From a virus: a DNA stretch of 64,000 bases. Positions 1 to 64,000 of this stretch are shown here, in pieces. The DNA is taken from the IMG/VR virus record IMGVR_UViG_3300044680_000048, positions 1-64,000 of that record, one strand, 5' to 3'. Made by a program: the position numbers and the translations under genes. The notes below the pieces were generated by a model. The model was not told the origin of the DNA. It did not search any database and was given only the letters and a program-made list of their open reading frames with translations. The first letter of the stretch is position 1. Every line of letters begins with the position of its first letter.

Positions 1-127
1 AGTACATATTTAAACACTTTGGAAAGAATAAATAATGAACCTTAGGGAAAGAATAGAAGAAATTATTGCCGGAATATGGATAACACTTGAGTACATATTT
101 AAACACTTTGGAAAGAATAAATAATGA
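1..127 (+). repeat. 38-bp perfect direct repeat, copies 1-38 and 90-127 (period 89 bp)
   Basis: AGTACATATTTAAACACTTTGGAAAGAATAAATAATGA read at both positions; each copy spans a stop/start junction (..EYIFKHFGKNK, TAA overlapping ATG). Confidence 0.95.
35..124 (+). CDS. hypothetical small protein (29 aa); C-terminal 11 aa encoded by the repeat
   Basis: ATG 35, TAA 122-124, TAATG overlaps at both ends; below ORF-track cutoff. Confidence 0.3.
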   Translation: MNLRERIEEIIAGIWITLEYIFKHFGKNK

Positions 128-450
128 GCATTATAATTGATGAAGAAAGAATATTAAAGGACGTTCCGGAAAGGCTTAAGGCTGCTTTTGAGAAAAAGGA
201 AATGACTCCAGTAATACTTTCCCAAGGAGCTAGTCTTAATTTTAGACTTGATCTTTTCTATGATGTAATGGGGGAAGTTCAGGACCCAGATATTAGTTTC
301 AAGACTTATGATGATATCTTGGCTGCCAAAGTTGGTAGTAATGCAATATTGCCGTTTGATGGATCAGCTTTCCAATACGTTAAAGATTTAGAAAAAAGAG
401 TCTGGGAATTAGAATTCCAACTTCATATGCAGGAGGTTAGTGAGTTTTGA
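124..450 (+). CDS. hypothetical protein (108 aa)
   Basis: ORF track; ATG overlaps upstream stop (TAATG); first of a tightly packed co-directional array. Confidence 0.65.
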   Translation: MSIIIDEERILKDVPERLKAAFEKKEMTPVILSQGASLNFRLDLFYDVMGEVQDPDISFKTYDDILAAKVGSNAILPFDGSAFQYVKDLEKRVWELEFQLHMQEVSEF

Positions 451-1229
451 GTAAACAATTAGCAATAGTATCTCCCGTGGCGGATTTAAAGATATATTCC
501 AAAGACCTTCTTATAAATCTTCTAAATTCAATAGTTGAGGGGAAGACCTATGAAATTGCCGAAGTTATAATCTGCTTTGATGGGTGTCAAGAGAATTTCA
601 TAGATTTCTTTAGAGAGAAATTCCCGTTTATCCAAGCTATTGTCAATCCGGGAAAAAGACTAAACTTCTCTAAGAATAGTAATTTAGGGTTAAGATATGC
701 CCATAAAGAATTAAGGCTTCCGGTTCTCTTAGTTAATCAGGACTGTATTCTTCCGGCAAAAGAGCATATAGAAAAGCTTATAAACCCACCGGAAGTAGGA
801 ATAGTTACTCCTGAGACTACTACTCAAGTAGATGACCTCTTGAATAATAAAGAGGTAATCTTTACGGAAACTCAAGGATTATTTGCCTTTTATTGTCCCT
901 TTATCCCTCTAGAAGTAATGGATGAGATTGGATACATAGATCCAGGGTCTATAGCCTTCAGCGATGATAATTATTTAGTTAGAGCCTATCTTGCCGGATT
1001 CAAGGGTTATATCTGCAATATCAAGATACATCATGCCGGAAGCCATGTAGATCAGAATCAAATTGGTAGTAGCCTTTGTGGTTCTTATACAGGAGACCGG
1101 TTAAATATAGACCACCAAAGATTCTGTACTCAATGGCAGATAGACCCAAATAAAGTAGTCCATAAGGAGTATATCGCCCATATCCTAAAGAACTTTAAAT
1201 GGAATAAGGAGTTAATGTATGTCCATTAA
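447..1229 (+). CDS. glycosyltransferase-like protein (GT-A/GT2-like, tentative)
   Basis: 260-aa ORF, TTG start overlapping upstream TGA, AGGAGG 11 nt upstream; N-terminal beta-alpha-beta-like IVSPV..., acidic SDDNY motif; family call by eye only. Confidence 0.5.
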   Translation: MSKQLAIVSPVADLKIYSKDLLINLLNSIVEGKTYEIAEVIICFDGCQENFIDFFREKFPFIQAIVNPGKRLNFSKNSNLGLRYAHKELRLPVLLVNQDCILPAKEHIEKLINPPEVGIVTPETTTQVDDLLNNKEVIFTETQGLFAFYCPFIPLEVMDEIGYIDPGSIAFSDDNYLVRAYLAGFKGYICNIKIHHAGSHVDQNQIGSSLCGSYTGDRLNIDHQRFCTQWQIDPNKVVHKEYIAHILKNFKWNKELMYVH

Positions 1230-1506
1230 GATGGAATTTATTAAGGAGTTAGATAGTCTTCGGGCAGACGCTTACAATAAAGGACAAGTCTATTACAACA
1301 ATGACCACTATGTAGGGCATGAAGAAGAAGTCTATGAATGGGAAGAGTTCTATGAAAAATCTTACCAAGAAGATTATCAGAAATTTATTGACAAGTACAC
1401 TGGTGGAGAATACACCTTAGTTAAGACAGAGAAGTTAGAGATTCTCCATCGTTTAAATGTTGAGGGAATTGACTGTTCTTCCATTATCGCAGATTTGGAG
1501 AGTTAA
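1219..1506 (+). CDS. hypothetical protein (95 aa)
   Basis: ORF track; AAGGAG 7 nt upstream of ATG. Confidence 0.65.
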   Translation: MSIKMEFIKELDSLRADAYNKGQVYYNNDHYVGHEEEVYEWEEFYEKSYQEDYQKFIDKYTGGEYTLVKTEKLEILHRLNVEGIDCSSIIADLES

Positions 1507-1507
1507 G

Positions 1508-2074
1508 GTGACTTGTATTATAGGCTGGGGAGATGGGGATAGAGTAGTAATAGGTGGAGATTCTGCCGGAGTTTCTGGTTATGATGTTACTATCATGAAT
1601 AATCCTAAAGTGTTCAAATTAGGACCTTATGTTATTGGGTTTACTACATCCTTTCGAATGGGTCAATTATTACAGTATAACCTTTACCCTCCTGATCATC
1701 CAGAAAGTCAAAATGATATTGAACATTTAGTTAAAAACTTTATACCCGCTTTGAGGTCTTGTCTCAAAGAGCATGGATTCAGTAAGATAGATAATAATGA
1801 AGAATCCGGCGGAAGATTCATAGTAGGGTATAAGGGAAGAATCTATACCATTGAATCAGACTTTATGGTAGGAATCCCTTCTAAGGGTTATGATTCAGTA
1901 GGTTGCGGCTACAATGTGGCTTTAGGAGCTATGGATGCCCTACTAATCCCCTACTCAGAAGAATTTCAGGGATATGAAATTTTAAGAATTATGAGATTAT
2001 CCTTAGATATCGCAGCTGAACGTTCAGGAGGAGTAGCTCCTCCTTATGTATTTGAGGAGATGGTTAATGATTAA
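1508..2074 (+). CDS. HslV/proteasome-beta-like Ntn hydrolase (Thr-1 peptidase family)
   Basis: GTG at 1508, 2 nt after upstream stop, GGAG 8 nt upstream, gives M-TCIIGWGDGDRVVIGGDSAG.. (Thr at position 2). HslV-like blocks are present: VVIGGDS, KVFKL..VIGF, SVGCGYNVALGA, SLDIAAE. The track's ATG at 1457 would bury the nucleophile. Confidence 0.7.
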   Translation: MTCIIGWGDGDRVVIGGDSAGVSGYDVTIMNNPKVFKLGPYVIGFTTSFRMGQLLQYNLYPPDHPESQNDIEHLVKNFIPALRSCLKEHGFSKIDNNEESGGRFIVGYKGRIYTIESDFMVGIPSKGYDSVGCGYNVALGAMDALLIPYSEEFQGYEILRIMRLSLDIAAERSGGVAPPYVFEEMVND

Positions 2075-2240
2075 ATGGGAATATAAAACTTCCGCCTTGA
2101 CTGCTACGGAGCTTAATAAAGAAGGGCTTGCCGGATGGGAGTTAGTTTGCTGTACCAGCATGAACTATGTATTTAAGAGGGCTTTACTGGATGACGCTCC
2201 CTTTAGAAGGTTAACTACATTAGACGGGAATGAGTATTAA
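2067..2240 (+). CDS. DUF4177-like small protein
   Basis: MIKWEYK...GLAGWELV...VFKR signature; GAGGAG 7-8 nt upstream of ATG 2067. Confidence 0.65.
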   Translation: MIKWEYKTSALTATELNKEGLAGWELVCCTSMNYVFKRALLDDAPFRRLTTLDGNEY

Positions 2241-2458
2241 TGAGAATTATTGTGTACCACTCAGGATATGGTTGTGATACAGGTTGTTGTGGACATTGTG
2301 TAGAAATGCTTGATGGTGATAAAACAATTAAGGAAAAATTCTCCTTTGACCACACATATGGAGATGTTAGTAGTTTAGAACAAAAGAAAGACTTTGCCCG
2401 CAAGCTTATTAAAGAGGAGTTTGGGGAAGGCCATGTTAAGGATGAAATATCCAGATAG
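2240..2458 (+). CDS. hypothetical Cys-rich protein (72 aa)
   Basis: ORF track; TAATG overlap with upstream gene. Confidence 0.6.
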   Translation: MRIIVYHSGYGCDTGCCGHCVEMLDGDKTIKEKFSFDHTYGDVSSLEQKKDFARKLIKEEFGEGHVKDEISR

Positions 2459-2464
2459 TTTGTG

Positions 2465-2493
2465 TTGACACTTAGGTAAATTTAATATATAAT
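2465..2493 (+). promoter_or_regulatory. consensus sigma70-type promoter (TTGACA-17-TATAAT)
   Basis: TTGACA 2465-2470, 17-nt spacer, TATAAT 2488-2493, 30 nt upstream of ATG 2523. Confidence 0.75.
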
Positions 2494-2522
2494 GTGGAGA
2501 GTAACCTTACGGGAACTTATTT

Positions 2523-3839
2523 ATGAAAAAGTACTTAGCCTTATCTTTGAGTTTATTACTATATCTTCCGGCAATGGCGGATTCATTTGATTCCCTCAAT
2601 GTTGAACAAACTCAACTCTTTAATAAAGTAATGTCTGGAAGTGCTTCTAACACAGAAGTAGCTAGATTTCAGGAAGTTACTGCCCAAATTAAGAGAATGC
2701 AGGAAGAGCAGTTTAATAGTACCATCCAGCAAAGGAAGATGTTAGATGAAAACATGCGGAGAATCCAAGCTCAGAACGAGAGTATTAAAAATAGCCTCTT
2801 CGGTGGTAACCCTGTTAACAATATCAATAATATTGGTGGACCTGTTCCTGCTGTATCAGCCCCAGTTTCAGAAATTCCGGATAGTATTATGTCTAGCCCT
2901 ATATCTAGCCCAGATTCTAGTGTCCCTTTATCTATCAATACTGCTTCTGCCTCTAATGATAAAAGACTGAGTGGGAATATTTCCCGAATGTCTTATAAAT
3001 CTGATGACTTTCTGGATTTAGCTTTGGGAAAAAACCAAGATTACTTAGCCACTAAAGCCCAAGTAGAGTATTACGGTAAGCCAGTACAAAAGTTTGTAGC
3101 TTCCGCCAAAGATAATTTTAATTATTTGATTCCTTATAGAGGGTTTGAACCTTCCGCAGAGATGGGAAGGGCAATCTTAGATGAAGAACAAAAAGTAAAG
3201 AGTCTTGGAGCAGCCCTATATAAACAACAGTTAATTATTGACCAAGCCCACTTACAGATACAGATTGCTGTAATGCAAATGGCTCAGGAGGGTGGAGTAA
3301 AGAACGGTAAGGGATTTGTTTCCCTTAAGTCCCTAATTGGAGAAGAGGCGGCAATAAGAGTTAATCAATCCCTTATGGATTCAGATATTGACATTAAGGC
3401 AGATATCTGGGATATTAATACTATGCAAGAGAAACGGCAAATAATAATGAAGGCGGCAATAGATAAAGATCCTTCCATCCAAGAGATTGTAGATAGCCTC
3501 CACGGGTACACAAAGAAGGGAACTGCTTCTAAGATTATTATGCCCACTCTAGGAGCTATCTCAATGGTTCCAGTAATGGGAATAGGAGTTATGGCAAGAG
3601 GTGCTCTTGCAACATATATAATTGCTGCGGGCGGAACAAATGAAAAGAAGATGCTGGATGAATGTTATTTAGGTCAACGGTTAGAGTCTAGAATGACTTT
3701 AATAGCTCAAGAGTCTACTCTAGCCCTGGAAGCTCTTCAGATAGCTAAAGCCAAGAATAATCCAGTACTTGCTGCTGCTGCTGCTTCATTGATTGAACAA
3801 ATGTCTTCACCGGAAATAGTTAAACAGGTTTTACAATAA
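2523..3839 (+). CDS. secreted/membrane-associated protein (438 aa), function unknown
   Basis: N-terminal signal peptide MKKYLALSLSLLLYLPAMA/D; hydrophobic segment IIMPTLGAISMVPVMGIGVMARGALATYIIAAGG near the C-terminus. Confidence 0.75.
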   Translation: MKKYLALSLSLLLYLPAMADSFDSLNVEQTQLFNKVMSGSASNTEVARFQEVTAQIKRMQEEQFNSTIQQRKMLDENMRRIQAQNESIKNSLFGGNPVNNINNIGGPVPAVSAPVSEIPDSIMSSPISSPDSSVPLSINTASASNDKRLSGNISRMSYKSDDFLDLALGKNQDYLATKAQVEYYGKPVQKFVASAKDNFNYLIPYRGFEPSAEMGRAILDEEQKVKSLGAALYKQQLIIDQAHLQIQIAVMQMAQEGGVKNGKGFVSLKSLIGEEAAIRVNQSLMDSDIDIKADIWDINTMQEKRQIIMKAAIDKDPSIQEIVDSLHGYTKKGTASKIIMPTLGAISMVPVMGIGVMARGALATYIIAAGGTNEKKMLDECYLGQRLESRMTLIAQESTLALEALQIAKAKNNPVLAAAAASLIEQMSSPEIVKQVLQ

Positions 3840-4222
3840 TGAAGAAATCATGTAATGTAGAAAATATGACCAAACTTGTAGAAGCCCTAGAGTCTGGTAA
3901 TTACAAACAAACAACGGGAACCTTATGTAATGGAGAGTCTTTCTGCTGTTTGGGAGTAGCTACTGACCTATACGGTAAAGAGAAAACATACAACTGGGAG
4001 ACTTATTCTTCAGGGGGCTCTCGATTATTCAGAAACTTAAAAACCAATACAGACCTTATTGAAACGAATGTACTTCTCCCAGAAGTACAAGACTGGTTGG
4101 GGATAGACCAAGAAAATCCAGAACTATACTTTGAAGATGGGTGGATACAGGCTGCTACTTTAAATGATGAGGGGCTATCTTTTAAAGAGATAGCAAAGGC
4201 TTTCCGGGAGACTTATCTATAA
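3839..4222 (+). CDS. hypothetical protein (127 aa), GxxFCCLG motif family
   Basis: ORF track; TAATG coupling; motif shared with 5400..5786 and 5779..5958. Confidence 0.65.
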   Translation: MKKSCNVENMTKLVEALESGNYKQTTGTLCNGESFCCLGVATDLYGKEKTYNWETYSSGGSRLFRNLKTNTDLIETNVLLPEVQDWLGIDQENPELYFEDGWIQAATLNDEGLSFKEIAKAFRETYL

Positions 4223-4413
4223 TGGCTTGTGGATTCCATACCGTTCCCTCTAACAGTTGTACAAAATGTTTGCGGGAAATCATTGAAGATCAAGGTAAGA
4301 TCATAAATACCATGTATGACCGGCGGGAAGTCCTAGAACACAGATTCCCGTATCTTATACCAGAATTTATTAGATTAGAAGACGAAATACCACTAATGAG
4401 GAACTTGAAATGA
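4222..4413 (+). CDS. hypothetical protein (63 aa)
   Basis: ORF track; TAATG coupling. Confidence 0.6.
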   Translation: MACGFHTVPSNSCTKCLREIIEDQGKIINTMYDRREVLEHRFPYLIPEFIRLEDEIPLMRNLK

Positions 4414-4529
4414 AAGGGGCTGCTGCTGCTGCTAATGCTGCTGCTAGAGATAAAGAAAGGGAATGGCAAATCAATACATTAATAGACCTGATACAAGGAG
4501 TTCCGGAACATTGCAAATCCTTGAAGTAA
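4410..4529 (+). CDS. small Ala-rich protein (39 aa), paralog of the 10945 and 12055 C-terminal module
   Basis: ATGA coupling to upstream ORF; MKGAAAAANAAARDKEREWQINTLIDLIQGVPE aligns with ..AAADARDKVLSDFAEDVVQTLIKLKTPG.. (10945) ; below track cutoff; overlaps 4463 ORF. Confidence 0.4.
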   Translation: MKGAAAAANAAARDKEREWQINTLIDLIQGVPEHCKSLK

Positions 4530-5407
4530 CTTCTACCTTAATGAAGAGTAACGGTCTTGCCGTTCATCTTCAATCAAAAGTTGATAATGGGTATGCCCAA
4601 GAGAATACTCATCTAGTCTATGATGACTATTGCGGGAAGAGGTATATAGTTAACCGGAAACTCAATCCCGATAACCCTTGTTGGAAAGGTTTGCCGGAAG
4701 ACCTAGAAGAATTTGAAATGCCTTCCGCCCAAGAGGTAGTAGAACAATTTAAACCTCTATTCAAAGACCTTAAGCTAGTATTCCACAAGACTACACCTAG
4801 ACAAGGAATATCTAAAGCTAAGAATGTAGGTCTTCTTTATGCTGTAGAGAACAACTTTGATAGAGTAATGCTCTGGGATGATGATATTGAATTAATCAAG
4901 CCAGGACTCTATGAAGAATTAGAAGAGATTTCGGAAAAGAATAGAGGGCTTCCCCACATTACTGGAGTCTGGACAGAGGATAAAGCCTTTGAGAAACAGC
5001 AAACTCAAGGAGGAACTTGGACTGATAACTTTCCCGTAGAGGCGGAAGGGTATGGTATAACATGGCATGGCGGAAGCCATGGATGTGCTTCTTGGTTTAA
5101 GGTTGACTTAATCAAAGAAGTAGGCTACTATCCGCTGATGTCCGATCTTTACGGATTCGAGCATTCCCTAATGACTGCCCGCTGTATGAAATATATAGGA
5201 TTAACTCCTAGATGGCATCCACAGCATAAAACTTCTTATCGGTATTACATCGGGCAAAAACAGCCCATCCCAAATAATTATTTTGATACGGGTGAATCAA
5301 TTAAGAAAAATGATATTGACTATAACCGCCTCTTTCCTTTAATATGGCAGGGACGGGAAGTTATTAATAAGAATCACGGAATTAACTGGAAGGAGTATAA
5401 TGACTAA
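4463..5407 (+). CDS. glycosyltransferase-like protein (start uncertain: 4463 or 4541)
   Basis: 314-aa ORF; ISKAKNVGLLYAV..DRVMLWDDDIEL resembles the GT-A nucleotide-binding/DxD region; by-eye call. Confidence 0.55.
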   Translation: MANQYINRPDTRSSGTLQILEVTSTLMKSNGLAVHLQSKVDNGYAQENTHLVYDDYCGKRYIVNRKLNPDNPCWKGLPEDLEEFEMPSAQEVVEQFKPLFKDLKLVFHKTTPRQGISKAKNVGLLYAVENNFDRVMLWDDDIELIKPGLYEELEEISEKNRGLPHITGVWTEDKAFEKQQTQGGTWTDNFPVEAEGYGITWHGGSHGCASWFKVDLIKEVGYYPLMSDLYGFEHSLMTARCMKYIGLTPRWHPQHKTSYRYYIGQKQPIPNNYFDTGESIKKNDIDYNRLFPLIWQGREVINKNHGINWKEYND

Positions 5408-5786
5408 GAAAATAACACATGAAGAATTGAAAGCGGTTTGGAACCTGCCTGGATGTAATTGGAAACCTCATAATGGTGAAGGAGGGTTTTGTGCAGCAGG
5501 CAAACTGTGGCTTCTAGGAGTCAGCTTCTCGGATTTAAGCTCTCAAAAGCGACTTTCTATTTATAACCTGAATAATCAAGGAATCTACAGTGACAAACTT
5601 GAAGATTATGGAACTCCCTGCGGGAGTAGTTCATATGGTCCAGATAATCCAAAAGAGTGGAATAAACATGAAGCTGCCTTTAAACTTGCCCTCCAATACG
5701 CTATAGAAGAAGGTGTTATTGAGATAGAAGATGAAACAGCTAAAGAGTTTGGTTTATTGAATAAAGAGGTGCCGGTTAATGTATAA
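5400..5786 (+). CDS. hypothetical protein (128 aa), GGFCAAGK motif family
   Basis: ORF track; AAGGAG upstream of ATG. Confidence 0.65.
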   Translation: MTKKITHEELKAVWNLPGCNWKPHNGEGGFCAAGKLWLLGVSFSDLSSQKRLSIYNLNNQGIYSDKLEDYGTPCGSSSYGPDNPKEWNKHEAAFKLALQYAIEEGVIEIEDETAKEFGLLNKEVPVNV

Positions 5787-5958
5787 AATAAACTTAGATT
5801 TAGTGTGGAACCTTCTCCGAGGTACAGTAACCCTATCTAACACTGATGGAGAACATTGTGCTATTGGTAAAATCTGTGCCGGAATCAAAGGGAAACCCCT
5901 TGAAGGTAAAAACTATGATAGTCTTCCGGCAAAGGTAGAAGAAAAATGCAGGAGTTAG
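5779..5958 (+). CDS. hypothetical protein (59 aa), GEHCAIGK motif family
   Basis: ATG 5779, TAG 5956-5958; just below track cutoff; overlaps both neighbours by a few codons. Confidence 0.4.
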   Translation: MYKINLDLVWNLLRGTVTLSNTDGEHCAIGKICAGIKGKPLEGKNYDSLPAKVEEKCRS

Positions 5959-6359
5959 TCGGTAAGAAGGTCTTAGCAGTTAACTTTGACCATGAAGAAC
6001 ATCACTTTATCCAATTTAAAACAGAGGAAGGTAATTTCCTTTATTACACTTATGGAGAGTGCTGTTCCCATTCCTATTTTACAGATATTAATGGTGTTTC
6101 TTCCCTTATTGGGCATATCGTTATTTCTGTGGATAAAGTAGTATTGCCGGTTGTTATTGATAATGAAGAAGATATGGAGCATATACAAGCTTATGGGTAT
6201 AATATGAAGACCACCGGCGGTTATGTTAATTTTGTCTTCCATAATGAATCTAATGGCTACTATGGAGGGAGTTTGGATCTAGTTGAGAATTTAGAGGATT
6301 GGGAAATCAAACATGAATGTAATTCCCTAAAGCCCTTAATAGAGGACTTTTCACAATGA
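5946..6359 (+). CDS. hypothetical protein (137 aa)
   Basis: ORF track. Confidence 0.65.
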   Translation: MQELVGKKVLAVNFDHEEHHFIQFKTEEGNFLYYTYGECCSHSYFTDINGVSSLIGHIVISVDKVVLPVVIDNEEDMEHIQAYGYNMKTTGGYVNFVFHNESNGYYGGSLDLVENLEDWEIKHECNSLKPLIEDFSQ

Positions 6360-6610
6360 AGAATAGAGAAAGAAGTCTTCTATGGCTTGCTGTTATTGCT
6401 TCTTGGACTGTTTCTATTTCTTACGCTCAGTCTGTTTCAGATATTAAGGAAGGGGAAATTAAACTTCTCCGGCACACTATTGATTTATATATTGATGGAA
6501 TAGTTAGAGCAGCAAGACTCTCTGAAATTAAGGTCTATCCAGAGGGTATTGATAATGAAGATATTCCCGAATACTTAGTTCGAACATTAAAGAAACAGAT
6601 AAAGAAATGA
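6356..6610 (+). CDS. small exported/membrane protein (84 aa)
   Basis: ATGA coupling; N-terminal hydrophobic LLWLAVIASWTVSISYAQS. Confidence 0.6.
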   Translation: MKNRERSLLWLAVIASWTVSISYAQSVSDIKEGEIKLLRHTIDLYIDGIVRAARLSEIKVYPEGIDNEDIPEYLVRTLKKQIKK

Positions 6611-6713
6611 AGATAAAGAAAGCCAAATTGCGGAAGATTGAGGTATCCCGCGGTACTTGACTTATCCGTTACATGTAGTATGGTAGAGTTACCACTTAAA
6701 TGGAGTAAAGGCA

Positions 6714-7043
6714 TTGGAAAACAACATAACAGTCCTCATCTATGAAGACTCATTAGAAGACTTGATAGAGGTTGAGGTTTCTCCAGGAGTCTTTAAAAGC
6801 CTTTGTACCATAACTAAGATAGCTAAGATGCCCTTCAGCCACTTTGCTAAAACCGTAGCTCAGTACCAGGGCAGAACGGAAGCTGAATCTTATATGACCT
6901 ATGCTACTAGGGGCTTAGGGGAAGAACTGGATGATAATTTCCCCTGTTTCTCCCATAGAGTAGAAGTTGAGACTGTTTCAATTTGTTTACCTAACATCAG
7001 AGTTCAGCGGGAACTCTTGACTTTGAAATTCGACAGTGTATGA
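6714..7043 (+). CDS. hypothetical protein (109 aa), TTG start
   Basis: ORF track; GGAG 8 nt upstream; TTGACT..TATGGT promoter-like sequence at 6657-6684. Confidence 0.55.
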   Translation: MENNITVLIYEDSLEDLIEVEVSPGVFKSLCTITKIAKMPFSHFAKTVAQYQGRTEAESYMTYATRGLGEELDDNFPCFSHRVEVETVSICLPNIRVQRELLTLKFDSV

Positions 7044-7072
7044 TATGAATTACAAAACGGATGGGAGGCATT

Positions 7073-7273
7073 ATGGATGTCATACAAATTAAAGATGTAA
7101 ATAAGTTCGAATTTATGAATAAACTACTGAGGAAACCTAAAAATGAAAACCCTAATACACAAAAGAAAGATGATCGGAACCAAACAATCCAAAAGTTACA
7201 AACCTATGAAGGAACAACTCCAAGAAGTAGAAGCTTCTATCGAGCAAATGCTTTGGAACAGACTGGAAGTTAA
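7073..7273 (+). CDS. hypothetical basic protein (66 aa)
   Basis: GGGAGG 4 nt upstream of ATG 7073; C-terminal third overlaps the next ORF in another frame. Confidence 0.4.
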   Translation: MDVIQIKDVNKFEFMNKLLRKPKNENPNTQKKDDRNQTIQKLQTYEGTTPRSRSFYRANALEQTGS

Positions 7274-7496
7274 AAAAGAACAATTCTTAAGTAATCTTCT
7301 TAGGTTAACAGAACAACTTAAAGTAGGTACAGCCCATGAAGAGCATAAGGCTCAGTTGGAGATTGAAGGAAAGATTCCCGAAAACGAATCTCACCCTGTG
7401 GGTTCCCGCATGATTATCTGCGGGCAAGAAATTGAGGAAATGGGCAAACGTTGGCAGGTTGCCGGAAGGGCTCTAGAGAAACACAAGAGGGATTAA
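7143..7496 (+). CDS. hypothetical coiled-coil protein (start uncertain, 7143 or 7206)
   Basis: ORF track; helical, heptad-like sequence from MKEQLQEVEASIEQ. Confidence 0.5.
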   Translation: MKTLIHKRKMIGTKQSKSYKPMKEQLQEVEASIEQMLWNRLEVKKEQFLSNLLRLTEQLKVGTAHEEHKAQLEIEGKIPENESHPVGSRMIICGQEIEEMGKRWQVAGRALEKHKRD

Positions 7497-7533
7497 TCCC
7501 CCTCTTTCCCCCCTAAAATGGAGAATTAGAAAA

Positions 7534-7740
7534 ATGGAAATCTGTAAAGCTTGTAATAAAGAAGTAAAGGAACTGTGGAAAGTAGGTTTTGGGATTACCG
7601 GCTATTCCGTCCAGTGTTGTCTATCTTGTAATCTAGACCACAAGAATCTTAAAAATCTGCCGAGAACTTATACCCAACCAGTATCTATTAACTACTTAGA
7701 GAGTTGGGAAGAGCATCAAAAGCTCCATTCTAGGAAATAA
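7534..7740 (+). CDS. zinc-ribbon-like small protein (68 aa)
   Basis: CxxC...CxxC pattern (CKAC..CLSC); GGAGAA upstream. Confidence 0.6.
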   Translation: MEICKACNKEVKELWKVGFGITGYSVQCCLSCNLDHKNLKNLPRTYTQPVSINYLESWEEHQKLHSRK

Positions 7741-7741
7741 A

Positions 7742-8104
7742 ATGGGAACTAATTTTTACTTAGTTAAAAGATGCTCTTGCGGGGAAGCAATAGTGGGAGA
7801 TAAGATCCACTTAGGTAAATCCTCTGCCGGATGGAGTTTTTCATTCCGTGGCTATAGAGGTCCATACAATCCCTATCAAGTTGAGAATATCCAAGAGTGG
7901 AAAGACCTTATAGAGCAGAACTGCTATGAACTAGAAGATGAAAACGGAAATAAGTGGGACATTGATGAATTCTATAAGATCTCCATCGGGAAAGCTCAAA
8001 AAATGATTGACAACGGGAAAATTCCCCGCTATCATGCAAAGGAATTTTGGGAAGATTCTCAAATGATAGACGGGCACTCCTTCAGTTTCGGAGAATTCAG
8101 CTAA
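7742..8104 (+). CDS. hypothetical protein (120 aa)
   Basis: ORF track; AGGAAA upstream. Confidence 0.65.
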   Translation: MGTNFYLVKRCSCGEAIVGDKIHLGKSSAGWSFSFRGYRGPYNPYQVENIQEWKDLIEQNCYELEDENGNKWDIDEFYKISIGKAQKMIDNGKIPRYHAKEFWEDSQMIDGHSFSFGEFS

Positions 8105-8319
8105 TGGTAATGATGAAGATGTCTAGCTCAGCTATATTAAGTATTGATTTTGATCCTTTACAGAATCATCTTGATGTTTTATATAAAAATGAAAGTCTTT
8201 ACCGGTATTATGATATCCCACCGGAAATAGTAGAAGCATTAAACCAAGCAACCAGCAAAGGAAGATTCATTAATGAAACAATTAAGCCAAACTACAGATG
8301 CCAGAGGATTTACAGGTGA
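8104..8319 (+). CDS. KTSC domain protein
   Basis: SSAILSIDFDP..LDVLYKNESLYRYYDIPPEIVEALNQATSKGRFINETIK matches the KTSC signature; ATG 8104 overlaps the upstream TAA. Confidence 0.7.
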   Translation: MVMMKMSSSAILSIDFDPLQNHLDVLYKNESLYRYYDIPPEIVEALNQATSKGRFINETIKPNYRCQRIYR

Positions 8320-8413
8320 TAAATTAATCTGTATTTTCCTTTGGTCCCTCTTGCTTATTCCGTTCCTTGTGTTATCTTTTTTAGGTGGCTGTTTTTCAAT
8401 CTTGAGGCTTTAA

Positions 8414-8632
8414 ATGGATCACCTTCCGCCATATTGGGCATTATTGGACACTAAGAAACCCCTGGTACTTCAAGAACACTTCCAGCAGTGGCAATACTTA
8501 CCTTGCATCTACTGCGACGGGAAGGGAACTTGGAACAAAACAAACGATCCGCAAGAAGAAGAATTCTGCATTAAGTGTGACTCATCAGGTGTTTTAAGAG
8601 AAAGGAGATTTAGCTTATGTTCGAAAACCTAG
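8414..8632 (+). CDS. DnaJ-type CxxCxGxG zinc-finger small protein
   Basis: CIYCDGKG and CIKCDSSG motifs. Confidence 0.55.
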   Translation: MDHLPPYWALLDTKKPLVLQEHFQQWQYLPCIYCDGKGTWNKTNDPQEEEFCIKCDSSGVLRERRFSLCSKT

Positions 8633-8775
8633 AAATTTTTGAGTTTGCGGATGGTTGGGCAGCGAAAGCCCCCAACTTTCTCATCACTGCTGAAACAGAA
8701 GAGAAGTTAAATACACTCTTGGCGGAAATCCTACAAGAAGAATCGGCAAAAATTCTTTTAGGAGTAAAAGTATGA
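8617..8775 (+). CDS. hypothetical protein (52 aa)
   Basis: AAAGGAG 9 nt upstream of ATG 8617; ATGA coupling to the 8772 gene; below track cutoff. Confidence 0.55.
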   Translation: MFENLEIFEFADGWAAKAPNFLITAETEEKLNTLLAEILQEESAKILLGVKV

Positions 8776-9155
8776 AATACTTTCTTCAATACGAAGAGAC
8801 TAGAACCGGTGGAGATGTTTGTGAAGGAGATGAGGGGAACGTGTGGCCCTCATATGAGGATACGGATATTAACTTAGACCTTAAGTTTCTGGCTACAGAT
8901 AGAACAAACTGTACTCATTGGTGTATAGAAGAGTTTGAGTTAGAGCACCCCTTAGATTCCGCTTTTGTTTTAGTTGCTCGATATGCATTTGGAGATACTT
9001 TTAGCAGGACGTGTGGCAATTTTGAATTCTTGGGAATATTCAATTCTGAAGAAGAGGCTCAACTGAAAGCTTCTAAAATTAATGGACCCAAACGTTGGAA
9101 CGACTATTTCGGAGGATTTGAGGGGTTTGAGATAACAGAGGTTCCTATTAAATGA
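8772..9155 (+). CDS. hypothetical protein (127 aa)
   Basis: ORF track; ATGA coupling. Confidence 0.65.
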   Translation: MKYFLQYEETRTGGDVCEGDEGNVWPSYEDTDINLDLKFLATDRTNCTHWCIEEFELEHPLDSAFVLVARYAFGDTFSRTCGNFEFLGIFNSEEEAQLKASKINGPKRWNDYFGGFEGFEITEVPIK

Positions 9156-9370
9156 TCAGAATTGTCTGTCTAGTAAACTATGAGGATGTAGGCTGTTTTG
9201 CCGTAGCCTCTAAGCCTTATCGGAAGCAGGATAATGACTTTTTAACTGACCGGCGGGAAATACCCCTTAAATGGGCACAACAAGCAGTTAAAGCCTGGAT
9301 TAATAGAGGCGGAGATTACCTTTCTGCTCCTTTTGATGGAGTAGAAGATTTTAATCTAATAAGGGCTTGA
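9152..9370 (+). CDS. hypothetical protein (72 aa)
   Basis: ORF track; ATGA coupling. Confidence 0.6.
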   Translation: MIRIVCLVNYEDVGCFAVASKPYRKQDNDFLTDRREIPLKWAQQAVKAWINRGGDYLSAPFDGVEDFNLIRA

Positions 9371-9414
9371 TAATAGAGTATAATAGAATCTTCCCAAGGA
9401 GGGAAATATTTAAA

Positions 9415-9747
9415 ATGGAAAACAATAAAATAAACTGCTTCCGGCAAGGTGATGTTCTTATAGTTAAAATAGAAGAGCTTCCGGCAAACCTTAAACCAGT
9501 TAAACCCACCAAGGTAAGACCAAATCAACATGTTTTAGCATGGGGGGAGTCTACTGGAAATGCACATGCATTAGACGTTAAGGAGTCAAATCTTTTAGAA
9601 ACTCCGGAAGGAGTAAGGTATCTTCAAGTCTTAGAGAGAGCTTACTTGAAACATGAGGAACATCATACTATTGACATTCCTAAGGGAAACTATAGAATAG
9701 TTCAACAAGTTGAGTACCAAAAGGAATTTAGACCGGTAGTAGACTAA
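9415..9747 (+). CDS. hypothetical protein (110 aa from ATG 9415)
   Basis: AAGGAGGG upstream of ATG 9415; the track's TTG 9367 start is less likely. Confidence 0.6.
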   Translation: MENNKINCFRQGDVLIVKIEELPANLKPVKPTKVRPNQHVLAWGESTGNAHALDVKESNLLETPEGVRYLQVLERAYLKHEEHHTIDIPKGNYRIVQQVEYQKEFRPVVD

Positions 9748-9763
9748 CAGGAGCCGTTAAGAC

Positions 9764-10942
9764 ATGACTAAGATTAAAAAGTTGACCAACTGTCAAGAAC
9801 AGGATATGTTAATTTATAGAGAAATATGGTTAGATCAAGGAAGATCTACCGCTCCTCTAGACCTGTTAAGGGTTCAAGATTCTGTAAATGATTTATATTC
9901 TTTAATTGATCTAGAGGCTCCTGCTTTAGTCCATTGCCAGAGTCCTTGGCAAATGGCTTATATGGTTGCCAGTTTTAAGAAAATAGGCAAATTTGAAGGG
10001 AATAATCTAAGGAATAATCTATGGAATAATCTAGGGAATAATCTAAGGAATAATCTAGGGAATAATCTAAGGAATAATCTATGGAATAATCTAGGGAATA
10101 ATCTAGGGAATAATCTAAGGAATAATCTAAGGAATAATCTATGGAATAATCTAGGGAATAATCTAAGGAATAATCTAGGGAATAATCTAAGGAATAATCT
10201 ATGGAATAATCTAAGGGATAATGAATTAGACAAAGAGTTCGCCCAATTTGCAAAAGATTCACATAATTATTGGACGTTCTATTCTCAGTGGTACTTATAC
10301 TGGCTTTCTTTTTATGACTTTCCCCGCTCTATTGGAATTAAATATACGGAAGAAGAGAATAAACAGTTAGACATTTGGCTGGAAGTTTCCAGGTCTGTAT
10401 TTGGGTGTGCAACCTATGAGGGCATCTGTTTTGTTTGTGAACGTCCAACTACTTTAACTGTGGACGCCCAAGGAAGATTGCATAATGAATTAGGACCAGC
10501 TTTAGCCTTTTCGGACGGATATGAGTTATATTATTGGCATGGTATTCAACTCTTGCCGGAAGATTATTCTAAACCTCTTGAAGTAAAGAGAATTGATAAT
10601 GAATCTAATGTAGAAGTTAGAAGAGCATTAATTGAAAAATATGGTCAAGCTAAATATCTCTTAGACTCAGGAGCGGAAAAGCTTCATGAAGATGACTTTG
10701 GAGTACTTTACCGGAAACAGTTAACTGGAGATGAGTCGATCTTTATGGTAAAAGTAGTAAATAGTTCGCCGGAACCAGATGGAAGTTTTAAGGATTACTT
10801 CTTAGGGATTGATCCCAAAGCTTATAGGGATGCTAGTAAAATAACCGCTAAAGCAGCAGTAGCTAGTACTTGGAGATATGAAGGAAATACGGAATATGTT
10901 TTCCCGAATCCTGAAGATTATATTCCTCTAGTAGAGACTTAG
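9764..10942 (+). CDS. repeat protein: N-domain + 18 x NNL[R/W/G] tetrapeptide repeats + conserved C-terminal domain
   Basis: 392-aa ORF, AGGAG 10 nt upstream. The C-terminal region (CERP..LHNE.GPAL.FSDG..YWHG...NVEVRR..IEKYG..) recalls, from memory, a bacterial family of unknown function with period-4 repeats. Confidence 0.8.
   Translation: MTKIKKLTNCQEQDMLIYREIWLDQGRSTAPLDLLRVQDSVNDLYSLIDLEAPALVHCQSPWQMAYMVASFKKIGKFEGNNLRNNLWNNLGNNLRNNLGNNLRNNLWNNLGNNLGNNLRNNLRNNLWNNLGNNLRNNLGNNLRNNLWNNLRDNELDKEFAQFAKDSHNYWTFYSQWYLYWLSFYDFPRSIGIKYTEEENKQLDIWLEVSRSVFGCATYEGICFVCERPTTLTVDAQGRLHNELGPALAFSDGYELYYWHGIQLLPEDYSKPLEVKRIDNESNVEVRRALIEKYGQAKYLLDSGAEKLHEDDFGVLYRKQLTGDESIFMVKVVNSSPEPDGSFKDYFLGIDPKAYRDASKITAKAAVASTWRYEGNTEYVFPNPEDYIPLVET
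10001..10216 (+). repeat. 18 tandem 12-nt units AATAATCTA[A/T/G]GG
   Basis: Read directly: 11 of 12 nt are invariant in all 18 units and only position 10 varies. Order is R W G R G R W G G R R W G R G R W R; 60-nt higher-order copy 10001-10060 = 10121-10180. Confidence 0.97.
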
Positions 10943-10944
10943 AA

Positions 10945-11130
10945 ATGCCTAAATTCTATAAGGTATATGCTGTTGCTTATACTGTTAATGCTGCTTATGC
11001 TGCTAATGCTGCTAATGCTGCTGCTGCTGATGCTAGAGATAAAGTCTTATCGGATTTTGCGGAAGATGTAGTACAGACACTTATAAAACTTAAAACCCCA
11101 GGAAGTAAATATCTTAACTTAACGGAATGA
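10945..11130 (+). CDS. small Ala-rich protein (61 aa) with conserved tail ..AEDVVQTLIKLKTPGSKYLNLTE
   Basis: Starts 3 nt after the repeat-protein gene; tail nearly identical in pattern to the C-terminus of 12055..12984. Confidence 0.6.
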   Translation: MPKFYKVYAVAYTVNAAYAANAANAAAADARDKVLSDFAEDVVQTLIKLKTPGSKYLNLTE

Positions 11131-11238
11131 GAGTTTGGGATTAAGGTATAACTCGCATCCGGAAGCCTTCGTTATACGTTCCCAAAAGGTCAGGGTATTG
11201 ACCTTAAAAATACCCGCTAGCCTTAAATGAAGAGTGGG

Positions 11239-11285
11239 GGGAAGACTTATTCCTTTGTAATAGTCTTCCCGTCTTCTGTCTTTTC
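11239..11285 (+). terminator. candidate intrinsic terminator
   Basis: GGGAAGACT (11239-11247) pairs with AGTCTTCCC (11262-11270), then T-rich GTCTTCTGTCTTTT; the loop is long (14 nt). Confidence 0.45.
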
Positions 11286-11307
11286 AACTCCGAAGATGAT
11301 CCCGGCA

Positions 11308-11377
11308 CATAAAATAGTTACCATTTGACCTTTCCTTAAACTGTCTGATACCCTAGTAATGTTAACCAAATGAAGGG
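11308..11377 (+). repeat. copy A of a ~68-bp conserved intergenic element
   Basis: CATAAAATAGTTACCATTTGACCTTTCCTTAAACTGTCTGATACCCTAGTAATGTTAACCAAATG.. about 85-90% identical to 13461-13526. Confidence 0.85.
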
Positions 11378-11630
11378 GGGGGTGCATGGCAAGTGGATCA
11401 TCTTCCCTATTCTATTTTTTGGTGGTGGAGAGAGTTATGAGTTCTCTATCATCCCTAAATTCCATTACTATGGCTGCGCAGTCTCTTCAATCTGGTTAGG
11501 CGTAGAGTTCGTCCTAAGGACTCAATTCGTTTGGCTGCATGGACTGCTAAAACGCAAACACTAAAATAGAGTTGACATAACCTCTGAGATTTTGTACTCT
11601 GTAAGAGGTTGAAAGTCGAGGTAAAAAGTA

Positions 11631-11891
11631 ATGGACAAGCTAACATTGATATTCACCAGTGCTACATTTGGCACAGTGACAACTCTCAATTATGTTGTTA
11701 ATACAAAACAAGTATTTAACTCCGGCGTTCAAAAGGTCATCTCTACCCTCAAAAACAAACGAGAAGGTAGCTTGGACATCAAGCTGACTTTCGAAGATGG
11801 GTATGTTATCGAAGACCAGTATCAGTGTCACATTCCTCAATACCGAGAATCTGAAATCAGAGATGGCGTAGGAATGCTAATGGGCTCCTAG
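11631..11891 (+). CDS. hypothetical protein (86 aa)
   Basis: ORF track; GAGG upstream; TTGACA at 11572-11577 with weak -10 TACTCT. Confidence 0.6.
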   Translation: MDKLTLIFTSATFGTVTTLNYVVNTKQVFNSGVQKVISTLKNKREGSLDIKLTFEDGYVIEDQYQCHIPQYRESEIRDGVGMLMGS

Positions 11892-12054
11892 TCTCTAGGG
11901 ACACAGTCAACAAATCAGTTGACATAAGACAATGTTGTAAATAAAGGGGGAAATAATGCCTACGAACGTTAACAAATTCCGGTTAATCTGTAGCAATAAA
12001 TGATTAATCAAGGCCTGTCGGCTTTCCCACACCCTACTAATTTAGGAGGATAAT

Positions 12055-12984
<930 letters not shown>

Positions 12985-13078
12985 ACAAGAAATATTAATA
13001 AACTTTTCCTTCAATAAAGATTAGCGGCAAGTTAACGTAGTTAAATTATACAAAACAACATTCCGGAGGTTAATTAAG

Positions 13079-13246
13079 ATGTTCTTTGGACAAGATTATA
13101 GTAATATCCCATTATCAGACCTTCCGGGAACAAAGATTATCAGTATAAATAGATCAGATCAGCCGGAATACCCTCCTCAACATGTTCAAGTAGCTGTTAT
13201 TCTAGGGTATTTAAGAAAGTGCCATCGGTTGGAGATAGGAAAGTGA
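13079..13246 (+). CDS. hypothetical protein (55 aa)
   Basis: GGAGG 10 nt upstream of ATG 13079; below track cutoff. Confidence 0.45.
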   Translation: MFFGQDYSNIPLSDLPGTKIISINRSDQPEYPPQHVQVAVILGYLRKCHRLEIGK

Positions 13247-13460
13247 CTAAAAGAGAATTAGATAAGATTAATAAGGCAATTCTTAAGGCAAAGTCTGATA
13301 ATAAAAAATGGAAAAGGTCCATCAATTACATTGGGGATTGAAAAGTAAGAGAGAAAGGTTTATGTATTTTCATAAATTTCAATCAATCTTTGCGGAACCC
13401 TAATTATTAAGTGCTAAATGGAGATACTTTCTAAGTTATGCTTATGCTAGAGACATAGCC

Positions 13461-13526
13461 CATAAAATAGTTATCATTTGACCTTCCCTTAACTTCTGAT
13501 ACTCTAGTAATGTACCAAATGGGAGG
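13461..13526 (+). repeat. copy B of the ~68-bp conserved intergenic element
   Basis: Aligns with 11308-11377; ends at the RBS of the 13536 gene. Confidence 0.85.
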
Positions 13527-13535
13527 ATAGAGGCT

Positions 13536-13823
13536 ATGACAATCAAAGAAGCAATTTTAGGATATTTAACTATTAATTGCTGGGACAGTAAACACTCTAT
13601 TAATTCGGGCGTTAATAGTAAGTTTGGGCATAAAGTAGGATCTATACAGATAGATGAAGAATTAGACAAATTGACAAAAGAGGGATTGATTGTCTTTAGT
13701 CAGGTAAAGTTAAATAACCTAAGAGACACAAAAGGATATCAGACACAATTTCATAGAATTTGGAGATTAGCGAATAAAAACTCCAGCTACGTAGAATTAT
13801 TAACCTTTGCCGGAATGGTATAA
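13536..13823 (+). CDS. possible winged-helix DNA-binding protein (95 aa)
   Basis: GGGAGG upstream; ..EELDKLTKEGLIVFSQ.. helix-wing-like pattern; weak by-eye call. Confidence 0.55.
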   Translation: MTIKEAILGYLTINCWDSKHSINSGVNSKFGHKVGSIQIDEELDKLTKEGLIVFSQVKLNNLRDTKGYQTQFHRIWRLANKNSSYVELLTFAGMV

Positions 13824-14060
13824 AAGGAAGGGATTTATGGGTTTAGTTGGAATAATTGAACCCTGGGAAAGTGAGGCAAGAAATATGGTCCAATTCTTCT
13901 AATAGGCTCTAATTCGGACGATAACGTCAACACCACCAATCAGATCTATATATGCAATGTCCTGGTCTAAATACGCTTATAGTGATAAAGATAAGAAAGA
14001 TATACAAGTTTTGAGATAACTAGTTCCGGTAAACCTTACAAATAAAAGGGAAAACCTAAC

Positions 14061-14249
14061 ATGAATAAGATATTTGGAACCTATATAGATCATCATGACG
14101 GAAGGTTGTTTTCCGGATGGAATATAGAAGCTTCTGATTTTGATCAAGCTATGTTAAAAGTATCTACGATTAATGAATGCCTTGAAAATATAGGGATAAA
14201 CATAAATTTAAGAGTTAATGGCGAACTAGTGGAGACTATTCACCTATAA
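14061..14249 (+). CDS. hypothetical protein (62 aa)
   Basis: ORF track; AAGGGA upstream. Confidence 0.55.
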   Translation: MNKIFGTYIDHHDGRLFSGWNIEASDFDQAMLKVSTINECLENIGININLRVNGELVETIHL

Positions 14250-14257
14250 AATTTTAC

Positions 14258-14286
14258 TTGACAGGCGGGGAACCGGAAGCTATAGT
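14258..14286 (+). promoter_or_regulatory. sigma70-type promoter (TTGACA-17-TATAGT)
   Basis: TTGACA 14258-14263, TATAGT 14281-14286, upstream of the 14319 gene. Confidence 0.6.
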
Positions 14287-14318
14287 TTAAGAGTAAACCA
14301 AGTTGAGGTTACAGATTA

Positions 14319-14678
14319 ATGAATGTAGTTGAGTATAAATTTTGGTCTTACCGGCAAAACAATTCAGGCGGTAAATTTCATATAAATGATAAGGTAACAA
14401 TTCTGGTAGTAATTGAAGCGCCTGATCCTGAATATGCTGACTTCTTATTCGAACGAAATACTGGCGTAAATATAGATAGTCATCCCTATTGTGAATGTTG
14501 CGGGGAAAGATGGAATAATGCCTGGGGTGAAGGTAATGATCAGCCAAGCTCACGCTTCTCAGGCGATCCTATAATAAAGGAAGATGAATATTTAACCTGT
14601 TGGGTTAAGACCGGTGAACCTTACGTGCATATCTATTATTTCAACGGTAATAAGGAATCCTATATAAAAGAGACTTAA
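14319..14678 (+). CDS. hypothetical protein (119 aa) with YRQNNSGG / CECCGERW motifs
   Basis: ORF track; GAGG upstream. Confidence 0.65.
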   Translation: MNVVEYKFWSYRQNNSGGKFHINDKVTILVVIEAPDPEYADFLFERNTGVNIDSHPYCECCGERWNNAWGEGNDQPSSRFSGDPIIKEDEYLTCWVKTGEPYVHIYYFNGNKESYIKET

Positions 14679-14735
14679 TTTGCCTTCCGGTCAAGTTTTG
14701 TCTATGTTCTAGGAACAAAAGTGAGGTAATTCATC

Positions 14736-15032
14736 TTGTATATTCACTTAAAAGATATTATAAATGAGCATAAACCAAGGGTAGGTACTGATTCCTGTGG
14801 GAGAAACCTAGGACAATGGCATGATGAAGCAATAAAGGCTCTAATAGCACGGGATCTAAGGTTTAATACAAAAAATGGGCAAATTTGGGATAATAATCTA
14901 GGATTATTGGAAAGGTATAGTAATCCAAGTGATTATGAGCCTACGGAAGATCCAGCCACTATAATGGAATGGAATTTTAGCCGCTATATAAACAATTCTG
15001 CTAGTCGCATATCAAGAGGGTTTAAGCCATGA
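14736..15032 (+). CDS. hypothetical protein (98 aa), TTG start
   Basis: ORF track; GAGG about 11 nt upstream. Confidence 0.5.
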   Translation: MYIHLKDIINEHKPRVGTDSCGRNLGQWHDEAIKALIARDLRFNTKNGQIWDNNLGLLERYSNPSDYEPTEDPATIMEWNFSRYINNSASRISRGFKP

Positions 15033-15137
15033 GTGTGCATAGAGTATGGGCATTAGCGAAAGACAAGTTTAACATCCAAGGGAGAACAATTCATCAAATA
15101 GGGAAAGAGTAGGTTATAACCCCAAATAAATTATAGG

Positions 15138-15166
15138 TTGACAGTGCCAGAAAGGCGTGTTACCAT
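15138..15166 (+). promoter_or_regulatory. sigma70-type promoter (TTGACA-17-TACCAT)
   Basis: TTGACA 15138-15143, TACCAT 15161-15166. Confidence 0.5.
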
Positions 15167-15192
15167 AAATTTATTCCTGAGAGGTAATTCAA

Positions 15193-15522
15193 ATGGCATT
15201 AACATTAGAACAAGTTAAGAATTTATCATACGGCGACCGTGTATATTTCGTTCAAATGTATAAGCCCGTAGAAGGCACAAAAGTTAGGGAATTCCGGGTA
15301 TCTGGTAAGCCTAAAACTTGGAAAACAAGACCTAATGACGTAAAGGTGCCCGTAAAGTATGGTCTATACGAGAATGCTTATATAGGTACGGTTGATGAAT
15401 GTGAGCCGCTTGAAAGATTCTATATGACGCGGGAAGAGGTTGAAATTGAACTACCACCAGTAATCAAGGGTAAAATAGGAACCAAAAAACAAATTAAATC
15501 CCTTAATTCCCTATTGACATAA
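15193..15522 (+). CDS. hypothetical protein (109 aa)
   Basis: ORF track; GAGAGG upstream. Confidence 0.65.
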   Translation: MALTLEQVKNLSYGDRVYFVQMYKPVEGTKVREFRVSGKPKTWKTRPNDVKVPVKYGLYENAYIGTVDECEPLERFYMTREEVEIELPPVIKGKIGTKKQIKSLNSLLT

Positions 15523-15542
15523 AGACTAAGCGGTTTCATAAT
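15514..15542 (+). promoter_or_regulatory. sigma70-type promoter (TTGACA-17-CATAAT)
   Basis: TTGACA 15514-15519, CATAAT 15537-15542, overlapping the 3' end of the upstream gene. Confidence 0.55.
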
Positions 15543-15569
15543 GGTTCCATCAGCTAAGAGGTAAGTAAA

Positions 15570-15824
15570 ATGATAAAAGTTAACCAGGTTCAAGTATTTG
15601 TATTTCAAGCAACTACGGCTAGTAATTTTAGTGGAGTGCGGTTAAAGTCAGGAGATGGTATTAACCTTTACTTTGAGATGAGTAGTCAGGAATCTTTCAA
15701 TCTCGCATCTAAGCTTCTTAAACAGCTATCAAGAAACAGTCGCATGACCGAAAAGGTTCAAAAATTGTTAGAAGAAATTAATGAAGATTACAATCTTTCA
15801 ACTTTGGAGATGTTACGTCTCTAG
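15570..15824 (+). CDS. hypothetical protein (84 aa)
   Basis: ORF track; AAGAGG upstream. Confidence 0.6.
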   Translation: MIKVNQVQVFVFQATTASNFSGVRLKSGDGINLYFEMSSQESFNLASKLLKQLSRNSRMTEKVQKLLEEINEDYNLSTLEMLRL

Positions 15825-15972
15825 ACTCGGTTGACACTGATCTATTGGAATTAGGGAAGGATATTCCTCTAACTTTTGACTACACATATAGGGATGGCTG
15901 TTTTGATAATGACCAACTCTTTGCCGTCTACTCTAATCAAGATATCGCCAAACTCTGTGAGAGGTTATTAGC

Positions 15973-16155
15973 GTGTATGAATTGATTCTGCGTTGCGGGA
16001 AAACTGGTGAAACTATGTCCCCAGTAGTAATTTGCCGGAAGCACTTGTGGGATATCCCACTCAGCGGGCAAGATCTATTCTACGAGTCTGACGCTATTAC
16101 TAGTAATAGCGAGTTGTGTGAGTTTTGCATTCCAGAAATAGCTCTTAACAATTAG
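15973..16155 (+). CDS. hypothetical Cys-containing protein (60 aa), GTG start
   Basis: ORF track; see the finding on the start-less ORF 15785-15987. Confidence 0.45.
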   Translation: MYELILRCGKTGETMSPVVICRKHLWDIPLSGQDLFYESDAITSNSELCEFCIPEIALNN

Positions 16156-16184
16156 TTGACGGACAATAATTCCTAGTGTACAGT
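16156..16184 (+). promoter_or_regulatory. sigma70-type promoter (TTGACG-17-TACAGT)
   Basis: TTGACG 16156-16161, TACAGT 16179-16184. Confidence 0.5.
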
Positions 16185-16218
16185 TATTACATGAACTCCC
16201 AACTGAGGTTTAACTCTA

Positions 16219-17265
16219 ATGGCACATAAATTGGATAACGTACTAACTGTAGGCGACCGTGCTTGGCATGGTCTTGATCAAAACTTAGAGAGTATGTCCG
16301 TAGCGGACATACAAGAGAAAGTACTAAACTTTGAGCCGGTTTACTTTCCTCTAGGGATGACTGATCCGGTCACTGAGCAAATAGTTCAAGCAGAACATAG
16401 AGCGGTCTATCGCGTTCCTACTTCCGTATTTGACGCTTCTCACGTAGAGGATGAGGCGGGATACGAAAAATTTAGTCTCAAGACATGTAAAGGTCTTATC
16501 TCTAGCAATTTCGACAATTGCCGGGAATCCGTAGTTAAATTGTCGGAAGTCGGACCAAGCTATAACCCGCTCTATAATAGAGACCTCCTGAGAATCACAA
16601 GACCAATTTGGGAATCCGGGTTAGTCAATTTAGAGACGGCGGGAACCCTTTTCAATGGTAAGAAAGTTTGGATTCAGGGCAAATTAACCGAATATGAACC
16701 GGTTAAGGGGGATACAAGATTAGGTTATCTTGTAGCGATTAATGCTCACGATTCAAGTATCGCTCCCGGATTCGTTTTTACCGAAGTGCGGGTAGTCTGC
16801 AATAACACCTATAGATTAATGATGGATTCTAAAATTTCTCGGAGATTGCAAGTCAGACACTCTAGTCAAGTAGTTGAAAACTTTGAAGAACTAGCCGAAA
16901 CCTTAGATATGGTCAATGCTCAGTTCTTAGTCCACACCGAAAAACTCAAGAAGTTGGCGGAGATAACGATTCAGTCGGAAGAACAAATTAGACAAATATG
17001 CAAAGTAGCCTATGGCGTAACTGAGAGAAAAGGTCGTACAGAGGACGCGATTGTAGAAGCGTTTGAAACCGCACCCGGTAACAATCAAGAGGGAATCCGA
17101 GGAACGGGATTAGCCTTGCACGAAGCATTTACCTATTACCTGACTCACATCGCCGGAAACAAGAATACAACCGAGGATCACCGGAAGGATTCGAATCTCT
17201 TCAACACACTTAATGCCAAATTTGTAGGTAAGGTTGATGCGACAATCCTGGCAATAGCGGGCTAA
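16219..17265 (+). CDS. DUF932 / phage-plasmid-like protein (TIGR03299-like)
   Basis: 348 aa; N-terminus MAHKLDNVLTVGDRAWHGLDQNL matches the family's ..PWHGLG.. start; GAGG upstream. Confidence 0.75.
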   Translation: MAHKLDNVLTVGDRAWHGLDQNLESMSVADIQEKVLNFEPVYFPLGMTDPVTEQIVQAEHRAVYRVPTSVFDASHVEDEAGYEKFSLKTCKGLISSNFDNCRESVVKLSEVGPSYNPLYNRDLLRITRPIWESGLVNLETAGTLFNGKKVWIQGKLTEYEPVKGDTRLGYLVAINAHDSSIAPGFVFTEVRVVCNNTYRLMMDSKISRRLQVRHSSQVVENFEELAETLDMVNAQFLVHTEKLKKLAEITIQSEEQIRQICKVAYGVTERKGRTEDAIVEAFETAPGNNQEGIRGTGLALHEAFTYYLTHIAGNKNTTEDHRKDSNLFNTLNAKFVGKVDATILAIAG

Positions 17266-17305
17266 AGCCCTACAAACCGCTGGTAGACCGGTCAAAAGTC
17301 TACCG

Positions 17306-17334
17306 TTGACAAGTCTTGCCGGAAGGTATAAGAT
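17306..17334 (+). promoter_or_regulatory. sigma70-type promoter (TTGACA-17-TAAGAT)
   Basis: TTGACA 17306-17311, TAAGAT 17329-17334; the spacer contains TTGCCGGAA. Confidence 0.55.
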
Positions 17335-17365
17335 AAGAGAGTCAAGAGCAACTGAGGTTTATGTT

Positions 17366-17584
17366 ATGAGCAAATTAGAATCAGTATTCAATGGCTTTAC
17401 AAACAAACAGATACTTGTGTTGGGATATGCATTGAGCCAATACATCGAAGATTCAACTAATACTTACAATTTCATCTCAGGAACTGAAGCGGACGAGGCT
17501 CGGTTGCTACTCAATGCTTTGAGCGACTATCAAGATCTTAAGAAAAAGCTTGATAAACTCACAGAAGAGATGATGATCTACTAG
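17366..17584 (+). CDS. hypothetical protein (72 aa from ATG 17366)
   Basis: GAGG upstream of ATG 17366; the track start at 17306 is the -35 hexamer. Confidence 0.6.
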   Translation: MSKLESVFNGFTNKQILVLGYALSQYIEDSTNTYNFISGTEADEARLLLNALSDYQDLKKKLDKLTEEMMIY

Positions 17585-17625
17585 AGCGGGAGCCATACTG
17601 ATCTATACTAAAGGGAATAACCGCA

Positions 17626-17814
17626 ATGCAAGATCTTAAGAAAGAAGTTAAGAAGCAACATGCCCGGAAGGTCAATTCTTGGAATCGGCTGGTTACAAAC
17701 ATTTACTCAAAAGCCAACGAAAACCAGTATTATAAGGATCAGAGTGAATTTCAGCTCTCAGTTTTCAAGCTGGTAGAGGAATTCAAACTAATGAAACGTA
17801 GGGGGATGGTTTAA
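17626..17814 (+). CDS. hypothetical basic protein (62 aa)
   Basis: ORF track; AAGGGA upstream. Confidence 0.55.
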   Translation: MQDLKKEVKKQHARKVNSWNRLVTNIYSKANENQYYKDQSEFQLSVFKLVEEFKLMKRRGMV

Positions 17815-18022
17815 TGATAATTCAACCAAGACCAAGAAATATGATAGTCTACCGGAATTGAGAATGTCCCTTCAGACTTCCAAGGGGCTTTGGTCCAATC
17901 AAAGATTAGGAATTTTACCATACAAGATCTTACTGTTTGTATGCTATCTTGCGGGAAGGTCTTGATCCATACTTAAGAAGTAAGGGCAATTGAGTACCAA
18001 GTAATTATCAGGAGCAGCCAAA

Positions 18023-18253
18023 ATGACAAAACAAGATTACCTAGCTAAATTCGAGACACAAGCGGACGCCGTTGAATTCGAGACTCAGTACCTATCAATA
18101 GGCGATGAGTTCCTACCGCCATGCGCCCGGCTTGTGTGTGCTGGCGGTGAGCCTACAGCCAAATACTGGAAAACACTTTGTGAGCAAGTCTCAATTCTGA
18201 ACTCTACCCAAACGGCGTTGAAATCGCTGAAACTGTCAAATCTACATGGGTAG
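18023..18253 (+). CDS. hypothetical protein (76 aa), possibly frameshifted into 18184-18372
   Basis: AGGAG upstream; a protein-like start-less ORF continues in the -1 frame. Confidence 0.5.
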   Translation: MTKQDYLAKFETQADAVEFETQYLSIGDEFLPPCARLVCAGGEPTAKYWKTLCEQVSILNSTQTALKSLKLSNLHG

Positions 18254-18392
18254 GCTTTGGCAGACAAGCAAATGGCTCTCCGGTACTGGCTATCGAGAAG
18301 GCTACCTACGGACTAGCAATCGAAGCCGTCAAACAAGCAAAGGCGAAAGGACAAGTAGCATTTATTATCTAACAGTATGTATGCTATTTGCT

Positions 18393-18427
18393 AAGACTAG
18401 GTGATTATCACCTGGTCTTCCTTTTCT
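18393..18427 (+). terminator. intrinsic terminator
   Basis: AAGACTAGGTG..CACCTGGTCTT, an 11-13 bp stem (one G-U), followed by CCTTTTCT. Confidence 0.7.
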
Positions 18428-19145
18428 GAAGTAGGCTCCTACTTGGTCAGGCAATCCCTACTACAACTTGTAGTTGTCAACCCTTTGTCAACAAATATTA
18501 CATTAGAAGAAATTAACTTGACAAATACAAAAATATCCAAGACGCTTTGCCTGGCTGTTCAATTATGGTTTATAGTAGAATGTGCCCTTGCGGATGAACT
18601 TATATAGTGTAGTAAGCAGCGTCTTACTATTCCGGCAAGACAGTTTATTACTGTCTATCTTAGTAGGGTGAACGTCTTGGTTATGTGCTCGTTCTCGCCT
18701 GGAATGACTCCAGGAATCCCCATACACATTATTGTATCAATTACAAGTTATATATCTCTTATTTTGATGTTCCGGTCATCTTAGTATTGCCGCAAAGGCA
18801 ATACAGTATTACAATACAGAGCATTTGCCTTATACGGCGTCTTTTAGATGTTCTGCTTATGAGTACACCTTACCGGAAGATAGTTTATTAGAGACGCCTA
18901 GCAGGCGCCACAAGCTTATTACCTCTACTAGTAGTAGCTATTAGTTGTATTAGTAGGGCTAGAGGTATTATTTAACTTGACTTGCCGGCAAAGCAGTAGT
19001 AGGTTGACAAACCTACTACTATGTGGTAGATATCTACTGCCTTACCATACATCATCTTACTGTGTGTATGTATTGCCGGAAGGCAATACTATATCTGTAT
19101 GTGGTATATTGGAATAGTAAGGCACAAGACAAAGAGGGACCGGCA

Positions 19146-19271
19146 ATGTACAATATTATTCTTGATAATGGGCAAACAGTGCAGATGTCCGAAGATAACT
19201 ACAATCTAGTATCTGTATGGGACGGGGAAGCCGATACCCTTGCTATTATCCTCTCACTAGTAGGTGTCTAA
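19146..19271 (+). CDS. hypothetical small protein (41 aa)
   Basis: AAGAGGGA upstream of ATG 19146; the longer track ORF from 19023 is unlikely. Confidence 0.4.
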   Translation: MYNIILDNGQTVQMSEDNYNLVSVWDGEADTLAIILSLVGV

Positions 19272-19393
19272 TGAATAAGAAAGTAATTATGGCTAGATCA
19301 CTAGCACTGTCAATACAGTCCGGTAACTTGGGCTTGGAAAGAAAGAAAGAAGCTTTTATGTTCCTTGCCAGCTTACTGAAGCAATTGAAATAA
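19271..19393 (+). CDS. hypothetical small protein (40 aa)
   Basis: TAATG coupling; below track cutoff. Confidence 0.4.
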   Translation: MNKKVIMARSLALSIQSGNLGLERKKEAFMFLASLLKQLK

Positions 19394-19424
19394 CCCCGCC
19401 CCAGTACTGATAGCCACCCCTACT

Positions 19425-19454
19425 ATGCCGGAAAGACATTCCGGCATTATTTAT
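19425..19454 (+). terminator. intrinsic terminator built from an inverted GCCGGAA word pair
   Basis: ATGCCGGAA (19425-19433), loop AGACA, TTCCGGCAT (19439-19447), then TATTTAT. Confidence 0.65.
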
Positions 19455-19578
19455 ATGCTGATCTACTATAGGATATAGATGAACATCAGATGTTCAACTA
19501 CGGCGGGTAGTGGTTTTTTTCTACTACGGCGGATAGGAGATTACTAGGACGCCCCTCTAATTTAAAATTGTGGGGACC

Positions 19579-20847
19579 TGAGACCTACTTTTTTAAGCTG
19601 GGGGGGCTCTACTTTTTTATCAACCTAGACTAAACGACTTCAACTTTACTGTCGTCGCCAATCATCAATCTAAAGGCAATTGGTTTCATCATTCCGCGCG
19701 TCAGTTCTACGTTTACGCCGATCAAGCTGTCTTCGATGCGTCCGTGGAAATCTAAGATTTGGCAATTCTCACGAAGGATGCAGTGCCCGAGTTCTGTATG
19801 ACTTACCCGAGCGCGGTCGCCGATGGAGGTGAAAGGACCAACGTAGCTATCTTCCAACATGCAGTCTTCGCCGATCACTGCCGGTCCGCGCACGACACAG
19901 TTCTTCAAGACGCTGCCTTTGCCGACGTGAACGCGTCCGGAGATGCGCGAGTCACCTTCTGCGGTGCCCAGCATTGATACGTCGGTCATTTCGTCGAGAA
20001 CGACGCGGTTTGCTTCCAGCATGTCGTCTTTCTTTCCGGTATCGAGCCACCAGCTCTGCAAAACGTAGCTATCTACGTGGTGTCCGATGTTGATCAGATG
20101 CTGAATCGCGTCCGTTATTTCCAGTTCTCCGCGCTTGCTAGGCTTGATTTCGTCGATTGCGCGATGAATATTTTTGTTGAACAGATACACTCCAACCAGT
20201 GCCAGATTGGATTTCGGCTTGGCCGGCTTCTCTTCCAGGCAGATTATTCGCCCTTCTTCAGTCAGTTGAGCAACACCGAACGAGCTGGGATTCGCGACCT
20301 CCTTCAAAAGAATGAACGCATCGGCTGTGCCTTCGTTGAAGCGTTTGACCAGGGGCGCAACACCATCTTTGATCAAGTTGTCGCCGAGATACATGACGAA
20401 TGTGTCGTCGCCGAGAAATGGGCGAGCTGTCTTTACGGCGTGGGCAAGCCCTAGCGGCTGCGCCTGTTCGATATAGGTGATTTTGATGCCCCAGTGGCTG
20501 CCATCACCGACGACGGCTCTCACATCCGCTCCGGTTTCAGGGCTGATGATGATACCGATATCGTGTATTCCAGCGCTCTTAATGGCTTCGATGCCATAAT
20601 AAATGATCGGTTTATTCGCAACGGGAAGTAGCTGTTTAGCGGCTGTGTGCGTTATTGGCCGCATGCGAGTACCCTTGCCGCCGCTTAAAATTAGTCCTTT
20701 CATTTTTTGCGCCCTTTTGTGATTCAACCACGCTCTAGTAAGCGCCGCGTAGGACGCTTTTCTGTATAAATCTTAAGAATCAGTTCTACTTTTTTAAGCA
20801 CAACCTTGGCAATCAACTTATTAACACCTGAACTTTTTTAGGTCTCA
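19579..20847. other. GC-rich foreign cassette bracketed by repeats
   Basis: CTACTTTTTTAAGC at 19585-19598 and 20786-20799; TGAGACCTA 19579-19587 versus TAGGTCTCA 20839-20847; composition shifts at both ends. Confidence 0.6.
19630..20703 (-). CDS. rmlA: glucose-1-phosphate thymidylyltransferase, long form (nucleotidyltransferase + left-handed beta-helix)
   Basis: MKGLILSGGKGTRMRPIT..KQLLPVANKP.., LGLAHAV, EKP, hexapeptide-like C-terminal part; ATG 20703 with AAGGG upstream (the track's TTG 20727 is less likely). Confidence 0.88.
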   Translation of the reverse strand: MKGLILSGGKGTRMRPITHTAAKQLLPVANKPIIYYGIEAIKSAGIHDIGIIISPETGADVRAVVGDGSHWGIKITYIEQAQPLGLAHAVKTARPFLGDDTFVMYLGDNLIKDGVAPLVKRFNEGTADAFILLKEVANPSSFGVAQLTEEGRIICLEEKPAKPKSNLALVGVYLFNKNIHRAIDEIKPSKRGELEITDAIQHLINIGHHVDSYVLQSWWLDTGKKDDMLEANRVVLDEMTDVSMLGTAEGDSRISGRVHVGKGSVLKNCVVRGPAVIGEDCMLEDSYVGPFTSIGDRARVSHTELGHCILRENCQILDFHGRIEDSLIGVNVELTRGMMKPIAFRLMIGDDSKVEVV

Positions 20848-20853
20848 TATATT

Positions 20854-21438
20854 TTAAGTCCACTGGTCAGCCATGGCATTTGCAATACCTTGATAGGTCT
20901 TGGATCTTTCTTTCCACCTATTTTCAGAAGGTGGTAAGTAGTGGAGTCTTTGAGCCAAAGCTTTATTTTGGGGCAGTTCTACTATATTAGTAGGCTTTAA
21001 ATTTGGTAGATTCTTAAGCCACAAGCACGTAGCTTTCCTCTCAGGATGTCCATACTGGTATGGTTGAATTATCTGGTCCGGTTTTCTATAATTACTGGAC
21101 ATTACCCCAATAGGATTTTCTATTGCTACTTTAGGGATACTAGAATTGGCGAACAACATGAAGAACTTTATAGCCTCTTCCCTGTCTTGTACTCTAGTAG
21201 GGAATCTATCTTTGAATTCCGGTTTCATCCATTTATTACCTGATACAGTTAAAAAGGTACAAGGAGGATGAGCTATCATAAGGTCCCAAGATTCATCAAG
21301 GACTTCCCTTATGTCTCCTTGATAGTGAGGTCCCTCTCTCTCTGTAGGCAGTAAATCACAAGACATTGCATCATGACCCTTGGCAATAAATGCGTCTCTA
21401 ACTATTCCCGAATACTCACAAGCTATTAATATTTTCAT
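20854..21438 (-). CDS. small phage-type DNA (cytosine-5) methyltransferase-like protein
   Basis: MKILIACEYSG.VRDAF...GHDA.SCDL, AHPPCT (PC motif IV-like), ENP, RKPDQIIQP, TY.GIA.AMA.QW; family remembered from phage annotations. Confidence 0.6.
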   Translation of the reverse strand: MKILIACEYSGIVRDAFIAKGHDAMSCDLLPTEREGPHYQGDIREVLDESWDLMIAHPPCTFLTVSGNKWMKPEFKDRFPTRVQDREEAIKFFMLFANSSIPKVAIENPIGVMSSNYRKPDQIIQPYQYGHPERKATCLWLKNLPNLKPTNIVELPQNKALAQRLHYLPPSENRWKERSKTYQGIANAMADQWT

Positions 21439-22108
21439 TCTTTTTCATTGTTCCCCAAGGGTTATATTTACCTGGATAAGATCTCTGGGCGGAATAGTAC
21501 TTCCGGAAATAGAGGGGATATTTCTTCCCTAATCCCCGATTAGCGTAGTTATTCTCATGTTGTATTACTCGCCGGACTATATGATTAGCAACCTCAATTG
21601 GTGGAAGATTCTTGTAATTGAAGTGCCATAAGGTATCATTAAGATTCTTATATTCTCTGTACTGTATCCAGAACTTCCCGTCTTTATTAGTTCCTAATTT
21701 TAGATCTACACTCCTGTGCCGGATTAATTCAAATTGTATTCCAACCCAAGGAGATCCCTTTTGGATAGTTATTAACCAATCTTCATGGCGTATCCCCCAA
21801 CCTGTATGGTGAGAGACGGATTCCAGATAGAACCTCTCAGCAGCGGCAATAGCCTCTTCAGTTAAGTATTCATTTATTTCTTTTCGGAAGGAGTCAAATA
21901 AATCTCTGAACTTCTCTAGTTCAGATTTCCATTGAAGATATGCCCCTATTGCTGAATCAGTTTGAGTAGAAAAATGCTTAGGTGGGAACTCCATATCAGG
22001 ACCCAAAGCCATTCCGGTTGCGTCCATCCAAGTTTCAGTTTTTCTCTTTTCTCGGGCAGCATCAATCTGAAGTTGCCAAAACTCTATTAAACTTTCTATT
22101 TCTCTCAT
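21416..22108 (-). CDS. hypothetical protein (230 aa)
   Basis: ORF track; 23-nt overlap with the downstream MTase-like gene. Confidence 0.65.
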   Translation of the reverse strand: MREIESLIEFWQLQIDAAREKRKTETWMDATGMALGPDMEFPPKHFSTQTDSAIGAYLQWKSELEKFRDLFDSFRKEINEYLTEEAIAAAERFYLESVSHHTGWGIRHEDWLITIQKGSPWVGIQFELIRHRSVDLKLGTNKDGKFWIQYREYKNLNDTLWHFNYKNLPPIEVANHIVRRVIQHENNYANRGLGKKYPLYFRKYYSAQRSYPGKYNPWGTMKKNENINSL

Positions 22109-22269
22109 TAAACTTATCCTACTTTTTAAGGCTCAGGGTAATACTTTTTATATTCCTCATAAGCTTCTTCTGTTATATACACATCCCTTAATAAAAGAAA
22201 ACTTACTATAGCCCATTATTTAATGCCCCAAGTCATCTTCTAATTTCTTAATCATTTCCCACCTACAGC

Positions 22270-22446
22270 CTAACGTCCTAAAGTAGCAACTTTATTATAC
22301 AACCCTTCGGGGTCTACTGTCAAGTAGTCTCTGGGGGTTCTATAGTCAATATATGAATTAGGTGTATCCCACCATAATTTAATATTCTCAGGACTAAAAA
22401 AATCAGATAGTTGAAGATTAATTAATCTTTCCCAATCAATTGGCAC
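22270..22446 (-). CDS. small protein (58 aa) resembling an Xre/MbcA/ParS-type (DUF2384) toxin-binding domain
   Basis: GTG start overlapping the upstream TAG (TAGTG); ..LWWDTPNSYIDYRTPRDYLTVDPEGLYNKVATLGR fits the W..PN...TP.d.L...G...V...L.R pattern; below track cutoff. Confidence 0.4.
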   Translation of the reverse strand: MPIDWERLINLQLSDFFSPENIKLWWDTPNSYIDYRTPRDYLTVDPEGLYNKVATLGR

Positions 22447-22712
22447 TATTCATCCTCTATAAGGCTATAGTCCAGATGGTCAAATTGTTCCTTTAACTCT
22501 CTAATTAATTTCTTGGTTAGGCGGAAGAATGATCCATCTCCTCCATCTCCAGCACTTATATAATACCCGGCTTTATCCCATTGGGTATCCTCCGGGTAAT
22601 ATAGTAACTCCATACGCATCCCATATGTTGGGTCATACCAGCAACACAATTTCTGTTTCTTATTCCCATATGTATCCATTAGGTCTTCTCCAGCATCTAA
22701 GTTAAAGTTCAT
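22446..22712 (-). CDS. hypothetical protein (88 aa)
   Basis: ORF track; ATGA-type coupling. Confidence 0.6.
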   Translation of the reverse strand: MNFNLDAGEDLMDTYGNKKQKLCCWYDPTYGMRMELLYYPEDTQWDKAGYYISAGDGGDGSFFRLTKKLIRELKEQFDHLDYSLIEDE

Positions 22713-22966
22713 TCATCTAATCCTCTATAAAATTTCATCGCTATTCTCTTGATTTCATGTTCTTTATGTTCAGGGTAAAGATCAGATAGAAGGGCATTCA
22801 TACAAAAATATACAATATAACACCCCTTCATGATCTTCGGATCTTCATCTACATAAAAATTAAGATTCCGGTCCATGTAAAATCTACATTCTATAGGACT
22901 CCCGGCTTTGCGGTAAGCATCCATAAGATTATTATAGATCTCAGTTTCTAATGTACTCTTTATCAA
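22709..22966 (-). CDS. hypothetical protein (85 aa)
   Basis: ORF track. Confidence 0.6.
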   Translation of the reverse strand: MIKSTLETEIYNNLMDAYRKAGSPIECRFYMDRNLNFYVDEDPKIMKGCYIVYFCMNALLSDLYPEHKEHEIKRIAMKFYRGLDE

Positions 22967-23399
22967 TGAAGACTTCTCCGTTGAGGTGGTCTATTTCGTG
23001 TATGATACAGCGGGCAAGAAGTCCATCAGTAGATAATTGGTGAAGCTGTCCACGAAGGTCTTGGTACTTTACAAATATAGAGGAACTCCTCTTAATGTCA
23101 AGGTATATTCCGGGAAAACTTAAACAACCTTCCCGCCCAACCTCCTCAATAGTAGAAAAAGAACAAATCTCAGGATTAACCATAACTCCACTGAAGTTAG
23201 GCGGAACATCTACGACTATAACCCTCAAAGATTTTCCAACTTGAGGGGCGGCAAGACCTAAACCCTTATTGTCAAACATTACACTGAACATACCTTTTAC
23301 TAGAAGACGTAGATGTCCGTCAAACTCAGTGATAGGTTTAGCAATTTTCTTAAGAATAGGATCGGTAGATTTAACTAGTCTAAAGGTACTCATCAACAT
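22941..23399 (-). CDS. def: peptide deformylase
   Basis: All three PDF motifs are present: GLGLAAPQVG, EGCLSFPG, HEIDHLNG. Confidence 0.9.
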   Translation of the reverse strand: MLMSTFRLVKSTDPILKKIAKPITEFDGHLRLLVKGMFSVMFDNKGLGLAAPQVGKSLRVIVVDVPPNFSGVMVNPEICSFSTIEEVGREGCLSFPGIYLDIKRSSSIFVKYQDLRGQLHQLSTDGLLARCIIHEIDHLNGEVFIDKEYIRN

Positions 23400-23580
23400 G
23401 GGACTCTACCCATTCTCTTAACATTATTCCTACAGGGACTTTTAAGGTATCAGAAATTATGATAATTTTCTCAATGGTTTCCGGAGAGAGTTTAACAGTA
23501 AGTTGCCCTTTAGCGGCAATCCTTTTTCGTGTATCAATTCTAGACTGCTTTCTCCAAGCTTCTAATTTCTCTTTATCCAT
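23380..23580 (-). CDS. possible ribbon-helix-helix (CopG/BrnA-like) small protein
   Basis: ..LTVKLSPETIEKI...LREWVESHV pattern; weak. Confidence 0.45.
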   Translation of the reverse strand: MDKEKLEAWRKQSRIDTRKRIAAKGQLTVKLSPETIEKIIIISDTLKVPVGIMLREWVESHVDEYL

Positions 23581-23613
23581 TTAAGAATAACTCCGAATGT
23601 TCCTTAATAGACT

Positions 23614-23829
23614 CTAGGAGAGGTGGCAATATTCATCAATCATGTCCCTCAAAAGACTTATTTCTTCATCTGACAGTTCCCACATATTACCATCTTGGAC
23701 TCCATAACCTAAAGAAATTACAATTGAAGGCTTTAGGGGTTTTCCATCATCTGTTATTCCCTTAAAGGTTATCCCAATAGAAGAATCGGGACTCCCTAAA
23801 AAACTATATACCTTCCTATTAAAGACCAT
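23614..23829 (-). CDS. hypothetical protein (71 aa)
   Basis: ORF track. Confidence 0.55.
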   Translation of the reverse strand: MVFNRKVYSFLGSPDSSIGITFKGITDDGKPLKPSIVISLGYGVQDGNMWELSDEEISLLRDMIDEYCHLS

Positions 23830-24286
23830 TAATTAATTCATCCGTAGTGAGTTTCTTTATTACTGTAAAGTTAGAAGAAGTAGCCCCTCTTAGACCTTGC
23901 CGGACAATATTGCCAGGATAGAACATATCTACTGTCTCCATACCAGATTTAAGAAAAACGATAAGGGTCTCATACCCAGAAGAAACTAAGAAAAGACCGG
24001 AAGCCTTCTTAAGATCTAATTCCTCTTCTTTCCTAATCTGTTCTTCCAAATCTTGGACAACTTTCTTAGCCTCTTTAAGCTGTTCCGATAAAGCTGTGAC
24101 CACCAGAGTTAAGTTATTAGGGAAATATCCACCATTCATTTGGCCCATATTATTACGAACATCCCATTCTACATGTACATATGGCTCACCTATACGGACC
24201 ACATGTCCTATGGCATCTGTTCTTTTATCCGTTCTATAATTTGGTCCTAGTTGAACTTTATCTCCTACTTTAAATTTATTCTCCAA
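23819..24286 (-). CDS. hypothetical protein (155 aa)
   Basis: ORF track. Confidence 0.6.
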   Translation of the reverse strand: MENKFKVGDKVQLGPNYRTDKRTDAIGHVVRIGEPYVHVEWDVRNNMGQMNGGYFPNNLTLVVTALSEQLKEAKKVVQDLEEQIRKEEELDLKKASGLFLVSSGYETLIVFLKSGMETVDMFYPGNIVRQGLRGATSSNFTVIKKLTTDELINGL

Positions 24287-24479
24287 AGAATTCCTTCCTT
24301 TCTGTTTTAGTGAGGCTATTTTCCCAAGCTATATCCATTAAATTTCCTAACTGTTTTTGAACTTTCCGGACTTCTTCAATAAAGCTTGCCGGAAGATTAA
24401 CATTCTGATGAAATAGTTCCAATACATCATTAGAACAAGATACTCTTTCATAAATAGGAATCCAATCTTTTTTAACCAT
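24276..24479 (-). CDS. hypothetical protein (67 aa)
   Basis: ORF track. Confidence 0.55.
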   Translation of the reverse strand: MVKKDWIPIYERVSCSNDVLELFHQNVNLPASFIEEVRKVQKQLGNLMDIAWENSLTKTERKEFFGE

Positions 24480-24583
24480 TATCCCTCATCTATTTGAACA
24501 GGTTTTGCCTAGTATACCAAATAATGACTAGTAACATTACAATGAACGTAACCATTATTACGGTCAAGGTTAAATCATCCATC

Positions 24584-25018
24584 TTAAATCATTGTCCTAT
24601 TAAAGAGTTGAAAGTCTTGAAGTCTTCTTTCGTGGATAGAAGCAATTCCCTTATCAAGGGAGAACCATTTATTGATATTAGTCATGTCTTCCAACATACC
24701 AGACTTTAGTAGTTTTGTCAACCCTACGTTGAATAGAACATCAGCTAAGGCATTCCATTGATTTTGATTTAAGGGGACCGGAACCACCTTAGATAATTCT
24801 ACATCAACTTGAAGGATATCTTTATTAAATATTTCATAAACTTTCTGGTCATTAAGGGTAGCGGAAAGCATCCAACCCTCTGCGGGAAGAACTATATAAT
24901 GCCCAATTCCTATAGAGTGCCCCTTATTGTCTTTATAGGCTTCATATCTCTTCTTCTCGAAAGAAGCAATAAAATCTTTGCCGGATTGATCTGTATTCAT
25001 TTGTATGTAACTCCCCAA
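24584..25018 (-). CDS. T4-type lysozyme (GH24) endolysin
   Basis: FIASFEKKRYEAYKDNKGHSIGIGH matches the catalytic E...D...T/S-IGIGH core of GH24. Confidence 0.8.
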   Translation of the reverse strand: MGSYIQMNTDQSGKDFIASFEKKRYEAYKDNKGHSIGIGHYIVLPAEGWMLSATLNDQKVYEIFNKDILQVDVELSKVVPVPLNQNQWNALADVLFNVGLTKLLKSGMLEDMTNINKWFSLDKGIASIHERRLQDFQLFNRTMI

Positions 25019-25248
25019 ATTCGATTTCTAGTACGGGAACCCCTAGTTACTACTAGATTATTAGGAACAAAATAATGCTTATCCACTCTAATAAACTTTA
25101 TCCGCTTATTAGAAATAAGTCCATGTATGTCTTGTGTAGACCATAGTTCCCTGTGGCAGAACTCACTCAAGGAGATATAGTCTGCCGGAAGTCTACCTTC
25201 CTCTTTAAGAGTAGTGGTTTTCTTTTTTAAAAAAGCTAAAGTAGTCAT
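24997..25248 (-). CDS. hypothetical protein (83 aa)
   Basis: ORF track. Confidence 0.55.
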   Translation of the reverse strand: MTTLAFLKKKTTTLKEEGRLPADYISLSEFCHRELWSTQDIHGLISNKRIKFIRVDKHYFVPNNLVVTRGSRTRNRIWGVTYK

Positions 25249-25291
25249 GTTAGAATACTACCATAGTAATAGGTTAGAGGTCAAGATATAA

Positions 25292-25501
25292 ATGGTTACG
25301 ATTGCGGAAATTACTACAGTTCTAGATCAGCTTGTTGCTGATGCCCAGAAATTTGCTACGGTAGAGCCTACCTTTCTGACAGAACTTACGACAGCAGTAG
25401 CTGCTGTTAAGGCTGTTATTCCTACTAGTACTCTAAAAGGTCTAGAAGCAGGTGCAGTTGCAGATCTACATAAATTTGAAGCTCTTTTTAAAAAGAAATA
25501 A
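25292..25501 (+). CDS. hypothetical Ala/Val-rich helical protein (69 aa), lone + strand gene
   Basis: ORF track; followed by a strong terminator. Confidence 0.5.
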   Translation: MVTIAEITTVLDQLVADAQKFATVEPTFLTELTTAVAAVKAVIPTSTLKGLEAGAVADLHKFEALFKKK

Positions 25502-25527
25502 TCTTTTTTGCGGACTACTTAAAAATT

Positions 25528-25560
25528 AAGACTCCCAATTGGGAGTCTTTTTGTTGTTTA
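25528..25560 (+). terminator. intrinsic terminator
   Basis: AAGACTCCC-AATT-GGGAGTCTT followed by TTTGTTGTTT. Confidence 0.8.
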
Positions 25561-25580
25561 CTGTACAGTAAATATTAAAA

Positions 25581-25612
25581 AGGCTCCGTTTCCGAAGCCC
25601 TTTCTTTTTTTG
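25581..25612. terminator. bidirectional terminator-like hairpin
   Basis: GGCTCCG-TTTC-CGAAGCC (one mismatch) with T-runs on both strands; lies just after the minus-strand stop at 25617. Confidence 0.55.
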
Positions 25613-25616
25613 TCTA

Positions 25617-25949
25617 CTAGCTAGCCGGAGCTTCAGGAGCAGCTGGTACGGCATCGGCAGCATCTAGTGCAGCTTGTGCAGCAGCAATTGAAGCGCCTAC
25701 AGCAGTAGCCTGATCCACGTCACTTTGGGTGACAGAATTAGCCAGAGCAGCAGCATAATCAGCGGCTACACGGGCCACGTCTTGTGAAAGAGCAGCCGCA
25801 TCTGCTGTAGCAGCAGCAAGGGCACTCCTAAGTGAATCTATTAGAGCCATGGTTTCTTTTAATTCCTTATTGAGTAAATTGTACGTACAATACTGATTGT
25901 ATAACAAATCTGTAAAGGCGGAAAGCCTTTCCCTAATCCACTTCTTCAC
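25617..25949 (-). CDS. hypothetical Ala-rich protein (110 aa)
   Basis: ORF track. Confidence 0.55.
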   Translation of the reverse strand: MKKWIRERLSAFTDLLYNQYCTYNLLNKELKETMALIDSLRSALAAATADAAALSQDVARVAADYAAALANSVTQSDVDQATAVGASIAAAQAALDAADAVPAAPEAPAS

Positions 25950-26167
25950 TTTTCAACCCCTTCTTTAAATTCACAGGTAACAGTATAAATTCCCTTATTA
26001 ACTTCTTCTTGTAGACCCTTCTTCTTCCGGCCGAAGCAGGTACAACAAGCTACATATTCTTTGAATTCTTCCCTGGTAACGGCTACCTTCCAACCGAAGA
26101 TATTGAAATTATTGTCCTTTAACCACTTATGGTAATGAGGGAGGCAAACAAAACAGACTTCTATCAT
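25946..26167 (-). CDS. hypothetical Cys-rich protein (73 aa)
   Basis: ORF track; ATGA-type coupling. Confidence 0.55.
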   Translation of the reverse strand: MIEVCFVCLPHYHKWLKDNNFNIFGWKVAVTREEFKEYVACCTCFGRKKKGLQEEVNKGIYTVTCEFKEGVEK

Positions 26168-26418
26168 TTTATCCTCAGCTCTTGTACCCTTGCGCGAAAG
26201 CGCCTGAGGGCAGAAGCAATAATATTCTTCTTATAAGTAGCTTTCATTTTCCATTGTTTATAGTTCAAGCCTTGAAATTCTTCTTCCGGCACGTCATTTA
26301 TTTGAAAAAGAATGTCTTCTAAGCTATCGGAAAGCTCTAAAACAGCATCAACTGCGGATAAAAGGTCAAAATCTTCAGGTTTTGCTGTCAAAAGGTAATT
26401 TATATTGTCTTTATCCAC
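26164..26418 (-). CDS. hypothetical protein (84 aa)
   Basis: ORF track. Confidence 0.55.
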   Translation of the reverse strand: MDKDNINYLLTAKPEDFDLLSAVDAVLELSDSLEDILFQINDVPEEEFQGLNYKQWKMKATYKKNIIASALRRFRARVQELRIK

Positions 26419-26599
26419 TTACTATTCCCATAAATTCATTAGGTTCTAAGTAGAATTTTAACTCTTCCGGACTAAAGTACTCCAAAGGTGAACTTTCAAG
26501 AAGGGAAATACGGGATTCTAGGGCAATAATTCGGTCTTCTAACAGTTTTACTTGATTGTTAAGCTTATTAATCATACTATTTAGGGTTGTAGGGTTCAT
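26411..26599 (-). CDS. hypothetical coiled-coil protein (62 aa)
   Basis: ORF track. Confidence 0.55.
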   Translation of the reverse strand: MNPTTLNSMINKLNNQVKLLEDRIIALESRISLLESSPLEYFSPEELKFYLEPNEFMGIVSG

Positions 26600-26850
26600 T
26601 TTCTCCTCTTTCTCTCTTTCGGGAAGGTATCTAAGACCTTAGTAAGAGCCTTTTCTGCATTGAATAGTTCTTCTAGAGCCTTTCCGGTCTTCCAATCGCA
26701 AGACATGAACCAACTTTCATCTTTATAGTGGAGTTTTTTTAGATTTTCTTCATTTTCAAGCTTAAACCCATCAATTTCCATCCTCAATTCATGTAACCGG
26801 TGGATAAATCCACGAAATTGTTTAATATCCACTATGGTGTTTCCCGCCAA
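26596..26850 (-). CDS. hypothetical protein (84 aa)
   Basis: ORF track. Confidence 0.55.
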   Translation of the reverse strand: MAGNTIVDIKQFRGFIHRLHELRMEIDGFKLENEENLKKLHYKDESWFMSCDWKTGKALEELFNAEKALTKVLDTFPKERKRRK

Positions 26851-27089
26851 ACGTTAAAGTTGGAGTCTATGCAGTAGAACTTCCTAGTTTCAGGGTTATA
26901 ATGCTGCCGTAGCTCAAGTGTTTTCCCATTATCTTCATCTCCGGAAGGCCTAGAATAAGTAATCCCGAATTTAGAGAATCTCCCGCCTCCAATAGTAGCG
27001 GAAAAAACATCAAAAGGTCGGAATATTCTTCCACGGGAAAGTCCTACAAATTCCTGAACTGCCTCTTGACGGGAAGGAAGATTATCCAA
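26832..27089 (-). CDS. hypothetical protein (85 aa), TTG start
   Basis: ORF track. Confidence 0.5.
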   Translation of the reverse strand: MDNLPSRQEAVQEFVGLSRGRIFRPFDVFSATIGGGRFSKFGITYSRPSGDEDNGKTLELRQHYNPETRKFYCIDSNFNVWRETP

Positions 27090-27249
27090 CTATCACCTCT
27101 CTTTCTTCTATACTAGAACCATCATAGTGGCTAAATTCAGAAGGTTGAGGTAATCTATCTGTAATTTCATTCACTCTCACATCCCATTTAATACTATCCG
27201 GAAGCTTATCTCTCCAGTCTATCCAAGCCTTAACTAAATAAACTTTCAT
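27082..27249 (-). CDS. hypothetical protein (55 aa)
   Basis: ATG 27249 overlaps the upstream TGA (ATGA); below track cutoff. Confidence 0.45.
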   Translation of the reverse strand: MKVYLVKAWIDWRDKLPDSIKWDVRVNEITDRLPQPSEFSHYDGSSIEEREVIVG

Positions 27250-27443
27250 TTTCTATACTCATCCATATTAATAACATTCTCTTCCGGTCGGACTATTACT
27301 ATTTCATTTACTACAGAGGCATCTACTAGCTCATAAAGAAGGAGGGAAAAGATCTCCTTATTGTAGATTGAATCTTCATCCAGTGTAACAGATTCTAGGA
27401 GTAAAGGGAGCTGTAATCTAAGATCCTTTAATCTAACCTTCAT
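27246..27443 (-). CDS. hypothetical protein (65 aa from ATG 27443)
   Basis: The track's longer start (27530) would overlap rmlB by ~100 nt; the internal ATG overlaps by 11 nt. Confidence 0.45.
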   Translation of the reverse strand: MKVRLKDLRLQLPLLLESVTLDEDSIYNKEIFSLLLYELVDASVVNEIVIVRPEENVINMDEYRK

Positions 27444-28404
27444 CAAAGTAGCTGGTAGCAAAAGCCTTCTTATACCATTCGAGGAGTTCCGGAACACTTT
27501 CTTCAAGGGTGTACTCTGGTTTCCAACCAAGGTTCCTTAGCTTACTACTGTTGACAAAATAACGTAAGTCATAACCTGGTCTATCTTTCACAATTTTGAT
27601 GAGGTTAGAGAATCCGAACAACTCTACTACTTCTTGGGGAGACTTTTCGGCATTAGCAGAAACATTGTAGACTTCTCCGGCTTTCCCTTTCTCTATAACA
27701 GTAAAGATGGCGGAACAATGATCATAAACATGGAGCCAGTCTCTTAAAGCAGGAGTTTCAAAAATGGTAATCTCTTCTCCGGCAAGACCTTTCTTGATGA
27801 TAGTAGGAATTAACTTATCCTGTTGCCGGGTGCCAAAATTATTAGAACAGCGGGTAATTCTTACATCTAAACCATAAGTCTTATGGTAAGAAAGGGCAAG
27901 AAGATCACTAGCTGCTTTACTAGCAGAGTAGACAGAGGAAGGGTTAAGAATTTGGTCTTCATCAAAACCTAGTTCCTTGAGTTCACTACTCCAGTAGGAA
28001 GAATTACTAGACGTGCTATAGCTTCCATATACTTCATCACTCGAAACAATTATTAAAGGAATCTTAAATTCTTTAGCTATTTTACAGATACGGGAAGTAG
28101 CTAAGTAGTTAGTATCAAATAGTTCTGGGTCATCTATAGATGTGTCTACGTTAGACAAAGCTGAAAAATGAGTGATTAATTCCGGATTGTGTCCTTTACT
28201 TAAGATATCCGTATGGATAGAGAGGCATTCCACATTGGCAAAAATTTGATCACATTTAGCTTTTCTATTTTCATCTAGAAGGTTGCTTCCACAGCTTCCC
28301 TCTAACATTCCATCTACGCCCACAACTTTATGTCCAAGTTTGAGGGCAACATCTACAAAGTGGGAACCAATAAAACCAGCGTTTCCAGTAACTAATATTT
28401 CCAT
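27433..28404 (-). CDS. rmlB: dTDP-glucose 4,6-dehydratase-like SDR
   Basis: GNAGFIGSH Rossmann motif, SSDEVYG, YSASKAASD (YxxxK), CSNNFG, RDWLHVYDHC, DRPGYDLRY, LGWKP. Confidence 0.85.
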   Translation of the reverse strand: MEILVTGNAGFIGSHFVDVALKLGHKVVGVDGMLEGSCGSNLLDENRKAKCDQIFANVECLSIHTDILSKGHNPELITHFSALSNVDTSIDDPELFDTNYLATSRICKIAKEFKIPLIIVSSDEVYGSYSTSSNSSYWSSELKELGFDEDQILNPSSVYSASKAASDLLALSYHKTYGLDVRITRCSNNFGTRQQDKLIPTIIKKGLAGEEITIFETPALRDWLHVYDHCSAIFTVIEKGKAGEVYNVSANAEKSPQEVVELFGFSNLIKIVKDRPGYDLRYFVNSSKLRNLGWKPEYTLEESVPELLEWYKKAFATSYFDEG

Positions 28405-28442
28405 GTCTTGCGGGAACCTCTTATTCGTTACTTACTATCATA

Positions 28443-28697
28443 TCATGGATTTATAGTAGGTTCATTATTCTTTAAGGGTTTCCACCCGGTAGGTTTACAA
28501 CCTGTGCAGGTGGAACCTTTTCTCTTTCTTCTTTGTAGGGCAAAAGCAATAATATTTCTTGGAATACTAAGTTGTTCCCCTGTTTTAGTATGAATTACAA
28601 CTGCTCCATCTTTTATTTCAATATAGTCAAATTCTAGGATCACAGCTGGCGTACTAGGCTGTGGAATACTTTTTTTAGGTTTGTGGCTGTTTGTCAT
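28443..28697 (-). CDS. hypothetical protein (84 aa), last gene of the tail operon
   Basis: ORF track; ATGA-type coupling. Confidence 0.5.
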   Translation of the reverse strand: MTNSHKPKKSIPQPSTPAVILEFDYIEIKDGAVVIHTKTGEQLSIPRNIIAFALQRRKRKGSTCTGCKPTGWKPLKNNEPTINP

Positions 28698-31600
28698 GAA
28701 GTTAAGTGTTCTCCTAAAGGGTCTAATATATCTACTCCATTATATGGAATATACTCTGTTGGAATGTTTTTAAAATTCAGGGGTACAGAAGCACTTGGAG
28801 TATAGATTACACTTCCATTATTATCCAAAGATAACGTAATGATAATCAAGCTAAATGTGTTTGGGGGTGTACCACTAGGAGCACTAATGGGAGAATTGTC
28901 CGCATATAATCTAGTCATCTTGTAAACTGCTATTTTATTAGTATCATACAGCTGAACGGAAGATAAATAAACATGTTCTGGGTCATTTGACCCATCTGTA
29001 GCTGCTCCTAATTCTGTGTTAATGTCTCCTACACTATGTACACCATCTGAGACAAAAGGACGCAACCCTTGATCTGTTAGTAGTAGTGGAAAATTTGGTA
29101 AAAATCCTAATGCTGCGGGGTCAATATTACATATAGGGGCCCCTAAATTGTCAAAACTAATATATGCGTTATCCCATAAAAATGGAGCAATGGGTAAACC
29201 TCCAGCACCTAAACCTGTGAATTCTGGTACTTGTTCAAACGGATCAGAGGGTATAGGCTGGTATTCCTGAACTACTTCACCATAATCAGAGTCCCAATAA
29301 AAATTAACTGCCGTAGGATCGGTAAATGCTGACTCTCCTGGGCAAAATACCCGTTGTCTGAGTAGGGTGCGTTGACCCCCCTTTAGAAATCCAGCTAAGT
29401 ATGTTATATCTATCTCTTGAGTAACAATACTATCCCCAGTAAAGATAAAGTTTGAAAATATCTCCCCATCCGTAGGGAATTGGACAATAGAAGAGGAACC
29501 CCCTCCTAAATTTTTGAATAGAATCCCATAAAATCTGGATGCAAAAGAAGAATTAGCGAAATAATTACAAGGTGCTCCTAACCCCCCTATCTGTTGAAGT
29601 AGTGAACTTCCTTCAACAGATGTATACTGTGCTGTGGGTATAGTAATACTGGCTGAGTAACCATTAGCAACTGCATTTGGTAAATAAGGGTGTAATGTTT
29701 TGAAAGAAGGATCAGGTGGAGGAACTGGAAGGGGATTAGATAGACCATTCCAAATATTAAATACTCCATTAGAGCCTGGTACAACATCTAAAAATTCTGG
29801 ACCTGTATTTCCAGAAAAAGGATCTAGTATATCTGTAGAGTCATAGAATCTATTGTAAGTTAAAATAGGACCCACTCCTGGAGAATAAACTTGGTTAACC
29901 TTTAATGGGTTAATGTTTTTTTGTGGCACAGAGTTCCCACAGGTATAATCAGAGGGTTTCTGAGCAATACTACATACATAGGAGGAAAAACTAGTAGGGG
30001 TAGGCATCCAAGCTACTCTACTAGTCAAAGTTGTGGGAACTAGCGCATAACTTACTCCATTATTGGCAGCTATAGGTGGAAAAATAGTAGGATAGTCATT
30101 AGTGTTTAATACTCCTCTAACTGACCTAGAAGCAGTCAGTAAGGAATATGGACTACCTGATGTAGACCCATCACCACATGTAAAGGTAGCTGGAAGTTCC
30201 CTCTCTGTATCTGTAGTATTTTGTAGAAAATTTACAAAGTTGGAGGTATCAGGCATACATGCATCTACAAATACATCCTTTGAATTACCCTTCCAATCTG
30301 TAATGTTTATGGCAAAATCTTGAAGATAGTTGGGTTCAAGTCCACCACCTTCTATAACATCATAATTAAAGTATTGTTGGGCACCCCCCCAAGTAGCTGT
30401 TACGGGCAAGAGGGGGTAAGTGGTAGAAAGTTCTATTGCTTGATTAGGTAAAAAAACAAGTATAATGTTTTGGGAAAAGTCAAGAGCATTCCCCTGTTCA
30501 GGTGCAGGCGGAGGCCCATAAGTGTATTCACAGTCACTTGTAAAAGTCAAAGGGAGAAGACCCGTATAACCCCCATTAACCAGTTCAGTTACCCAAGAGT
30601 CTCCGAAGACATTAGAGGTATTAGCATCTAATCCATCATACGTCAAGTAATCAGCACCATTTGGACCTGTGGCGTTTTCATGTTTTAGTTTTACTACCTT
30701 ATGTACTGCTACATTCACTGTTACAGTATCAAAAACAACATCCATTACGGGATTATCATCAGAATCTGTCCCAGTAAGTACATAGGATGGAAGAGCCATA
30801 ACCTCTAACCAGTAATCTCTATTTAATAAATGTGGGAAATCAGAAGTAGCATCTTCATATGTGAATGTTAAATCTATACCACTTCTAGATGGATCAGGGT
30901 CTAAAAATCCTCCAATACCATTAGGGTACACTCCCGAACCCCAAGCATCAAAGGTTATAGACTCTTCCCAAAGGGGAGTTGGGGGAATATCAAAATCAAT
31001 TAAGTCATTTATATTTATACTTCCTGTAGTAATTGTGGAACTAGTAAATATTTTTTTATCATTATCTAGAGTGACATTCTTTAAAATCATCCAATGCCAA
31101 ATCATGGCGGATATATTATCATACGTATCATCAATTTGGAGTTCCGACCATAGATAATATAAATGGTTCCCACATTTAGCTACTGAAGGAAAAAGTACTT
31201 GCAGTCCAAATTCAACACCTGTAAGATTAGACGAAGCACTCACTGGTCTGGAAGGACCTAGAGTAGAAGTAATACTATTTAATATATTTGGGTCCATTTT
31301 ATATATATTGAACTTGGAAAGGTCTGGGTATACATTAGAATTACTAAACGGTATATAGTTTGTAGAAGTAGACAAATCTGTGGACTTAGAAACACTCAAA
31401 TATACATCTGCCACATTATTAGTTTTATACTGCGGATAATCAACAGTTAAAAATGTTTCTATATCATTAACATAGTCACTAACAAAGAGATCCCAAGCTA
31501 CAACACCACTTGTTCCCTCAACCGCAAAGAAATTAACTCCTGTTCCTATACAGAAGGCAGTAGTAGCAGAGGTCTTCCGGCAAAGGTCATATTCTTTAGG

Positions 31601-31792
31601 GTTTCCCGTATAGCCTGTTAGCTGATAAGTATTCCCTTGAGGATCAGTACAGGTTGTTCTATCAGCAGATATATGTCCAACAAATGTAACAGTTCCGGAA
31701 TTAGTGTTATTCTGGTTAAGGGTATATGCCTGCATAGCAAGAGCAGCAGCATAAGCTGCTTGTTTCTGGGTGTATTCTTTACCTCTTCCCAT
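28694..31792 (-). CDS. large tail fibre/baseplate-associated structural protein (1032 aa)
   Basis: Size and position distal to the tape measure; Ser/Thr/Asn/Gly-rich beta-type composition; positional inference. Confidence 0.6.
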   Translation of the reverse strand: MGRGKEYTQKQAAYAAALAMQAYTLNQNNTNSGTVTFVGHISADRTTCTDPQGNTYQLTGYTGNPKEYDLCRKTSATTAFCIGTGVNFFAVEGTSGVVAWDLFVSDYVNDIETFLTVDYPQYKTNNVADVYLSVSKSTDLSTSTNYIPFSNSNVYPDLSKFNIYKMDPNILNSITSTLGPSRPVSASSNLTGVEFGLQVLFPSVAKCGNHLYYLWSELQIDDTYDNISAMIWHWMILKNVTLDNDKKIFTSSTITTGSININDLIDFDIPPTPLWEESITFDAWGSGVYPNGIGGFLDPDPSRSGIDLTFTYEDATSDFPHLLNRDYWLEVMALPSYVLTGTDSDDNPVMDVVFDTVTVNVAVHKVVKLKHENATGPNGADYLTYDGLDANTSNVFGDSWVTELVNGGYTGLLPLTFTSDCEYTYGPPPAPEQGNALDFSQNIILVFLPNQAIELSTTYPLLPVTATWGGAQQYFNYDVIEGGGLEPNYLQDFAINITDWKGNSKDVFVDACMPDTSNFVNFLQNTTDTERELPATFTCGDGSTSGSPYSLLTASRSVRGVLNTNDYPTIFPPIAANNGVSYALVPTTLTSRVAWMPTPTSFSSYVCSIAQKPSDYTCGNSVPQKNINPLKVNQVYSPGVGPILTYNRFYDSTDILDPFSGNTGPEFLDVVPGSNGVFNIWNGLSNPLPVPPPDPSFKTLHPYLPNAVANGYSASITIPTAQYTSVEGSSLLQQIGGLGAPCNYFANSSFASRFYGILFKNLGGGSSSIVQFPTDGEIFSNFIFTGDSIVTQEIDITYLAGFLKGGQRTLLRQRVFCPGESAFTDPTAVNFYWDSDYGEVVQEYQPIPSDPFEQVPEFTGLGAGGLPIAPFLWDNAYISFDNLGAPICNIDPAALGFLPNFPLLLTDQGLRPFVSDGVHSVGDINTELGAATDGSNDPEHVYLSSVQLYDTNKIAVYKMTRLYADNSPISAPSGTPPNTFSLIIITLSLDNNGSVIYTPSASVPLNFKNIPTEYIPYNGVDILDPLGEHLTS

Positions 31793-32055
31793 TATTGGGC
31801 GATATAGGAGCCTTGTGCTCCTACTAGGCTTATGGTATCTCCAATTCCTAATGGTCTATTGGTTGCAAGGTAAACATTACTATAAGTGTTCCCATTGGCA
31901 GTTACTGTACAGACAGTATTTCCGGTAGAGTCTGTAGAAATAGCAGAAATGGTAGCCAAACTGGAAGAGTTGTTATTCAGGTTCCCCACAACATTGGCTA
32001 CTACCTGATTGGCTACTTCAAAGGAGATTTGTGTTATTTTATTCTTAAGTCCCAC
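31792..32055 (-). CDS. small structural protein (87 aa)
   Basis: ORF track; coupled within the tail operon. Confidence 0.55.
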   Translation of the reverse strand: MGLKNKITQISFEVANQVVANVVGNLNNNSSSLATISAISTDSTGNTVCTVTANGNTYSNVYLATNRPLGIGDTISLVGAQGSYIAQ

Positions 32056-34372
32056 TTGTTTTAGGTCCTACGTTGAGATAAGGAGTTACCCAGTTAATTT
32101 CTGCATATCTTGCTACTTGAAGAGTTAATATTCCCGGAGGAGTAAAGCTCACTGTTTCTATTATTCCGGTAACAGTCACTTCATCAACAGTAGCGGAAGC
32201 CAACATTCCAGGAACAGGCATTACGCCAAAGAAGACACAATTTATGGTCCCTTGGTAAGTTTTAACATATTGGGTTACATTAGAAGGTACTTGAACAGCC
32301 GCTGCTCCACTTAAACCTTTACGGGTAACAGCAATATCAAAAGAGAAGTTTCCGGCAGCTACATCTGGGTTATTTGCTGGGAAGAACCTACTATCAATGG
32401 TAATAATTGGGGTATACACATTTCCCCGCAAGACAGATGTAATATATGTATCAGCTAAAGGAACAGATTCCGCAAAGTTATACCAAAGTTCTGAATTAGT
32501 TGTAACAATGCTGTAGTTGTAGGAGGCTAGGGAGTTAAAAGAAGCACTTCCGGCATTATTAGGATCAGTAATGAGAATTCGGGCATACACCTCATCATAA
32601 TCAAATGGCAAGTCTATAACAACCGGTGGATCGGAAGTAGTTAATAATTTACTAATACTTCTGACCTGGGTTACGGGCTCAGATGAAGTTCCAGCCGATG
32701 GAGCATTGCCGGAATTACCAGAATTGGAAGGATTGGTTACAAAAATGACATTAGCAAAATTTAATACAGGAGTAGGTATCGAATATACTCCTTGGTTAGG
32801 ACTGAATGGGATAGGAGTCTCAACTCCACCAATTCCATATTCTAAGTCTTCTAATTCTTCCCAGAAGAGTCCATTAGCGGTAATAAGCTTGGCGGAAGGA
32901 ATCGCAAAAGCCCCAATAGAATAGTTAGGAGAACAGACAGTATAATTAAGACCACCACTCCATCTAAGAACTCCCCCTACATATCCCGCAAGAGATTGAA
33001 GAGCAGAGAGTAAAGTCATTGTTGGTTGAATAGTAAACTGTTGGCTTAAAGCATTGTCAAAAGTGGTCCAAGTTAGATTAATTCCCACTCTTCGGGCTAA
33101 AGCAAGAGCTGTTTCTTTAACAGAGAAGTATCTAGAGCTGGTAAGAGGAACTACAACTTCTTTACCCGAGGTGTCTACTGCCAGAGCAGTTTGAGAATTA
33201 GCGAATAGTAGCCCGTATTGGGAAAAATTAGCATTTAATTGATTAAATAACACCGTATTATATAGTACATCAGCAATAGAGGTTCCACCATTAGCACCCC
33301 TACCTAGAATAAAGGAAAGTTGCTTATTTAGTAGAGGACTGCTTGCAAATATCCCCCTAGAAGCATAACCCTTGGCAGAATTTGAAACAATGTTCTCTGA
33401 TCCATTACCACCAGCAGTGATAATTGCGCTTAATCCAAATACACCAATAATGTCCCCATCATTACCAACAGTATTGAGGGAAGTTACACTCCAAGTTCCT
33501 CCTAAATAGTCTAAGCTTAAGGAGAAATTAAACATTTGTCCCCAATTGTTATTAGGAACATTGGAGTTAGGAATATCCACATAAACAGCAGTAGAAGGTG
33601 TTGCCGGAGGCACTCCTATAATAGTTGTTCCCCCAACAGCAACATTAGGACTAAAGGTGTTAGGCTGATAAACTCCATTGATAGTAGTTCCACTAGCAGC
33701 AGTAACACCTACAAGAGTAGCTACCTGTCCCCCAATGTCTACGGTGTATTTACCACCCTCTAATAGGGTTTGACCATAGACCTTAGTAGTGTATGCGGGA
33801 CATTCCAAGATTTGCCCTACTATCTTAACAGTACACTGCCGGTTAAGAATAGGAAGGGGCTCAATAAAAGACTCTTCTGTTCCTAGATTTTCATAGTAGG
33901 TTAATTTGATTATCTGGGAATAATAACTATTAACACCGCTGTTTTCAAAGGAGATATCAGGAGAAGCAGAAGCATAGTTTTCTACTAAGCCCAGATTCTC
34001 ATAATAAGTTTGAGAAACTGTTTGGGTGAAGAAATCCCCAAAACCCCCTACTTCCGTTGCTATTGCCGGAAGTTCGGAATAAACATCCTGAGTTCCTACA
34101 TTTTCATAATATGTCTGACTAACTGTCTGGGAGTAGTAATCATTGAGTCCGGCATTCTCTATTACTGTTCCGGTGGCTATATTCGCAAAGGTCAGAAGAT
34201 ACTGAAACCCGGTATTCTTAAAAGAAGTATGAGTGGAAGTACTTCCTTCAGCAATAAAGGATTGGTAAGCTTTGGCGGAAGACTGATAAGGAGAAGTTAG
34301 TCCAGTATGGGTTGAATTACTGTTCTCATTCTGGAAATTAACATGTACTGGATTGATGTCAAAGTGGGACAC
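32045..34372 (-). CDS. tail/baseplate structural protein (775 aa) with N-terminal ..SQTYYEN.G.. repeats
   Basis: Four ~25-30 aa repeats near residues 70-180; position in the tail operon. Confidence 0.6.
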   Translation of the reverse strand: MSHFDINPVHVNFQNENSNSTHTGLTSPYQSSAKAYQSFIAEGSTSTHTSFKNTGFQYLLTFANIATGTVIENAGLNDYYSQTVSQTYYENVGTQDVYSELPAIATEVGGFGDFFTQTVSQTYYENLGLVENYASASPDISFENSGVNSYYSQIIKLTYYENLGTEESFIEPLPILNRQCTVKIVGQILECPAYTTKVYGQTLLEGGKYTVDIGGQVATLVGVTAASGTTINGVYQPNTFSPNVAVGGTTIIGVPPATPSTAVYVDIPNSNVPNNNWGQMFNFSLSLDYLGGTWSVTSLNTVGNDGDIIGVFGLSAIITAGGNGSENIVSNSAKGYASRGIFASSPLLNKQLSFILGRGANGGTSIADVLYNTVLFNQLNANFSQYGLLFANSQTALAVDTSGKEVVVPLTSSRYFSVKETALALARRVGINLTWTTFDNALSQQFTIQPTMTLLSALQSLAGYVGGVLRWSGGLNYTVCSPNYSIGAFAIPSAKLITANGLFWEELEDLEYGIGGVETPIPFSPNQGVYSIPTPVLNFANVIFVTNPSNSGNSGNAPSAGTSSEPVTQVRSISKLLTTSDPPVVIDLPFDYDEVYARILITDPNNAGSASFNSLASYNYSIVTTNSELWYNFAESVPLADTYITSVLRGNVYTPIITIDSRFFPANNPDVAAGNFSFDIAVTRKGLSGAAAVQVPSNVTQYVKTYQGTINCVFFGVMPVPGMLASATVDEVTVTGIIETVSFTPPGILTLQVARYAEINWVTPYLNVGPKTSGT

Positions 34373-34381
34373 ATTCTAAAC

Positions 34382-35617
34382 CTATGTACTATACCGGCTG
34401 ACATCCCAGAGGGCATTAGCCCCATCTCCAACCTTCACAACTTCAATTATGTTTCTCCCGGTAGGAAGTCTATAATTGCCCGGAGATTGAAAGTATGTGT
34501 CCAAAAGCCTAACTGCTGTCCCAGAAGTGTCATCAAAGATCATCAAACGGGCTAGTTGATTTACTCCTGCTATTTGAACTGTAACAGTTCTCACAACAGT
34601 TGAACGGGGAACAACATTAAATACATAGATCCTTTCAGCAGTCTGCTGAACAGCAAAAGCTAAATTAGTTCCAGCACAGAAGCCTGTAGAAACTACTTTA
34701 TTAGTAGCATTAGTGTAGAAAGTTCCACTGGCTGTTATAGTCTGAACGGGAGAAGTAGTAAAGTCCACCTCTTGGACGGTATTATTTTCTGTTGACGTAA
34801 TATTATTCCAAGCTACTAAAGTTTCTCCACTGGCAGAAGCACAAAAGACTGCTGCGGGAGTATTAGCTGCCTGATTTATAGGCATTTGCCAGATCATAGT
34901 TCCAGTAGAGTAATCATATACCTGTTGCATATGCTCAGTCTCTACATATAAGAGATTTCCATCATAACTCATGCCAGATATGGTTATAATCGCCAAATTG
35001 GAAACACTAGTAGTATTAAGACTGGACATGCTTATAGGATACTGAACGTCTATGTGGTTTAGTATATTTCCATTGGAATCTATCTCATAAATCTTTCCAA
35101 ATCTTCCTCCAACTAGCCAACTTCCGGTTGATCTTAGGATAATACAAGCGGGAAGAAAGTTAGCACATCCTTGAATAGTAATATTAGAGACAGTTTGGGA
35201 AGAAGCAACTATCCTAGTTAATTGGTTAGACGTACCAGTAACATAAAAGGCAATTCCCGAGGCAGTATCTGCCGCAATTCTTTGATTATCAAATGACCCT
35301 AAGGTATTACCTCCAGAGACATTGGTTCTATATCCAGAAGAGTTTTCAATAAAATCTACCGTAGAAACACCCGTACTGGATATAACAGAAGAGGCGGAAT
35401 TAATTAAACAAACAGCACCTGGTGAAGATAGGCATGTAACACTAGACCCCACCTGAGCTAATGTAGTCAGAGAGTATTTCCTAAAGGTAGGTCCTGTAGA
35501 CTCTACAATATAGACCTGTCCATTAGAGGGGTCGGCAATTCCAGCTTGTAGTGTCGTAGAGGTGAGCTGTATAACTCCGGTATAAGAGATCATGCTGTAA
35601 ACTCCCGTATATCCCAC
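34382..35617 (-). CDS. beta-propeller-like tail protein (411 aa), paralog of 35590..36786
   Basis: Shared motifs (GKIYEIDSNGNILNHI versus GKIVEIDSSGNTLKSI; GMSYDGNLLYV versus GLTYYGDVLSC). Confidence 0.6.
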   Translation of the reverse strand: MGYTGVYSMISYTGVIQLTSTTLQAGIADPSNGQVYIVESTGPTFRKYSLTTLAQVGSSVTCLSSPGAVCLINSASSVISSTGVSTVDFIENSSGYRTNVSGGNTLGSFDNQRIAADTASGIAFYVTGTSNQLTRIVASSQTVSNITIQGCANFLPACIILRSTGSWLVGGRFGKIYEIDSNGNILNHIDVQYPISMSSLNTTSVSNLAIITISGMSYDGNLLYVETEHMQQVYDYSTGTMIWQMPINQAANTPAAVFCASASGETLVAWNNITSTENNTVQEVDFTTSPVQTITASGTFYTNATNKVVSTGFCAGTNLAFAVQQTAERIYVFNVVPRSTVVRTVTVQIAGVNQLARLMIFDDTSGTAVRLLDTYFQSPGNYRLPTGRNIIEVVKVGDGANALWDVSRYST

Positions 35618-36786
35618 TGTTCAGGACTTCCGGGAATAAGGGAAATCTCTATGTAATTTCTATTATCGGTACATATTAGAGGTTGGGAACCGGAAGGAAG
35701 TGTTTGGTCTACTTCTACTATAGACCTGCCTATTCCCTCATCTCTGATTCTTATTACTCTTGTGGAAACATCCGTCCCCAGTGGATTCTGAGATCTTGAG
35801 GCTTCAGAAGTTTTCTGTACGGAAGTGATATTGTAAAGACGTAACTCTACTCCAAAGGATGCACCACTGTTACCTGTTATTCCCCAAGCTCTTGAATTAA
35901 TAGGTTCAATTTGAGCCTGGATAAATGGGTTAACAGATTCATTCATTGTCGGAAGGAATATTAAATGCCCACTAGCTGCAAAACACTCTGTTAGTCCCGT
36001 AGTAGCATTTGATGGTTGTCCACCTCCATGTGAAATTAAAAATGTTCCAGAAGCTGAATCACTAAAGCAGGGAGTAGTTGGACTAGAGGAACCTCTATTT
36101 GTAGTCTGATTACGACTTATAAGAGTTCCAGTAGAATACTGATATGTATAAATGCTTCCATGACCCGTTACACAGGATAGAACATCTCCATAGTAAGTAA
36201 GTCCAGTGACTACAATAGTAGGAGCAGTTATATAAGTATCTGTAGGCAACGATATTGACTTTAGAGTATTGCCGGAAGAGTCTATTTCTACTATCTTTCC
36301 ATTATTAGTTCCCATAATAAATGTAGAGGTATCTGGCCGGAAGATTATAGAAGCAGCTTGAGCAGAAGTGATTCCTGTGGGACTTAACTGAGTAAGGGTG
36401 AAATTAGAATTAACCTTTAGGACTTTGCCATTTGTTCCTGAAGTAGCAATAGCAATCTTGTTTACAATGTCTCCGGCCATTAGTTGTCCCGCTGGATAAT
36501 TAAAGACATTTAAGTAATTAGTAGTTACATTGGTTTTCTGATTAGTAGCCACATCTACATACATAATCCCACCAGAATAATTAACTATTGCAGAAGCGGG
36601 GGCAAGAAGACATATAGCATAGGGAAGATTGGCTACAGCAAGTGTAGGATTAACCTGTTGCCCAGACCAATTATAAATCCTAAATTCATCGTTATTATTA
36701 GCAGCATAGATGTAATTAACATCTGAAAACGCACAATAAAATGTTCCCGTATTACAGTTTATATCATGGTAGAGACTAAGAGTCAT
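35590..36786 (-). CDS. beta-propeller-like tail protein (398 aa)
   Basis: See paralog; tandem arrangement with a 28-nt overlap. Confidence 0.6.
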   Translation of the reverse strand: MTLSLYHDINCNTGTFYCAFSDVNYIYAANNNDEFRIYNWSGQQVNPTLAVANLPYAICLLAPASAIVNYSGGIMYVDVATNQKTNVTTNYLNVFNYPAGQLMAGDIVNKIAIATSGTNGKVLKVNSNFTLTQLSPTGITSAQAASIIFRPDTSTFIMGTNNGKIVEIDSSGNTLKSISLPTDTYITAPTIVVTGLTYYGDVLSCVTGHGSIYTYQYSTGTLISRNQTTNRGSSSPTTPCFSDSASGTFLISHGGGQPSNATTGLTECFAASGHLIFLPTMNESVNPFIQAQIEPINSRAWGITGNSGASFGVELRLYNITSVQKTSEASRSQNPLGTDVSTRVIRIRDEGIGRSIVEVDQTLPSGSQPLICTDNRNYIEISLIPGSPEQWDIREFTA

Positions 36787-36802
36787 AAAATCCTCCTAGT
36801 AC

Positions 36803-37429
36803 TTAAACCCTAATTATTGCAGTAACTTGGAGGATTGTAGTAGGACCAAGTGTTACCGGACTACCAAATACATACCTATCTAGATAATGACCAGAAGTTC
36901 CTGTATTAGTACCTGGGCAGGCTTTAGTATCATTGAGGGCAAATTCTTGGAAAGGTTGGTTAACATTTAGACTTACTGCCCCATTCCATTGAGCCATAAC
37001 TGCCCATTGGTAATAATAAGCATAAGGAGGAGAATAGGTGGAATCACTGAAAGAGCTTGCCGTAACAACCTTTGCGGAAGTTAAAGGAGAAGTTCCATCT
37101 GTATTAGTAAGAGCGGCACGGTTAGTATCAGCTATGAGTTCATACACTAACTGGGTCTGAGTATGCACTGCTGAGGTTGAAGAAGCTCCGGCAGCCATAA
37201 AAGCAATATTACCACTTCCGGCAAGAGCAAATAGGGTATTACCCATAAAGGCCCTACCAACATCTAAGATAACATTAAGGTTATCTTCAGTATCTATCTT
37301 AGGGTCATGCCAGAGTTCTGTATTTAGAACTTTCCCGTTTTCATCATAGTCAATTCTGTTATTAGGACCGGCATCATATAGACGACCATACCATTGTACT
37401 ATTTGACCATGATCTGCTTTAGTAGACAT
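36803..37429 (-). CDS. tail/baseplate structural protein (208 aa)
   Basis: ORF track; position. Confidence 0.55.
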   Translation of the reverse strand: MSTKADHGQIVQWYGRLYDAGPNNRIDYDENGKVLNTELWHDPKIDTEDNLNVILDVGRAFMGNTLFALAGSGNIAFMAAGASSTSAVHTQTQLVYELIADTNRAALTNTDGTSPLTSAKVVTASSFSDSTYSPPYAYYYQWAVMAQWNGAVSLNVNQPFQEFALNDTKACPGTNTGTSGHYLDRYVFGSPVTLGPTTILQVTAIIRV

Positions 37430-37460
37430 TATAATTCCTATTTAGACTAGTAGAATTCTA

Positions 37461-38330
37461 TCAAAACCGGGCTGCAACGGCAGCAGAGAAGCTCACGGCA
37501 AGGTTATAGAAGCTTGTGGCAACTCCTCCTAAAGTTCCTACGGGCATAGTGACCTGAGCCCAGAATTTCCGGGCTTGAACTTGTACTGTTTCCCCAATTG
37601 AATGGTTATAGTTTAACCCCGTAATGGTAAATGTACTTCCACTTATAGCCGTAACCTGGACATATTCAACTGTTGTACCCCCAGGATTTATTATTAAGTA
37701 GTCTCCGGGATAGAAGGTTCCATTAGTTCCAGAAGCTAGGTAAACCTGTATAGTTGTATTGAGGGCAGAAGCTGCGGCAGTTAGAGTTGTAGTAGCTGAG
37801 ATGGAATCTGTATAGATAGTAGCCCCAGTAGCTGCTAGGGTTCCTATAGAACCATCCACATTAGCACAGGCTAATTGTGTCCACATAAGCTGAGCACCAG
37901 CAGCAGATACCAGATTTTGAAAGAATATGGGGATTCCGGGAACACCTGGAGGGGGGAGATAGGCATTAACAGCTATATCCGCTCCATCATCTGCAAGATA
38001 GAAAGGAACTTGAATTGCATTAGCGTTGCCGGAAACACCTGCAACAGTAGTTTGGTCCCAAACAGGAAAGGGAAGACTGGCACTACTAGGAGCAATACCC
38101 TGTGATCCATTAGGAGGAGCACCAGTAAGTAATATTTGACTATTACTAGGAGTAACAAATCCACCCAAGGTTCTAATATAGTTTACTAAGTCAAATTGAA
38201 CTACACCCGCAAGAGTAGCTGCTGTATTATATTCTAGGGGAAATAACGTAGCTGAACCTGTACCTATAAACGTATCAGTCTCCCCGATTGGGGCAATAAA
38301 TGGAAAGCTAGGATAGAGGTTAAGAGACAT
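37461..38330 (-). CDS. tail/baseplate structural protein (289 aa)
   Basis: ORF track; position. Confidence 0.55.
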   Translation of the reverse strand: MSLNLYPSFPFIAPIGETDTFIGTGSATLFPLEYNTAATLAGVVQFDLVNYIRTLGGFVTPSNSQILLTGAPPNGSQGIAPSSASLPFPVWDQTTVAGVSGNANAIQVPFYLADDGADIAVNAYLPPPGVPGIPIFFQNLVSAAGAQLMWTQLACANVDGSIGTLAATGATIYTDSISATTTLTAAASALNTTIQVYLASGTNGTFYPGDYLIINPGGTTVEYVQVTAISGSTFTITGLNYNHSIGETVQVQARKFWAQVTMPVGTLGGVATSFYNLAVSFSAAVAARF

Positions 38331-38352
38331 AGTAAGAGTTTACCTTTTCCCG

Positions 38353-38997
38353 CTAAGGAGTATCTGCCATATATGTGATACTGTCTAGGGTCATAGACCA
38401 ACTCTTGAGAATGAGGTTATTCCCGCCTCCTTGTGGAATATCATAATCTCCATCTACGACAAAATCCCTAATAAGTGCATTAGTAATAGTTCCGAAGGTA
38501 TTACTATAGAAGGTTAGTCCGGTAACATATAAATAACTAAAGGTCTCTGCCTGAAGACTAATTAATTCTTGATAAGAGACATTCCCGGTAGAGTACTTTT
38601 GATGAGCATCAAACCTGTCTAAGTTCTGTTTATGAAGATTGAAGAAATAATTAGCATTAGTGACATCCATATTAGTAGAAGTAGTTCCGGTCAAGGTATA
38701 TCTGTTAATTTGGAATTTTTTATAAATATTAGTAAGGTCACTATCATCTGGAGTTAGCGGACGGACACTTGTACTAACAGCTCCAGTAGAAGTTATCTGT
38801 GCCGGAACCCCATAGATCATCTGTACAATTACTGGAGCTGTTCCGGTATTCTCTAATGCCTTCTTGAGGGCTTCATGTTTAAACTCATTCCGTTCAAAGG
38901 TTTGGGTAATTATTTCTTCCTTTATATCATTGCAATAAAGGGTAGCGGCAGAACCGGAAAGGGTTAACATAACATAACTTTGCTCAGGCTTAATCAA
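38353..38997 (-). CDS. distal-tail-position protein (214 aa)
   Basis: First gene after the tape measure; positional inference only. Confidence 0.5.
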   Translation of the reverse strand: MIKPEQSYVMLTLSGSAATLYCNDIKEEIITQTFERNEFKHEALKKALENTGTAPVIVQMIYGVPAQITSTGAVSTSVRPLTPDDSDLTNIYKKFQINRYTLTGTTSTNMDVTNANYFFNLHKQNLDRFDAHQKYSTGNVSYQELISLQAETFSYLYVTGLTFYSNTFGTITNALIRDFVVDGDYDIPQGGGNNLILKSWSMTLDSITYMADTP

Positions 38998-39042
38998 AGT
39001 AAAGGAGTTCCGCCATTATTGACAATAGTTTAATTGTAGTCC

Positions 39043-42000
39043 TTAAGCAAATTGAGAGTTTAAACTAATAGATGCACCGGTTGATATGGCATCTACCAAG
39101 TCCGTCTTAGAGAGTTGGGAAAGGGTCTTAGAGTTAGTAGCAAGATCCTCCTTTACCCCTTTTATTGCTTCATCAAAGTCTTTCTTTTGTCTATCTTTAT
39201 ATTGGGAAGCTGATTCATTGGCTCTTTTTTCTCCGGTTTTATTAAATCGGTTAACAACTTTGTTGGCCTGTTTTTTTCTAGTATCCTCCGCTTCTTCTTC
39301 TGAGGGAAGACTAAAGTCAAATCCTGAATCTTTCAGTTGGTCTTTAATGTTATTAACTCCAGGATCAACTATTGTTTTTCGTAGAAATGCCTTAAGGGCA
39401 GGATTAGAATCCCCTAATTGAGAAGTGAATTCTTGAGCTTGCCGGAGAAAACTAAATTGTGCATTTAATCTCTCGGTAGGGATGTTAGCTTTCTCTCTTC
39501 GGTTCTTTTTCTGAGATATGTTAAATTCAGATTCAGTATCTGCGTCCTCTTCGGAGCCTCTAAGGTCACTATTCCTATTTAGGGCAGATTGATACTGCTT
39601 TTCAGCCCTATCTCTCTCAAACTGCTTACGAAAGGGATTTTCTAAACCATCTAAACCAGGAAGAAGCGTAGCAGCATTTAGCCTAGATTGGGCAGCATTA
39701 AGTCTATCTGAGAAATCAAACTGGTCTTCTGCGGACTCACCTTTAGCAAGACGACTTCCACCTTGGTCTATTCCAAGAACACCATTTAAAGCCTTCTGAG
39801 CTTCATTAATTTCCCTTTGACGGGTAATGTTATCAGCAATAGACTTATCTAGTGCCTCAAAGCTGTTTTTAGTAATATCTATAACCTTTACTAACCCTTG
39901 AAGTTCGCCAGGAAGCCCTTGGACACTTCCGCCAAGTTCAGAAACTCTATCGGCAGCTGTTAGAATATTTTCTTGTCTATTTAGATGTCTAAGTTCACGT
40001 TCATCCTTAAAATCTTCTTGGGCACGCCCAGTTCTCCTATAGGAAATATCAAGACTTTTGGTCTTATCATCTAGGTCAGCCATGGTATCTTTAAGCTTAG
40101 TAAACCCCTCAATTAGATTAAGGGTAGAACCATAAACATCTAGGGGAAGCTTTTCTTGGTCCCTTTTAAGTCCAGCAAGCTTAGTTTGTTCAGATCTAAG
40201 TTGAGCTTGGTCTTCTTCATTATTACCTGTTCCGTTTGCGACTCTTTTTTTAAGAAGTTCAATGTTAGCTTGAGCAGATTTAATTCCAGCAGCATCAGCG
40301 GCATTTCTTCCACTGAATGTGAAAGTATCAAATCCTTGGGCTCTAATGTTATTTCTCTTTATTTCTAGGTCAATGGACTCTCTAACTGTGCGGGTACCTT
40401 CTGCTATTATCTGTTTACGTTTAAGCTCAGATTCTGCGGAAGCATTGGAGACGGCATTATACTCTTCCGTACCCTTGGTAAGAGTCTTCAACCTTTCAGC
40501 TAAATTAGAAGAAATTTCAGTTTGGGTCTTTAGCCTAGCGTTAATGTCTTGTTGGGCAGCAGAATTCGCCTCTCTGGCTCCACCAATGGTACTCGTGTCA
40601 TAAAGCTTCTGATGTTCTGACTGTAGTGAGGTTTGTCCCTCTTCTATCAAATTGAGAAGAGGTGTTCTCTTGCTTAATTGTTGTTCTTTAGAGAGCCTAG
40701 TTAAACCTGCCAGTCCAGCAGTTGCAGCAGCTATCTGACTAAATGGGTTTTTGCCGGAACTGGCTATAGAGGTAGAATCAAATTTATCTAAATCTTCGGG
40801 CTTAAGTCCATAATCTGCTAATATGTTGTTAAATTTAGCTAGGGGGTTCAACCCTGATTGGAGTCCTGGAGATGTATTCTTGAGATTACCAACATTACCC
40901 CCCGCAGCTTTTAACTTAGCGAGTTGTGCAGCATTAGTTTGCAGCCTCCCGATCTGATTATCTTCTTCTATATCCGCATTGACTTTATCACCAATGCCAG
41001 GAAAAAATGTATTGAGGGCTACACTGTTTTGAACTCCTAGTCCTTTCAAAACGGGATTGTTGCGAATAGTTTCTGAAATTAAGTTCTGTGTATTGGTGTT
41101 ATTTTGTCCTGTTTGTTCAATTAATTTAATAACAACAACAGTAGCAGTGGAGCTAAGATTTCCTATTGCAGCCGCTAAATTTTGAAGATTTTTAGTAATA
41201 GAAGGGTTGGAAATGAACTCATTGAACGCCTTAAGTCCTGGAAGGAGTGCCTTATTTAAGGATTCCCCAGCGTCTGCCTGGGCTGTATTTAGCTGAAACT
41301 GGGCCTTATAAATCTCTGTTAGGGGCTGATTACCATCTTTAATGGCTTGGTAAAACCCCCTTAGAGGTTCAATAGCCTTTTGAATATCTTCGGGAGTCCC
41401 GAAAGATAAAGCATTTTGTAAATCAGGGGCTAAAGCTTGGATAGTGGGTCCAACAGTTGTAGAACTTAATCTCTGTCCAGAACCAATATCACGTAACTCT
41501 CGTGCTTCTTTAGCTTCACCTAAATTGAAAGGCTTTAGGACTGCGGTCAAAACCGGTAGAACGTCCTTAAGTTCACCTTCGGTTGCTTTACCTCGCCTCC
41601 CCTCTTGATACGCCTGTGTTAGAAGAAATTCTTCTTTCCCTCCAACGCCTAGAGGAGCTAGTGCAACTCTAGCCGTCTTCTGAAAACGTGTGGCTATTCT
41701 CTCCTGCTCTCCTAATTGCTCAGCAGGAGATACTGGCTTACCATCTCTAGTAATTTCAGTAGTAGCTTGGAGAAGCCCTACAGTTCCAGCTACCGATTTC
41801 TCAAAATCAAGAGCTACTTCAGAGGCAGATTTAAGAGTATCGAATAACTTCTCAAAAGCTGCTGTAGTAGCAGATACAATAGAAGTTCCAGCCAGAACAC
41901 CCGTTGCTCCACCAAGAGTAGTAGCACCTATTGCTCCACCAATGGCATTAGCAGGACCCCCTAAAAGTCCTGAAAAGAATACAGCCTGTGCTGCTTCTTT

Positions 42001-42690
42001 ATCTTGAGTTAGTCTCTTTATATCAAAAGCTTTCCGGGAAGCTTGAAGCCGGGAAGGATCTAGTCCTTGAGCTAACTCTTCTCTTAAGGGGTTAAAAGAA
42101 AAAGCATCGGCAAGCCCTAACTTTTTATTCGCCTTAGTATACTTAAGATCTTCTGCATCGTTAAGGTCTCTCAATTTCTGAGCAGCAAGTTGAGAACGTC
42201 TAGCTTGAACCGCCTGATTTTCTGAATCCTTACGGAGAGTTTTTTGGATCTCCCCTAAAGGTTGATCTGTAAGACCAGTAGTAGAAGAAAAAGATCGAAT
42301 TCTTTGTAGCTGACTAGCGGCTATTGCCCTAGCTTGTGCAATTAAATTATCACCAATAACAGTATAGGCGGTTTCTACAGCCCTATTTAACACCTGTGGT
42401 GCAGCAGCCACAGGAGCATTACCAACTATTGGAGCATTACCTCCTGCGGGAACTCCATTATTATTTACATTTATTCGTAAACCATTCTGTGCAATATTAA
42501 GAAGTTGTCTTAACTCATCTCCTACAAAATTTAATCTAACATCAATGGTAATTCCGGTTCTAGCAGCAGCTAGAAGTTCTGCCAGTTGAGCATTAGGAGC
42601 CAAATTGGCAGTAACAGTAAGCCCTCTAAGTTGATCTTGGAGATCTGAAAGGTTACTGATCCTGGCTGTTATATCTATCTCTTTAGCCAC
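39043..42690 (-). CDS. tape measure protein (1215 aa)
   Basis: Very long, helical/coiled-coil, Ala/Gln/Leu/Lys-rich with Gly-rich hydrophobic stretch (GGPANAIGGAIGATTLGGATGVLAG); follows the G/GT chaperone region. Confidence 0.85.
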   Translation of the reverse strand: MAKEIDITARISNLSDLQDQLRGLTVTANLAPNAQLAELLAAARTGITIDVRLNFVGDELRQLLNIAQNGLRINVNNNGVPAGGNAPIVGNAPVAAAPQVLNRAVETAYTVIGDNLIAQARAIAASQLQRIRSFSSTTGLTDQPLGEIQKTLRKDSENQAVQARRSQLAAQKLRDLNDAEDLKYTKANKKLGLADAFSFNPLREELAQGLDPSRLQASRKAFDIKRLTQDKEAAQAVFFSGLLGGPANAIGGAIGATTLGGATGVLAGTSIVSATTAAFEKLFDTLKSASEVALDFEKSVAGTVGLLQATTEITRDGKPVSPAEQLGEQERIATRFQKTARVALAPLGVGGKEEFLLTQAYQEGRRGKATEGELKDVLPVLTAVLKPFNLGEAKEARELRDIGSGQRLSSTTVGPTIQALAPDLQNALSFGTPEDIQKAIEPLRGFYQAIKDGNQPLTEIYKAQFQLNTAQADAGESLNKALLPGLKAFNEFISNPSITKNLQNLAAAIGNLSSTATVVVIKLIEQTGQNNTNTQNLISETIRNNPVLKGLGVQNSVALNTFFPGIGDKVNADIEEDNQIGRLQTNAAQLAKLKAAGGNVGNLKNTSPGLQSGLNPLAKFNNILADYGLKPEDLDKFDSTSIASSGKNPFSQIAAATAGLAGLTRLSKEQQLSKRTPLLNLIEEGQTSLQSEHQKLYDTSTIGGAREANSAAQQDINARLKTQTEISSNLAERLKTLTKGTEEYNAVSNASAESELKRKQIIAEGTRTVRESIDLEIKRNNIRAQGFDTFTFSGRNAADAAGIKSAQANIELLKKRVANGTGNNEEDQAQLRSEQTKLAGLKRDQEKLPLDVYGSTLNLIEGFTKLKDTMADLDDKTKSLDISYRRTGRAQEDFKDERELRHLNRQENILTAADRVSELGGSVQGLPGELQGLVKVIDITKNSFEALDKSIADNITRQREINEAQKALNGVLGIDQGGSRLAKGESAEDQFDFSDRLNAAQSRLNAATLLPGLDGLENPFRKQFERDRAEKQYQSALNRNSDLRGSEEDADTESEFNISQKKNRREKANIPTERLNAQFSFLRQAQEFTSQLGDSNPALKAFLRKTIVDPGVNNIKDQLKDSGFDFSLPSEEEAEDTRKKQANKVVNRFNKTGEKRANESASQYKDRQKKDFDEAIKGVKEDLATNSKTLSQLSKTDLVDAISTGASISLNSQFA

Positions 42691-43136
42691 TAAATTGCTC
42701 CAAGGAAGTCATTCCAAGCATTATTCTGCCAGTCTTTAGTTGTATCCCCAGCACTTGAAGGGGTAAATCTTGCCACATCACTAATAGCAGATTTAGACCG
42801 CCGGAAATCCGTAGAGTCTAAATCTTGAGCAACTTCATCTAAAGTAGGTTTAGACTTCTGCCGGACTCCTCCAATAAAAGGATAAATAGTGGAGAAGTGG
42901 GTTACTTCTGGAAGGTATATAGAAACTTCAGCTCCATGAGAGCTGGAAGATAAACTTCGTTTAATATAATTCCGCAGTTCTTGAGTTCTTACCGGAACTT
43001 TAGACTGAAAGGCTTGGAGGGCAAGTTCTCCATACTCATTCCCTAACTCAATGGAGAGTTCAGCAAGAGTAGTAGGATTTAAATTCTTGGTTAAAGAGGA
43101 ATCAAAATTAATATTAATTTTTGCTAGGTCTGTCAT
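42690..43136 (-). CDS. hypothetical protein (148 aa) between chaperone and tape measure
   Basis: ORF track; start-stop coupling with the TMP gene. Confidence 0.55.
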   Translation of the reverse strand: MTDLAKININFDSSLTKNLNPTTLAELSIELGNEYGELALQAFQSKVPVRTQELRNYIKRSLSSSSHGAEVSIYLPEVTHFSTIYPFIGGVRQKSKPTLDEVAQDLDSTDFRRSKSAISDVARFTPSSAGDTTKDWQNNAWNDFLGAI

Positions 43137-43154
43137 ACCTATATTGTATACAAA

Positions 43155-43939
43155 TTACTCTTCGCCACCAAAGGCTTGGAAGATCTTACCGGCAGCTGCA
43201 AGAACGCCATGTTCAGACCCACTTGTGGTTTCCCCTTCTTCCCCTTTGTGGGCTAAGAGGGTAATAATTTCCATTAGGCGCCAACGGGGAAAGGAATCAA
43301 AAGAGTCCCAAGTGTTGAAATAAAATCCAGCAATATTTAACTCAAGGAATAGCTTATTATCTGCATCAATTTCTGCAATAGGGACAGGAGCCTGTATTTG
43401 CTTGAGAAGTTCAGAAAATCCGCTAATAGAATCACGGACTTTTTTAAACTCTTCTTCTAAAGCTAGTTTAGACTCCTTGGAGGTAAAAAAAGTACACCCA
43501 ATTCACACTCATTATTAATGAGAAGTTTGGCTAGAGCAAGTTTAGTTTTATCCCAGACACCCGCATCAAACCCTTCTTGAGTGACCTTAGCAGCTTGTCC
43601 AAACTGGTGGCCAAGGACGGAAAGGCAATCAAAGGCTAATTTCATAACATAAGATTCATTGTCTTCCGGCAAGACTCCATCTACGGCAGCTTGTTTCTCT
43701 TCCAAGATAGGGGTTATCCTTTCTTCATATTCAGCCATAGACTCATCTTCCAACTTAATCAAACGGGAAGAATATTCTTTATCTATTTCCCGAAGAGCTT
43801 TCTTCTGTTCTTCAAGCTTAGCATCGTGCTTAACTCCAACTTCTTTAATAGCCGCCCGAAGTTCCCTAGCCTTAGCTACAGTGATCATATCTGACTTGAT
43901 AACGAGTCTTTGGGCACCTAGAACAAATTCTGTATCCAT
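43155..43939 (-). CDS. tail assembly chaperone GT-like -1 frameshift product
   Basis: Hand translation: after T-TTT-TTA (43484-43490) the -1 frame stays open for ~110 codons (TSKESKLALEEEFKKVRDS...FQAFGGEE, stop 43155-43157) and has no start codon of its own near its 5' end. Confidence 0.65.
43463..43939 (-). CDS. tail assembly chaperone (G-like, 158 aa)
   Basis: Acidic helical protein immediately upstream of the TMP region; slippery heptamer near its 3' end. Confidence 0.7.
   Translation of the reverse strand: MDTEFVLGAQRLVIKSDMITVAKARELRAAIKEVGVKHDAKLEEQKKALREIDKEYSSRLIKLEDESMAEYEERITPILEEKQAAVDGVLPEDNESYVMKLAFDCLSVLGHQFGQAAKVTQEGFDAGVWDKTKLALAKLLINNECELGVLFLPPRSLN
43484..43490 (-). promoter_or_regulatory. 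programmed -1 ribosomal frameshift slippery site U UUU UUA
   Basis: Zero-frame codons CTT TTT TTA read on the minus strand; canonical X XXY YYZ. Confidence 0.6.
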
Positions 43940-43977
43940 TTATCCATCCTTATTGGGTAATCTAGTAGGTAGTTTAA

Positions 43978-44511
43978 CTAAAACGGACTAATGCCGGTTT
44001 GATTCATTAGAGTTATCAATGCTGAGTTAGCTTCTTTATGGAAGAGTTGGATAGTAGCGTCCCGCTGGTTCCAGAAAAAGTTTAGGGGAATATCTGTTTG
44101 TACTTTTTTACTTCTAACAATTTGCCAATTTACAATAACTTCACATTGGGGAATGAAAATACTGCTTCCGGAAGTATTAACTCCATCCCATAACAAGAGG
44201 GAATATTGTTGCCCAGAAGGAGGAGAATCTTGTGCTGCCGTAACCCAGTTAGACATTGCCAGGCAAATTGCCTGCGGATCATCGCTAATAAAGGTAAGGG
44301 AAACCTTGATTCCGGGAAGACCTTCTTGTACTGTTCCATTAACACAAGCTTTCCACCCAGACTTAGGAAGGTTATATCCTACCGTATAATTTCCCGTCCC
44401 AATAATATTCACTTGAGTTAGGGGAACTCCGGAAGCTCCATATTGACCCACATACATTGAAGTAAAGGGACCGAAAACAAATTTAAATACTGCCAAGAAA
44501 AAAATCCCCAC
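43978..44511 (-). CDS. tail tube / tail-module protein candidate (177 aa; true start possibly Met19)
   Basis: Position directly upstream of the chaperone, as for tube proteins; positional inference. Confidence 0.5.
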   Translation of the reverse strand: MGIFFLAVFKFVFGPFTSMYVGQYGASGVPLTQVNIIGTGNYTVGYNLPKSGWKACVNGTVQEGLPGIKVSLTFISDDPQAICLAMSNWVTAAQDSPPSGQQYSLLLWDGVNTSGSSIFIPQCEVIVNWQIVRSKKVQTDIPLNFFWNQRDATIQLFHKEANSALITLMNQTGISPF

Positions 44512-44554
44512 TTATTACAGTAGGGATTCTAACTTTTAGATTTTACTTAATTAG

Positions 44555-45478
44555 TTACTTTCTGCTGTAAGTGAATACAGTAGCTGAGTTATTAAACAAG
44601 TAATCTGATGGAACAGTGACAAAATGGTAGGGAGTAGGAGTTTGAGCTTTCTTGCTCCAGGCTTGTGTAATACTATCCAAATTCTTAAGGAAAAGGGAAG
44701 TAAACAGAACTTGTTCACTAACACCCGTCGCGGGGTCCGGAGGAGGAGTTACGATAAAGGGTCTGTTACCTTGGACAACAATTTGAGCAGTATTGGCCGC
44801 CAAATCCGCCTGTTGATAGACATGGCCATTTGCTGTAACTTGTGTATAGTCTCCGAAAGAGGCTCTACAGAAAGTCAAAACATCATTTGCCAGAACTTGA
44901 TACTGAACTTCAGCACTTCTACTAGAAATAGCATCAAAGTCAGCAGCATTGTTAGGACTGAATGTTACCTTGCCGGAAGGGTTAAATATGACATTAACCG
45001 TTTCCGTTGTAGGAGACTGTGTAACAAATTGGAAACCTTGCGGGTTTCTATCACCTAATTCTGGGTAAGAAGAGTTGGAACTAGAAGCTTGGAGGGTAGC
45101 AATTGGAATTTGAGTATATTGGGCCATTGGTTTAGCCTTAACTGTTACTACCATATCATTAATGGCATCTACAGCTACACACTCAGCTAGTTGGAATCCA
45201 CCTGAATTGGTCTTCAACCAAACACAGACAAAGGCCGCATTAGAAAAATTACTTGGCCAAGAGGCGTTAGATAAGTAAACATTTATAACGTTCTGTGAGC
45301 CAGTCAGAACGATGTTTCCGCTGGGACTAGTAGATACAGTGCTTGAATAACCATCAGTTGTAGTATCTTGTCCCGTGAGGGTTACTGCAACTTGGTAAGT
45401 ATCCGTCCGTAAAAGAGGAGCCCTAAAACTATTATAGAAAATGTTATCAGCTACGTAGCCACTGGCAACAAATGCCAT
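44555..45478 (-). CDS. major tail (or small sheath-like) protein candidate (307 aa)
   Basis: GAAGGA RBS; position two genes upstream of the chaperone; positional inference. Confidence 0.5.
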   Translation of the reverse strand: MAFVASGYVADNIFYNSFRAPLLRTDTYQVAVTLTGQDTTTDGYSSTVSTSPSGNIVLTGSQNVINVYLSNASWPSNFSNAAFVCVWLKTNSGGFQLAECVAVDAINDMVVTVKAKPMAQYTQIPIATLQASSSNSSYPELGDRNPQGFQFVTQSPTTETVNVIFNPSGKVTFSPNNAADFDAISSRSAEVQYQVLANDVLTFCRASFGDYTQVTANGHVYQQADLAANTAQIVVQGNRPFIVTPPPDPATGVSEQVLFTSLFLKNLDSITQAWSKKAQTPTPYHFVTVPSDYLFNNSATVFTYSRK

Positions 45479-45621
45479 TCCTTCTAAAGAGGGTATTGCT
45501 GATTGATTAGGTACACCAATTGCAACTCCGGCTGGACCTGCGCGAAAGGAAATTACTGAAATGGCCCTATACCCCGTATACGAGAAAGATTTGTTTTACA
45601 AATAGAATTGTAACTACAGGT

Positions 45622-46233
45622 TTAATATTTGAGTCTCTTTACTACTAATCTCTGGTAGAAGCAGTAAAAACGAACATAAAATTCTTTAGAGTCTTTCCCG
45701 ACAAGTCCATCCCAGTATGCTTTTACGTCTGATTGTGGATCTATAGTGAGGTCTGTAACAGGGATTTCCGGAATCCCGTTAACATTAGTTCCCCAGTTAT
45801 AGTCTATTAAGGATCTTATTCTTAGTTCCGCCAAGGCACATCTATCAGCATCAGCTTGAGAGACAGTTCCCCCAATCTTTAAGTAGATGAAGACTTCCGC
45901 AAACTCTGCTCCAGTAGCATTACTCTTAGGTCCTATATCTACAGGAGAGTCACATTGGTCCATTATTCTATTAGTTTGGACATCTATAGTCCTGCTTCCC
46001 GATTGACCAACTCCAAAGGAATCAGTTACCATTCCCGCCCATTGAGTATTTGTATAGCCGGAAGAGGGAGTTCCGGAAAGCCATATATCCTTTATACAGG
46101 TATAGAGATATGTAGGAACAGCTGAAGCAGCATTAAACTGTAGAGGATAAGCAGCTACATAACTAGAAGCGAAAAGTGTAGTAACGTCATTCCGCAAGAC
46201 ATCAGCAAGGCATTTACCTATTCCGGTAGACAT
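45622..46233 (-). CDS. virion structural protein (203 aa), head-tail joining/terminator position
   Basis: ORF track; coupled ATG/stop with the upstream gene. Confidence 0.5.
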   Translation of the reverse strand: MSTGIGKCLADVLRNDVTTLFASSYVAAYPLQFNAASAVPTYLYTCIKDIWLSGTPSSGYTNTQWAGMVTDSFGVGQSGSRTIDVQTNRIMDQCDSPVDIGPKSNATGAEFAEVFIYLKIGGTVSQADADRCALAELRIRSLIDYNWGTNVNGIPEIPVTDLTIDPQSDVKAYWDGLVGKDSKEFYVRFYCFYQRLVVKRLKY

Positions 46234-46853
46234 TATGTTCTATCCGCCTGTTCTAGGTTGAGGATACAAATATTATCCTTATAATCTACTAGGGTAATTT
46301 GCCATACATCATTGGACCCAACTCCAGGAGTTTGGTCTATTAATTTCATCCCTTCAACTATTCCGGCACGTTTATAAATTACTGCTCTTTTAGTAGGAGT
46401 ATTGAGGGAAGTAGTTTGAGCAGGAAAAGTATCCCTTCCGGCAATGAGATTAATGGAATACTCAAATAGGACATTAGAGTATATAGTATTCTGTCCATCA
46501 GTAATACTTCCGGTTTTAGTAGTCTTAAATCCTAGAAATTGATGCATTTCTGGGACTTGTAGCATGGTCATTACCGGAAAGTCATTAGTGGTGGTTTCTT
46601 GGATTATATAACCAGGAGAGAGGGAAGTTCTATCCCCACAGACTATGAATAACTCCATATCTCTATACTTATCTTGGGCAAATTTATCATTACAAGCTTC
46701 TACATGAAGCTTTCTTCCCGTCAAGTAGGGTTGAGGAGTTCCGTCCACCCTAGTGTATATGGGGGAAGAGATATTCCAATAGTAATCCCCGCCTGCCAAT
46801 TTGGCAGTCATTATCTTATAGGTATACTCTATTCGGCTTAGGCGGTTAGACAT
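46233..46853 (-). CDS. virion structural protein (206 aa)
   Basis: ORF track. Confidence 0.5.
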   Translation of the reverse strand: MSNRLSRIEYTYKIMTAKLAGGDYYWNISSPIYTRVDGTPQPYLTGRKLHVEACNDKFAQDKYRDMELFIVCGDRTSLSPGYIIQETTTNDFPVMTMLQVPEMHQFLGFKTTKTGSITDGQNTIYSNVLFEYSINLIAGRDTFPAQTTSLNTPTKRAVIYKRAGIVEGMKLIDQTPGVGSNDVWQITLVDYKDNICILNLEQADRT

Positions 46854-46854
46854 A

Positions 46855-47862
46855 TTAGTTCAAAATAACGTATTCGGACAATTCCCCTCTAATCTGGTCA
46901 ATCAGGGGAGTATCCTTAAATGTAACTTTCCAAGAGCCATCTTGGAGGGAAGATATTCCGGCATTGTTCTCTAAGATTGCTGACATTAATCTGTAGAGAG
47001 CAGCCTGAACTGTTACTGGGATTTTATAGTTTCCGCCAACATAAGAAATCTTAATTTCATTACCAAAGCTAGAGGGCTCATACGAGTAATAAGCATTCTG
47101 GGAAGGTATGTATTGTAATTCTCCGGTTCTTCTAATATAGTTCCACATAACACTGGCGGAACCCCCTAAGAAAATACCAAAGAGGGAAAAGGTATAAGGG
47201 CGTTTAGCCCATACTCCATCAAACCAGAGGCCGGGAATAGATTCCCTAAGGAAGAATGACCGCTGCCAATAGCCCGCCTCTTCATGGACCCTACATGTCA
47301 TTACTATGCGGTTATTGAGCATTGATATAAGTCTTGAGGAAGCAATTTCAATCAAACTTATAATCTGAGTATTAGTTAGAGGGGTACCATTAACATCAGT
47401 TAAGACTAATCCATTAATAGGACCTTCATTTTGGGCTTCCGCTAACGTACATAAAAGAGGAGTTTCGGAAATCTTATAAAGGATTCCGGTTGAATCATTA
47501 ATGAGGGAAATCTCATAGTCACATTCACTAAAGAAGGTGAGGACATTCTCTGAGATGTTTACTCTCCAGAGGGCTAAACCCAACTGAGAGCTGAAGACGG
47601 GGAATCCATTAGGATCAATTGTACTGTTGCTAGTAAATTGCGGTTGCCCCGTAAATAAAAATCCATACTGCTGTAACTGTATAGTCAGCTGGGTTTGAGC
47701 GGCAAAAGCCACAGCGTTTTCGTTCATAGAAGTCACAATTCCAGTTACAGGTAAATTAAATAGAACTTGATTAAACGCAGCATCAATACTTTGAAATTGG
47801 ATTGAAAAACCACCAGAAGAGGCCGCACTTTGACAAATGCTAAGTGAAATTAATCTTTCCAA
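46855..47862 (-). CDS. virion structural protein (335 aa), first gene of the tail operon; start uncertain (TTG)
   Basis: ORF track; no in-frame ATG near the 5' end; AAGG directly abuts the TTG. Confidence 0.5.
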   Translation of the reverse strand: MERLISLSICQSAASSGGFSIQFQSIDAAFNQVLFNLPVTGIVTSMNENAVAFAAQTQLTIQLQQYGFLFTGQPQFTSNSTIDPNGFPVFSSQLGLALWRVNISENVLTFFSECDYEISLINDSTGILYKISETPLLCTLAEAQNEGPINGLVLTDVNGTPLTNTQIISLIEIASSRLISMLNNRIVMTCRVHEEAGYWQRSFFLRESIPGLWFDGVWAKRPYTFSLFGIFLGGSASVMWNYIRRTGELQYIPSQNAYYSYEPSSFGNEIKISYVGGNYKIPVTVQAALYRLMSAILENNAGISSLQDGSWKVTFKDTPLIDQIRGELSEYVILN

Positions 47863-48100
47863 CCTTGGTTTTCCTAAACATTGTAGTATACTATTGATTG
47901 TAGTCTAACAGGAGCTTAACAGAGATTGGTACAAGAAAGAGAAAATTTAATAGGAGTATGCTAAAACTGGTTCTTATACTGCCTCCTTAGAAGACGTTAA
48001 GAAACATATTCAAAAGCATGGTGGGAAAGTAGAAATTTACTGCTAATGGGTAGTACTCTTCCCATTAAGCCCCGTTTTAAGAGTTAATGGGTACACATTA

Positions 48101-48126
48101 ACAGAAAAACCTCCCTCAGGGGAGGC
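48101..48126 (-). terminator. minus-strand intrinsic terminator inside the ORF-free region
   Basis: Minus strand reads CCTCCC-CTGA-GGGAGG followed by TTTTTCTGT; no T-run on the plus strand. Confidence 0.6.
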
Positions 48127-48690
48127 TACTACTAATGTTATTTTAGTATCTGCGGCAGTCTTACGACTACCCACCACCAACTTTCGTCGATGGGGCCTAA
48201 GAGCAAGTCTTAGGGTGGATTTCCTTCTACGTTATTCCGGCTAGTTACTTAAAACTCTCCATCGGTATACCCCAAGGGACCAAGAATAACGGCTTATGAA
48301 GGAAGTTAAATGAAGAAGGGGTTCGAACCTTTAGTTTCCCTTAAAGAAACTCCTTAATCATTTAATTACTCTTCCGGCAAGATTTTACTTGCATCTTCCT
48401 CTGTACAATCGAGGGCTTTAATTAAGCGACGGAAGTTAGATTGTCTTCCACGGTGGTCACGATCATTACCTACCCTGAAGACTTTGTAGGTTATCAACCT
48501 ACAACTTAAAGTTGATTTCCGAAATAAGAACGTCATATCAACTTAATAGCTAGATATTTTAGTACTACTATTTAGCTATCTTGGGGGGAAGAAGTACGCA
48601 GAATTCTGTTCCCTCTTCCTTGTATATTTATTTTACCATACCTTTCCGGAAGTTACAATCTCAAAAGTGTTAAATTTTTAGGAGAAGAAG

Positions 48691-49071
48691 ATGAAACGAC
48701 CGGAAGGTTACTTTGGAAAACTACTAACAGTAGATTTTCTAGGTATAAGATCTGAACTCCTAGTAGATAAAGAGTTAATGGCTGAGGTTTCCCGTCAAGT
48801 TATTAGTCTTGCGGCAATGACCATAATACAAGGTCCAGACATTTTCTATTATGAGCACCCAACAGACCCATTAGAGAGTGGACTTACCGGATGTACTATC
48901 CTCTCAGAAAGTCACTTCACATTTCACTCGTTCCAGAGAAGCGGGTTCCTAACCCTAGATCTGTATAGCTGTTCAGATTTTATTCCGGAAACAATTATAA
49001 GTTACCTAAAGGGTGTATTTAACCCAACTTCAATGGAAACTAATGTTCACCTTAGAGGGAAGGGATACTAG
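48691..49071 (+). CDS. speD: S-adenosylmethionine decarboxylase proenzyme (small pyruvoyl type)
   Basis: ..GLTGCTILSESHFTFHSF...LTLDLYSCS.. aligns with the ..VISESHLTIHTWPE...IDLFTCG self-cleavage and active-site core. Confidence 0.8.
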   Translation: MKRPEGYFGKLLTVDFLGIRSELLVDKELMAEVSRQVISLAAMTIIQGPDIFYYEHPTDPLESGLTGCTILSESHFTFHSFQRSGFLTLDLYSCSDFIPETIISYLKGVFNPTSMETNVHLRGKGY

Positions 49072-49493
49072 GGTTTAATAACTCCTGCTTCTAGTTCGTC
49101 TCTTGTATATTCTATTTGTTCATCAATAAGTCCTGGGTCATAATAAGGTTCCGGAAAGTTAATTAATTTAACTGTTTGAGAATATGTATTGTAGATGCCT
49201 ACAGCTATTCCCGTAGGAATATGTAGAGTACCACCAGTAGCTAAAACGTACTCTTTGGGTCCTGGTATACCTGGTTTGAAGAGAGTTACCTTTGCTGTTC
49301 CTTCTACACAGACATAATTAGAAGCTCTAATCTTATGTAGGTGAAACCCCTTGAAACAGTAGGGCTTAACGGTAGTCAAATAGGCTACTGTATGCTCCCC
49401 GTCTTTCTTTAATTCCATTAACTCACCATTAGTGAGATAGCCGGAAGAGTAGGTAATAACCTGCTTAGCCCAGCCAAGTTTTCCAAATTCCAT
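49068..49493 (-). CDS. RmlC-like cupin (sugar epimerase/ketoisomerase-like)
   Basis: 141 aa; KGFHLHK...YVCVEGTAKVTLF...LHIPTGIAVG cupin motifs; by-eye call. Confidence 0.55.
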   Translation of the reverse strand: MEFGKLGWAKQVITYSSGYLTNGELMELKKDGEHTVAYLTTVKPYCFKGFHLHKIRASNYVCVEGTAKVTLFKPGIPGPKEYVLATGGTLHIPTGIAVGIYNTYSQTVKLINFPEPYYDPGLIDEQIEYTRDELEAGVIKP

Positions 49494-49495
49494 AA

Positions 49496-49762
49496 TTATC
49501 TAACCTCTTGAAGCATACGTGCTAGACGGGGATGGCAATAATAACCTTCCTTTTCTAGTAAAACTTTAACAGCAAGAAGGGCGTCATGTCCATTCATTAG
49601 ACGCTTATACTTCTCTAAAGGCATATATCTTACTTTACCCTTAATCTTGCCGGAAGTATTTCTTTTCTTGCTATTAAAGTTATTCCGGCACCTAATAGTG
49701 CAGTAGATATGAGCCGGATGTTTCATCTCAAACTGCCTTCCGCAATTGTCACAGATATCCAT
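49496..49762 (-). CDS. zinc-ribbon small protein (88 aa)
   Basis: CDNCGRQF...YCTIRC pattern. Confidence 0.55.
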   Translation of the reverse strand: MDICDNCGRQFEMKHPAHIYCTIRCRNNFNSKKRNTSGKIKGKVRYMPLEKYKRLMNGHDALLAVKVLLEKEGYYCHPRLARMLQEVR

Positions 49763-49774
49763 GAAAAATTCCTC

Positions 49775-50077
49775 CTAATTGTTACCTAACTTTTTTAACT
49801 TGAAGAACTTTATAATCCGTTTAAGTGTTTTTGGTATATCATAACCTTCGGTTATATCTTCCATATATGAAACAGTCTCTCTATAACCTATATGTAAGTC
49901 TATGTAAGCCTCATTATCAATTAAAGATATATCTGCCCGAAGGTTCTTCCGGACCCAGGAGAAATAAATACAGTTACTATCTACTATCTTAAAATAGTCC
50001 TTATTTAATTTGGGTTCCATTGACTCTAGCCAAACTTCTAGAGCCTTGGATCGATTTTCACATAAATTGGTTCTCAT
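49775..50077 (-). CDS. hypothetical protein (100 aa)
   Basis: ORF track. Confidence 0.55.
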   Translation of the reverse strand: MRTNLCENRSKALEVWLESMEPKLNKDYFKIVDSNCIYFSWVRKNLRADISLIDNEAYIDLHIGYRETVSYMEDITEGYDIPKTLKRIIKFFKLKKLGNN

Positions 50078-50193
50078 ACATTTAATACCATGCTTAGTTC
50101 AAGAAGAAGAAGTCCACGTTCTAGGGGGTCTTTCTCTTCCAGAAACCTTTTAAGAATTTGAGAAGCTAACCTCACCACATCACCGCTTTCCAT
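50074..50193 (-). CDS. hypothetical small protein (39 aa)
   Basis: ATGA coupling to the 49775..50077 gene; below track cutoff. Confidence 0.35.
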   Translation of the reverse strand: MESGDVVRLASQILKRFLEEKDPLERGLLLLELSMVLNV

Positions 50194-50315
50194 AGATGAA
50201 CTCCTGTTGGTTTACAGAAATCAATATACAACAACCGGAATCTATTGTCAATACAGAAAAACCTCCCATTTCTGGTAGGTCTTTAAGTTCATAATCGAGA
50301 CAGTAATATTTTAAC

Positions 50316-50834
50316 TTACTTGACTTTTGGTTCTTTGACAGAAGTGTTAAGTTTTTCTTCCTTTTTCAAATCAAGAGCAGTCTTACGGGTCTTAAGCTTA
50401 GCTTTTTCGGTCAATTCGACTTCCATCTCTTTGAGGATATCTCTTGGGGAAGTTTTATCCAACATAGAGGTATAGAGATTCATATACTTCTGATTCTTAA
50501 CTGAAATGGGGTCTGAATTGAAGACACCGGAACGGTAATGGCAAGAACGCATTACTCTCTTGGCAAACTCCTTATCATTAGTATCAATAATCCCGTCTTC
50601 ACTTTCCGCTACCCAAGAAGCCACAAGATGCTCTTCTGTATGAAGATGTTCTGGAATGATAGGTTGGCCGGTAGCCGTAGCCCCTAGCTTATTCTTCTTA
50701 CTAAGGATTTCTTGATATTCTTCACAGAGAGTGGGATCAAAGAATTGAGCTTCTCCGGAAATCTGCCCATCAAGGTCAATTTTTGCGCCGTCTTTAGCCG
50801 GTCTAACAGCTAGTCGATAAAATGAAAGCTTCAT
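50316..50834 (-). CDS. hypothetical protein (172 aa)
   Basis: ORF track; divergent promoter region 50835-50899. Confidence 0.65.
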   Translation of the reverse strand: MKLSFYRLAVRPAKDGAKIDLDGQISGEAQFFDPTLCEEYQEILSKKNKLGATATGQPIIPEHLHTEEHLVASWVAESEDGIIDTNDKEFAKRVMRSCHYRSGVFNSDPISVKNQKYMNLYTSMLDKTSPRDILKEMEVELTEKAKLKTRKTALDLKKEEKLNTSVKEPKVK

Positions 50835-50899
50835 TTAATATTCAAATTCCTATATAGGTGGTATACTATGTATGTTAGAAGCTAGTGGGTCAATAAGAA

Positions 50900-51220
50900 A
50901 TGGATGATAAATTTAAGCTTAAAAGAACTGGAACACCCTTATCCGAAATTTGGAGCATTTACTCTGGACCCACAGGTAGAAGCGACTACCTATTAAAAGA
51001 ATTAGAGGGTTTAGGATTTGATTCTGTGGAGAGGCTTTATAGTAGTATTATAGGGTCTCCCGAAGCTTTTCAAGTGTTTTTTAAAGTTCATGGGGAAAAC
51101 CTAAGTACCCTTATAGGGATACTTGAAGCGTATCTTCCCGTTTCTTTTATTAAAGAGGTTAAGGAGTATATAGCTCCTGAATATGGTATGGGTCTAGTCT
51201 TGCCGGAAGACTTTGGATAG
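50900..51220 (+). CDS. hypothetical protein (106 aa)
   Basis: ORF track; TTCAAA-17-TACTAT promoter-like sequence upstream. Confidence 0.6.
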   Translation: MDDKFKLKRTGTPLSEIWSIYSGPTGRSDYLLKELEGLGFDSVERLYSSIIGSPEAFQVFFKVHGENLSTLIGILEAYLPVSFIKEVKEYIAPEYGMGLVLPEDFG

Positions 51221-51555
51221 TGGGACAGCGGGGAGAATATGAAGACCTTATGGGAAAGACTTTTACTGATCTATATGTAGAGGGTCCGGCAGACTCTAGA
51301 TGGGAATCCGGAAAGGTTAAATACTACTGGACAGTAAGATGTTCCTGTGGTACTATTTTTGAGGCTAGGGGGTCAGCACTTAAGCACGGTTCCCCCCAAT
51401 CTTGTTTTCCCTGTGGAAGAAAGAGAGCCGGAAGAACTAATCACATCAGAAAATCTAAAATTATGCAGTGTATTAGAGAAACTGTTAAGGACATGTATGA
51501 TGCTGGAGTTATGTCAGAAGAAGAATTTACAAACTTTAAGGATATATTTGTATGA
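51220..51555 (+). CDS. zinc-ribbon protein (111 aa), GTG start
   Basis: CSCG...CFPCG pattern; TAGTG overlap. Confidence 0.55.
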   Translation: MGQRGEYEDLMGKTFTDLYVEGPADSRWESGKVKYYWTVRCSCGTIFEARGSALKHGSPQSCFPCGRKRAGRTNHIRKSKIMQCIRETVKDMYDAGVMSEEEFTNFKDIFV

Positions 51556-51767
51556 AGATTGAAAGATACGAGAACTATTATGGAGAGCAAGAGCTAACTT
51601 TCTGGTTTGGTAATAATTATTTCATGTTTGACTCCAAGGGTAACTTTGAATTCTTAGCTGCAGGTTATGGTAGTGGTTATGAAGTTGTTCCAGATATAAC
51701 TAAACGGGACACACTTAGCAAAGAAGAACGGGAAATCCTTATTAAATTCCTTCAGGAGATTGAATGA
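51552..51767 (+). CDS. hypothetical protein (71 aa)
   Basis: ATGA coupling. Confidence 0.55.
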   Translation: MKIERYENYYGEQELTFWFGNNYFMFDSKGNFEFLAAGYGSGYEVVPDITKRDTLSKEEREILIKFLQEIE

Positions 51768-52246
51768 AAGGACAGAAGCAAGTATTCTCTAGTACATATC
51801 AAAATTGGGAGACTCCTAAACCTTTATTTAATAGGTTACATGAAAGATTTAATTTTACTATAGATCTTGCCGCAAGCCCTGATAACCATCTATTACCTAG
51901 ATTCTATACAGAAGAAGATAATTCCCTAATTCAATCTTGGGTAGATGAACGGGGGTTCACTAACCCTCCTTATAATATAGCTCCAGAATTCATTGAAAAG
52001 TCCTATATGGAAGTAGCTTATGGGTGTATGGAGTTGAATCTTTTATTGGTTCCGGCAAGAACTAGTAACAAAGAGTGGGAAGAATTTGTATTCCCTCATG
52101 CGGAGGAGTTGATTTTTATCAATGGACGTGTTAAGTTTGGTAATAGTCCAACCGGTGCTCCTTTTCCTTCTGTTTGTATACTCTTCCGGGAAGACAATTG
52201 CGGGAAAGGTCCTAAAGTCAGTTGGATATCAGTAAGAGGTGAATAA
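51764..52246 (+). CDS. dam: phage-type DNA N6-adenine methyltransferase
   Basis: ..YQNWETPKPLF..FNFTIDLAAS..N.....YTEEDNSL...W....FTNPPY (NPPY catalytic motif); ATGA coupling. Confidence 0.82.
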   Translation: MKGQKQVFSSTYQNWETPKPLFNRLHERFNFTIDLAASPDNHLLPRFYTEEDNSLIQSWVDERGFTNPPYNIAPEFIEKSYMEVAYGCMELNLLLVPARTSNKEWEEFVFPHAEELIFINGRVKFGNSPTGAPFPSVCILFREDNCGKGPKVSWISVRGE

Positions 52247-52317
52247 TGGGGATAGATAGAAGCGCGGCAGTCTGTTTTGGGGCAAAGATTCCCTATAAAC
52301 TTATGCAGGAAAGTTAG

Positions 52318-52578
52318 ATGAAACGGGAAGATTTTAAAATTGGAGAACAGTTTTATACAGGTTCCGGAAGATGGATATGTACAGATAAAGGTACTAAGAA
52401 TATACTAGCAATAAAGACGGAAGACCATTCCGGCAAGGCTCTTTTAAGTAATCAAGACTGGGAATGGATTAAGGGGAAACATGAAGACATGCTTCATGTT
52501 TCAATCTTCCATATTAATGATTGGGATGGATGTTCCTTAAAGAATGATTGGGCTAATAGAGTAAGGCGGGAAAGATGA
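52318..52578 (+). CDS. hypothetical protein (86 aa)
   Basis: ORF track; AGGAAAG upstream. Confidence 0.55.
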   Translation: MKREDFKIGEQFYTGSGRWICTDKGTKNILAIKTEDHSGKALLSNQDWEWIKGKHEDMLHVSIFHINDWDGCSLKNDWANRVRRER

Positions 52579-52702
52579 TTGAAATTAAAATTCCTTTTTG
52601 ATATAGGGCAAGATGTCTACCCTATTAGATTATTTGATTACGAAATCATAACCTGCCCCAATTAAACATGATGAGAGTCCTAAAAGAGAAATAACCTAAA
52701 GG

Positions 52703-52730
52703 AAAGCCTCCCAATTGGGAGGCTTTTTAT
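52703..52730. terminator. bidirectional intrinsic terminator between convergent operons
   Basis: AAAGCCTCCC-AATT-GGGAGGCTTT with T-runs on both strands. Confidence 0.85.
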
Positions 52731-52760
52731 TGGTCTTATTTGGTAACTAACAGAACACGC

Positions 52761-53954
52761 CTAAGAATGCCCTGTGAGCAAACAGCGGCTCTGAGCAAGG
52801 GGGTCACATAACGATATTAAATCGAACAGAACACTCAAGTGATAGAGGTTAGTTACTGGCCTTTCCACTAAAAAACTTCCAGGCTTGCCTTGCATATGGA
52901 ACTTAGCCAGTTGAGGAAGCGAAGCACGGAAGAACATAGTAGTTCCGGTAGGCATCTGCATATCTCTGATGAAGGGGATAGCAAGTCCGTTATTGTCTTC
53001 GTAGATCATTTGGATATCGCCAGGCTCAAGTCCTAGTCCGGCAAGTCTCTTTACGAGTACTTCGTCATAGCCCATTTTTGCCAGCGGCTCATTGCCGGGG
53101 TAGCGGTTGATCATCAAGTTACGGATAACAGGGATCTGGGTGTTATTGGTTAAAGCAACAACATCATTTAGAGCGTCAAAACCGAAGAAGGCAGCTAACT
53201 GTGTGATAGCTTGAGCAATCAAAGCATCAGTGAGGTTTCCCCCGCCTACTGCAATTGGTCCTACGGTTGATCTCGTTACCATACCACCAAGAGATGGGAT
53301 ATTAGGGAGAGCTTCATCGGTATTTTCCAGAGCACTCAAGAGCAGAGGGTTCATGGTCCGTTCCATACGGATCATTGCTTTCTGGATTTGTGCTTGGAGT
53401 TCATTCCGGCGGTAAGGTGATTGAGCAGCAAGTTCTTCCGCCATAAAAGAAACGTTAATCTGTTGACCGATAGCCATCAGGGTATTAGTTCTTTCCGACA
53501 AGACTGACTGTTGAACTGCTGGGAGATTACCTTCTACGTTGAAAGCTGACAATTGGTCATTACCAATGGTTTCTTCCGGAATCCGGATCTGATAATCAGT
53601 TGCCGGGAAAGAAGGTTTCTTTTTCAGGATGTTAAGGAATTTGGCTTCCGTATTAACAATCTGAGCAATATAAGGATAGAGACTTACGATTCTTACTGGA
53701 CCAAGGTCTACTCCGGTAACGTCTTTATTAACTACCATAGTAGAGAATGCGTCCGAGGAGTCGGTATTCATTCTTACCGGCATATTCTTTAGAAGACGGC
53801 TAACCTTTTCACGGGTTTGGCTATCTTTGCACTCTTGGTACAAGATAACATCGATAGGTTGCGGATCAGCTTTCTGAATCGGAACCAGAGCTTGGTTCCC
53901 CGCACTCTTGTTTTGAAGATTAGATACCAGATCTTCTGCGCCAAATTGAGACAT
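52761..53954 (-). CDS. major capsid protein candidate (397 aa)
   Basis: Strong AAGGAG RBS; directly downstream of the protease/scaffold gene; higher GC/codon bias typical of a highly expressed gene; positional inference. Confidence 0.65.
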   Translation of the reverse strand: MSQFGAEDLVSNLQNKSAGNQALVPIQKADPQPIDVILYQECKDSQTREKVSRLLKNMPVRMNTDSSDAFSTMVVNKDVTGVDLGPVRIVSLYPYIAQIVNTEAKFLNILKKKPSFPATDYQIRIPEETIGNDQLSAFNVEGNLPAVQQSVLSERTNTLMAIGQQINVSFMAEELAAQSPYRRNELQAQIQKAMIRMERTMNPLLLSALENTDEALPNIPSLGGMVTRSTVGPIAVGGGNLTDALIAQAITQLAAFFGFDALNDVVALTNNTQIPVIRNLMINRYPGNEPLAKMGYDEVLVKRLAGLGLEPGDIQMIYEDNNGLAIPFIRDMQMPTGTTMFFRASLPQLAKFHMQGKPGSFLVERPVTNLYHLSVLFDLISLCDPLAQSRCLLTGHS

Positions 53955-53964
53955 TAATAACTCC

Positions 53965-56139
53965 TTACTGTTGGGCCCAATTGGCCATGATGAAACTGTC
54001 TAGTGTGTTTGCCGGTTGAGTAGCTTTATTTACTTCAACAGCTTTGTTCTGGATCTCAAGAACTTTTTCTACAAGTTCTTCCGCACTGGTGGAAGCAGCG
54101 GCTTCTACAGCCTTACTAATTGATTCGACCATTTTGGCAAGCTCCCCAATCAGTTTTGATTGATCAGCCTGGATTGATTTCTGTGCTTCTACAGCAGCGA
54201 CAAGCTTGTTGACTTTTTCAACAGCTTCCTTGTTAGAAGCAACAAGAGACTTTATTGTTAGGTTGGTTTCCGGAGAGAGTGAAGCTTCTACAGATTTACC
54301 AAGCTTTACGGAAGTCGGATCTTTATCTTCCGATTTTCCTAGTTTGACGGAAGTAGGGTCACTATCTTCGTTAGTAATTTTCTTAGTGTCGTTATCACCG
54401 TCGCGGTCTTCACCGCCAACACCCTCATCACCATCAGGTTCTTTGTGGGCCTTAACACACTCATCATCTTCTTCAGACTTCATGCACTCATCTTCTTCAG
54501 CAGAAGCTTTAGTGGAAACATCTTCGTACTTAGAAGGATCAGCATCACCGGAACCCGGATTTAGCTTAACCGCATCTTTTTCTTCTTTTGCCACTGATTT
54601 ACTATCCTGTATAGTGTTAACGTTAATTATTGTAGCGGAGGATTTATTTTGTGTTAAATTATCTCTCAAAGAAGAGGCATGAACATTTAGAAGTGTCCCA
54701 AAAGCCTCATAAGAATTAACTGCCCCTTCTGGCAATTCCATATTATGTGTCCAGATGGTAGGGCGTTCAGCAGATTTAGCAGCTTCAAGACGATGATGAC
54801 CATCAATCATATAGATATCTCCATTGCGGGAGATAGTCATTCCACCATCAAAATTTCCTTCTTTAACAAATTGTGCAACTTTTTCTGCGTCTACGGCAGA
54901 CTGAGTTGGTTTAACTTGTTCCGGACGAACCTGAACAAGGGGAAGACCCTTATATAATCCTGGATTACTAATCAATGCCTTAACAACAGAAAACTCAAAT
55001 TCACTTTTAAGAAAGTCTGGATACAGGGTTTTATTGATGGATTCTGTTAAAGATTTCTGTTCAGGAGGTCCGGAAGAATCTATTTCTCTTTTCCAAGCAG
55101 CCTTAATCTTAGATTTTATATGAGAAAGTTCTTCAGAGGAGTACTCTGAAGAATTCCTTTCTTGATGAATGTAATTCCAAGCTGCTCTGATGTGCTCTTC
55201 TGTATCTATAGGATAACGAGGTTTTTTATCTTCCTGGTAACCAGGATCTGCGTATTCTACATCCCCATAAGGTTTTTTCGCTTTCATCATTGCTGCTTCA
55301 GGAGCATTATCACACTCATGAGCATTATCTTCCGGTTCATCTCTATAGGCTTCTGGATCAGTAACTCCACCACCATTAGGGGGAGAAATAGTAGCTTTAT
55401 CCTCAAGGGCTTTTTGTTGAAGAGATTTGATTGCGGTTTTCATTCGAGCGGGAACATTTACAACCGATCTTTCTAGGTAGCGGGCAACTTTATTAATAGT
55501 TACTGAAACAGGTTTGCCGGATTCATCCACCTGTCCCGGTTCATGTGGGCAGGCATAAGAATAAATAGACATGTTACAGGAACTACAAACTTTATGGTTG
55601 GGGTCTACTAAAATACCTACAGAAATAGAACGAACAGTACCGTTTTTTATTCCTTTTATAAGAGGAGCATGGTAATCCTCAAGAGGAATGCCCCATGTTT
55701 CTCTAGGACCTTCTTTAGTCATCCTAGAAGAAAGGCAGATACCTAATGGAGGGAGATTATTAAGATTATGTGAATGATCCATGAGGACGGGAGTAGCTGG
55801 TCCACCGTCTACTATGTCCTGTTCAGCATCTTTGGAGAACTTATCTCCTTGTACATCAACCTCATTTCCAAGGCCTAGAACGTTAATATTACGTAAAACC
55901 ATCCACTGGTGGGCTTCTTGGGGCACAACAGAAAATTCATTAATGAGTTTCATTTCTTCCATAGAAGGAGATAAACTTTGATTCTCCTCTACCATTGTCT
56001 TAGCAGCTTTAAGAGTTCCGGTACTTCCCATACTCTTATACATAACTAAGCCGGTCTCTTCTTCAGGTTCCGGCAAAGACTTCTTGATAGAAACTGCTCT
56101 TACTTCTTCCGGAAGGACTTTTTTAAATTCTTCTACCAC
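53965..56139 (-). CDS. prohead protease (HK97/S78-like) - ParB/Srx-like domain - acidic linker - coiled-coil scaffold fusion (724 aa); GTG start uncertain
   Basis: Protease block ..PVLMDHSHN..PPLG...GTVRSISVG; YADPGYQ..KPRYPIDT..HIRAA motif; ParB-like ..VRPEQVKPTQ...IDGHHRLEAAK (about 54740-54950); Asp/Glu-rich linker; helical C-terminus. Confidence 0.72.
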   Translation of the reverse strand: MVEEFKKVLPEEVRAVSIKKSLPEPEEETGLVMYKSMGSTGTLKAAKTMVEENQSLSPSMEEMKLINEFSVVPQEAHQWMVLRNINVLGLGNEVDVQGDKFSKDAEQDIVDGGPATPVLMDHSHNLNNLPPLGICLSSRMTKEGPRETWGIPLEDYHAPLIKGIKNGTVRSISVGILVDPNHKVCSSCNMSIYSYACPHEPGQVDESGKPVSVTINKVARYLERSVVNVPARMKTAIKSLQQKALEDKATISPPNGGGVTDPEAYRDEPEDNAHECDNAPEAAMMKAKKPYGDVEYADPGYQEDKKPRYPIDTEEHIRAAWNYIHQERNSSEYSSEELSHIKSKIKAAWKREIDSSGPPEQKSLTESINKTLYPDFLKSEFEFSVVKALISNPGLYKGLPLVQVRPEQVKPTQSAVDAEKVAQFVKEGNFDGGMTISRNGDIYMIDGHHRLEAAKSAERPTIWTHNMELPEGAVNSYEAFGTLLNVHASSLRDNLTQNKSSATIINVNTIQDSKSVAKEEKDAVKLNPGSGDADPSKYEDVSTKASAEEDECMKSEEDDECVKAHKEPDGDEGVGGEDRDGDNDTKKITNEDSDPTSVKLGKSEDKDPTSVKLGKSVEASLSPETNLTIKSLVASNKEAVEKVNKLVAAVEAQKSIQADQSKLIGELAKMVESISKAVEAAASTSAEELVEKVLEIQNKAVEVNKATQPANTLDSFIMANWAQQ

Positions 56140-56188
56140 TAAATTTGCCTATTATAAAGATAACAGTCTAAATTTTAGCTGTTACTTC

Positions 56189-56197
56189 TGGTATAAT
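56189..56197 (+). promoter_or_regulatory. extended -10 promoter (TGgTATAAT) for the tRNA
   Basis: TG 56189-56190, TATAAT 56192-56197, 6 nt upstream of the tRNA 5' end. Confidence 0.55.
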
Positions 56198-56203
56198 AAA
56201 ATT

Positions 56204-56282
56204 AGTAGGGTAGGGGAGTCTGGTCGTCCCCGCAAGGCTCATAACCTTGAGATCGTGAGTTCAAATCTCACCCTTGCAACCA
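56204..56282 (+). tRNA. tRNA with CAU anticodon (Met; Ile2/initiator not excluded), encoded CCA
   Basis: Hand-folded cloverleaf. Acceptor 56204-10/56272-78 has 6 of 7 pairs with an A1xA72 mismatch. D stem GGGG/CCCC. Anticodon stem CAAGG/CCTTG with loop CTCATAA. Variable loop AGATC. T arm GTGAG-TTCAAAT-CTCAC. Discriminator A plus CCA. Confidence 0.78.
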
Positions 56283-56284
56283 AT

Positions 56285-56608
56285 TTAGATAAAAGAACTA
56301 TCATGCCTATCTATTAGGGACATAATTTCTTCTTGGGTGGCATCTGGATGATGGGGGATAGAGGTTTCCCGTCTCCATACTTCCGGATGATTAGGGTCAA
56401 TGGGATTAACTCCATTCCCATAAACCACTATTACATGATTATCTAGGTTAGGGTGTTTACTAACACTCATTATTTGGGCTTTCTTTTGCCCTCTATATTG
56501 AGGAGTAGAAGTTCTTTCTATGACTCTTGTGGCAATCAAATCTATATCATCATCGGTTAATTCATACCGGAAGAGATTCCATAACCACTCTTTCACTTTT
56601 TTAAACAT
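56285..56608 (-). CDS. hypothetical protein (107 aa)
   Basis: ORF track. Confidence 0.55.
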   Translation of the reverse strand: MFKKVKEWLWNLFRYELTDDDIDLIATRVIERTSTPQYRGQKKAQIMSVSKHPNLDNHVIVVYGNGVNPIDPNHPEVWRRETSIPHHPDATQEEIMSLIDRHDSSFI

Positions 56609-56610
56609 AT

Positions 56611-57033
56611 TTAGAGGGCATCTCCCAATAAGGTTACTGTTGATGCCGTAGTAGCATCAGCACTTCTAAGAGTAACCTTGATCCACCCACCTGTCTGAGC
56701 TAGGTTAACATTGAAGACAGTATTAACTGTTTGAGGACTTCCATCATTAGCTACTATAGGATTAAGGACAACAGTTTGTCCAACACTGTCATAGGCAGGA
56801 GTTATGGGATTCCCGCCATTAACATAAAATCCAGGTTGTCCATTAGGGACCGCCGGTCCAAAACCATTAGTAACATTACAGGTAAAACCCGTAATAGAAG
56901 AAGTGGAAGCAAAGGTTATAGAAGTTTCTACCTGAAGTTCATTGAAGACAGTGGCATCTATTTCTATAATAAGAGTTCCGGAAGCAGCTACTGAATAGGT
57001 TCCATAATTCGTGTAATTAGAATGCGAAGCCAT
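56611..57033 (-). CDS. beta-rich small virion protein (140 aa), distant paralog of 62840..63244
   Basis: Shared AASG.., ..N...G.G.., W[IV][KR][VF]....GD C-terminal pattern. Confidence 0.55.
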   Translation of the reverse strand: MASHSNYTNYGTYSVAASGTLIIEIDATVFNELQVETSITFASTSSITGFTCNVTNGFGPAVPNGQPGFYVNGGNPITPAYDSVGQTVVLNPIVANDGSPQTVNTVFNVNLAQTGGWIKVTLRSADATTASTVTLLGDAL

Positions 57034-57179
57034 TAATAACTCCCTACATAGAAGGCAGTTGTTTGGGAACCAAAGCCTAAACTATACCTTTCTCCGGAAA
57101 CATCCATATTTCCCGCTCCGTCATCTACCCATTGAACAGTTTGACTATCAGAAGAACCACCGGAAAGAAATACCAACAT
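57033..57179 (-). CDS. hypothetical small protein (48 aa)
   Basis: Hand translation; TAATG coupling to the 56611..57033 gene. Confidence 0.35.
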   Translation of the reverse strand: MLVFLSGGSSDSQTVQWVDDGAGNMDVSGERYSLGFGSQTTAFYVGSY

Positions 57180-57221
57180 ATTAAACCTCAAATCTTAAAC
57201 TATGTAGAATTTTAGCTTTAG

Positions 57222-58061
57222 CTAAAAGCTGCCCCTTAAGGTTTCATAGGCTAACTCATATCCATGGTTTATTAGGGACTTCCGGTCCTTCTTATAGTTA
57301 AAGTCTATTAAATTACGCTGAATATTACTCTCTGCCTTTACTACTATAACTTTAACCTCTCTAAACCGAGAGTTGGTAGATACTATGGAGTTGATTGTCT
57401 CAACAAATTTAAGTTCTTTCGATATGGAGATATAAGACGGTAATGATAAACCAGCCTGCATTACATCTAAAATACTGTTTATCTTGTAACAAGTCTCCGG
57501 CACTTGAGGTTGAAACAAGACAACAACATCGGCGCCCATTTCTACTGCCTGAGAAACCGAGAAGTTATTACTTAGCCCACCATCTAGGTATTGTTGACCA
57601 TTAAGAGAAACAGGCTCAAATAAAACTGGAGGTGAAGCAGATGCTCGTAAGAACGCCGGCAAGTCTTCTCCTAACTCATGAACGTCTTTAGTAACACCGC
57701 TCCAATCTGTAAAATTAGTAACGTTAATTAAGAATTTCTTAGGGTTTCCGGCAACTTTACCATTATCTATATATTTCTTTAATGTTCTTTCCAGAGGAGA
57801 AGAGTCGTATAAACAGAACTTACCGGAAAGAAAGTTACCAAATGGGTTTAAACTATAAACATCCGGATTCTTAATATTCATCCACAGATCTAGCATTTCA
57901 TCTATTCTATTTTGATGAAGAAAAAGACCATTCAGGCTACCAACGGAAGTTCCATGAAGAACGTCATAAGTAAGTCCTAATTCATGCCAAGCTTTAATCA
58001 TCCCGGCTTGTAGGATGCCCATTGAACCGCCGCCGGAAAGACATAGGTGGATATTAGACAT
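57222..58061 (-). CDS. patatin-like phospholipase
   Basis: All four patatin blocks are present: SGGGSMG (oxyanion hole), GTSVG (GxSxG nucleophile), ASASPP, YLDGG (catalytic Asp). Confidence 0.85.
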   Translation of the reverse strand: MSNIHLCLSGGGSMGILQAGMIKAWHELGLTYDVLHGTSVGSLNGLFLHQNRIDEMLDLWMNIKNPDVYSLNPFGNFLSGKFCLYDSSPLERTLKKYIDNGKVAGNPKKFLINVTNFTDWSGVTKDVHELGEDLPAFLRASASPPVLFEPVSLNGQQYLDGGLSNNFSVSQAVEMGADVVVLFQPQVPETCYKINSILDVMQAGLSLPSYISISKELKFVETINSIVSTNSRFREVKVIVVKAESNIQRNLIDFNYKKDRKSLINHGYELAYETLRGSF

Positions 58062-58494
58062 TGATTAGAGGAATGTTGTATTGCACAGCAAGTGATTCCG
58101 CCATGGTTATTACTGTAGGAGTCAACCAAGTGGGATTGGTTGCTTTTAGCCCCGTCCAATACTGAGAAATTGCTAGTGGATAGGTCGTAATAAATTTGTC
58201 TACTAGCGGGAAGGCTTGAGAGAGATTTATAGCGGCTTCGGTTAGTCCTTGAGCCAGCAATCCCTGAAATAAAGATCCCTGGAACATGTCGGGATTTGGG
58301 ACGGCGACGTTAGTCGGAATGTAGATCAGCACTCCATTCACGATTTTGTAATTCGTGATATTCTGGTCGCCGTTATACGACATGAACGGCGCCCAAGTGT
58401 CTTCCGCTGATGGCGTATCAACACCAGGCACGATGGTTGCTTGGTTGTTTGTGCCGGTGCAATTTGTTTGTCCGGCGAATTGAATTACGTTCAT
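58054..58494 (-). CDS. hypothetical protein (146 aa) downstream of the fibre; possible fibre accessory/chaperone
   Basis: GGAG RBS; the N-terminal two-thirds share the GC-richer composition of the fibre C-terminus. Confidence 0.55.
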   Translation of the reverse strand: MNVIQFAGQTNCTGTNNQATIVPGVDTPSAEDTWAPFMSYNGDQNITNYKIVNGVLIYIPTNVAVPNPDMFQGSLFQGLLAQGLTEAAINLSQAFPLVDKFITTYPLAISQYWTGLKATNPTWLTPTVITMAESLAVQYNIPLINV

Positions 58495-58497
58495 TAT

Positions 58498-61400
58498 TTA
58501 CTCCGCATCCATAAAGACTGACTTTGTAGCTATGTTGACAGCCGTTGTGCTTAGTGTGGTGATCGTCTCGACATTGCACGCAACACCTGATATCGGGACA
58601 TCTGTCGTTGTAGACGCAGCTAGTACTGACGCACCGCCGTTAGTACTGATGTAGAAACTTACTGTGCCAGGTATAGAGCAATCAACCGCCATTGTGTATA
58701 CGGTGTTGTAATTTATTGGGACCGTCGTAGTGATCACGTTTTGCGCTGAGCCTGTGCCAGTTACACAACGCCAGTACTGAGTAGCATCTACTGCGGGCGA
58801 GTAGCGAAATGCGGCCACGCTAACTGCGGTCCCAGGTGTATTCGTTCCTGTGCAATATGCAGCACCACCGCCTAGCATCCCCACCCAGATCCGGCAATTC
58901 TGAATGTCTGTAGAACTTGATCCGGTCCTAATAGTCGCTATATATCTCGGTCCTGGGTACGTATTATTGAATACTCCCCAGTTTGCATTTGCTTGCGAAG
59001 AGCTACCGGCGTAGGTGCCCGAGGTAGTTGAAGTAGCAAAGTTGACTGCGAAATCTAATCCAGCAGTACCCCACAGCGTCGTAGCAGTGCCCGAATTTGT
59101 GGGACTAACTGTGTTCAAACCTCCCGAAAAATATACAGAAGTCGTTGCGACTGCTGGATAACTATAGGTTCCCCATCGCCGCGGACGAGCGCAGGTGATT
59201 GACGGGAACATATAACTATTAACCCACGCACCCGTCCCAGATCCAGTATTTTGAATTGTCTGCCCGATGTTGCCACCGGATGGTAAGCCGCCTCCACCTC
59301 CACCAGAGGCTGTAGAGGCAATAGTTATTGTGCTATTAGTAGAATTAAGAGTTAATGTAGTATTGGACCCGGCAACTAATGCATTAGTTAAAGCTGAGTA
59401 TATATCAGTAGCTACAGGTGCTCTAAAAGTAGGCTTGTTTGCAGCTCCTGTTGTAGGTCCAAATAACCCTGTTCCTGAAGCTTGATTAATTAGAGAAAGT
59501 TGAAGAGTTCCGTTAGCTGTAAGAGGAGAATTTGTTGCTGGAGAGGTAAAAATTACATTATCTGTAGTTAATCCAACAGAGGTTAAAGCCCCAGAAGCAT
59601 AATTACTTAAGGTTATAGAATTAGCCGCATTACTAACTGTAATTCCTACACCAGTTATATTAGCCGGACTATAAGATCCTCCAGAAGTAGATCCTATAGG
59701 TATTTGACCATCTGTAGGGACAGTAGAAACTCCAGTTCCACCTGAGTAGACACTGGCTATCTGAGGCTTGATAGTTCTCCAACCACTAATTCCATCACTT
59801 ATAACGCCCATGACTTGGAATTTCAGCATGGTTTTGGATGTAGAACCGCCATCAAAGGTATCGGTTCCATTAGTAGTTACAGTACAAGCATTAGTCCCAG
59901 TAACAGTATTATTATTAAAATAAAATACTTCTGCTACAACACTTGAAGCAGCCGGGAGAATCAAGGTTACAGGAGCAGTTGAGGCATCCATATTCTGGTA
60001 GCCCGGAGAAGTATTGGTTAAAGTTGCACTAACTGTAGCTGAAGCGAATCCTTGGAATAAATTAACATAAGCCGGGAGTCCATTAACTACTCCTATTGCT
60101 TGAGAAGTTAAACCAACTCCTAAAGCAGACTCTACATTGGCATTTGTGAAGTAAGGAATATCTCCCATAGTTCCTACTGCCGAAAGATTAATCTGTGGAG
60201 TTGAAGTTGAATTGGTTACATTAACTGCAATTGAAGGAATAGAACTACTGGCAGATACAGAACTTACTGTGCCGGAACCTCCTCCTGAAGCAGTAGAGGC
60301 AATAGTAATAACACTTCCATTATTAGTTAGAGTAATATTATTTCCGGCAGCTAGGGCTCCAGTAAGATCACTACCCGTAAGGTTCCTAAATGTAGGAGCT
60401 GCATTACCACCACTTGCTGGACCGGCAAAGATAAGTCCTGAGGCTTGATTTACAAAAGTTCCTGTTAAAGTTCCAGAATTTATAACAGGAGAGCCTGAAA
60501 CAGTAAATATGGTATTAGGGAGACTTAATGCTACAGAGGTAACTGTCCCATTGGTATTTGAGCTTCCGGCATTAGAAATAATGTTTAAAGTATTTCCATT
60601 GTTTGTTAATGAAAGGTTACTTCCACTAACTGTAATTGCATTAGTTAGGTCACTTCCTACTATATTGCGATAAATTGGAGAATTTGGACTTCCAGAAGCT
60701 GGACCACTTAAGAAAGTACCAGAGGCTGCACTTGATAGATTAAAACTTAAAGTTGGCGTAGTATTTGAAGTGCTAACTGATGTTGTAAAAATTGGATTGG
60801 CAGTGCCCGCTGAAAAAGAAGTTACTGTCCCACTAGTATTAGAAGAACCAGCAGCGCTGATAATAACATTAGAACCATTGTTATTGACTGTAACATTAGT
60901 TCCGGCTTGAATAATTGATCCTAAATCATATCCAACTAAATTCCTGTAAGAAGGACTTCCCACAGCCCCACTTGCAGGTCCAGATAAAATTTGACCAGAA
61001 GCTGTATTGGATAGACTAAAACTTAAAACTGGAGTAGTAGTTGAATTAGCAACTGAAGTTGTGAACACGGGATTAGCCGAACCAGCCGAAAAGTTTGTAA
61101 CGGTTCCTGAACTAGAGCCACTTCCAGCTACTGCTGAAATAGTTAGAACTCCTCCACTATTATTAAAGTTTATATTAGCCCCAGCAGCAAGACTTCCAAT
61201 TAAATCATTACTATTTAATGTCCTATAAGTAGGAGCAGTAGAACTACCTGAAGTTGGACCAGCTAAAAAGGTTGCCGAAGCTGCATTGGAAATAGTATAA
61301 GAAATGGAAGGTGCAGTAGTAGGGTTAGAAACCGCACTTGTAAATATAGGAGCTAGGTTTCCAGAAGAGACAGAAGTGACTGAACCATTCCCGCTCGATG

Positions 61401-62838
61401 TTGAAGATATTATTATATTTCCATCGGAATTTCCAATGTTTATATTACTTCCAGCAGTTAAGCTATTAGGAACCCAACCTGTGGCAGATCCTATTAACAG
61501 TTGTCCAGGACTATTACCTTGAGGAAGATCTGTTAAGACCATTGCTCGAAAATTAGGAGTTCCAGAAGTGGAACTTGGTGAAGCAAATATCTGTCCAGAA
61601 GATTGTGAAGATAAGGTGTGAGAAATTACGGGAGTAGTAGTAGGGTTAGTTGTACTAGAAGTAAACAGTCCGGTAAGTCCTGAGTCACTTACGGAAGTTA
61701 CTGAACCTGAAGCATTATTAGTAGCAGTAATTGTTATCTGAGAACCATTATTGCTTAAACTGATCCCAGAACCATTATTGAAGTTTCCGAAAATATCATT
61801 ACTGATAATTCCCCGATAACTTGGGGCTCCAGCAGTGCCAGAAGCAGGTCCGGCAAGAAATTGTCCTGAGGCTTGATTTGTTAGAGAAAAAGTAGTACTA
61901 GGTGTTGTAGTTGAAGTAGCTGTGGTGGAAGTAAAGATAGGAGAAAGGTTGCCAACAGCGACACTTGTTACTGACCCACTAGCTAAACCAGTTGCGGAAA
62001 TAGTTCCACCAGAAGATATGTTTATATTACTTCCAGCAGTTAAAGTAGGAACTACATCAGAAGCTGTTAATGGTCTAAATCCAGGAGTGGCATTTCCACC
62101 AGAGATTGGTCCAGCATACACCTGCCCTGAAGCTTGACTAGTAACAGTAAAGGTTAAATTAGGTGTGCTGGTGGGTGTAGCTACGGATGTAGTAAAAAGC
62201 CCACCAGCATTTCCAGAAGTGAAACTACTTACTGTTCCACTACCACCAGAAGAGGCAATGACTAGGCTACTTCCCACTAAGGTTAGAGTAATATTTGAAC
62301 CCGCAGAGAGGGCAGAAATTAAATCTGAACCAACATGTAATCTATAGTATGGAGTTGCCGCAGACCCTGTTACAGGTCCTGCTAAAAACTGACCAGAAGG
62401 AGCAGAAGATAAGAGAAAACTTAATGCTGGTGTGGAAGTGGGATTGGAAACTGAAGTGGTGAATATAGGATTTGCTATTCCAGCCGAAAAGTTTGTTACT
62501 GTTCCTAATCCAGCTCCAGAAGACCCAATAGTTAATGTATTGGTCCCAGCAGTTAGAGAGATTCCGGCACCTGCTACTAACTTGAAAGAATTAGGAAGGT
62601 TGGACGTTTCATTAGCTTGAGTTACATAGGTGCCGGAAGGATAACCTCCACCAGCAGCCGAGACTGTTAAATTTCCACCTGAGAAGGTTAACGTGATATT
62701 ACTTCCGGCAGCAATAACACTTGCTCCGGTAAGAGTAGAGTTAGAAGAAGTTAATAGATAAGGAGCATTCGTAGGCGCTCCACCAGAGCTTCCTCCGGTA
62801 GATGAACTAAAGAATATTGGGGGAAAGAAAAACTTCAC
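58498..62838 (-). CDS. giant repeat fibre protein (1446 aa), GTG start
   Basis: At least 9 tandem ~88-100 aa modules (G[ST]V[TS][SN][VF]...IFT[TS]..[ST]TP..[SF]...Q/A-ASG..[FL].GP.SG....P.[YF]R......D......AG.N[IV]...) plus a 262-aa distinct C-terminal domain. Confidence 0.8.
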   Translation of the reverse strand: MKFFFPPIFFSSSTGGSSGGAPTNAPYLLTSSNSTLTGASVIAAGSNITLTFSGGNLTVSAAGGGYPSGTYVTQANETSNLPNSFKLVAGAGISLTAGTNTLTIGSSGAGLGTVTNFSAGIANPIFTTSVSNPTSTPALSFLLSSAPSGQFLAGPVTGSAATPYYRLHVGSDLISALSAGSNITLTLVGSSLVIASSGGSGTVSSFTSGNAGGLFTTSVATPTSTPNLTFTVTSQASGQVYAGPISGGNATPGFRPLTASDVVPTLTAGSNINISSGGTISATGLASGSVTSVAVGNLSPIFTSTTATSTTTPSTTFSLTNQASGQFLAGPASGTAGAPSYRGIISNDIFGNFNNGSGISLSNNGSQITITATNNASGSVTSVSDSGLTGLFTSSTTNPTTTPVISHTLSSQSSGQIFASPSSTSGTPNFRAMVLTDLPQGNSPGQLLIGSATGWVPNSLTAGSNINIGNSDGNIIISSTSSGNGSVTSVSSGNLAPIFTSAVSNPTTAPSISYTISNAASATFLAGPTSGSSTAPTYRTLNSNDLIGSLAAGANINFNNSGGVLTISAVAGSGSSSGTVTNFSAGSANPVFTTSVANSTTTPVLSFSLSNTASGQILSGPASGAVGSPSYRNLVGYDLGSIIQAGTNVTVNNNGSNVIISAAGSSNTSGTVTSFSAGTANPIFTTSVSTSNTTPTLSFNLSSAASGTFLSGPASGSPNSPIYRNIVGSDLTNAITVSGSNLSLTNNGNTLNIISNAGSSNTNGTVTSVALSLPNTIFTVSGSPVINSGTLTGTFVNQASGLIFAGPASGGNAAPTFRNLTGSDLTGALAAGNNITLTNNGSVITIASTASGGGSGTVSSVSASSSIPSIAVNVTNSTSTPQINLSAVGTMGDIPYFTNANVESALGVGLTSQAIGVVNGLPAYVNLFQGFASATVSATLTNTSPGYQNMDASTAPVTLILPAASSVVAEVFYFNNNTVTGTNACTVTTNGTDTFDGGSTSKTMLKFQVMGVISDGISGWRTIKPQIASVYSGGTGVSTVPTDGQIPIGSTSGGSYSPANITGVGITVSNAANSITLSNYASGALTSVGLTTDNVIFTSPATNSPLTANGTLQLSLINQASGTGLFGPTTGAANKPTFRAPVATDIYSALTNALVAGSNTTLTLNSTNSTITIASTASGGGGGGLPSGGNIGQTIQNTGSGTGAWVNSYMFPSITCARPRRWGTYSYPAVATTSVYFSGGLNTVSPTNSGTATTLWGTAGLDFAVNFATSTTSGTYAGSSSQANANWGVFNNTYPGPRYIATIRTGSSSTDIQNCRIWVGMLGGGAAYCTGTNTPGTAVSVAAFRYSPAVDATQYWRCVTGTGSAQNVITTTVPINYNTVYTMAVDCSIPGTVSFYISTNGGASVLAASTTTDVPISGVACNVETITTLSTTAVNIATKSVFMDAE
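59290..62505 (-). repeat. tandem ~270-290-nt coding modules of the fibre gene
   Basis: Repeats are evident in the protein and in the periodic antisense shadow ORFs of the track. Confidence 0.85.
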
Positions 62839-62839
62839 C

Positions 62840-63244
62840 TTACGGAATATCTCCTACTACTTTTATTGTGGCAGGGTTTGCCGGATCAGGATTAGAAATT
62901 ACAAATCTTACCCACCTAGGAACCATGTAACAAAGTACTTCAATAAAGTCTGTATTGGTTAAACTAGAGCCGGAAGAAAGTTGATAAGTAGTTGCGCCTG
63001 TCTCATATATAGGTACGTTACTTCCTCCTATTACTATAGGAAGGGTTCCATTAGCGGTTGGGTCACTATTGCCGCAACCTGCATAACAATTTACTACCAG
63101 ACCAGAAGCCAGAAGAGAGGCATAGGTAGCACTTACGCCAATTGTTACTGGACTATTTTGGAAATTAAAAGTGTCTACATCGAAAGTATAACTGCCGCTA
63201 GCTGCGAGAGTTGAAACAGGAACAATTATCTGAAAATTGGACAT
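62840..63244 (-). CDS. beta-rich small virion protein (134 aa), distant paralog of 56611..57033
   Basis: See paralog; immediately upstream of the fibre gene. Confidence 0.55.
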   Translation of the reverse strand: MSNFQIIVPVSTLAASGSYTFDVDTFNFQNSPVTIGVSATYASLLASGLVVNCYAGCGNSDPTANGTLPIVIGGSNVPIYETGATTYQLSSGSSLTNTDFIEVLCYMVPRWVRFVISNPDPANPATIKVVGDIP

Positions 63245-63370
63245 TTATTGTCCCTTTTTCTTCTTTTTTTTCTTTTCCGATTTAGGTTTATCAAGCCCTT
63301 TAGCAAGGAAAATCAGTTCCGTAGATTCTGACTTCTGCACTTCAGCAACTTTTTTATCAGTATTAATCAT
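63245..63370 (-). CDS. hypothetical small protein (41 aa) with poly-Lys tail
   Basis: Hand translation MINTDKKVAEVQKSESTELIFLAKGLDKPKSEKKKKKKKGQ; TAAATG junction. Confidence 0.45.
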   Translation of the reverse strand: MINTDKKVAEVQKSESTELIFLAKGLDKPKSEKKKKKKKGQ

Positions 63371-63401
63371 TATATATCCTTAAGAGACACCTGAATTGTA
63401 A

Positions 63402-64000
63402 CTAGATATCTTGGTATGGAAGAGTATCAATTACAGCTTCTTCCCCTACTGGTAGTTTCATAGGAGTTGCCGGAGGTACTACTTCAGAAGCAACTGAGAT
63501 ATTGGGAAGAACCCTTAGAGGTTTCTTACCAGCAGTTCCACCTAGAGGAGGAAGTTTAGCTATTTCAGTTCTGGCTTCATCAACAGACATAAATCCATCC
63601 AATTTACCAATATCAACTAAGGACTTAGCCATATTCATAGTAAAGGAATTGAATCTATCCCTTGCCCGAATCTGTACGTCTTTTATTCCGGCTCTGGGAA
63701 GGATTTCAGAATTAATGAAATTATCAACTATCTTAACTACTTGATAGATAGCTTTATCAAAGATATCAGCAGCTTCATCAGCAAGAGAAGCAGCATGGTA
63801 TTGCTGATTAGCATTAGTAATAATTCCTAAACGTTCATGGGGGACACCCATTACATGAGCAACCTGTTTAGCAGCTTTATCAGAAGTTTTGTGGAAGGCT
63901 CCATCTAAGTCAGCCAGATTATTCATCTGTTTAATATCACGGGCACCCGTAAGGACTACAGTATCAAATCCGGCTCTGGCTCCAGAATGGTTTGCCCGAA
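63402..64000 (-). CDS. portal protein, C-terminal part (ORF continues beyond the window end)
   Basis: The frame stays open upstream of Met 63926 to position 64000; ..HVMGVPHERLGII...Y....L.....F......V...F.N.EILP resembles the HK97-type portal C-terminal region. Confidence 0.6.
   Translation of the reverse strand, partial: RANHSGARAGFDTVVLTGARDIKQMNNLADLDGAFHKTSDKAAKQVAHVMGVPHERLGIITNANQQYHAASLADEAADIFDKAIYQVVKIVDNFINSEILPRAGIKDVQIRARDRFNSFTMNMAKSLVDIGKLDGFMSVDEARTEIAKLPPLGGTAGKKPLRVLPNISVASEVVPPATPMKLPVGEEAVIDTLPYQDI

Follow-up and report, generated by a model that had tools for sequence, protein, structure and literature searches.

A dispersed CCGG-centred word in an uncultured phage genome resembles bacterial highly iterated words

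The closest described counterparts of the word considered here are the highly iterated words of bacteria, HIP1 and its alternates. To our knowledge, cyanobacteria are the only organisms in which HIP words have been described, and no feature ties the present phage to a cyanobacterial host. Other dispersed words invite comparison: Neisseriaceae lineages carry DUS variants, some phages are enriched for the Chi word of their host, and the stoperator variants of mycobacteriophage cluster A co-evolve with a phage-encoded reader. Between related genomes, HIP1 is conserved beyond the background level (Xu et al. 2018, PMC5861425), and its role is debated between biased repair, selection, and DNA uptake. 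The alternate HIPs comprise an rCCGGy-type word in Oscillatoria sp. PCC 10802, which is asymmetric (cACCGGCa/tGCCGGTg), GCsGC in Cyanothece PCC 7822, and GGCGCC in Calothrix PCC 7103 (Elhai 2015, PMC4390886). The same study places the HIP range at 1000-2000 per Mb and reports that one-off variants of HIP1 deviate at outer positions and that CGATCG is not enriched outside HIP1.

The window, that is, the whole stretch of 64,000 nucleotides analyzed here, covers 64 kb of the roughly 112-kb genome of a novel, uncultured tailed phage; its G+C content is 39.7%, not about 38% as first estimated. A family of words made up of a core, TTCCGGAA, and half-words is dispersed over its entire length (positions 1-64000). 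Raw copy number, with nothing further, might point to an assembly chimera or to a dispersed MITE/REP-like element with the word as its core. However, where they overlap the window, three independent Logan contigs of a different sample match it at 100% identity, the same words are present in an ENA contig of a 94%-identical relative, the flanks of the 9-mer lack conservation outside positions -1 to +10, and intact ORFs hold copies in all frames. For practical purposes, these observations refute an artefact or mobile repeat, the chance of which is negligible.

The exact 9-mer TTCCGGCAA and its reverse complement TTGCCGGAA amount to 32 copies, as against 0.31 expected and a maximum of 2 in 100 dinucleotide-preserving shuffles, an excess of about 100-fold over chance; the over-representation on both strands described in the initial annotation is therefore stronger than claimed. 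All the sites listed there are real, but its totals of 14 and 15 were too low. The plus strand carries 15 copies (751-759, 2566-2574, 5924-5932, 9439-9447, 9479-9487, 18630-18638, 31575-31583, 37216-37224, 43664-43672, 46436-46444, 48372-48380, 52050-52058, 52428-52436, 56068-56076, and the previously missed 57746-57754) and the minus strand 17 (66-74, 4691-4699, 7459-7467, 10553-10561, 13807-13815, 17316-17324, 19073-19081, 24386-24394, 32706-32714, 36269-36277, 38026-38034, 40751-40759, 44970-44978, 49647-49655, and 51200-51208, with 16032-16040 and 34063-34071 previously missed). The related palindrome TTCCGGAA, for which at least 14 copies had been claimed, occurs 16 times (at 164, 4501, 12343, 21501, 27487, 31693, 44166, 45766, 46071, 48644, 48983, 49149, 52362, 53574, 56107, and 56976). 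The 7-bp core TCCGGCA/TGCCGGA is present in 73 copies (2.7 expected), the half-words TTCCGG/CCGGAA in 176, and CCGG in 285 (99 expected at zero order). The density of the word, about 0.5-1.1 per kb, agrees with the HIP range.

The excess persists under the codon-shuffled null models that had been proposed as a check. Synonymous-codon shuffling within genes yields 2.3-3.3 copies of the 9-mer where 31-32 are observed (z about 20), codon permutation predicts 1.6, and a poorly mixing shuffle that in addition keeps codon-junction dinucleotides yields 15.8 where 31 are observed (z 6.9). The 7-mer is up 4-15 fold in all six frame/orientation classes, the codon phases originally quoted at 751, 9439, and 52428 being correct, and CCGG reaches 3.4/kb in non-coding DNA versus 4.5/kb overall. 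Because the excess survives synonymous shuffling, spans six frames, and includes non-coding DNA, what is selected or created is the double-stranded DNA word itself, as the initial annotation had argued in preference to a peptide repeat. Codon context agrees with this: the word overrides the general CpG avoidance of the genome and dictates codon choice, with NCN codons ending in C in 32% of cases before GG versus 13% before other G-initial codons, G following CCG in 67%, and C preceding CGG in 45%.

These controls also bear on whether the word is a passive by-product of host-like codon usage, codon-pair bias, or context-dependent mutation at about 40% G+C, with no reader at all. Among fragments of bacterial and viral DNA with 38-47% G+C, many do have a CCGG O/E of 2-5, with TGCCGG, GCCGGA, and TTCCGG among their top words, and synonymous shuffling accounts for most of that excess, leaving 1.3-2-fold. 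After the same control, however, the window retains 7.5-fold for the 7-mer and 14-17-fold for the 9-mer, and hence the strength of the excess belongs to this phage lineage. Moreover, the word occurs in non-coding DNA and in a rare-codon frame (nTC-CGG-CAn, 7 copies versus 0.5 expected), members of the phage family picked regardless of the word show no CCGG excess (O/E 0.7-1.3), and it is implausible that a generic mutational bias would depend on a context of 9-11 nt. The post-control excess and the rare-codon counts largely refute a passive origin, which we regard as very improbable.

The word has the consensus C-TTCCGGCAA-R, or Y-TTGCCGGAA-G on the other strand, with the core TCCGGCA. The enriched unit is this asymmetric 9-11-mer and not bare CCGG, which shows no enrichment outside the extended word. 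The earlier description of a CCGG-palindrome family does not hold: in the synonymous-shuffle test, GCCGGA/TCCGGC is the only strongly enriched hexamer (3.8-fold), ACCGGT, ACCGGG, and GCCGGC lie at or below expectation, and the palindrome GCCGGC is nearly absent from the window. The excess rises with length, from 1.6-fold for CCGG and 3.8-fold for the 6-mer to the values given above for the 7-mer and 9-mer, and the 11-mer CTTCCGGCAAG is present in 10 copies. One-off variants are enriched, deviating mostly at outer positions, as are C/G swaps; the word behaves like a weight matrix. Its information is spread across 9-11 positions, which suits long-site recognition better than a 4-bp methyltransferase site.

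The behavior of the word in related phages is lineage-specific. The 94%-identical relative (L253) keeps it, with extended forms conserved above background: 7-mers are kept at 7/7 sites, 8-mers at 8/8, and 6-mers at 33/39, against an expected 52-59%, in a test based on few and partly overlapping sites. In more distant relatives its place is taken by other GC-rich words, with over-use of GCsGC, GGCGCC, TGGCCA, TGCCGA, and TCCGCCA. Thus GCsGC is found 63 times in L248 (16.9 expected) and 38 times in L003 (17.8 expected), GGCGCC 7 times in L003 (1.5 expected), and TGGCCA, with its GGCC core, 10 times in L257 (3.1 expected), while AGCGG is over-used in L248 (57 versus 21.9) and L004 (47 versus 21.1). 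The half-word TGCCG/TTGCCG is common to several relatives (3.1-fold in the window, 2.1-fold in L003, 3.9-fold in L005), and their words, TTGCCGGAA, TTGCCGCAA, TTGGCGGA, and TTGCCGAtc, are one base apart.

Such a pattern could arise if a phage protein read a 9-11-bp word on its own DNA, with selection keeping a site about every kb and the specificity of the reader drifting among relatives to yield variant words. Such a reader might serve in DNA binding, modification, recombination, packaging, or genome silencing, possibly acting like the stoperator/repressor pairs of mycobacteriophages; alternatively, a denser motif might direct a protective modification fed by the dTDP-sugar genes that the phage carries. 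The growth of the excess with word length is as expected of a long protein-binding site, and the shared half-word, the conservation in the 94%-identical relative, and the modest post-control excess in other DNA of similar G+C all favor such a reader. So does the presence of nucleotide-sugar genes throughout the phage family, given that phage clusters of C5-methyltransferase, TET, and glycosyltransferase genes with an NAD-dependent epimerase effect motif-specific cytosine hypermodification (Burke et al. 2021, PMC8256090). However, the 73 kb examined yielded no candidate reader, TET, or repressor, the copies show no orientation bias relative to transcription (31 sense, 39 antisense) and are mostly intragenic, they are not spaced with significantly greater regularity than chance would give (CV 0.77-0.84, P about 0.09), and L257 and L249 stand outside the TTGCCG series. 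A phage-encoded reader, for which the small methyltransferase-like family discussed below is too conserved across hosts to generate lineage-specific words, is in our estimation rather unlikely.

Both non-coding hairpins noted initially exist. At 19425-19447, between convergent plus- and minus-strand gene blocks, an inverted word pair ATGCCGGAA-agaca-TTCCGGCAT, followed by TTATTTAT, forms a terminator-like hairpin (-13.5 kcal/mol, z -4.2); at 19064-19094, GTATTGCC-GGAA-GGCAATAC forms another (-14.4 kcal/mol, z -4.2), with TTGCCGGAA (19073-19081) within its stem and loop. The full palindrome CTTGCCGGCAAG reported at 18979-18990 is absent; the nearest sequence is CTTGCCGGCAAA at 18981-18992, which matches it at 11/12 positions, is the sole TTGCCGGCAA in the window, and has no stable fold. 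The minus-strand gene at 28694-31792 (1032 aa) is word-poor, with 2 CCGG in 3.1 kb (0.65/kb versus 4.65/kb elsewhere), and is a compositional outlier with a CG O/E of 0.28. It is probably a recent import that has still to acquire the word, and this fits accumulation with residence time.

The likeness to HIP1 and uptake sequences drawn in the initial annotation agrees with this anatomy of orientations, frames, non-coding copies, variants, hairpin pair, and lineage variants. It raises the alternative that host machinery reads the word independently of methylation, through an uptake receptor or RecBCD/AddAB, the phage gaining this uptake-like or Chi-like word by recombination with host-processed DNA or by protection of its injected or replicating linear DNA. 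A 9-12 nt core at about 0.5-1 per kb, equal use of both orientations, presence in all frames and intergenic DNA, an excess of one-off variants, a terminator-like hairpin built from an inverted pair, and single-base variants across related lineages, as with the Neisseriaceae DUS, all match the anatomy of uptake sequences; AGCGG, over-used in L248 and L004, is the Bacillus subtilis Chi word, and a recent proposal casts HIP1 itself as an uptake signal. Yet the word corresponds to none of the known USS, DUS, or Chi sequences, it is unskewed and quasi-palindromic whereas Chi is strand-skewed and works in one orientation, and a scan of a genome collection yielded no multi-hit genome among the 120 matches listed. 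Uptake-driven build-up is also hard to envisage in an apparently lytic phage, no integrase being seen within the 64-kb window. We consider this route unlikely.

Our preferred, though tentative, reading from this analysis is that the word may be methylation-linked and HIP-type, read by a host or phage system. It would be the phage counterpart of HIP1 and of the alternates rCCGGy, GCsGC, and GGCGCC, its reader a sequence-specific cytosine-methylation and repair/recognition system that recognizes CCGG, the short C5-methyltransferase-type core in this case, together with its flanks. Methyl-directed biased repair and/or site selection would hold the word at about 1 per kb; counter-selection of 6-bp palindromic restriction targets (GCCGGC and, in part, TCCGGA) could leave the asymmetric form dominant; and the lineage-specific words might reflect the differing methyltransferase repertoires of different hosts. 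The flat bare core supports a HIP-type word, since Elhai reports the same of CGATCG outside HIP1, as does the use by relatives of GCsGC and GGCGCC, two of the three alternate HIPs, CCGG in the window corresponding to the third. The reading is weakened in that the word is not a palindrome and GCCGGC, the end state in Elhai's model, is nearly absent. A signature of biased repair is likewise missing, as the deamination/VSP precursor words CTGG/CCAG, TCTGGCA, and TCCAGCA show no depletion in the window.

The reading system would probably be that of the host rather than the small C5-methyltransferase-like gene (20854-21438, minus strand), to which the word had been linked. Its 194-aa product has PPC and ENP motifs and matches phrog_757 'DNA methyltransferase' (E 1e-72), with no Pfam, NCBIfam, or PDB-sequence match. 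Judged by its homologues, this gene is probably not the cause of the word: the closest cultured one belongs to cyanophage NATL2A-133, whose 47.5 kb contain 0 CCGG where 74 would be expected, and other carriers are neutral in CCGG content. This want of a CCGG association weakens the methylation link, and the family, at 55-59% identity across phages of very different hosts, is too conserved to explain lineage-specific words. The Dam-type gene noted alongside it (51764-52246, plus strand) is a genuine phage N6-adenine methyltransferase (Pfam Dam PF05869; phrog_111; TIGR01712 below cutoff), but it has no apparent connection with the word. The 64-kb window and 9.2 kb beyond it yielded no CCGG-specific methyltransferase (PF00145), Vsr, or TET gene.

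Among known systems, motif-specific hypermodification offers a partial parallel: the C5-methyltransferase-like gene adjoins nucleotide-sugar genes, and other parts of the window carry an NAD-dependent dehydratase/epimerase gene and a glycosyltransferase-like gene. However, this phage has no TET in the 73 kb examined, and the methyltransferases of those clusters are full-length and favor GpC; the sections of Burke et al. 2021 (PMC8256090) used for this comparison make no mention of an over-represented motif. Cluster A stoperators are likewise an asymmetric word, roughly 13 bp long, scattered through a phage genome in about 30 copies, but they are intergenic, oriented with transcription, and served by a repressor, of which none was found in the same 73 kb. 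Chi shares shortness, lineage specificity, and over-representation with the word, and differs in its orientation dependence. The DUS of Neisseria and the USS of Pasteurellaceae resemble it in core length, frequency, use of both orientations and all frames, hairpin, and variants, but the word is phage-borne and matches none of them. HIP1 is similarly hyper-abundant, present in all frames, and conserved above background; it is, however, a perfect palindrome of different sequence (GCGATCGC, 0 copies in the window) and has a link to the methyltransferases DmtA and DmtC, whereas no such link emerged for the present word. With the alternate HIPs, the differences are that the word lies in a phage genome and not a cyanobacterial chromosome, that the enriched GCCGGA/TCCGGC is not an rCCGGy site, that GCCGGC is over-represented in Oscillatoria, and that the 73 kb examined yielded no cognate methyltransferase. 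The likenesses are a GC-rich, C5-methyltransferase-type core at about 0.5-1 per kb, presence in all frames and non-coding DNA, a core that is flat outside the extended word, outer-position variants, the use of GCsGC and GGCGCC cores by relatives of the phage, and, with the Oscillatoria word, asymmetry and a common TGCCGG. The phage genome thus carries a word akin to the highly iterated words, as yet unexplained, that are known from some bacteria.

The asymmetric 9-mer TTCCGGCAA and its reverse complement TTGCCGGAA (together, the word) occur 15 and 17 times in the window, for a total of 32 copies (0.5/kb) against 0.31 expected, with a maximum of 2, in dinucleotide-preserving shuffles of the window. 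The over-representation that the initial annotation had claimed from a count by eye thus holds. The copies that it listed are real, but three (57746, 16032, and 34063) had been overlooked; further, the palindrome CTTGCCGGCAAG that it placed at 18979-18990 is absent from the window, the nearest sequence being CTTGCCGGCAAA at 18981-18992, and the G+C content is 39.7% rather than ~38%. The 7-bp core TCCGGCA/TGCCGGA is found 73 times versus 2.7 expected (1.1/kb) and CCGG 285 times versus 99 expected at zero order, while TTCCGGAA is present in 16 copies and TTGCCGGCAA in one. The window is otherwise CpG-poor (observed/expected ratio, 0.56), with one-fifth of its CpG lying inside CCGG. In both the 9-mer and the 7-mer, therefore, a single short, GC-rich word exceeds its expected frequency by tens of times and recurs roughly once per kb, as is typical of the highly iterated words of cyanobacteria (HIP1 and its alternates, here HIPs).

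Neither codon usage nor a peptide repeat is the cause of this excess, as both are ruled out by synonymous shuffles, codon permutation, and per-frame analysis. When codons are shuffled synonymously within genes, 2.3 to 3.3 copies of the 9-mer are expected versus 31 to 32 observed (z of ~20), and codon permutation yields 1.6 versus 32; a shuffle that also keeps junction dinucleotides, and mixes poorly, gives 15.8 versus 31 (z of 6.9). The k-mer counting that had been proposed as a check hence places the 9-mer far above the synonymous-shuffle, codon-permutation, and dinucleotide nulls. In a comparison of all k-mers of 6 to 9 nt with the synonymous null, the top ranks are held only by members of the word family (e.g., TCCGGCA, 70 versus 10.5; TCCGGCAA, 45 versus 4.6). 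All six frame/orientation classes of the 7-mer are enriched 4- to 15-fold, including frames that require the rare Arg codon CGG (nTC-CGG-CAn, 7 versus 0.5), and the density of CCGG in noncoding DNA is 3.4/kb versus 4.5/kb overall; the word thus shows the enrichment across all frames and noncoding DNA that is expected of a HIP. The imprint shows in the genes: C is the last base of 32% of the NCN codons that precede GG versus 13% of those that precede other codons beginning with G, and the base after CCG is G in 67% of cases and that before CGG is C in 45%. Codon choice is dictated by the word.

Alignment of the copies yields the consensus C-TTCCGGCAA-R; 22 of the 32 have C at position -1, and nothing beyond positions -1 to +10 is conserved; therefore, the word is not a mobile repeat, and a dispersed element of the MITE or REP kind is ruled out. 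The 11-mer CTTCCGGCAAG is present in 10 copies. The word behaves much like a weight matrix, in that variants with one change, at position 1 or 9, are still enriched 5- to 9-fold, and the inner positions accept only C/G swaps (e.g., TTCCGCCAA, 11-fold), with TT-S5-AA words totaling 61 versus 9.1 expected. TTCCGGCAA is not self-complementary, and the palindromic forms are the less frequent ones. Over the synonymous null, the main class is the asymmetric GCCGGA/TCCGGC (3.8-fold), followed by ACCGGA/TCCGGT (1.8-fold), TCCGGA (1.7-fold), CCCGGC/GCCGGG (1.4-fold), ACCGGC/GCCGGT (1.2-fold), CCCGGA/TCCGGG (1.0-fold), ACCGGT (0.8-fold), ACCGGG/CCCGGT (0.5-fold), and GCCGGC (0.5-fold, with three copies in the window). 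The enriched unit is not CCGG itself, and the CCGG-centered family put forward in the initial annotation is not one of palindromes. Restriction-site avoidance or neutral sites protected by a methyltransferase do not account for the word either, which is enriched instead, with GCCGGC being low.

Copies cover the whole window with plus and minus orientations interleaved and without skew relative to transcription (31 sense versus 39 antisense); their spacing shows no significant periodicity or evenness beyond that of random placement (coefficient of variation, 0.77 to 0.84; P of ~0.09). An inverted pair of the word makes up the terminator-like hairpin at 19425-19447, between convergent gene blocks, and a further copy lies within the hairpin at 19064-19094, in agreement with the earlier placement of copies in noncoding hairpins. 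As an exception, the gene at 28694-31792 (minus strand; 1,032 aa) is an outlier in composition, with almost no CCGG words (0.65 CCGG/kb; CG observed/expected ratio, 0.28). Its product gave no Pfam or PHROG match, and the gene, for a tail or host-recognition protein, was probably acquired recently.

The signal is also not a generic signature of DNA of ~40% G+C. When IMG/VR and 185,579 species genomes were scanned for copies of the 9-mer lying close together in pairs, the matches were taxonomically scattered, and many of them are peptide tandem repeats. Among the 120 matches listed in the genome scan, there was no genome with multiple matches, and among the matches listed in both scans, there was no host-like genome rich in the word. 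Several fragments of 38 to 47% G+C have TGCCGG, GCCGGA, and TTCCGG among their top words; however, once codons are controlled for by synonymous shuffling, most of the excess in CCGG-rich fragments is explained, that which is left is only 1.3- to 2-fold, and only a few, small fragments near the excess of the window. As far as these scans reach, a signal this strong is therefore peculiar to the phage lineage of the window. The view that the word is a passive outcome of composition is thus largely excluded and seems very improbable to us, while an artefact, also largely excluded, is scarcely credible. Logan contigs of SRR35360315 are 100% identical to the window sequence, and a third such contig (L251) continues the phage for 9.2 kb to the right of the window, adding the portal gene and genes of 904 aa (with an intein) and 946 aa; the 7-mer recurs in this extension at 0.76 per kb.

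A close relative, the ENA contig L253, which reaches 4.7 kb further right than L251, matches over 7.4 kb at 94% identity, with word densities equal to those of the window. As no close variant of the 1,446-aa gene was found, the analysis of nucleotide substitutions is confined to these 7.4 kb. With same-length windows as the baseline, and for the few, overlapping sites that this one relative offers, 7/7 of the 7-mers (expected fraction, 0.55; P = 0.016), 8/8 of the 8-mers (0.52; P = 0.005), and 33/39 of three 6-mers combined (0.59; P = 0.0006) are conserved, versus 23/32 of the bare CCGG sites (0.69; not significant). This is suggestive of word sites having been kept above the control level between the two phages. 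As a separate observation, the 904-aa gene (L251:4882-7596, about 2.3 to 5 kb past the right end of the window) adjoins the portal gene and contains a Hint and LAGLIDADG intein; L253 lacks ~1 kb of this gene, and the intein is therefore polymorphic between close strains. The more distant relatives L004 and L257 likewise have intein-bearing genes at this locus, with L257 having another in the class II RNR.

In the 73 kb examined of the ~112-kb genome, only two genes are methyltransferase-like, one at 20854-21438 (phrog_757) and one at 51764-52246 (Pfam Dam); this span yielded no PF00145 or CCGG methyltransferase and neither a Vsr nor a TET gene. The former, a small C5 methyltransferase-like gene to which the word had initially been tied, encodes a protein with a full-length match to phrog_757 and PPC and ENP motifs. 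It gave no match in Pfam, NCBIfam, or PDB sequences (the last searched with a four-sequence profile), and a single-sequence AlphaFold model was unusable (pLDDT of 32). The family is 54 to 59% identical across phages of Prochlorococcus, Arthrobacter, Burkholderia, Acinetobacter, and Methanosarcina, and the closest cultured homolog (59%) belongs to the cyanopodovirus NATL2A-133 (NC_016659.1). This phage, despite a G+C content (39.9%) and CG observed/expected ratio (0.58) near those of the window, has zero CCGG in 47.5 kb versus 74 expected, which speaks against the proposed tie; CCGG content is neutral in the homolog-carrying Acinetobacter phage 5W and gut phages. Further, the ortholog in the relative L003 (L003:7327-7907) is split into two frames, as a pseudogene with a frameshift would be, unless the assembly is in error. 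Because of the neutral or zero CCGG of homolog-carrying phages and this split ortholog, the gene is probably not the cause of the word, and the phrog_757 family is, on such comparative grounds, a poor candidate for its driver. A repair bias of the Dcm/Vsr (VSP) type is rejected given that no Vsr was found in the 73 kb and that the precursor words are not depleted (CCAG/CTGG, 397 versus 428; TCTGGCA, 1.2-fold; TCCAGCA, 1.5-fold).

The phage is a tailed one, with no detectable relatives among 50,697 cultured phage records; megablast and tblastn searches with the major capsid protein, portal, and polymerase exonuclease domain gave no match in cultured phages, nor did a capsid protein search of IMG/VR. 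More distant relatives were picked by their capsid protein, a choice free of bias toward the word. Like the window, these relatives are CpG-poor (observed/expected ratio, 0.30 to 0.60), but they lack a CCGG excess, and over ~20 kb each, scored against the synonymous null of each one, they present words of their own (observed/expected): TGCsGCA (12/2.0) and GGCGCC (7/1.5) in L003 (73% capsid identity); GCsGC (63/16.9) and AGCsGCT (21/3.5) in L248; TGGCGGA (18/2.1), along with AGCsGCT, in L004; TGCCGA (45/10.1) and TCCGGCA (15/2.0) in L005; and TGGCCA (10/3.1) in L257. L249 has no clear over-used word. TCCGGA is absent from L004, L005, L248, L249, and L257 (~12 expected in total) versus its 1.7-fold enrichment in the window, a pattern suggestive of restriction pressure of the BspEI type on the phage family, from which the phage of the window has escaped. 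Several other 6-bp palindromes are strongly avoided in the window relative to the synonymous null, namely GGATCC (0 versus 13.5), GAGCTC (0 versus 7.5), CTGCAG (1 versus 16.7), GGTACC (2 versus 11.9), and ATCGAT (2 versus 11.6), with GGCC, TGCA, and TCGA also being low. This set constitutes a restriction-avoidance fingerprint that could aid in identifying the host.

Genes identified in the window include those for an SU10-like major capsid protein, lysozyme, peptide deformylase, AdoMet decarboxylase, and patatin, in addition to a tRNA-Met (CAT; 56204-56282, plus strand) within the structural gene block. Directly upstream of the capsid gene, at 53965-56139 (minus strand), is a gene for a 724-aa protein with DUF6582 and a weak ParB-like nuclease match, homologs of which occupy the same position in all relatives. 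Two in-frame tandem arrays are seen, one of 18.7 copies of 12 nt (9999-10222) inside the DUF6745 gene (9764-10942) and a GCT-rich one of ~39 copies of 9 nt (12502-12855) inside 12055-12984; the latter is responsible for very high counts of GCTGCTGC. The window also has a set of dTDP-deoxysugar genes (19630-20727, 27433-28404, and 49068-49493 on the minus strand and 4463-5407 on the plus strand), namely rmlA_long, which scores above the NCBIfam cutoff, two genes resembling those for a dTDP-glucose 4,6-dehydratase and for a cupin/FdtA protein, and one that matches a glycosyltransferase weakly. Relatives, L003 and L005 among them, have either NTP-transferase/FdtA genes or an epimerase with a sugar C-methyltransferase. 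The product of these genes in the phage family seems to be a nucleotide sugar of an unusual kind, with DNA, the virion, and the host surface as candidate targets.

The main rival to a host system as the reader of the word, i.e., the system recognizing it, is a reader encoded by the phage itself. Its favorable points are the long information content of the word and the TTGCCG half-word common to several relatives; we consider it possible, though rather unlikely. A fuller version, to which we give slightly less credence still, is that the lineage has a "self word" system, in which a phage-encoded reader acts on a 9- to 11-bp word kept at ~1 copy/kb throughout the genome, with reader and word co-evolving so that related phages come to have distinct variants. 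Such a reader might perform protective site-specific modification via the dTDP-sugar pathway; alternatively, it might serve in self/non-self discrimination during degradation of host DNA or in recombination and packaging. If true, this would be a phenomenon akin to HIPs and uptake sequences that is the virus's own rather than inherited from the host.

Words of this type (HIP1, its alternates, and uptake sequences) stand out in bacterial genomes as few other unexplained traits do, and whether biased repair or selection maintains iterated words has been disputed for decades. The present phage family offers a compact system of ~110 kb, in which the word varies by lineage (CCGG-, GCsGC-, GGCGCC-, or GGCC-based) and one gene, probably a recent import, is still without it. 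If the word mirrors the host, such phages become probes of a host process, with density pointing to residence time and a variant word to host range; if it is autonomous to the phage, it would amount to a code of a new kind in viral genomes. More practically, in uncultured phages, iterated words serve as strong markers from which to predict the host and to detect recent gene imports, and assays of methylation or restriction based on CCGG are to be expected to behave very unevenly on such DNA.

Among known systems, uptake sequences are paralleled point by point: a word of 9 to 12 nt, at about one per kb, in equal orientations and with inverted pairs at terminators. To our knowledge, the phage word is not identical to AAGTGCGGT, ATGCCGTCTGAA, or variants of the DNA uptake sequence DUS. 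Chi sites, in contrast, are orientation-dependent and strand-skewed, whereas the copies here are interleaved and unskewed, and stoperator-type repressor sites are intergenic and in fixed orientation to transcription, neither of which applies to the phage word. A host word of the uptake or Chi kind, independent of methylation, ranks after the phage-encoded reader, and we hold it to be fairly improbable. The comparison with HIPs goes further. Cyanobacteria without HIP1 over-use GGCGCC, rCCGGy, or GCsGC at ~1 to 2 per kb, each with a cognate methyltransferase; in these alternate HIPs, the methyltransferase core is unenriched outside the extended word, one-off variants differ at outer positions, and the word of Oscillatoria PCC 10802 is asymmetric (tGCCGGTg/cACCGGCa) (Elhai, PMC4390886). 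For HIP1, selection has been argued from conservation above background (Xu et al., PMC5861425). The phage family of the window has these cores and this one-off pattern as well, the asymmetry and TGCCG are common to the phage word and that of Oscillatoria PCC 10802, and conservation above background is suggested here too, by the 94%-identical relative. HIP1 is, however, a perfect palindrome, which the phage word is not, and the context of HIPs is cyanobacterial, while the present word is known from phage DNA. By analogy, the closest described phenomenon is nonetheless the HIP class; in view of the shared cores, asymmetry, one-off pattern, and conservation, we tentatively prefer to place the phage word with the HIPs, as an iterated word that is probably linked to methylation and the reader of which would most likely be a host system.

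Follow-up and report, generated by a model that had tools for sequence, protein, structure and literature searches.

The 64,000-nt stretch of viral DNA analysed here (the window) carries, inside a gene for a DUF6745 protein, a tandem array of 18 almost identical 12-nt coding units that differ at a single nucleotide. Taken as a whole, the evidence is explained best, we judge with moderate confidence, by a shuffled coding array in phage DUF6745 proteins that would act as a fast-evolving contact surface.

The array and its host gene

The gene occupies 9764-10942 on the plus strand, encodes 392 amino acids (aa) and begins 16 nt past the stop codon of an upstream partner gene, with an AGGAG-like ribosome-binding site. 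Its product matched Pfam PF20530 (DUF6745) with E=1.7e-42 and 145.5 bits (cut-off 27), aa 197-372 (nt 10352-10879) aligning to profile positions 24-195 of 206. The first-pass annotation had pointed to a family with xxV[R/W/G] repeats of period 4 and a similar C-terminal domain; that family is real and is Pfam DUF6745.

The array itself spans 10001-10216 on the plus strand and comprises 18 consecutive in-frame 12-nt units of the form AATAATCTA-N-GG (AATAATCTANGG). All constant array positions (198/198) were identical across the 18 units, leaving nt 10 as the sole variable, and the unit thus reads AATAATCTA[A/T/G]GG. Nucleotide 10 was A in eight units, G in six, T in four and C in none, giving AGG (Arg), GGG (Gly) and TGG (Trp) codons and the product NNL[R/W/G] at aa 80-151. 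A further, degenerate unit, the 19th, reads GATAATGAATTA (DNEL) and lies at the 3' edge (10217-10228, plus strand); Tandem Repeats Finder (TRF) reported a period of 12 and 18.7 copies. Written by their variable residue, the units run RWGRG RWGGR RWGRG RWR, a higher-order period of five units. Positions 10001-10060 are an exact copy of 10121-10180, and the identity stretches to about 95 nt (9999-10093 = 10119-10213), with only one mismatch in 96 nt at an offset of 120. The description in the first-pass annotation (18 units, nt 10 as sole variable, the 60-nt copy) was thus exact and was reproduced in full. Outside the array, AATAATCTANGG had no copy in the 64-kb window, where 0.12 matches are expected by chance. 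In the window's large open reading frames (ORFs), CTA accounts for 16% of Leu, AGG for 17% of Arg and GGG for 15% of Gly codons; the probability that 18 Leu codons are all CTA is about 4e-15, so codon bias does not account for the identity of the units.

Both the copy number of 18 and the order of the units were read from one metagenome contig. A second assembly of the same phage, made independently from short reads (L088), was 100% identical over 6415-10026 and ended 26 nt into the array; it corroborates the array itself, because it has the same left flank and the same units 1 and 2, and it stops short of the count of 18. Besides the window contig, three contigs of this phage were found in all, and each stops at the array or short of it. 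A 25-mer taken from the right flank matched nothing in metagenome and viral collections, where no spanning contig was found; megablast of GenBank phages gave no match to the window phage, and a single-protein scan of IMG/VR revealed no close relative of it. The array could be real and its 18-unit count, order and 60-nt copy nevertheless a product of the assembler's repeat resolution, the repeat being longer than k-mers or reads. The exact internal repeat of about 95 nt and the break in L088 fit such a construct, and short reads have been reported to collapse or mis-assemble repeats of this kind (PMC9879509, PMC12222747). We consider it quite unlikely all the same: the ORF is open, in frame and of a length usual for the family, L088 agrees exactly as far as it goes, and dozens of independent contigs, along with a GenBank prophage of an isolate genome, share the design. 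It would in any case touch the number and order of the units and not the phenomenon. As a practical warning, short-read assemblies are broken or distorted by such arrays.

The array separates two conserved parts of the protein. The N-terminal subdomain (aa 1-79; 9764-10000, plus strand) was predicted with a pLDDT of 87-97 to hold helices at 9-26, 34-46 and 61-73 and a strand at 54-58, and its Y45, P53 and P61 are conserved among 110 homologues. The C-terminal globular DUF6745 region (10229-10942, plus strand; pLDDT >90) carries the conserved motifs GRLH, HG, E.N.E.RR, DDFG.LY, MVKVVNS.PEPDG and a C-terminal ET. The His of GRLH (H240) is invariant in 110 sequences, and G252, G260, N282, E284, R286, R287, N333, E337, D339 and G340 are conserved in at least 90% of them. 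The window protein thus shares with the DUF6745 family its N-terminal subdomain, its C-terminal motifs and a conserved upstream partner.

This family is large and has no characterised member: the C-terminal domain alone retrieved 7,629 representatives of 50%-identity clusters at E<=1e-3, and the 277 homologues that we collected all belong to PF20530. Foldseek found no fold match in the PDB (best E=1.4) and, in BFVD, matched only other DUF6745 phage proteins. Searches of PDB sequences with phmmer and profiles gave no match to either the DUF6745 protein or its partner, PADLOC gave no match at E<=1, and NCBIfam and PHROGs gave no informative match for the DUF6745 protein. In the searchable literature, we found no publication on DUF6745, PF20530, its motifs or phage tetrapeptide repeats. 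The N-termini of long DUF6745 proteins are mostly unannotated; one has DUF4388 and two ClpX-type zinc fingers, which is not decisive. The bacterial neighbourhoods of two homologues (P0112 and P0072) were uninformative.

Arrays across the DUF6745 family

Arrays of NNLx, SNLx, DSVx, DQVx or DQLx units were present in 46 of the best 120 homologues, always between an N-terminal part of about 78 aa and the C-terminal domain, starting at about aa 57-146 and mostly at 65-90. They amount to about 40 independent arrays of a common design, and their repeat counts, compared as the first-pass annotation had proposed, vary from 4 to 57 units; these counts are read from assemblies, in which repeats of this sort may be wrongly resolved (PMC9879509, PMC12222747). 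Viral-contig loci carried arrays in about 33 of 80 cases, as against 1 of 45 bacterial-genome loci. Judged from these sequences, the array is a trait of the phage members of DUF6745; the earlier description of a bacterial repeat family therefore holds for the family, whose array-bearing members are mostly not bacterial. The gp174 protein of Microcystis phage Ma-LMM01 lacks an array, as do nearly all cellular DUF6745 members, and since the array is absent from many phage homologues as well, it is dispensable for the core function. A cultured host also yields an example: in GenBank, gp38 of the Mycobacterium abscessus prophage prophiGD102-1 has 46 units of G[A/G]CCAGCTC[T/C/G]GG, that is [D/G]QL[W/R/G], varying at nt 2 and nt 10 only. 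The window unit, NNL[R/W/G], differs from it in having one variable nucleotide and a constant position 1.

Over 53 arrays with 996 units, the minor-allele fractions at unit positions 1-12 were.06,.38,.04,.01,.00,.01,.00,.00,.01,.51,.12 and.04. Variation in the family is thus almost wholly non-synonymous and lies at nt 2 and nt 10, third codon positions being near-invariant within each array. Which constant codons are used depends on the array: AAT AAT CTA in the window, TCT AAC CTG in a 54% identical homologue (L001) and AAT CTT in another (L091), with Ser written as TCC, TCG or AGC in others. It follows that the peptide is conserved and the DNA homogenised lineage by lineage. This bears on the idea that the array works at the DNA or RNA level (as iterons, an origin, a protein-binding array or an RNA element), with its coding incidental, an idea to which we give next to no weight. 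Perfect direct repeats inside a replication/early gene region are what such an element might look like, but the relatives conserve the peptide pattern and not the nucleotide unit, the array always lies in frame at the same point of the same protein, and the sole Rfam match in the window is a tRNA.

Each array keeps to one third base in codon 4: 29 arrays have G (R190/W185/G212), six have C and four have T. Arrays whose codon 4 ends in C or T use R/S/G/D and no Trp. R/W/G is therefore not a special triad: the NGG codon box gives R/W/G, and the other third bases give R/S/G/D. The amino acids at the variable position would then be whatever the shared codon box allows, which for NGG means Arg, Trp or Gly. 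Within this box, a single-nucleotide change switches the residue between positively charged, bulky aromatic and lacking a side chain, and a stop codon cannot arise.

AGG and CGG were mixed in only 2 of the 29 NGG arrays; the remaining 27 use a single Arg codon. This points to few founder units and not to a mutational hot spot, and it weighs directly on targeted hypermutation, in which a diversity-generating retroelement, a sequence-specific deaminase or polymerase error would rewrite nt 10. The sharp focus of variation on one nucleotide per unit in many lineages might be read that way. Yet a rewriting process would have no cause to keep to one Arg codon, AGG and CGG being synonymous; higher-order block copies show unit types spreading by duplication; and nt 2, the second variable site, behaves alike, with only two or three states. 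TRF and repeat scans found no second copy of the unit in the 64-kb window that could serve as a template, and the 25 window ORFs scanned against Pfam included no reverse transcriptase. We regard hypermutation as extremely unlikely.

Turnover and maintenance of the units

Concerted evolution by slippage or unequal recombination is well supported, from sequence comparison, as the mechanism by which the array evolves. The first-pass annotation had read the DNA identity as recent expansion or concerted evolution, which fits here and holds family-wide. Identical 12-nt units would invite frequent replication slippage and unequal recombination; these would duplicate, delete and reshuffle blocks of units and homogenise all nucleotides, synonymous sites included. 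Each array holds only a few founder unit types, in the window three that lie one nucleotide apart. "Phase-variable", as the repeat number had been called, is excluded in the sense of on/off switching, because a 12-nt unit inside the ORF is always in frame. With simple-sequence-repeat contingency loci the array shares slippage-prone tandem repeats within a gene; the difference is that a change in copy number alters protein length and does not switch expression on or off.

Comparison of relatives is consistent with such turnover. Two homologues that are 78% identical outside the array have 23 units (P0002) and 4-5 units (P0004). In the closest relatives, for example L003 (50 units) and L019 (32 units), with flank identities of 82-87%, unit order was no nearer than in shuffles. 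Turnover is not extremely fast, since two samples sharing 8 kb of identical sequence also had identical 40-unit arrays. Identical neighbouring units were rarer than expected (0.248 versus 0.300, z=-4.5, where z-scores on arrays treat related arrays as independent), and adjacent Trp units numbered 45 against 69 expected. This depletion opposes simple one-unit slippage, which would enrich identical neighbours.

From these patterns in the sequences, we infer selection for heterogeneity among units, which would maintain the mix of unit types and prevent takeover by one. The competing reading is a neutral low-complexity expansion: the array would be a tolerated, functionless, disordered linker produced by slippage-prone replication, its pattern simply what the protein tolerates. 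The array's pLDDT is low, its composition (rich in N, G, S and D) is disorder-prone, its copy number can lie anywhere in the family's range, and many homologues have, in place of the array, unrelated linkers; the amino-acid tandem repeats (aaTRs) of Borgs, moreover, are mostly disordered regions (PMC9879509). A neutral array should, however, drift to one unit type or gain synonymous differences. What we observed instead is that one or two residues vary while synonymous sites stay fixed, that every array keeps at least three unit types at comparable frequency, that, across arrays, about 23% of the residues at the variable position are Trp, and that identical neighbours, Trp-Trp especially, are depleted. 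Lineages with different codons, among them TCN or AGC for Ser, also retain the xx[L/V]x frame. We therefore rate the neutral linker as unlikely, and we favour a shuffled array whose mix of units is maintained.

Three known systems invite comparison. In the fungal NLR genes het-d and het-e, WD40 repeats of high internal conservation (HIC) evolve in concert while a few codons at the binding surface are hypervariable (PMC12222747). They resemble the phage arrays in DNA near-identity through concerted evolution, few variable codons, polymorphic repeat number and difficult short-read assembly (PMC12222747); near-identical DNA, few variable codons and copy-number differences were all found in the window array and those of its family. 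HIC WD40 units, however, are about 42 aa long, form a beta-propeller and have HET-C as ligand (PMC12222747), whereas the unit here has 4 aa and is carried by a phage. Borg aaTRs are perfect in-frame repeats that evolve fast and that the host almost entirely lacks (PMC9879509). Like the phage array, they have unit lengths divisible by three, lie in ORFs of mobile elements and often have low predicted order, but they have arisen separately in numerous unrelated genes, usually with perfectly identical units (PMC9879509). By contrast, the DUF6745 array is tied to a single fixed site in a single family, conserves its peptide frame and maintains a variable residue.

In TAL-effector repeats, a unit is 33-35 aa long, two of its residues vary, and the one-repeat-one-base code is proven. 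The phage array is like them by analogy only, in its constant scaffold, its DNA near-identity, its candidate specificity residues as sole variable codons and its recombination reshuffling. Three features appear to be undescribed in the searchable literature: a phage DUF6745 repeat made of a scaffold plus one variable residue and evolving by cassette shuffling, a repertoire set by a shared codon box, and a DUF6745 gene travelling with a conserved small His-rich partner.

Predicted structure, partner gene and possible role

AlphaFold modelled the window protein with a mean pLDDT of 87.4 and a pTM of 0.76. The array was predicted as two long helices (81-113 and 118-152) that leave and re-enter a confident globular core, with a pLDDT of 53-80 in the array, and the array of a 50-unit homologue was also predicted to be helical (pLDDT 41-73). 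Asn, Gly, Ser and Asp are poor helix formers, and a strict period of 4 gives no straight hydrophobic seam on an alpha-helix. On these models, the array probably extends from the globular core as a long arm, which could be a helical hairpin and could be flexible. Leu or Val at position 3 would be the scaffold, and position 4, together with position 1 in many relatives, would form a variable exposed stripe; arm length and surface could then change quickly with the core untouched. Folding the window array at its centre pairs every Gly with an Arg and every Trp with a Trp, a pattern that arises from the five-unit higher-order period. Over 61 arrays and nine fold registers, no pair type differed in frequency from shuffles, and we rejected a hairpin pairing code.

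The first-pass annotation had thought a solenoid or nucleic-acid mimic conceivable, and the predictions do not bear this out. On such a model, stacked tetrapeptides, like a shortened pentapeptide-repeat protein, would imitate DNA and block a host DNA-binding defence. The pentapeptide repeat consensus is A(D/N)LXX, and the arrays' [D/N/A/S]-[N/S/Q]-[L/V]-x resembles it less one residue: small or polar, D/N, L, then variable. The turn-friendly composition and the phage early-region context also agree with the idea. The array nevertheless has period 4 and not 5, and no match at E<=1 to the Pfam pentapeptide family (PF00805; Qnr and MfpA type). AlphaFold normally recognises the right-handed quadrilateral beta-helices of pentapeptide-repeat proteins; in both members modelled it gave helices, at low confidence, and no beta-solenoid. 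A common stacking period was likewise rejected, autocorrelation at position 4 being weak (lags 3, 5 and 6; z about 2-2.5). A hairpin fits better than a solenoid because the domain that hosts the array needs its two ends to meet. Array charge ranges from -0.48 to +0.44 per unit across the family, and the window array has a net charge of +8, so there is no consistent DNA-like acidity, and DNA mimicry by the array is unlikely. As a whole, the solenoid or mimic model seems to us highly improbable.

The most likely role of the array, we infer, is that of a fast-evolving contact surface for a target encoded by the host or a competitor, as in host takeover or counter-defence. The contexts of DUF6745 loci are replication/early regions with genes for DNA polymerases, DnaB, primase, SSB, methyltransferases and UDG; the role is suggested by this position of the module among early and replication genes and by the near-complete absence of arrays from cellular homologues. 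A more specific proposal is a programmable reader, in which each tetrapeptide would address one unit of a periodic ligand and Arg, Trp and Gly (or Glu, Ser and Asp) would form a one-residue code. A tetrapeptide of helix would rise by about 6 A, near the nucleotide spacing of an extended single-stranded nucleic acid; phages might retarget the protein by reshuffling 12-nt cassettes, and the DUF6745 core and its His-rich partner could supply an enzymatic or effector activity. If true, phages would possess a modular recognition system of minimal, TALE-like form, but we hold the proposal to be very unlikely. The shuffled array, the codon box and the partner together mark a candidate host-interaction module under arms-race pressure.

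The partner gene (9415-9747, plus strand) encodes a His-rich, putatively metal-binding protein of 110 aa. We place its start at the ATG at 9415; the mechanical ORF begins at a TTG at 9367. The protein matched phrog_27831 (E=1.1e-13) and had no Pfam or PDB match. It carries the motifs RQGDV ... GE.TG.xH ... H.EH ... C-terminal VxD, with R10, G12, D13, V14, E45, T47, G48, H51, H80, H83 and D110 invariant, and an identical 110-aa protein (P0241) is present in three other datasets. The partner lies on the same strand as the DUF6745 gene, 16 nt upstream; the module as defined here has a partner of about 100-130 aa. By tblastn, 51 of 72 viral loci and 24 of 44 genome loci have a partner homologue next to their DUF6745 gene, and the DUF6745 protein may well work together with this neighbour. 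Tractable entry points are gp37/gp38 of the M. abscessus prophage prophiGD102-1 and gp175/gp174 of Ma-LMM01, in which the partner adjoins the DUF6745 gene.

An Imm5_like gene lies near one homologue (P0019). A link to Imm5-like immunity was considered and dropped, the window's Ala-repeat neighbour having no Pfam match and its listed homologues no Imm5-type match. Downstream, a 61-aa ORF with an Ala/Tyr/Asn repeat (10945-11130, plus strand) begins 2 nt past the DUF6745 stop codon; it may be co-transcribed with the DUF6745 gene and is a candidate module member. Its C-terminal segment is paralogous to that of the ORF at 12055-12984.

The array in the window

Eighteen head-to-tail copies of AATAATCTANGG fill window positions 10001-10216, in frame within an ORF of 392 aa (9764-10942, + strand) whose residues 80-151 read NNL[R/W/G]. 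The first-pass annotation had described near-identical units that vary at position 10 only, and the count bore this out: all 198 of 198 constant positions were identical across the 18 units, with position 10 being A in eight, G in six, T in four and C in none. A degenerate 19th unit (DNEL) follows directly, and the unit motif was absent from the rest of the 64 kb (0.12 matches expected by chance). Named by their fourth residue, the units run RWGRG RWGGR RWGRG RWR, a higher-order period of five units that points to block duplication. The 60-nt copy reported earlier (10001-10060 = 10121-10180) turned out to be part of a longer exact identity of ~95 nt, with 1 mismatch in 96 nt at offset 120. Codon preference cannot account for the uniformity, since this genome uses CTA, AGG and GGG as minority codons (16%, 17% and 15%, respectively); given codon usage, the probability that all 18 Leu codons are CTA is ~4e-15.

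Three other assemblies of this phage ended either upstream of the array or 26 nt inside it, and a search for further contigs spanning the whole array found none. The count of 18 therefore rests on a single assembly, and repeats of this kind are reported to be mis-resolved from short reads (PMC9879509, PMC12222747). Two contigs from separate samples, L089 (aligned to window 8458-9843) and L090 (8811-9843), each 99.5% identical to the window, both stopped at exactly 9843, a point 80 nt inside the DUF6745 gene and well short of the array; this shared end may be a strain-level break point or variable segment.

Homogenization and turnover across the family

The 392-aa protein belongs to Pfam DUF6745 (PF20530), scoring 145.5 bits (E=1.7e-42) where the cut-off is 27. 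All 277 homologues returned by a database search were PF20530, and the relatives with period-4 repeats to which the first-pass annotation had pointed were found: 46 of the best 120 carried arrays of 4-50 units at an unchanged site in the protein, with motifs NNLx, SNLx, DSVx, DQVx and DQLx. In these 46, unit position 3 was L or V without exception, and position 4 was R (252), G (231), W (203) or E (64), S, V, L, M and K being minor. Using the C-terminal domain as sole query yielded 7,629 cluster representatives (E<=1e-3).

For DNA comparison we used 53 arrays comprising 996 units on viral and other contigs. The minor-allele fractions at unit nucleotides 1-12 were.06,.38,.04,.01,.00,.01,.00,.00,.01,.51,.12 and.04, with peaks at nt 10, which opens codon 4, and at nt 2, the middle base of codon 1, where the alternatives give D/A/G. 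Within any one array the synonymous third bases hardly varied, whereas the constant codons varied freely from array to array: AAT AAT CTA in the window, TCT AAC CTG in the 54%-identical locus L001, and AAT CTT in L091, whose sequence beyond the array shares 78% identity with L001; other arrays spelled Ser as TCC, TCG or AGC. Since synonymous sites are uniform within arrays and constant codons differ between them, this codon pattern is the classical signature of concerted evolution, in line with the recent expansion or concerted evolution first proposed, with the peptide frame kept by selection and the DNA homogenized lineage by lineage. A prophage in GenBank whose host is cultured, Mycobacterium abscessus prophiGD102-1, shows this pattern too (gp38, 46 units of G[A/G]CCAGCTC[T/C/G]GG), so the pattern is not a metagenome-assembly artefact.

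The third base of codon 4 was constant per array, being G in 29, C in 6 and T in 4. Arrays with G encoded R/W/G (190/185/212) plus minor E, M, V and K, whereas those with C or T gave R/S/G/D without Trp, so the R/W/G triad is the NGG codon box reached through one variable nucleotide. With Trp (TGG) among the states, homogenization holds the third base at G in every unit, and Gly is therefore GGG and Arg AGG or CGG even where these are rare. The absence of C at nt 10 in the window is a lineage detail. Arg was spelled with one codon alone, AGG or CGG, in 27 of the 29 NGG arrays, which opposes a mutational hot spot at nt 10; the favored source, judged from these spellings, would be a few founder unit types that were copied and reshuffled. 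Nor does the array look like a DGR target, the 64-kb window having no second copy of the unit usable as a template.

Arrays ranged from 4 to 57 units, so that repeat count is not invariant among related phages. Relatives with 78% identity outside the array had 23 versus 4-5 units, and relatives with 82-87% flank DNA identity had 50 versus 32; the order of unit types in such close relatives was no more similar than in shuffled arrays. By contrast, two samples that matched at 100% identity over 8 kb had identical 40-unit arrays. Measured against protein divergence, turnover is thus fast without being explosive. Every array retained several unit types. Identical neighbors were depleted (0.248 observed versus 0.300 expected, z=-4.5), as were Trp-Trp neighbors (45 versus 69), in arrays that are not fully independent; single-unit slippage predicts the opposite. 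From the mixed types and this depletion we infer that unit heterogeneity is probably under selection. The repeat number had been called probably phase-variable, which is excluded in the on/off sense: with a 12-nt unit, gaining or losing copies makes the protein longer or shorter but cannot silence the gene. The same frame-keeping unit separates the array from contingency loci. The evolutionary account, in which an in-frame cassette array changes by concerted evolution and the shuffling of its cassettes while variation stays confined to a single codon position, is one we put forward with high confidence.

Viral copies, partner gene and phage setting

We scanned viral and bacterial-genome collections with identical peptide patterns and found arrays in ~33 of 80 IMG/VR loci and in 1 of 45 loci of bacterial species-representative genomes; the array is thus an elaboration of viral copies. 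The sole bacterial array locus lies on a 22-kb contig of a Pyrinomonadaceae MAG, cut at the array, and the other bacterial loci, mainly Candidatus Obscuribacterales/Melainabacteria, have non-repetitive linkers. Cellular DUF6745 genes (L093-L129) were heavily concentrated in MAGs of the latter group, with several copies per genome, some on megabase-scale contigs, and the partner usually upstream.

This partner, a 110-aa His-rich protein (phrog_27831; 9415-9747, + strand), lies just upstream of the DUF6745 gene. Homologues of this protein sat beside a DUF6745 gene, in the same orientation, in 51 of 72 non-redundant viral loci (42 upstream, 9 downstream) and in 24 of 44 genome loci; named pairs are Ma-LMM01 gp175/gp174 and prophiGD102-1 gp37/gp38. 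This adjacency suggests that DUF6745 works in a two-gene module. The invariant residues of the partner (R10 G12 D13 V14, E45 T47 G48 H51, H80 H83 and C-terminal D110, with H49 and E82 nearly invariant) suggest a metal site; no relative was found in Pfam or PDB. In alignment A5 the last residue of the partner family is an invariant Asp (...VAD), and ...ET is conserved at the C-terminus of DUF6745 proteins.

The DUF6745 protein has no characterized relative in the collections searched: PDB gave no match by sequence, profile or fold (best Foldseek E=1.4), PADLOC and NCBIfam gave none, BFVD fold search matched other DUF6745 phage proteins only, and no paper on the family or the repeat motif was found in the literature. 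One homologue, P0369 (730 aa), has an N-terminal DUF4388 (PATAN-like) domain and two ClpX-type C4 zinc fingers, domains that may hint at protein-protein or adaptor functions.

By gene content the window looks like a phage, with numerous small ORFs, large ORFs without family match, a SU10-type (SU10-like) major capsid protein (52761-53954) and a DUF6582 protein (53965-56139), beyond which the structural module was mostly unrecognizable. Four very large ORFs (775-1446 aa; 28694-31792, 32045-34372, 39043-42690 and 58498-62838) had no Pfam match and at best weak PHROG matches. A single tRNA-Met (CAT) gene (56204-56282, + strand) is flanked by minus-strand structural genes. Three genes have the look of auxiliary metabolic genes: a sugar-nucleotidyl transferase with a hexapeptide-repeat domain (19630-20727), an NAD-dependent epimerase/dehydratase of GDP-mannose 4,6-dehydratase type (27433-28404) and a patatin-like phospholipase (57222-58061). 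On viral contigs, DUF6745 relatives adjoin genes for DNA polymerases, DnaB, primase, SSB, methyltransferases, terminase and portal. The cassette array is carried by a phage early-region protein paired with a small His-rich partner.

Predicted structure, possible role and neighboring repeats

Structure prediction, which the first-pass annotation had proposed, succeeded for the core and less so for the array. AlphaFold2, run with 110 homologues, gave a confident globular core (pLDDT above 90 at aa 1-70 and 180-390; pTM 0.76), from which the array was modeled as two long helices (81-113 and 118-152) leaving and rejoining it at pLDDT of only 53-80. A 50-unit homologue was also modeled with long helices (pLDDT 41-73). 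These models would make the array a helical hairpin, not a confident assignment: a composition of N, G, S and D disfavors helices, a repeat of strictly four residues fits a helical seam poorly, and a family-wide test for residue pairing across the hairpin was negative. Candidate forms are thus a helical hairpin, a flexible arm or something that would fold on binding. A nucleic-acid mimic had been thought conceivable; net charge from -0.48 to +0.44 per unit, with +8 for the window's array, argues against a general DNA-mimic role because the arrays are not consistently acidic. The period of 4 also distinguishes the array from pentapeptide-repeat proteins.

We tentatively picture the array as an exposed arm, variable in both length and surface, a reading slightly less likely to be right than wrong. 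Such an arm could let the phage exchange a contact surface rapidly, with a conserved putative activity left to the DUF6745 core and its partner. The target would most plausibly be a host or competitor factor, leading to host takeover or counter-defense; such a host-interaction role is the more doubtful proposal. Fungal NLR 'HIC' repeats (PMC12222747) are alike in concerted evolution and hypervariable codons, theirs being binding-site codons; the in-frame perfect tandem repeats of Borgs (PMC9879509) are alike in mobile-element carriage and near-absence from the host; TAL-effector repeats are similar by analogy only. New here are the minimal 4-aa unit, the one variable nucleotide per unit in the window's array, the codon-box logic of the variable residue, the confinement of the array to phage copies of a large uncharacterized family, and the conserved partner gene. 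As a phenomenon the array is robust, and the searchable literature does not describe it; its function is inferential.

A second repeat-diversified gene lies 1 kb downstream (12055-12984, 309 aa; array 12502-12855). Its product combines an Ala-rich array with two conserved parts, an N-terminal domain (PGxMCVEAAVCYA.GLPH...) and a C-terminus (FAE.VVQ.LI....PG..WL.LTE). NNT codons made up 127 of the 132 in the array (GCT x85, then TAT, GTT, AAT, GAT, ACT and CCT); as in the DUF6745 array, the DNA is homogenized and varies only non-synonymously, here with a 3-nt period. Homologues numbered more than 908, many of them on ~40 kb contigs; among the 120 listed, 119 had no Pfam family and one was PF05403. 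A 61-aa ORF (10945-11130) beginning 2 nt past the DUF6745 stop is a mini-paralogue of the 309-aa protein, with the Ala/Tyr/Asn repeat and C-terminal segment (DVVQTLIKLKTPGSKYLNLTE) only. Further short in-frame 12-nt arrays, e.g., RVQV repeats, occur elsewhere on viral contigs that carry DUF6745 (L003/L017 1-75, L019 3293-3343 and L008 8817-8961), and DUF6745-carrying phages may be generally prone to repeat genes.

What the first reader, a model, noticed from the sequence alone, without database searches (positions are those of the whole stretch)
19579..20847. GC-rich ~1.2-kb cassette with a long-form RmlA, bracketed by a 14-bp direct repeat and a 9-bp inverted repeat
The rmlA-like ORF (19630-20703) is visibly GC-rich: roughly half G+C, with GCG/CGC/GTC-type codons, in a high-30s %GC genome. 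Composition switches within tens of bp of each gene end.

CTACTTTTTTAAGC occurs exactly at 19585-19598 and 20786-20799. TGAGACCTA (19579-19587) is mirrored by TAGGTCTCA (20839-20847).

This is the footprint of a recently inserted foreign gene. It could be a moron, the cargo of a tiny mobile element, or a recombination within a repeated intergenic element. The long-form enzyme (nucleotidyltransferase plus left-handed beta-helix) is a cellular type.
Basis: partly seen in the sequence, partly recalled or inferred. Interest (0 to 1): 0.75.

Follow-up and report, generated by a model that had tools for sequence, protein, structure and literature searches.

The report
Host rmlA gene captured by phage
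A large uncultivated phage has recently copied one sugar-activating gene (long-form rmlA) out of the chromosome of its likely Obscuribacterales host; a sister phage still shows the empty site, so this is a very clean but ordinary example of a phage picking up a host gene.

Summary
ORF 19630-20703 (-) is a full-length long-form glucose-1-phosphate thymidylyltransferase. Its GC is 0.52 and GC3 0.60, against a phage mean GC3 of 0.34, the top outlier of 97 ORFs. Both repeats are exactly where stated.

The main reading, a recently inserted foreign gene, is strongly supported.
- **Donor found.** Two bacterial contigs (L004, L190) carry Bac_transf-rmlA-rmlB in Obscuribacterales-type synteny. They are 97% nucleotide-identical to window 19631-20749 and unrelated outside that span.
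- **Empty site found.** Sister phage L166 has one copy of a ~50-nt intergenic element where the window has element B, then host DNA, then 31 nt, then element A.
- **Not a chimera.** Independent assemblies (L005, L187) carry the same junctions.
- **Gene maintained.** dN/dS is 0.03.
- **Plausible partner.** A native RmlB-like dehydratase (27433-28404) could use the product.

The 14-bp direct repeat is significant (P<2e-4). It is the conserved end of a diverged duplicate of that element, not a target-site duplication. The 9-bp inverted repeat is compatible with chance (P~0.06). Nothing supports a transposon.

Verdict: a host-derived accessory gene in a variable region, and a new member of a known kind. 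It is useful as a junction-resolved case and as a host link.

The parts
19630..20703 (-). Long-form glucose-1-phosphate thymidylyltransferase gene (rmlA_long), 357 aa, including the TAG stop
   Evidence: Pfam NTP_transferase plus hexapeptide. TIGR01208 scores 464.6 bits, above the 320 cutoff. It is 99.2% aa and 97.1% nt identical to bacterial L004, with dN/dS 0.03.
19631..20749 (-). The host-derived segment of 1119 bp. It holds the last ~15 nt of the donor's upstream Bac_transf gene, a 30-nt intergenic leader with RBS, and rmlA through its stop codon.
   Evidence: blastn gives 97.05% to L004 positions 179-1296 and 96.9% to L190 positions 9648-10764. Nothing outside this span matches in either bacterial contig.
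20750..20799 (-). Intergenic element copy B (GCTTAAAAAAGTAG-N28-GCGTCCTA). It is the ancestral-type copy and abuts the host DNA directly.
   Evidence: It is 84% identical to the single copy in sister phage L166 (L166 1512-1584). The 14-mer is and the 8-mer.
19545..19598 (-). Intergenic element copy A (GCTTAAAAAAGTAG-N32-GCGTCCTA). Its ends match copy B but its middle is unrelated. It is followed by DNA collinear with the sister phage.
   Evidence: Alignment A1 and the composite-pattern search, which finds only these two copies in the window.
19599..19629 (-). A 31-nt filler between the rmlA stop and copy A. It holds a third partial copy (GATAAAAAAGTAGAGC, 19609-19620).
   Evidence: It has no match in the donor contigs, and the sister has only a single element at this site. 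Its origin is unexplained.
19551..19607 (+). A stable, strand-specific RNA hairpin on the + strand, built from copy A plus filler. A T6 run follows at 19613-19618. It may be a terminator or insulator for the convergent + strand genes.
   Evidence: The + strand folds at dG -32 kcal/mol with z = -4.36, and 0 of 200 shuffles reach that. The - strand gives z = -0.41. The consensus terminator scan did not call it, so the function is inferred.
19579..19587 (+). It lies in the loop and 3' arm of the hairpin.
   Evidence: The chance probability is about 0.06.
20839..20847 (-). Right copy of the 9-bp inverted repeat, just after the methyltransferase stop codon.
   Evidence: It lies about 90 nt outside the host-derived DNA.
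20854..21438 (-). DNA methyltransferase-like gene (phrog_757) with native composition. It is also absent from the sister phage.
   Evidence: L166 has about 140 bp where the window has about 600 bp.
21416..22108 (-). A conserved 230-aa phage gene, used as the anchor for finding relatives.
   Evidence: P0122 on L166 is 88% aa identical. dS against L166 is 0.27.
27433..28404 (-). Native phage RmlB-like NDP-sugar 4,6-dehydratase, the likely consumer of the RmlA product.
   Evidence: TIGR01181 scores 248 bits, below its 365 cutoff. Pfam gives GDP_Man_Dehyd/Epimerase. It is 36% identical to host RmlB, with GxxGxxG, SDE and YxxxK motifs aligned. GC is 0.387. A syntenic homologue exists in the distant relative L167.
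19425..19447 (+). A canonical intrinsic-terminator-like hairpin that ends the convergent + strand gene block.

Best explanation
The window is part of a tailed-phage genome of at least 112 kb and about 40% GC.

**Capture (shown).** After this phage split from its sister lineage (L166), it acquired a 1119-bp piece of a bacterial chromosome of about 50% GC. The piece is the first gene of a Bac_transf-rmlA-rmlB-rmlD(-rmlC) cell-envelope sugar operon. The donor belongs to the Obscuribacterales, non-photosynthetic Melainabacteria/Vampirovibrionia, which is therefore the probable host.

**Insertion site (shown).** The piece begins 46 nt upstream of the rmlA start and ends at the stop codon. It sits at the far end of a leftward operon, where leftward and rightward genes converge. 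This spot carries different cargo in every relative examined. The piece lies directly downstream of a conserved ~50-nt intergenic element.

**The repeat (part shown, part inferred).** It is not a target-site duplication. I infer one of two routes: illegitimate insertion between two pre-existing element copies, or recombination through the element with another phage genome or circle that already carried rmlA.

**Function (inferred).**
- The gene is intact and under purifying selection.
- It brought no obvious promoter, so it is probably transcribed by read-through from the phage operon.
- It would make dTDP-glucose from dTTP and glucose-1-phosphate during infection.
- That product would feed the phage's own RmlB-like 4,6-dehydratase, giving dTDP-4-keto-6-deoxyglucose for a 6-deoxyhexose. 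The end use is unknown.
For: **Donor.**
- L004 is 97.05% identical over 1119 bp, with unrelated flanks.
- L190 is a 47-kb contig of GC 0.498, 99.5% identical to L004. It matches the window over the same span.
- Both are collinear with Obscuribacterales loci at 70-77% nt.
- In the GTDB scan the top eight hits (77-88% aa) are seven Obscuribacterales/Melainabacteria MAGs plus one MAG deposited as Planktothrix sp. The next tier is 59% or less.

**Direction of transfer.** The gene's GC of 0.52 matches the donors (0.49-0.54) and not the phage (0.40).

**Empty site.** L166 is 88-89% nt identical in the flanking genes. It has a single element joined to the sequence that follows copy A in the window.

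**Timing.** dS of rmlA against L004 is 0.12. dS between the sister phages is 0.27.

**Not an assembly artefact.** L005 is 100% identical over 17.8 kb and spans both junctions. L187 is 99.7% identical across the left junction.

**Selection.** 27 of 31 differences are at third codon positions and 3 are nonsynonymous. dN/dS is 0.03.

**Phage nature.** SU10-like capsid protein, lysozyme, peptide deformylase and many small ORFs.

**Variable cargo.** The genes downstream of the 230-aa gene differ in L166, L167, L168, L188 and the ERZ1426851 contig.

**Partner enzyme.**
Against: - dS of 0.12 to the best sampled bacterial allele means either the true donor strain is unsampled or the transfer is not very recent.
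- No AT-ward drift is detectable. The phage has AT where L004 has GC at 9 sites, and the reverse at 15. The differences therefore cannot be dated on the phage branch.
- No promoter-like site was found for rmlA, and expression is untested.
- No rmlC, rmlD or clear glycosyltransferase was found in the 64 kb. The only hint is a weak phrog_2456 hit at 4463-5407. The end product is unknown.
- The RmlB-like protein scores below its family cutoff.
- The origin of the 31-nt filler and of copy A's diverged middle is unexplained.
- The host assignment rests on this one shared segment.
- The empty site is known from one 1.6-kb contig only.
Confidence: 0.85

Rival explanations
1. **Cassette exchange through the repeated element (PeSL-like).** rmlA was first captured elsewhere, in another phage or locus. 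It then entered this genome by homologous recombination between copies of the ~50-nt element, for example by integration of a small circle carrying the element and rmlA. That would leave one resident-type copy (B) and one incoming-type copy (A). This is a rival only for the insertion step.
For: - Copies A and B share exact ends (14/14 and 8/8) but have unrelated middles.
- rmlA is only 3% diverged from the donor, so copy A cannot be a duplication made at insertion that then diverged by mutation.
- B is sister-like throughout (84%), as a single crossover in the terminal 8-mer would predict.
- Related short motifs (C/T)TAAAAA(A)GT sit at five gene boundaries between 19585 and 22132.
- There is a precedent in T4-type phages (PMC2839356, PMC4122927).
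Against: - Only two full copies exist in 64 kb, both at this locus.
- No other phage carrying the element or rmlA was found in IMG/VR or the JGI metagenomes.
- No sigma-70-like promoter lies in either copy.
- B and the sister's copy do not fold.
- An 8- to 14-bp crossover is very short for homologous recombination.
Confidence: 0.3
2. **Cargo of a tiny non-autonomous transposable element.** The 9-bp inverted repeat would be its terminal inverted repeats and the 14-bp direct repeat its target-site duplication.
For: Both repeats exist and bracket the gene.
Against: - The inverted-repeat copies lie 44 and 90 nt outside the host-derived DNA. A match of this length is expected by chance in about 6% of trials.
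- The right copy lies in the stretch that aligns with the sister's empty site, although the 9-mer itself is not conserved there.
- The direct repeat lies inside the inverted repeat on the right side and overlaps it on the left. That is the wrong geometry for a target-site duplication.
- The direct repeat is part of a longer element that pre-exists as a single copy in the sister.
- No transposase is present and no other copies occur in the window.
Confidence: 0.03
3. **Assembly chimera.** A bacterial read or contig was wrongly joined into a phage contig.
For: The abrupt composition switch is what a chimera would look like.
Against: - A Logan assembly of SRR35360315 is 100% identical over 17.8 kb and spans both junctions.
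- A JGI contig from another dataset (Ga0187847) is 99.7% identical across the left junction.
- The same protein also sits on a 111,990-bp JGI contig.
- The insert is 3% diverged from the bacterial alleles and is trimmed to one gene.
Confidence: 0.02
4. **The sister's 'empty site' is a secondary deletion.** The common ancestor carried B-rmlA-A, and L166 lost the insert by recombination between the direct repeats.
For: Direct repeats flanking a gene do promote such deletions. L166's single copy could be a B/A recombinant that crossed over in GCGTCCTA.
Against: - rmlA is closer to bacterial alleles (dS 0.12) than the two phages are to each other (dS 0.27).
- There is no amelioration of composition.
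- The more distant relatives L167, L168 and L188 also lack rmlA.
Confidence: 0.07
5. **Reverse transfer.** The bacteria acquired rmlA from a phage.
For: None specific.
Against: - In the bacteria the gene sits in a conserved Bac_transf-rmlA-rmlB-rmlD operon, collinear across the Obscuribacterales-type loci examined at 70-77% nt.
- Its GC matches the bacteria and not the phage.
- The phage copy includes the last ~15 nt of the upstream bacterial gene.
Confidence: 0.02

Closest known systems
RmlA/RmlB auxiliary metabolic genes of virulent coliphages (phAPEC8/rV5-like) and rfbA AMGs in viromes (PMC6969025, PMC11097641)
   Same: These phages carry a glucose-1-phosphate thymidylyltransferase together with a dTDP-glucose 4,6-dehydratase-type enzyme. 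Both are accessory genes with no known role in virion assembly. tblastn finds 207 phage records with RmlA-like genes.
   Different: - The best-matching phage genes, including the coliphage ones, align only to residues 1-235 at about 40% identity (short-form type). Only 21 of the 207 records cover 80% or more of the query.
- Here the enzyme is the long form with the beta-helix C-terminus.
- It is 97% nt identical to a cellular allele.
- It was added to a lineage that already had the dehydratase.
Morons of tailed phages (Hendrix and colleagues; recalled from knowledge)
   Same: A single extra gene is present in one phage and absent in a close relative. It lies between conserved genes at the end of a transcription unit, has deviant base composition, and is dispensable for the core life cycle.
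   Different: Classical morons carry their own promoter and terminator. Here no promoter was detected. The only strong hairpin is on the opposite strand.
PeSL mobile regulatory cassettes of T4-type phages (PMC2839356, PMC4122927)
   Same: Short conserved intergenic repeats flank variable genes in hyperplastic regions. Indels between sister phages start and end at the repeats.
   Different: - PeSLs combine a sigma-70-like early promoter with a terminator stem-loop and occur many times per genome.
- This element shows no promoter consensus.
- Its ancestral copy has no stem-loop.
- Only two full copies occur in 64 kb.
Host-derived AMGs of cyanophages such as psbA and peptide deformylase (recalled from knowledge)
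   Same: A metabolic gene is copied from the host lineage and kept under purifying selection. This phage also has a peptide deformylase.
   Different: Cyanophage AMGs are mostly old and compositionally adapted, and they form phage clades. This copy is unadapted, and its donor species can be identified.

Membership tests
Long-form glucose-1-phosphate thymidylyltransferase (NCBIfam TIGR01208 rmlA_long) | Whole-protein score above the curated equivalog cutoff | tested here: met
   464.6 bits against a cutoff of 320.25, covering model positions 1-352 of 353.
Long-form glucose-1-phosphate thymidylyltransferase (NCBIfam TIGR01208 rmlA_long) | N-terminal nucleotidyltransferase fold plus C-terminal left-handed beta-helix (hexapeptide) domain | tested here: met
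   PF00483 covers residues 2-236. PF00132 and PF25084 cover residues 250-335.
Long-form glucose-1-phosphate thymidylyltransferase (NCBIfam TIGR01208 rmlA_long) | Catalysis of dTTP + glucose-1-phosphate -> dTDP-glucose | not testable with these tools
   Inferred from 99.2% aa identity to a bacterial operon-encoded orthologue, with no indels.
Phage moron / auxiliary metabolic gene | Present in a phage genome but absent at the same site in a close relative | tested here: met
   L166 has the empty site. The phage context is shown.
Phage moron / auxiliary metabolic gene | Cellular origin and deviant composition | tested here: met
   97% nt identity to L004 and L190. GC3 is 0.60 against 0.34.
Phage moron / auxiliary metabolic gene | Own promoter and terminator (strict moron definition) | tested here: inconclusive
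   No promoter-like site lies between 20704 and 20853 on the - strand. The only candidate is a 9-of-12 match at 20879-20851, inside the end of the methyltransferase gene. No - strand terminator follows the gene.
PeSL-type mobile regulatory cassette | Sigma-70-like promoter inside the repeat | tested here: not met
   The consensus scan finds none in 20750-20799 or 19545-19598.
PeSL-type mobile regulatory cassette | Terminator stem-loop inside the repeat | tested here: not met
   Copy B and the sister's copy give z-scores from -0.8 to +1.1. Only copy A plus the filler folds, and it does so on the opposite (+) strand.
PeSL-type mobile regulatory cassette | Many copies dispersed in hyperplastic regions | tested here: not met
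   There are two full copies in 64 kb, both at this locus. The remaining ~48 kb of the genome was not available.
PeSL-type mobile regulatory cassette | Indel end-points between sister genomes coincide with the repeats | tested here: met
   The host DNA starts at the last base of copy B, and collinearity with the sister resumes at the last base of copy A.
IS/MITE-like transposable element | Terminal inverted repeats at the ends of the inserted DNA | tested here: not met
   The 9-bp inverted repeat lies 44-90 nt outside the host-derived DNA, with P about 0.06.
IS/MITE-like transposable element | Identical target-site duplication directly abutting the ends | tested here: not met
   The repeat copies are 50 and 54 nt elements with unrelated middles. 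One of them is separated from the host DNA by 31 nt.
IS/MITE-like transposable element | Transposase, or multiple copies elsewhere | tested here: not met
   rmlA is the only ORF with a family match in the unit. The 14-mer and the 9-mer occur only here.

The most novel reading that the evidence does not exclude
The ~50-nt element (GCTTAAAAAAGTAG...GCGTCCTA) and the related short motifs at neighbouring gene boundaries could be a recombination 'docking' system. It would be analogous to PeSL cassettes but unrelated in sequence and structure. This lineage of Obscuribacterales phages would use it to capture host genes and shuffle cargo between phages. The rmlA unit would then be a freshly loaded cassette caught in the act.
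Probability: 0.15. Interest if true: 0.55.

Novelty: new member of a known kind. Interest (0 to 1): 0.35.

Why it matters
This is an unusually well-resolved natural example of a phage capturing a host gene.
- The donor species, both junctions to within a few bases, the pre-insertion site and the relative timing are all recoverable from public metagenomes.
- It gives a sequence-based host link between a large, otherwise unannotatable phage lineage and Obscuribacterales, a poorly studied non-photosynthetic sister group of Cyanobacteria. More than 90% of this phage's large proteins have no family match.
- It suggests a testable functional logic. A phage that already had the second enzyme of the dTDP-6-deoxyhexose pathway has now added the first.

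It does not reveal a new kind of system.

Tried and rejected
- **INPHARED megablast of 18500-22000:** no match.
- **Sister phages via the methyltransferase in IMG/VR:** only 55-64% aa relatives from unrelated phages, so not informative.
- **230-aa gene in IMG/VR:** no relatives.
- **Element pattern in IMG/VR:** 17 hits, none related to the window by blastn or tblastx, so chance matches.
- **Element pattern in JGI metagenomes:** one chance hit inside ribosomal-protein genes (L186) and one contig of the same phage (L187).
- **Protein search with the 67-aa ORF on the other side of the site:** only itself.
- **L167's 355-aa gene at the equivalent position:** checked as a possible RmlA. It is unrelated.
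- **Genome-wide enrichment of TAAAAAAGT:** 10 copies against 2 expected, all on one strand. Outside this locus the flanks share no conservation, and by eye several copies look as if they lie in coding sequence, so it was not accepted as a regulatory motif.
- **Rfam scan of 18500-22500:** only sub-threshold chance hits.
- **AT-ward amelioration on the phage branch:** none detectable.
- **Microhomology at the junctions:**
  - TAGTAA is shared by the pre-insertion site and the donor next to the left junction.
  - AGGTTGAT is shared 46 nt downstream in the donor.
  - Both were noted by eye. Neither fits a simple crossover product, so they were not used.
Full report
**1. The observation**

- The ORF at 19630-20703 (- strand) is 357 aa.
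- Pfam finds an N-terminal NTP_transferase domain (3e-60) and a C-terminal hexapeptide/left-handed beta-helix region.
- NCBIfam places it in the equivalog TIGR01208 rmlA_long at 464.6 bits, above the 320 cutoff.
- In 200-bp windows GC rises from about 0.39-0.44 to 0.51-0.59 between 19700 and 20700. It falls back to 0.38-0.39 by 20800.
- I called 97 non-overlapping ORFs in the window. Mean GC3 is 0.336 (sd 0.074). This ORF has GC3 0.598, the strongest outlier.

The repeats behave differently.
- The 14-mer CTACTTTTTTAAGC is exact at 19585-19598 and 20786-20799 only.
- In 5000 first-order Markov resamplings of the two 151-bp flanks, none gave a direct match of 14 or more.
- The 9-bp inverted repeat is present. 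A match of that length between the flanks arises in about 6% of resamplings.

**2. What the window is**

The window looks like a tailed phage.
- It has long same-strand runs of small ORFs and a block of very large - strand ORFs.
- It encodes an SU10-like major capsid protein (52761-53954), a lysozyme, a peptide deformylase, a patatin-like protein and one tRNA-Met.
- Most large proteins match no family.
- GC is about 0.40 across all 64 kb.
- Identical proteins sit on a 111,990-bp JGI contig.
- There is no nucleotide match in the INPHARED phage collection.

**3. The donor**

The protein search returned only cellular-type relatives. The named hits are mostly Melainabacteria/Obscuribacterales.

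*More distant orthologues.*
- The 89-91% aa hits (L001-L003) lie in Bac_transf-rmlA-rmlB-rmlD-rmlC operons next to ferrochelatase and malic enzyme. Those contigs have GC 0.51-0.53.
- They are 78-79% nt identical to the window, and only across the ORF.

*The decisive contig, L004 (JGI, 1.9 kb, GC about 0.5).*
- It carries the C-terminus of Bac_transf, then rmlA, then the N-terminus of rmlB.
- It is 97.05% identical to the window over exactly 1119 bp (L004 179-1296 = window 20749-19631). Its flanks are unrelated to the window.

*A second bacterial contig, L190.*
- This 47-kb contig from ENA/NCBI has GC 0.498 and the same wider synteny.
- It is 99.5% identical to L004.
- It matches the window over the identical span at 96.9%.

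*Taxonomy.*
- L004 is collinear along its whole length with Obscuribacterales loci at 70-77% nt.
- In the scan of GTDB species genomes, the top eight hits are 77-88% aa identical. Seven are Obscuribacterales/Melainabacteria MAGs and the best is deposited as 'Planktothrix sp.'. The next tier drops to 59% or less in other phyla.

So the transferred DNA is window 19631-20749. It comprises the last ~15 nt of the donor's upstream gene, the 30-nt leader with its ribosome-binding region, and rmlA up to its stop codon. The direction is host to phage, for three reasons. The gene's composition matches the bacteria. Its bacterial context is a conserved operon. The phage copy still carries a stub of the upstream bacterial gene.

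**4. The empty site**

The adjacent 230-aa phage gene (21416-22108) has few relatives. One of them, on the 1.6-kb contig L166 (GC 0.37), comes from a sister phage. It is 88-89% nt identical to the window in the genes upstream.

L166 lacks both the methyltransferase gene (20854-21438) and rmlA. In the three-way alignment it has one copy of an element:

GCTTAAAAAAGTAG-N28-GCGTCCTA

That copy is followed directly by GTAACCACCTAC...GAAAAAAACCACTACC.

In the direction of rmlA transcription, the window reads:
1. Copy B (20799-20750), which is 84% identical to L166's copy.
2. The host DNA, which starts at the very next base.
3. After the stop codon, 31 nt of filler holding a partial third copy (GATAAAAAAGTAGAGC).
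4. Copy A (19598-19545). It has the same 14-nt and 8-nt ends but an unrelated 32-nt middle.
5. GTAATCTCCTA...GAAAAAAACCACTACC, which is collinear with L166 again.

Relative to the sister, the extra DNA is therefore 19545-20749 (1205 bp).

More distant relatives each carry different genes after the 230-aa homologue. These are L167, L168, L188 and a contig in ERZ1426851. None of them has rmlA. The end of this operon is therefore a variable region.

**5. Timing and selection**

- The phage copy and L004 differ at 31 of 1074 positions.
- 27 of the differences are at third codon positions. Three change an amino acid (D47H, I64V, E306G).
- dS is 0.119, dN is 0.0036 and dN/dS is 0.03.
- The two sister phages differ by dS 0.27 in the neighbouring 230-aa gene.
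- The capture is therefore younger than their split, if rates are comparable. That also argues against the empty site being a later deletion.
- Polarising the differences with five outgroups shows no AT-ward drift in the phage copy.
- Much of the 3% may therefore be variation among donor strains.

**6. Not an assembly artefact**

- A Logan assembly of SRR35360315 (L005) is 100% identical to window 12859-30703 and spans both junctions.
- A JGI contig from another dataset (L187) is 99.7% identical to 22125-20627 and spans the left junction.

**7. What the repeats are**

The 14-bp direct repeat is real and non-random, but it is not a target-site duplication.
- It is the conserved 5' end of a ~50-nt element that exists once in the sister.
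- The two window copies share their ends, but their middles are unrelated.
- rmlA is only 3% diverged from its source. Copy A therefore cannot be a duplicate made at insertion that later mutated. It was either already there as a second, older copy, or it arrived with the insert from another genome.

The composite pattern occurs only twice in the window. It was not found in related contexts in IMG/VR or the JGI metagenomes.

Folding shows one strong structure.
- Neither B nor the sister's copy folds better than shuffles.
- Copy A plus the filler forms a 57-nt hairpin on the + strand only: dG -32 kcal/mol, z = -4.4, with 0 of 200 shuffles reaching that value. The - strand gives z = -0.4.
- A T6 run begins 6 nt after the stem.
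- The hairpin relies on G-U pairs, which explains the strand specificity.
- I read it as a possible extra terminator or insulator against the convergent + strand genes. This is inferred. The consensus terminator scan did not call it.

The 9-bp inverted repeat has one copy in this hairpin. The other lies just after the methyltransferase stop, in the stretch that aligns with the sister. With P about 0.06 and the wrong geometry, I treat it as chance.

**8. How it most likely works**

*Shown:*
- a host gene is present and intact,
- it is under purifying selection,
- it sits at the end of a leftward phage operon.

*Inferred:*
- Only 46 nt of upstream host DNA came along, and in the donor that DNA is an intra-operon spacer. 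No promoter-like site lies between the methyltransferase stop and the start codon. Transcription is therefore probably read-through from the phage operon, and translation would use the imported ribosome-binding region.
- The enzyme would convert dTTP and glucose-1-phosphate to dTDP-glucose.
- The phage lineage already encodes an RmlB-like short-chain dehydrogenase at 27433-28404.
  - Its best family is dTDP-glucose 4,6-dehydratase, TIGR01181, at 248 bits. That is below the 365 cutoff.
  - It is 36% identical to the host RmlB, with the GxxGxxG, S-D-E and YxxxK motifs aligned. The role of these motifs is recalled from structural work on RmlB.
  - It has native composition.
  - A syntenic homologue exists in the distant relative L167.
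- The new gene thus supplies the substrate for an older phage enzyme. Together they give the first two steps of dTDP-6-deoxyhexose synthesis.
- The use of the sugar is not determinable here. Candidates are host envelope remodelling, virion glycosylation and nucleic-acid glycosylation.

**9. Comparison with what is known**

- Phage-borne RmlA and RmlB are known accessory genes in virulent coliphages (PMC6969025). rfbA appears in virome AMG lists (PMC11097641).
- By tblastn, the best-matching phage genes, including the coliphage ones, align only to residues 1-235 at about 40% identity (short-form type). Only 21 of 207 records cover 80% or more of the query.
- The locus meets the operational definition of a moron or AMG. 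An own promoter and terminator could not be shown.
- It resembles PeSL-mediated shuffling in T4-type phages (PMC2839356, PMC4122927), because indel end-points coincide with a repeated intergenic element.
- The element fails three defining PeSL features: the promoter, the stem-loop in the ancestral copy, and many dispersed copies. I therefore do not file it there.
- It is not an IS- or MITE-like element.
- Phages predicted to infect Obscuribacterales have been reported from metagenomes (PMC12801794, PMC11222151). The host link is therefore useful but not new in kind.

**10. Verdict**

- It is a new member of a known kind, a host-derived accessory gene in a variable region of a phage genome.
- Interest is modest at 0.35. 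The value lies in the resolution of the event and in the host and pathway hypotheses it makes testable.

Noticed in passing
window 20854-21438 (-): The DNA methyltransferase-like gene (phrog_757, no Pfam hit, native GC) is also missing from sister phage L166. L166 has about 140 bp in its place. This is a second presence/absence difference at the same variable site.
   Followed up: partly
window 22130-22191 (-); L167 12340-12406: An orphan coding remnant (..ITEEAYEEYKKYYPEP*) is homologous to the C-terminus of a 355-aa gene of the distant relative L167. It sits just upstream of the 230-aa gene and ends in GCCTTAAAAAGTAG, a near-copy of the 14-mer.
   Followed up: partly
window 12055-12984 (+), 10945-11130 (+), 9941-10264 (+): There are long GCT-rich (Ala-rich) 9-nt periodic coding repeats. 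A 12-nt periodic repeat lies inside a DUF6745 protein gene (9764-10942). These give the locally raised GC at 12-13 kb.
   Followed up: no
window 25528-25556 and 52704-52732: A 29-nt palindromic, terminator-like repeat (AAGNCTCCCAATTGGGAGNCTTTTT) is present twice at 90% identity.
   Followed up: no
window 22941-23399 (-), 57222-58061 (-), 56204-56282 (+): Other accessory-type genes are a peptide deformylase (2e-44), a patatin-like phospholipase (8.5e-30) and a tRNA-Met.
   Followed up: no
window 11370-11564 (+), 58054-58494 (-), 18023-18253 (+): Three small ORFs have moderately raised GC3 (0.48-0.52) and no family match. They may be older foreign acquisitions.
   Followed up: no
window 1-44 and 90-133: A 44-nt direct repeat at 95% identity lies at the very start of the window.
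   Followed up: no
window 4463-5407 (+): There is a weak PHROG match to a glycosyltransferase family (phrog_2456, 3.5e-8) and no Pfam hit. It could be a user of the nucleotide sugar, if real.
   Followed up: no
L086 (DATNPN010000043.1): The best GTDB hit for the rmlA protein (88% aa) is deposited as 'Planktothrix sp.'. The other seven hits in its 77-88% tier are Obscuribacterales/Melainabacteria MAGs, and L004 is collinear with L086 across Bac_transf-rmlA-rmlB. The label may be a taxonomic misassignment.
   Followed up: no
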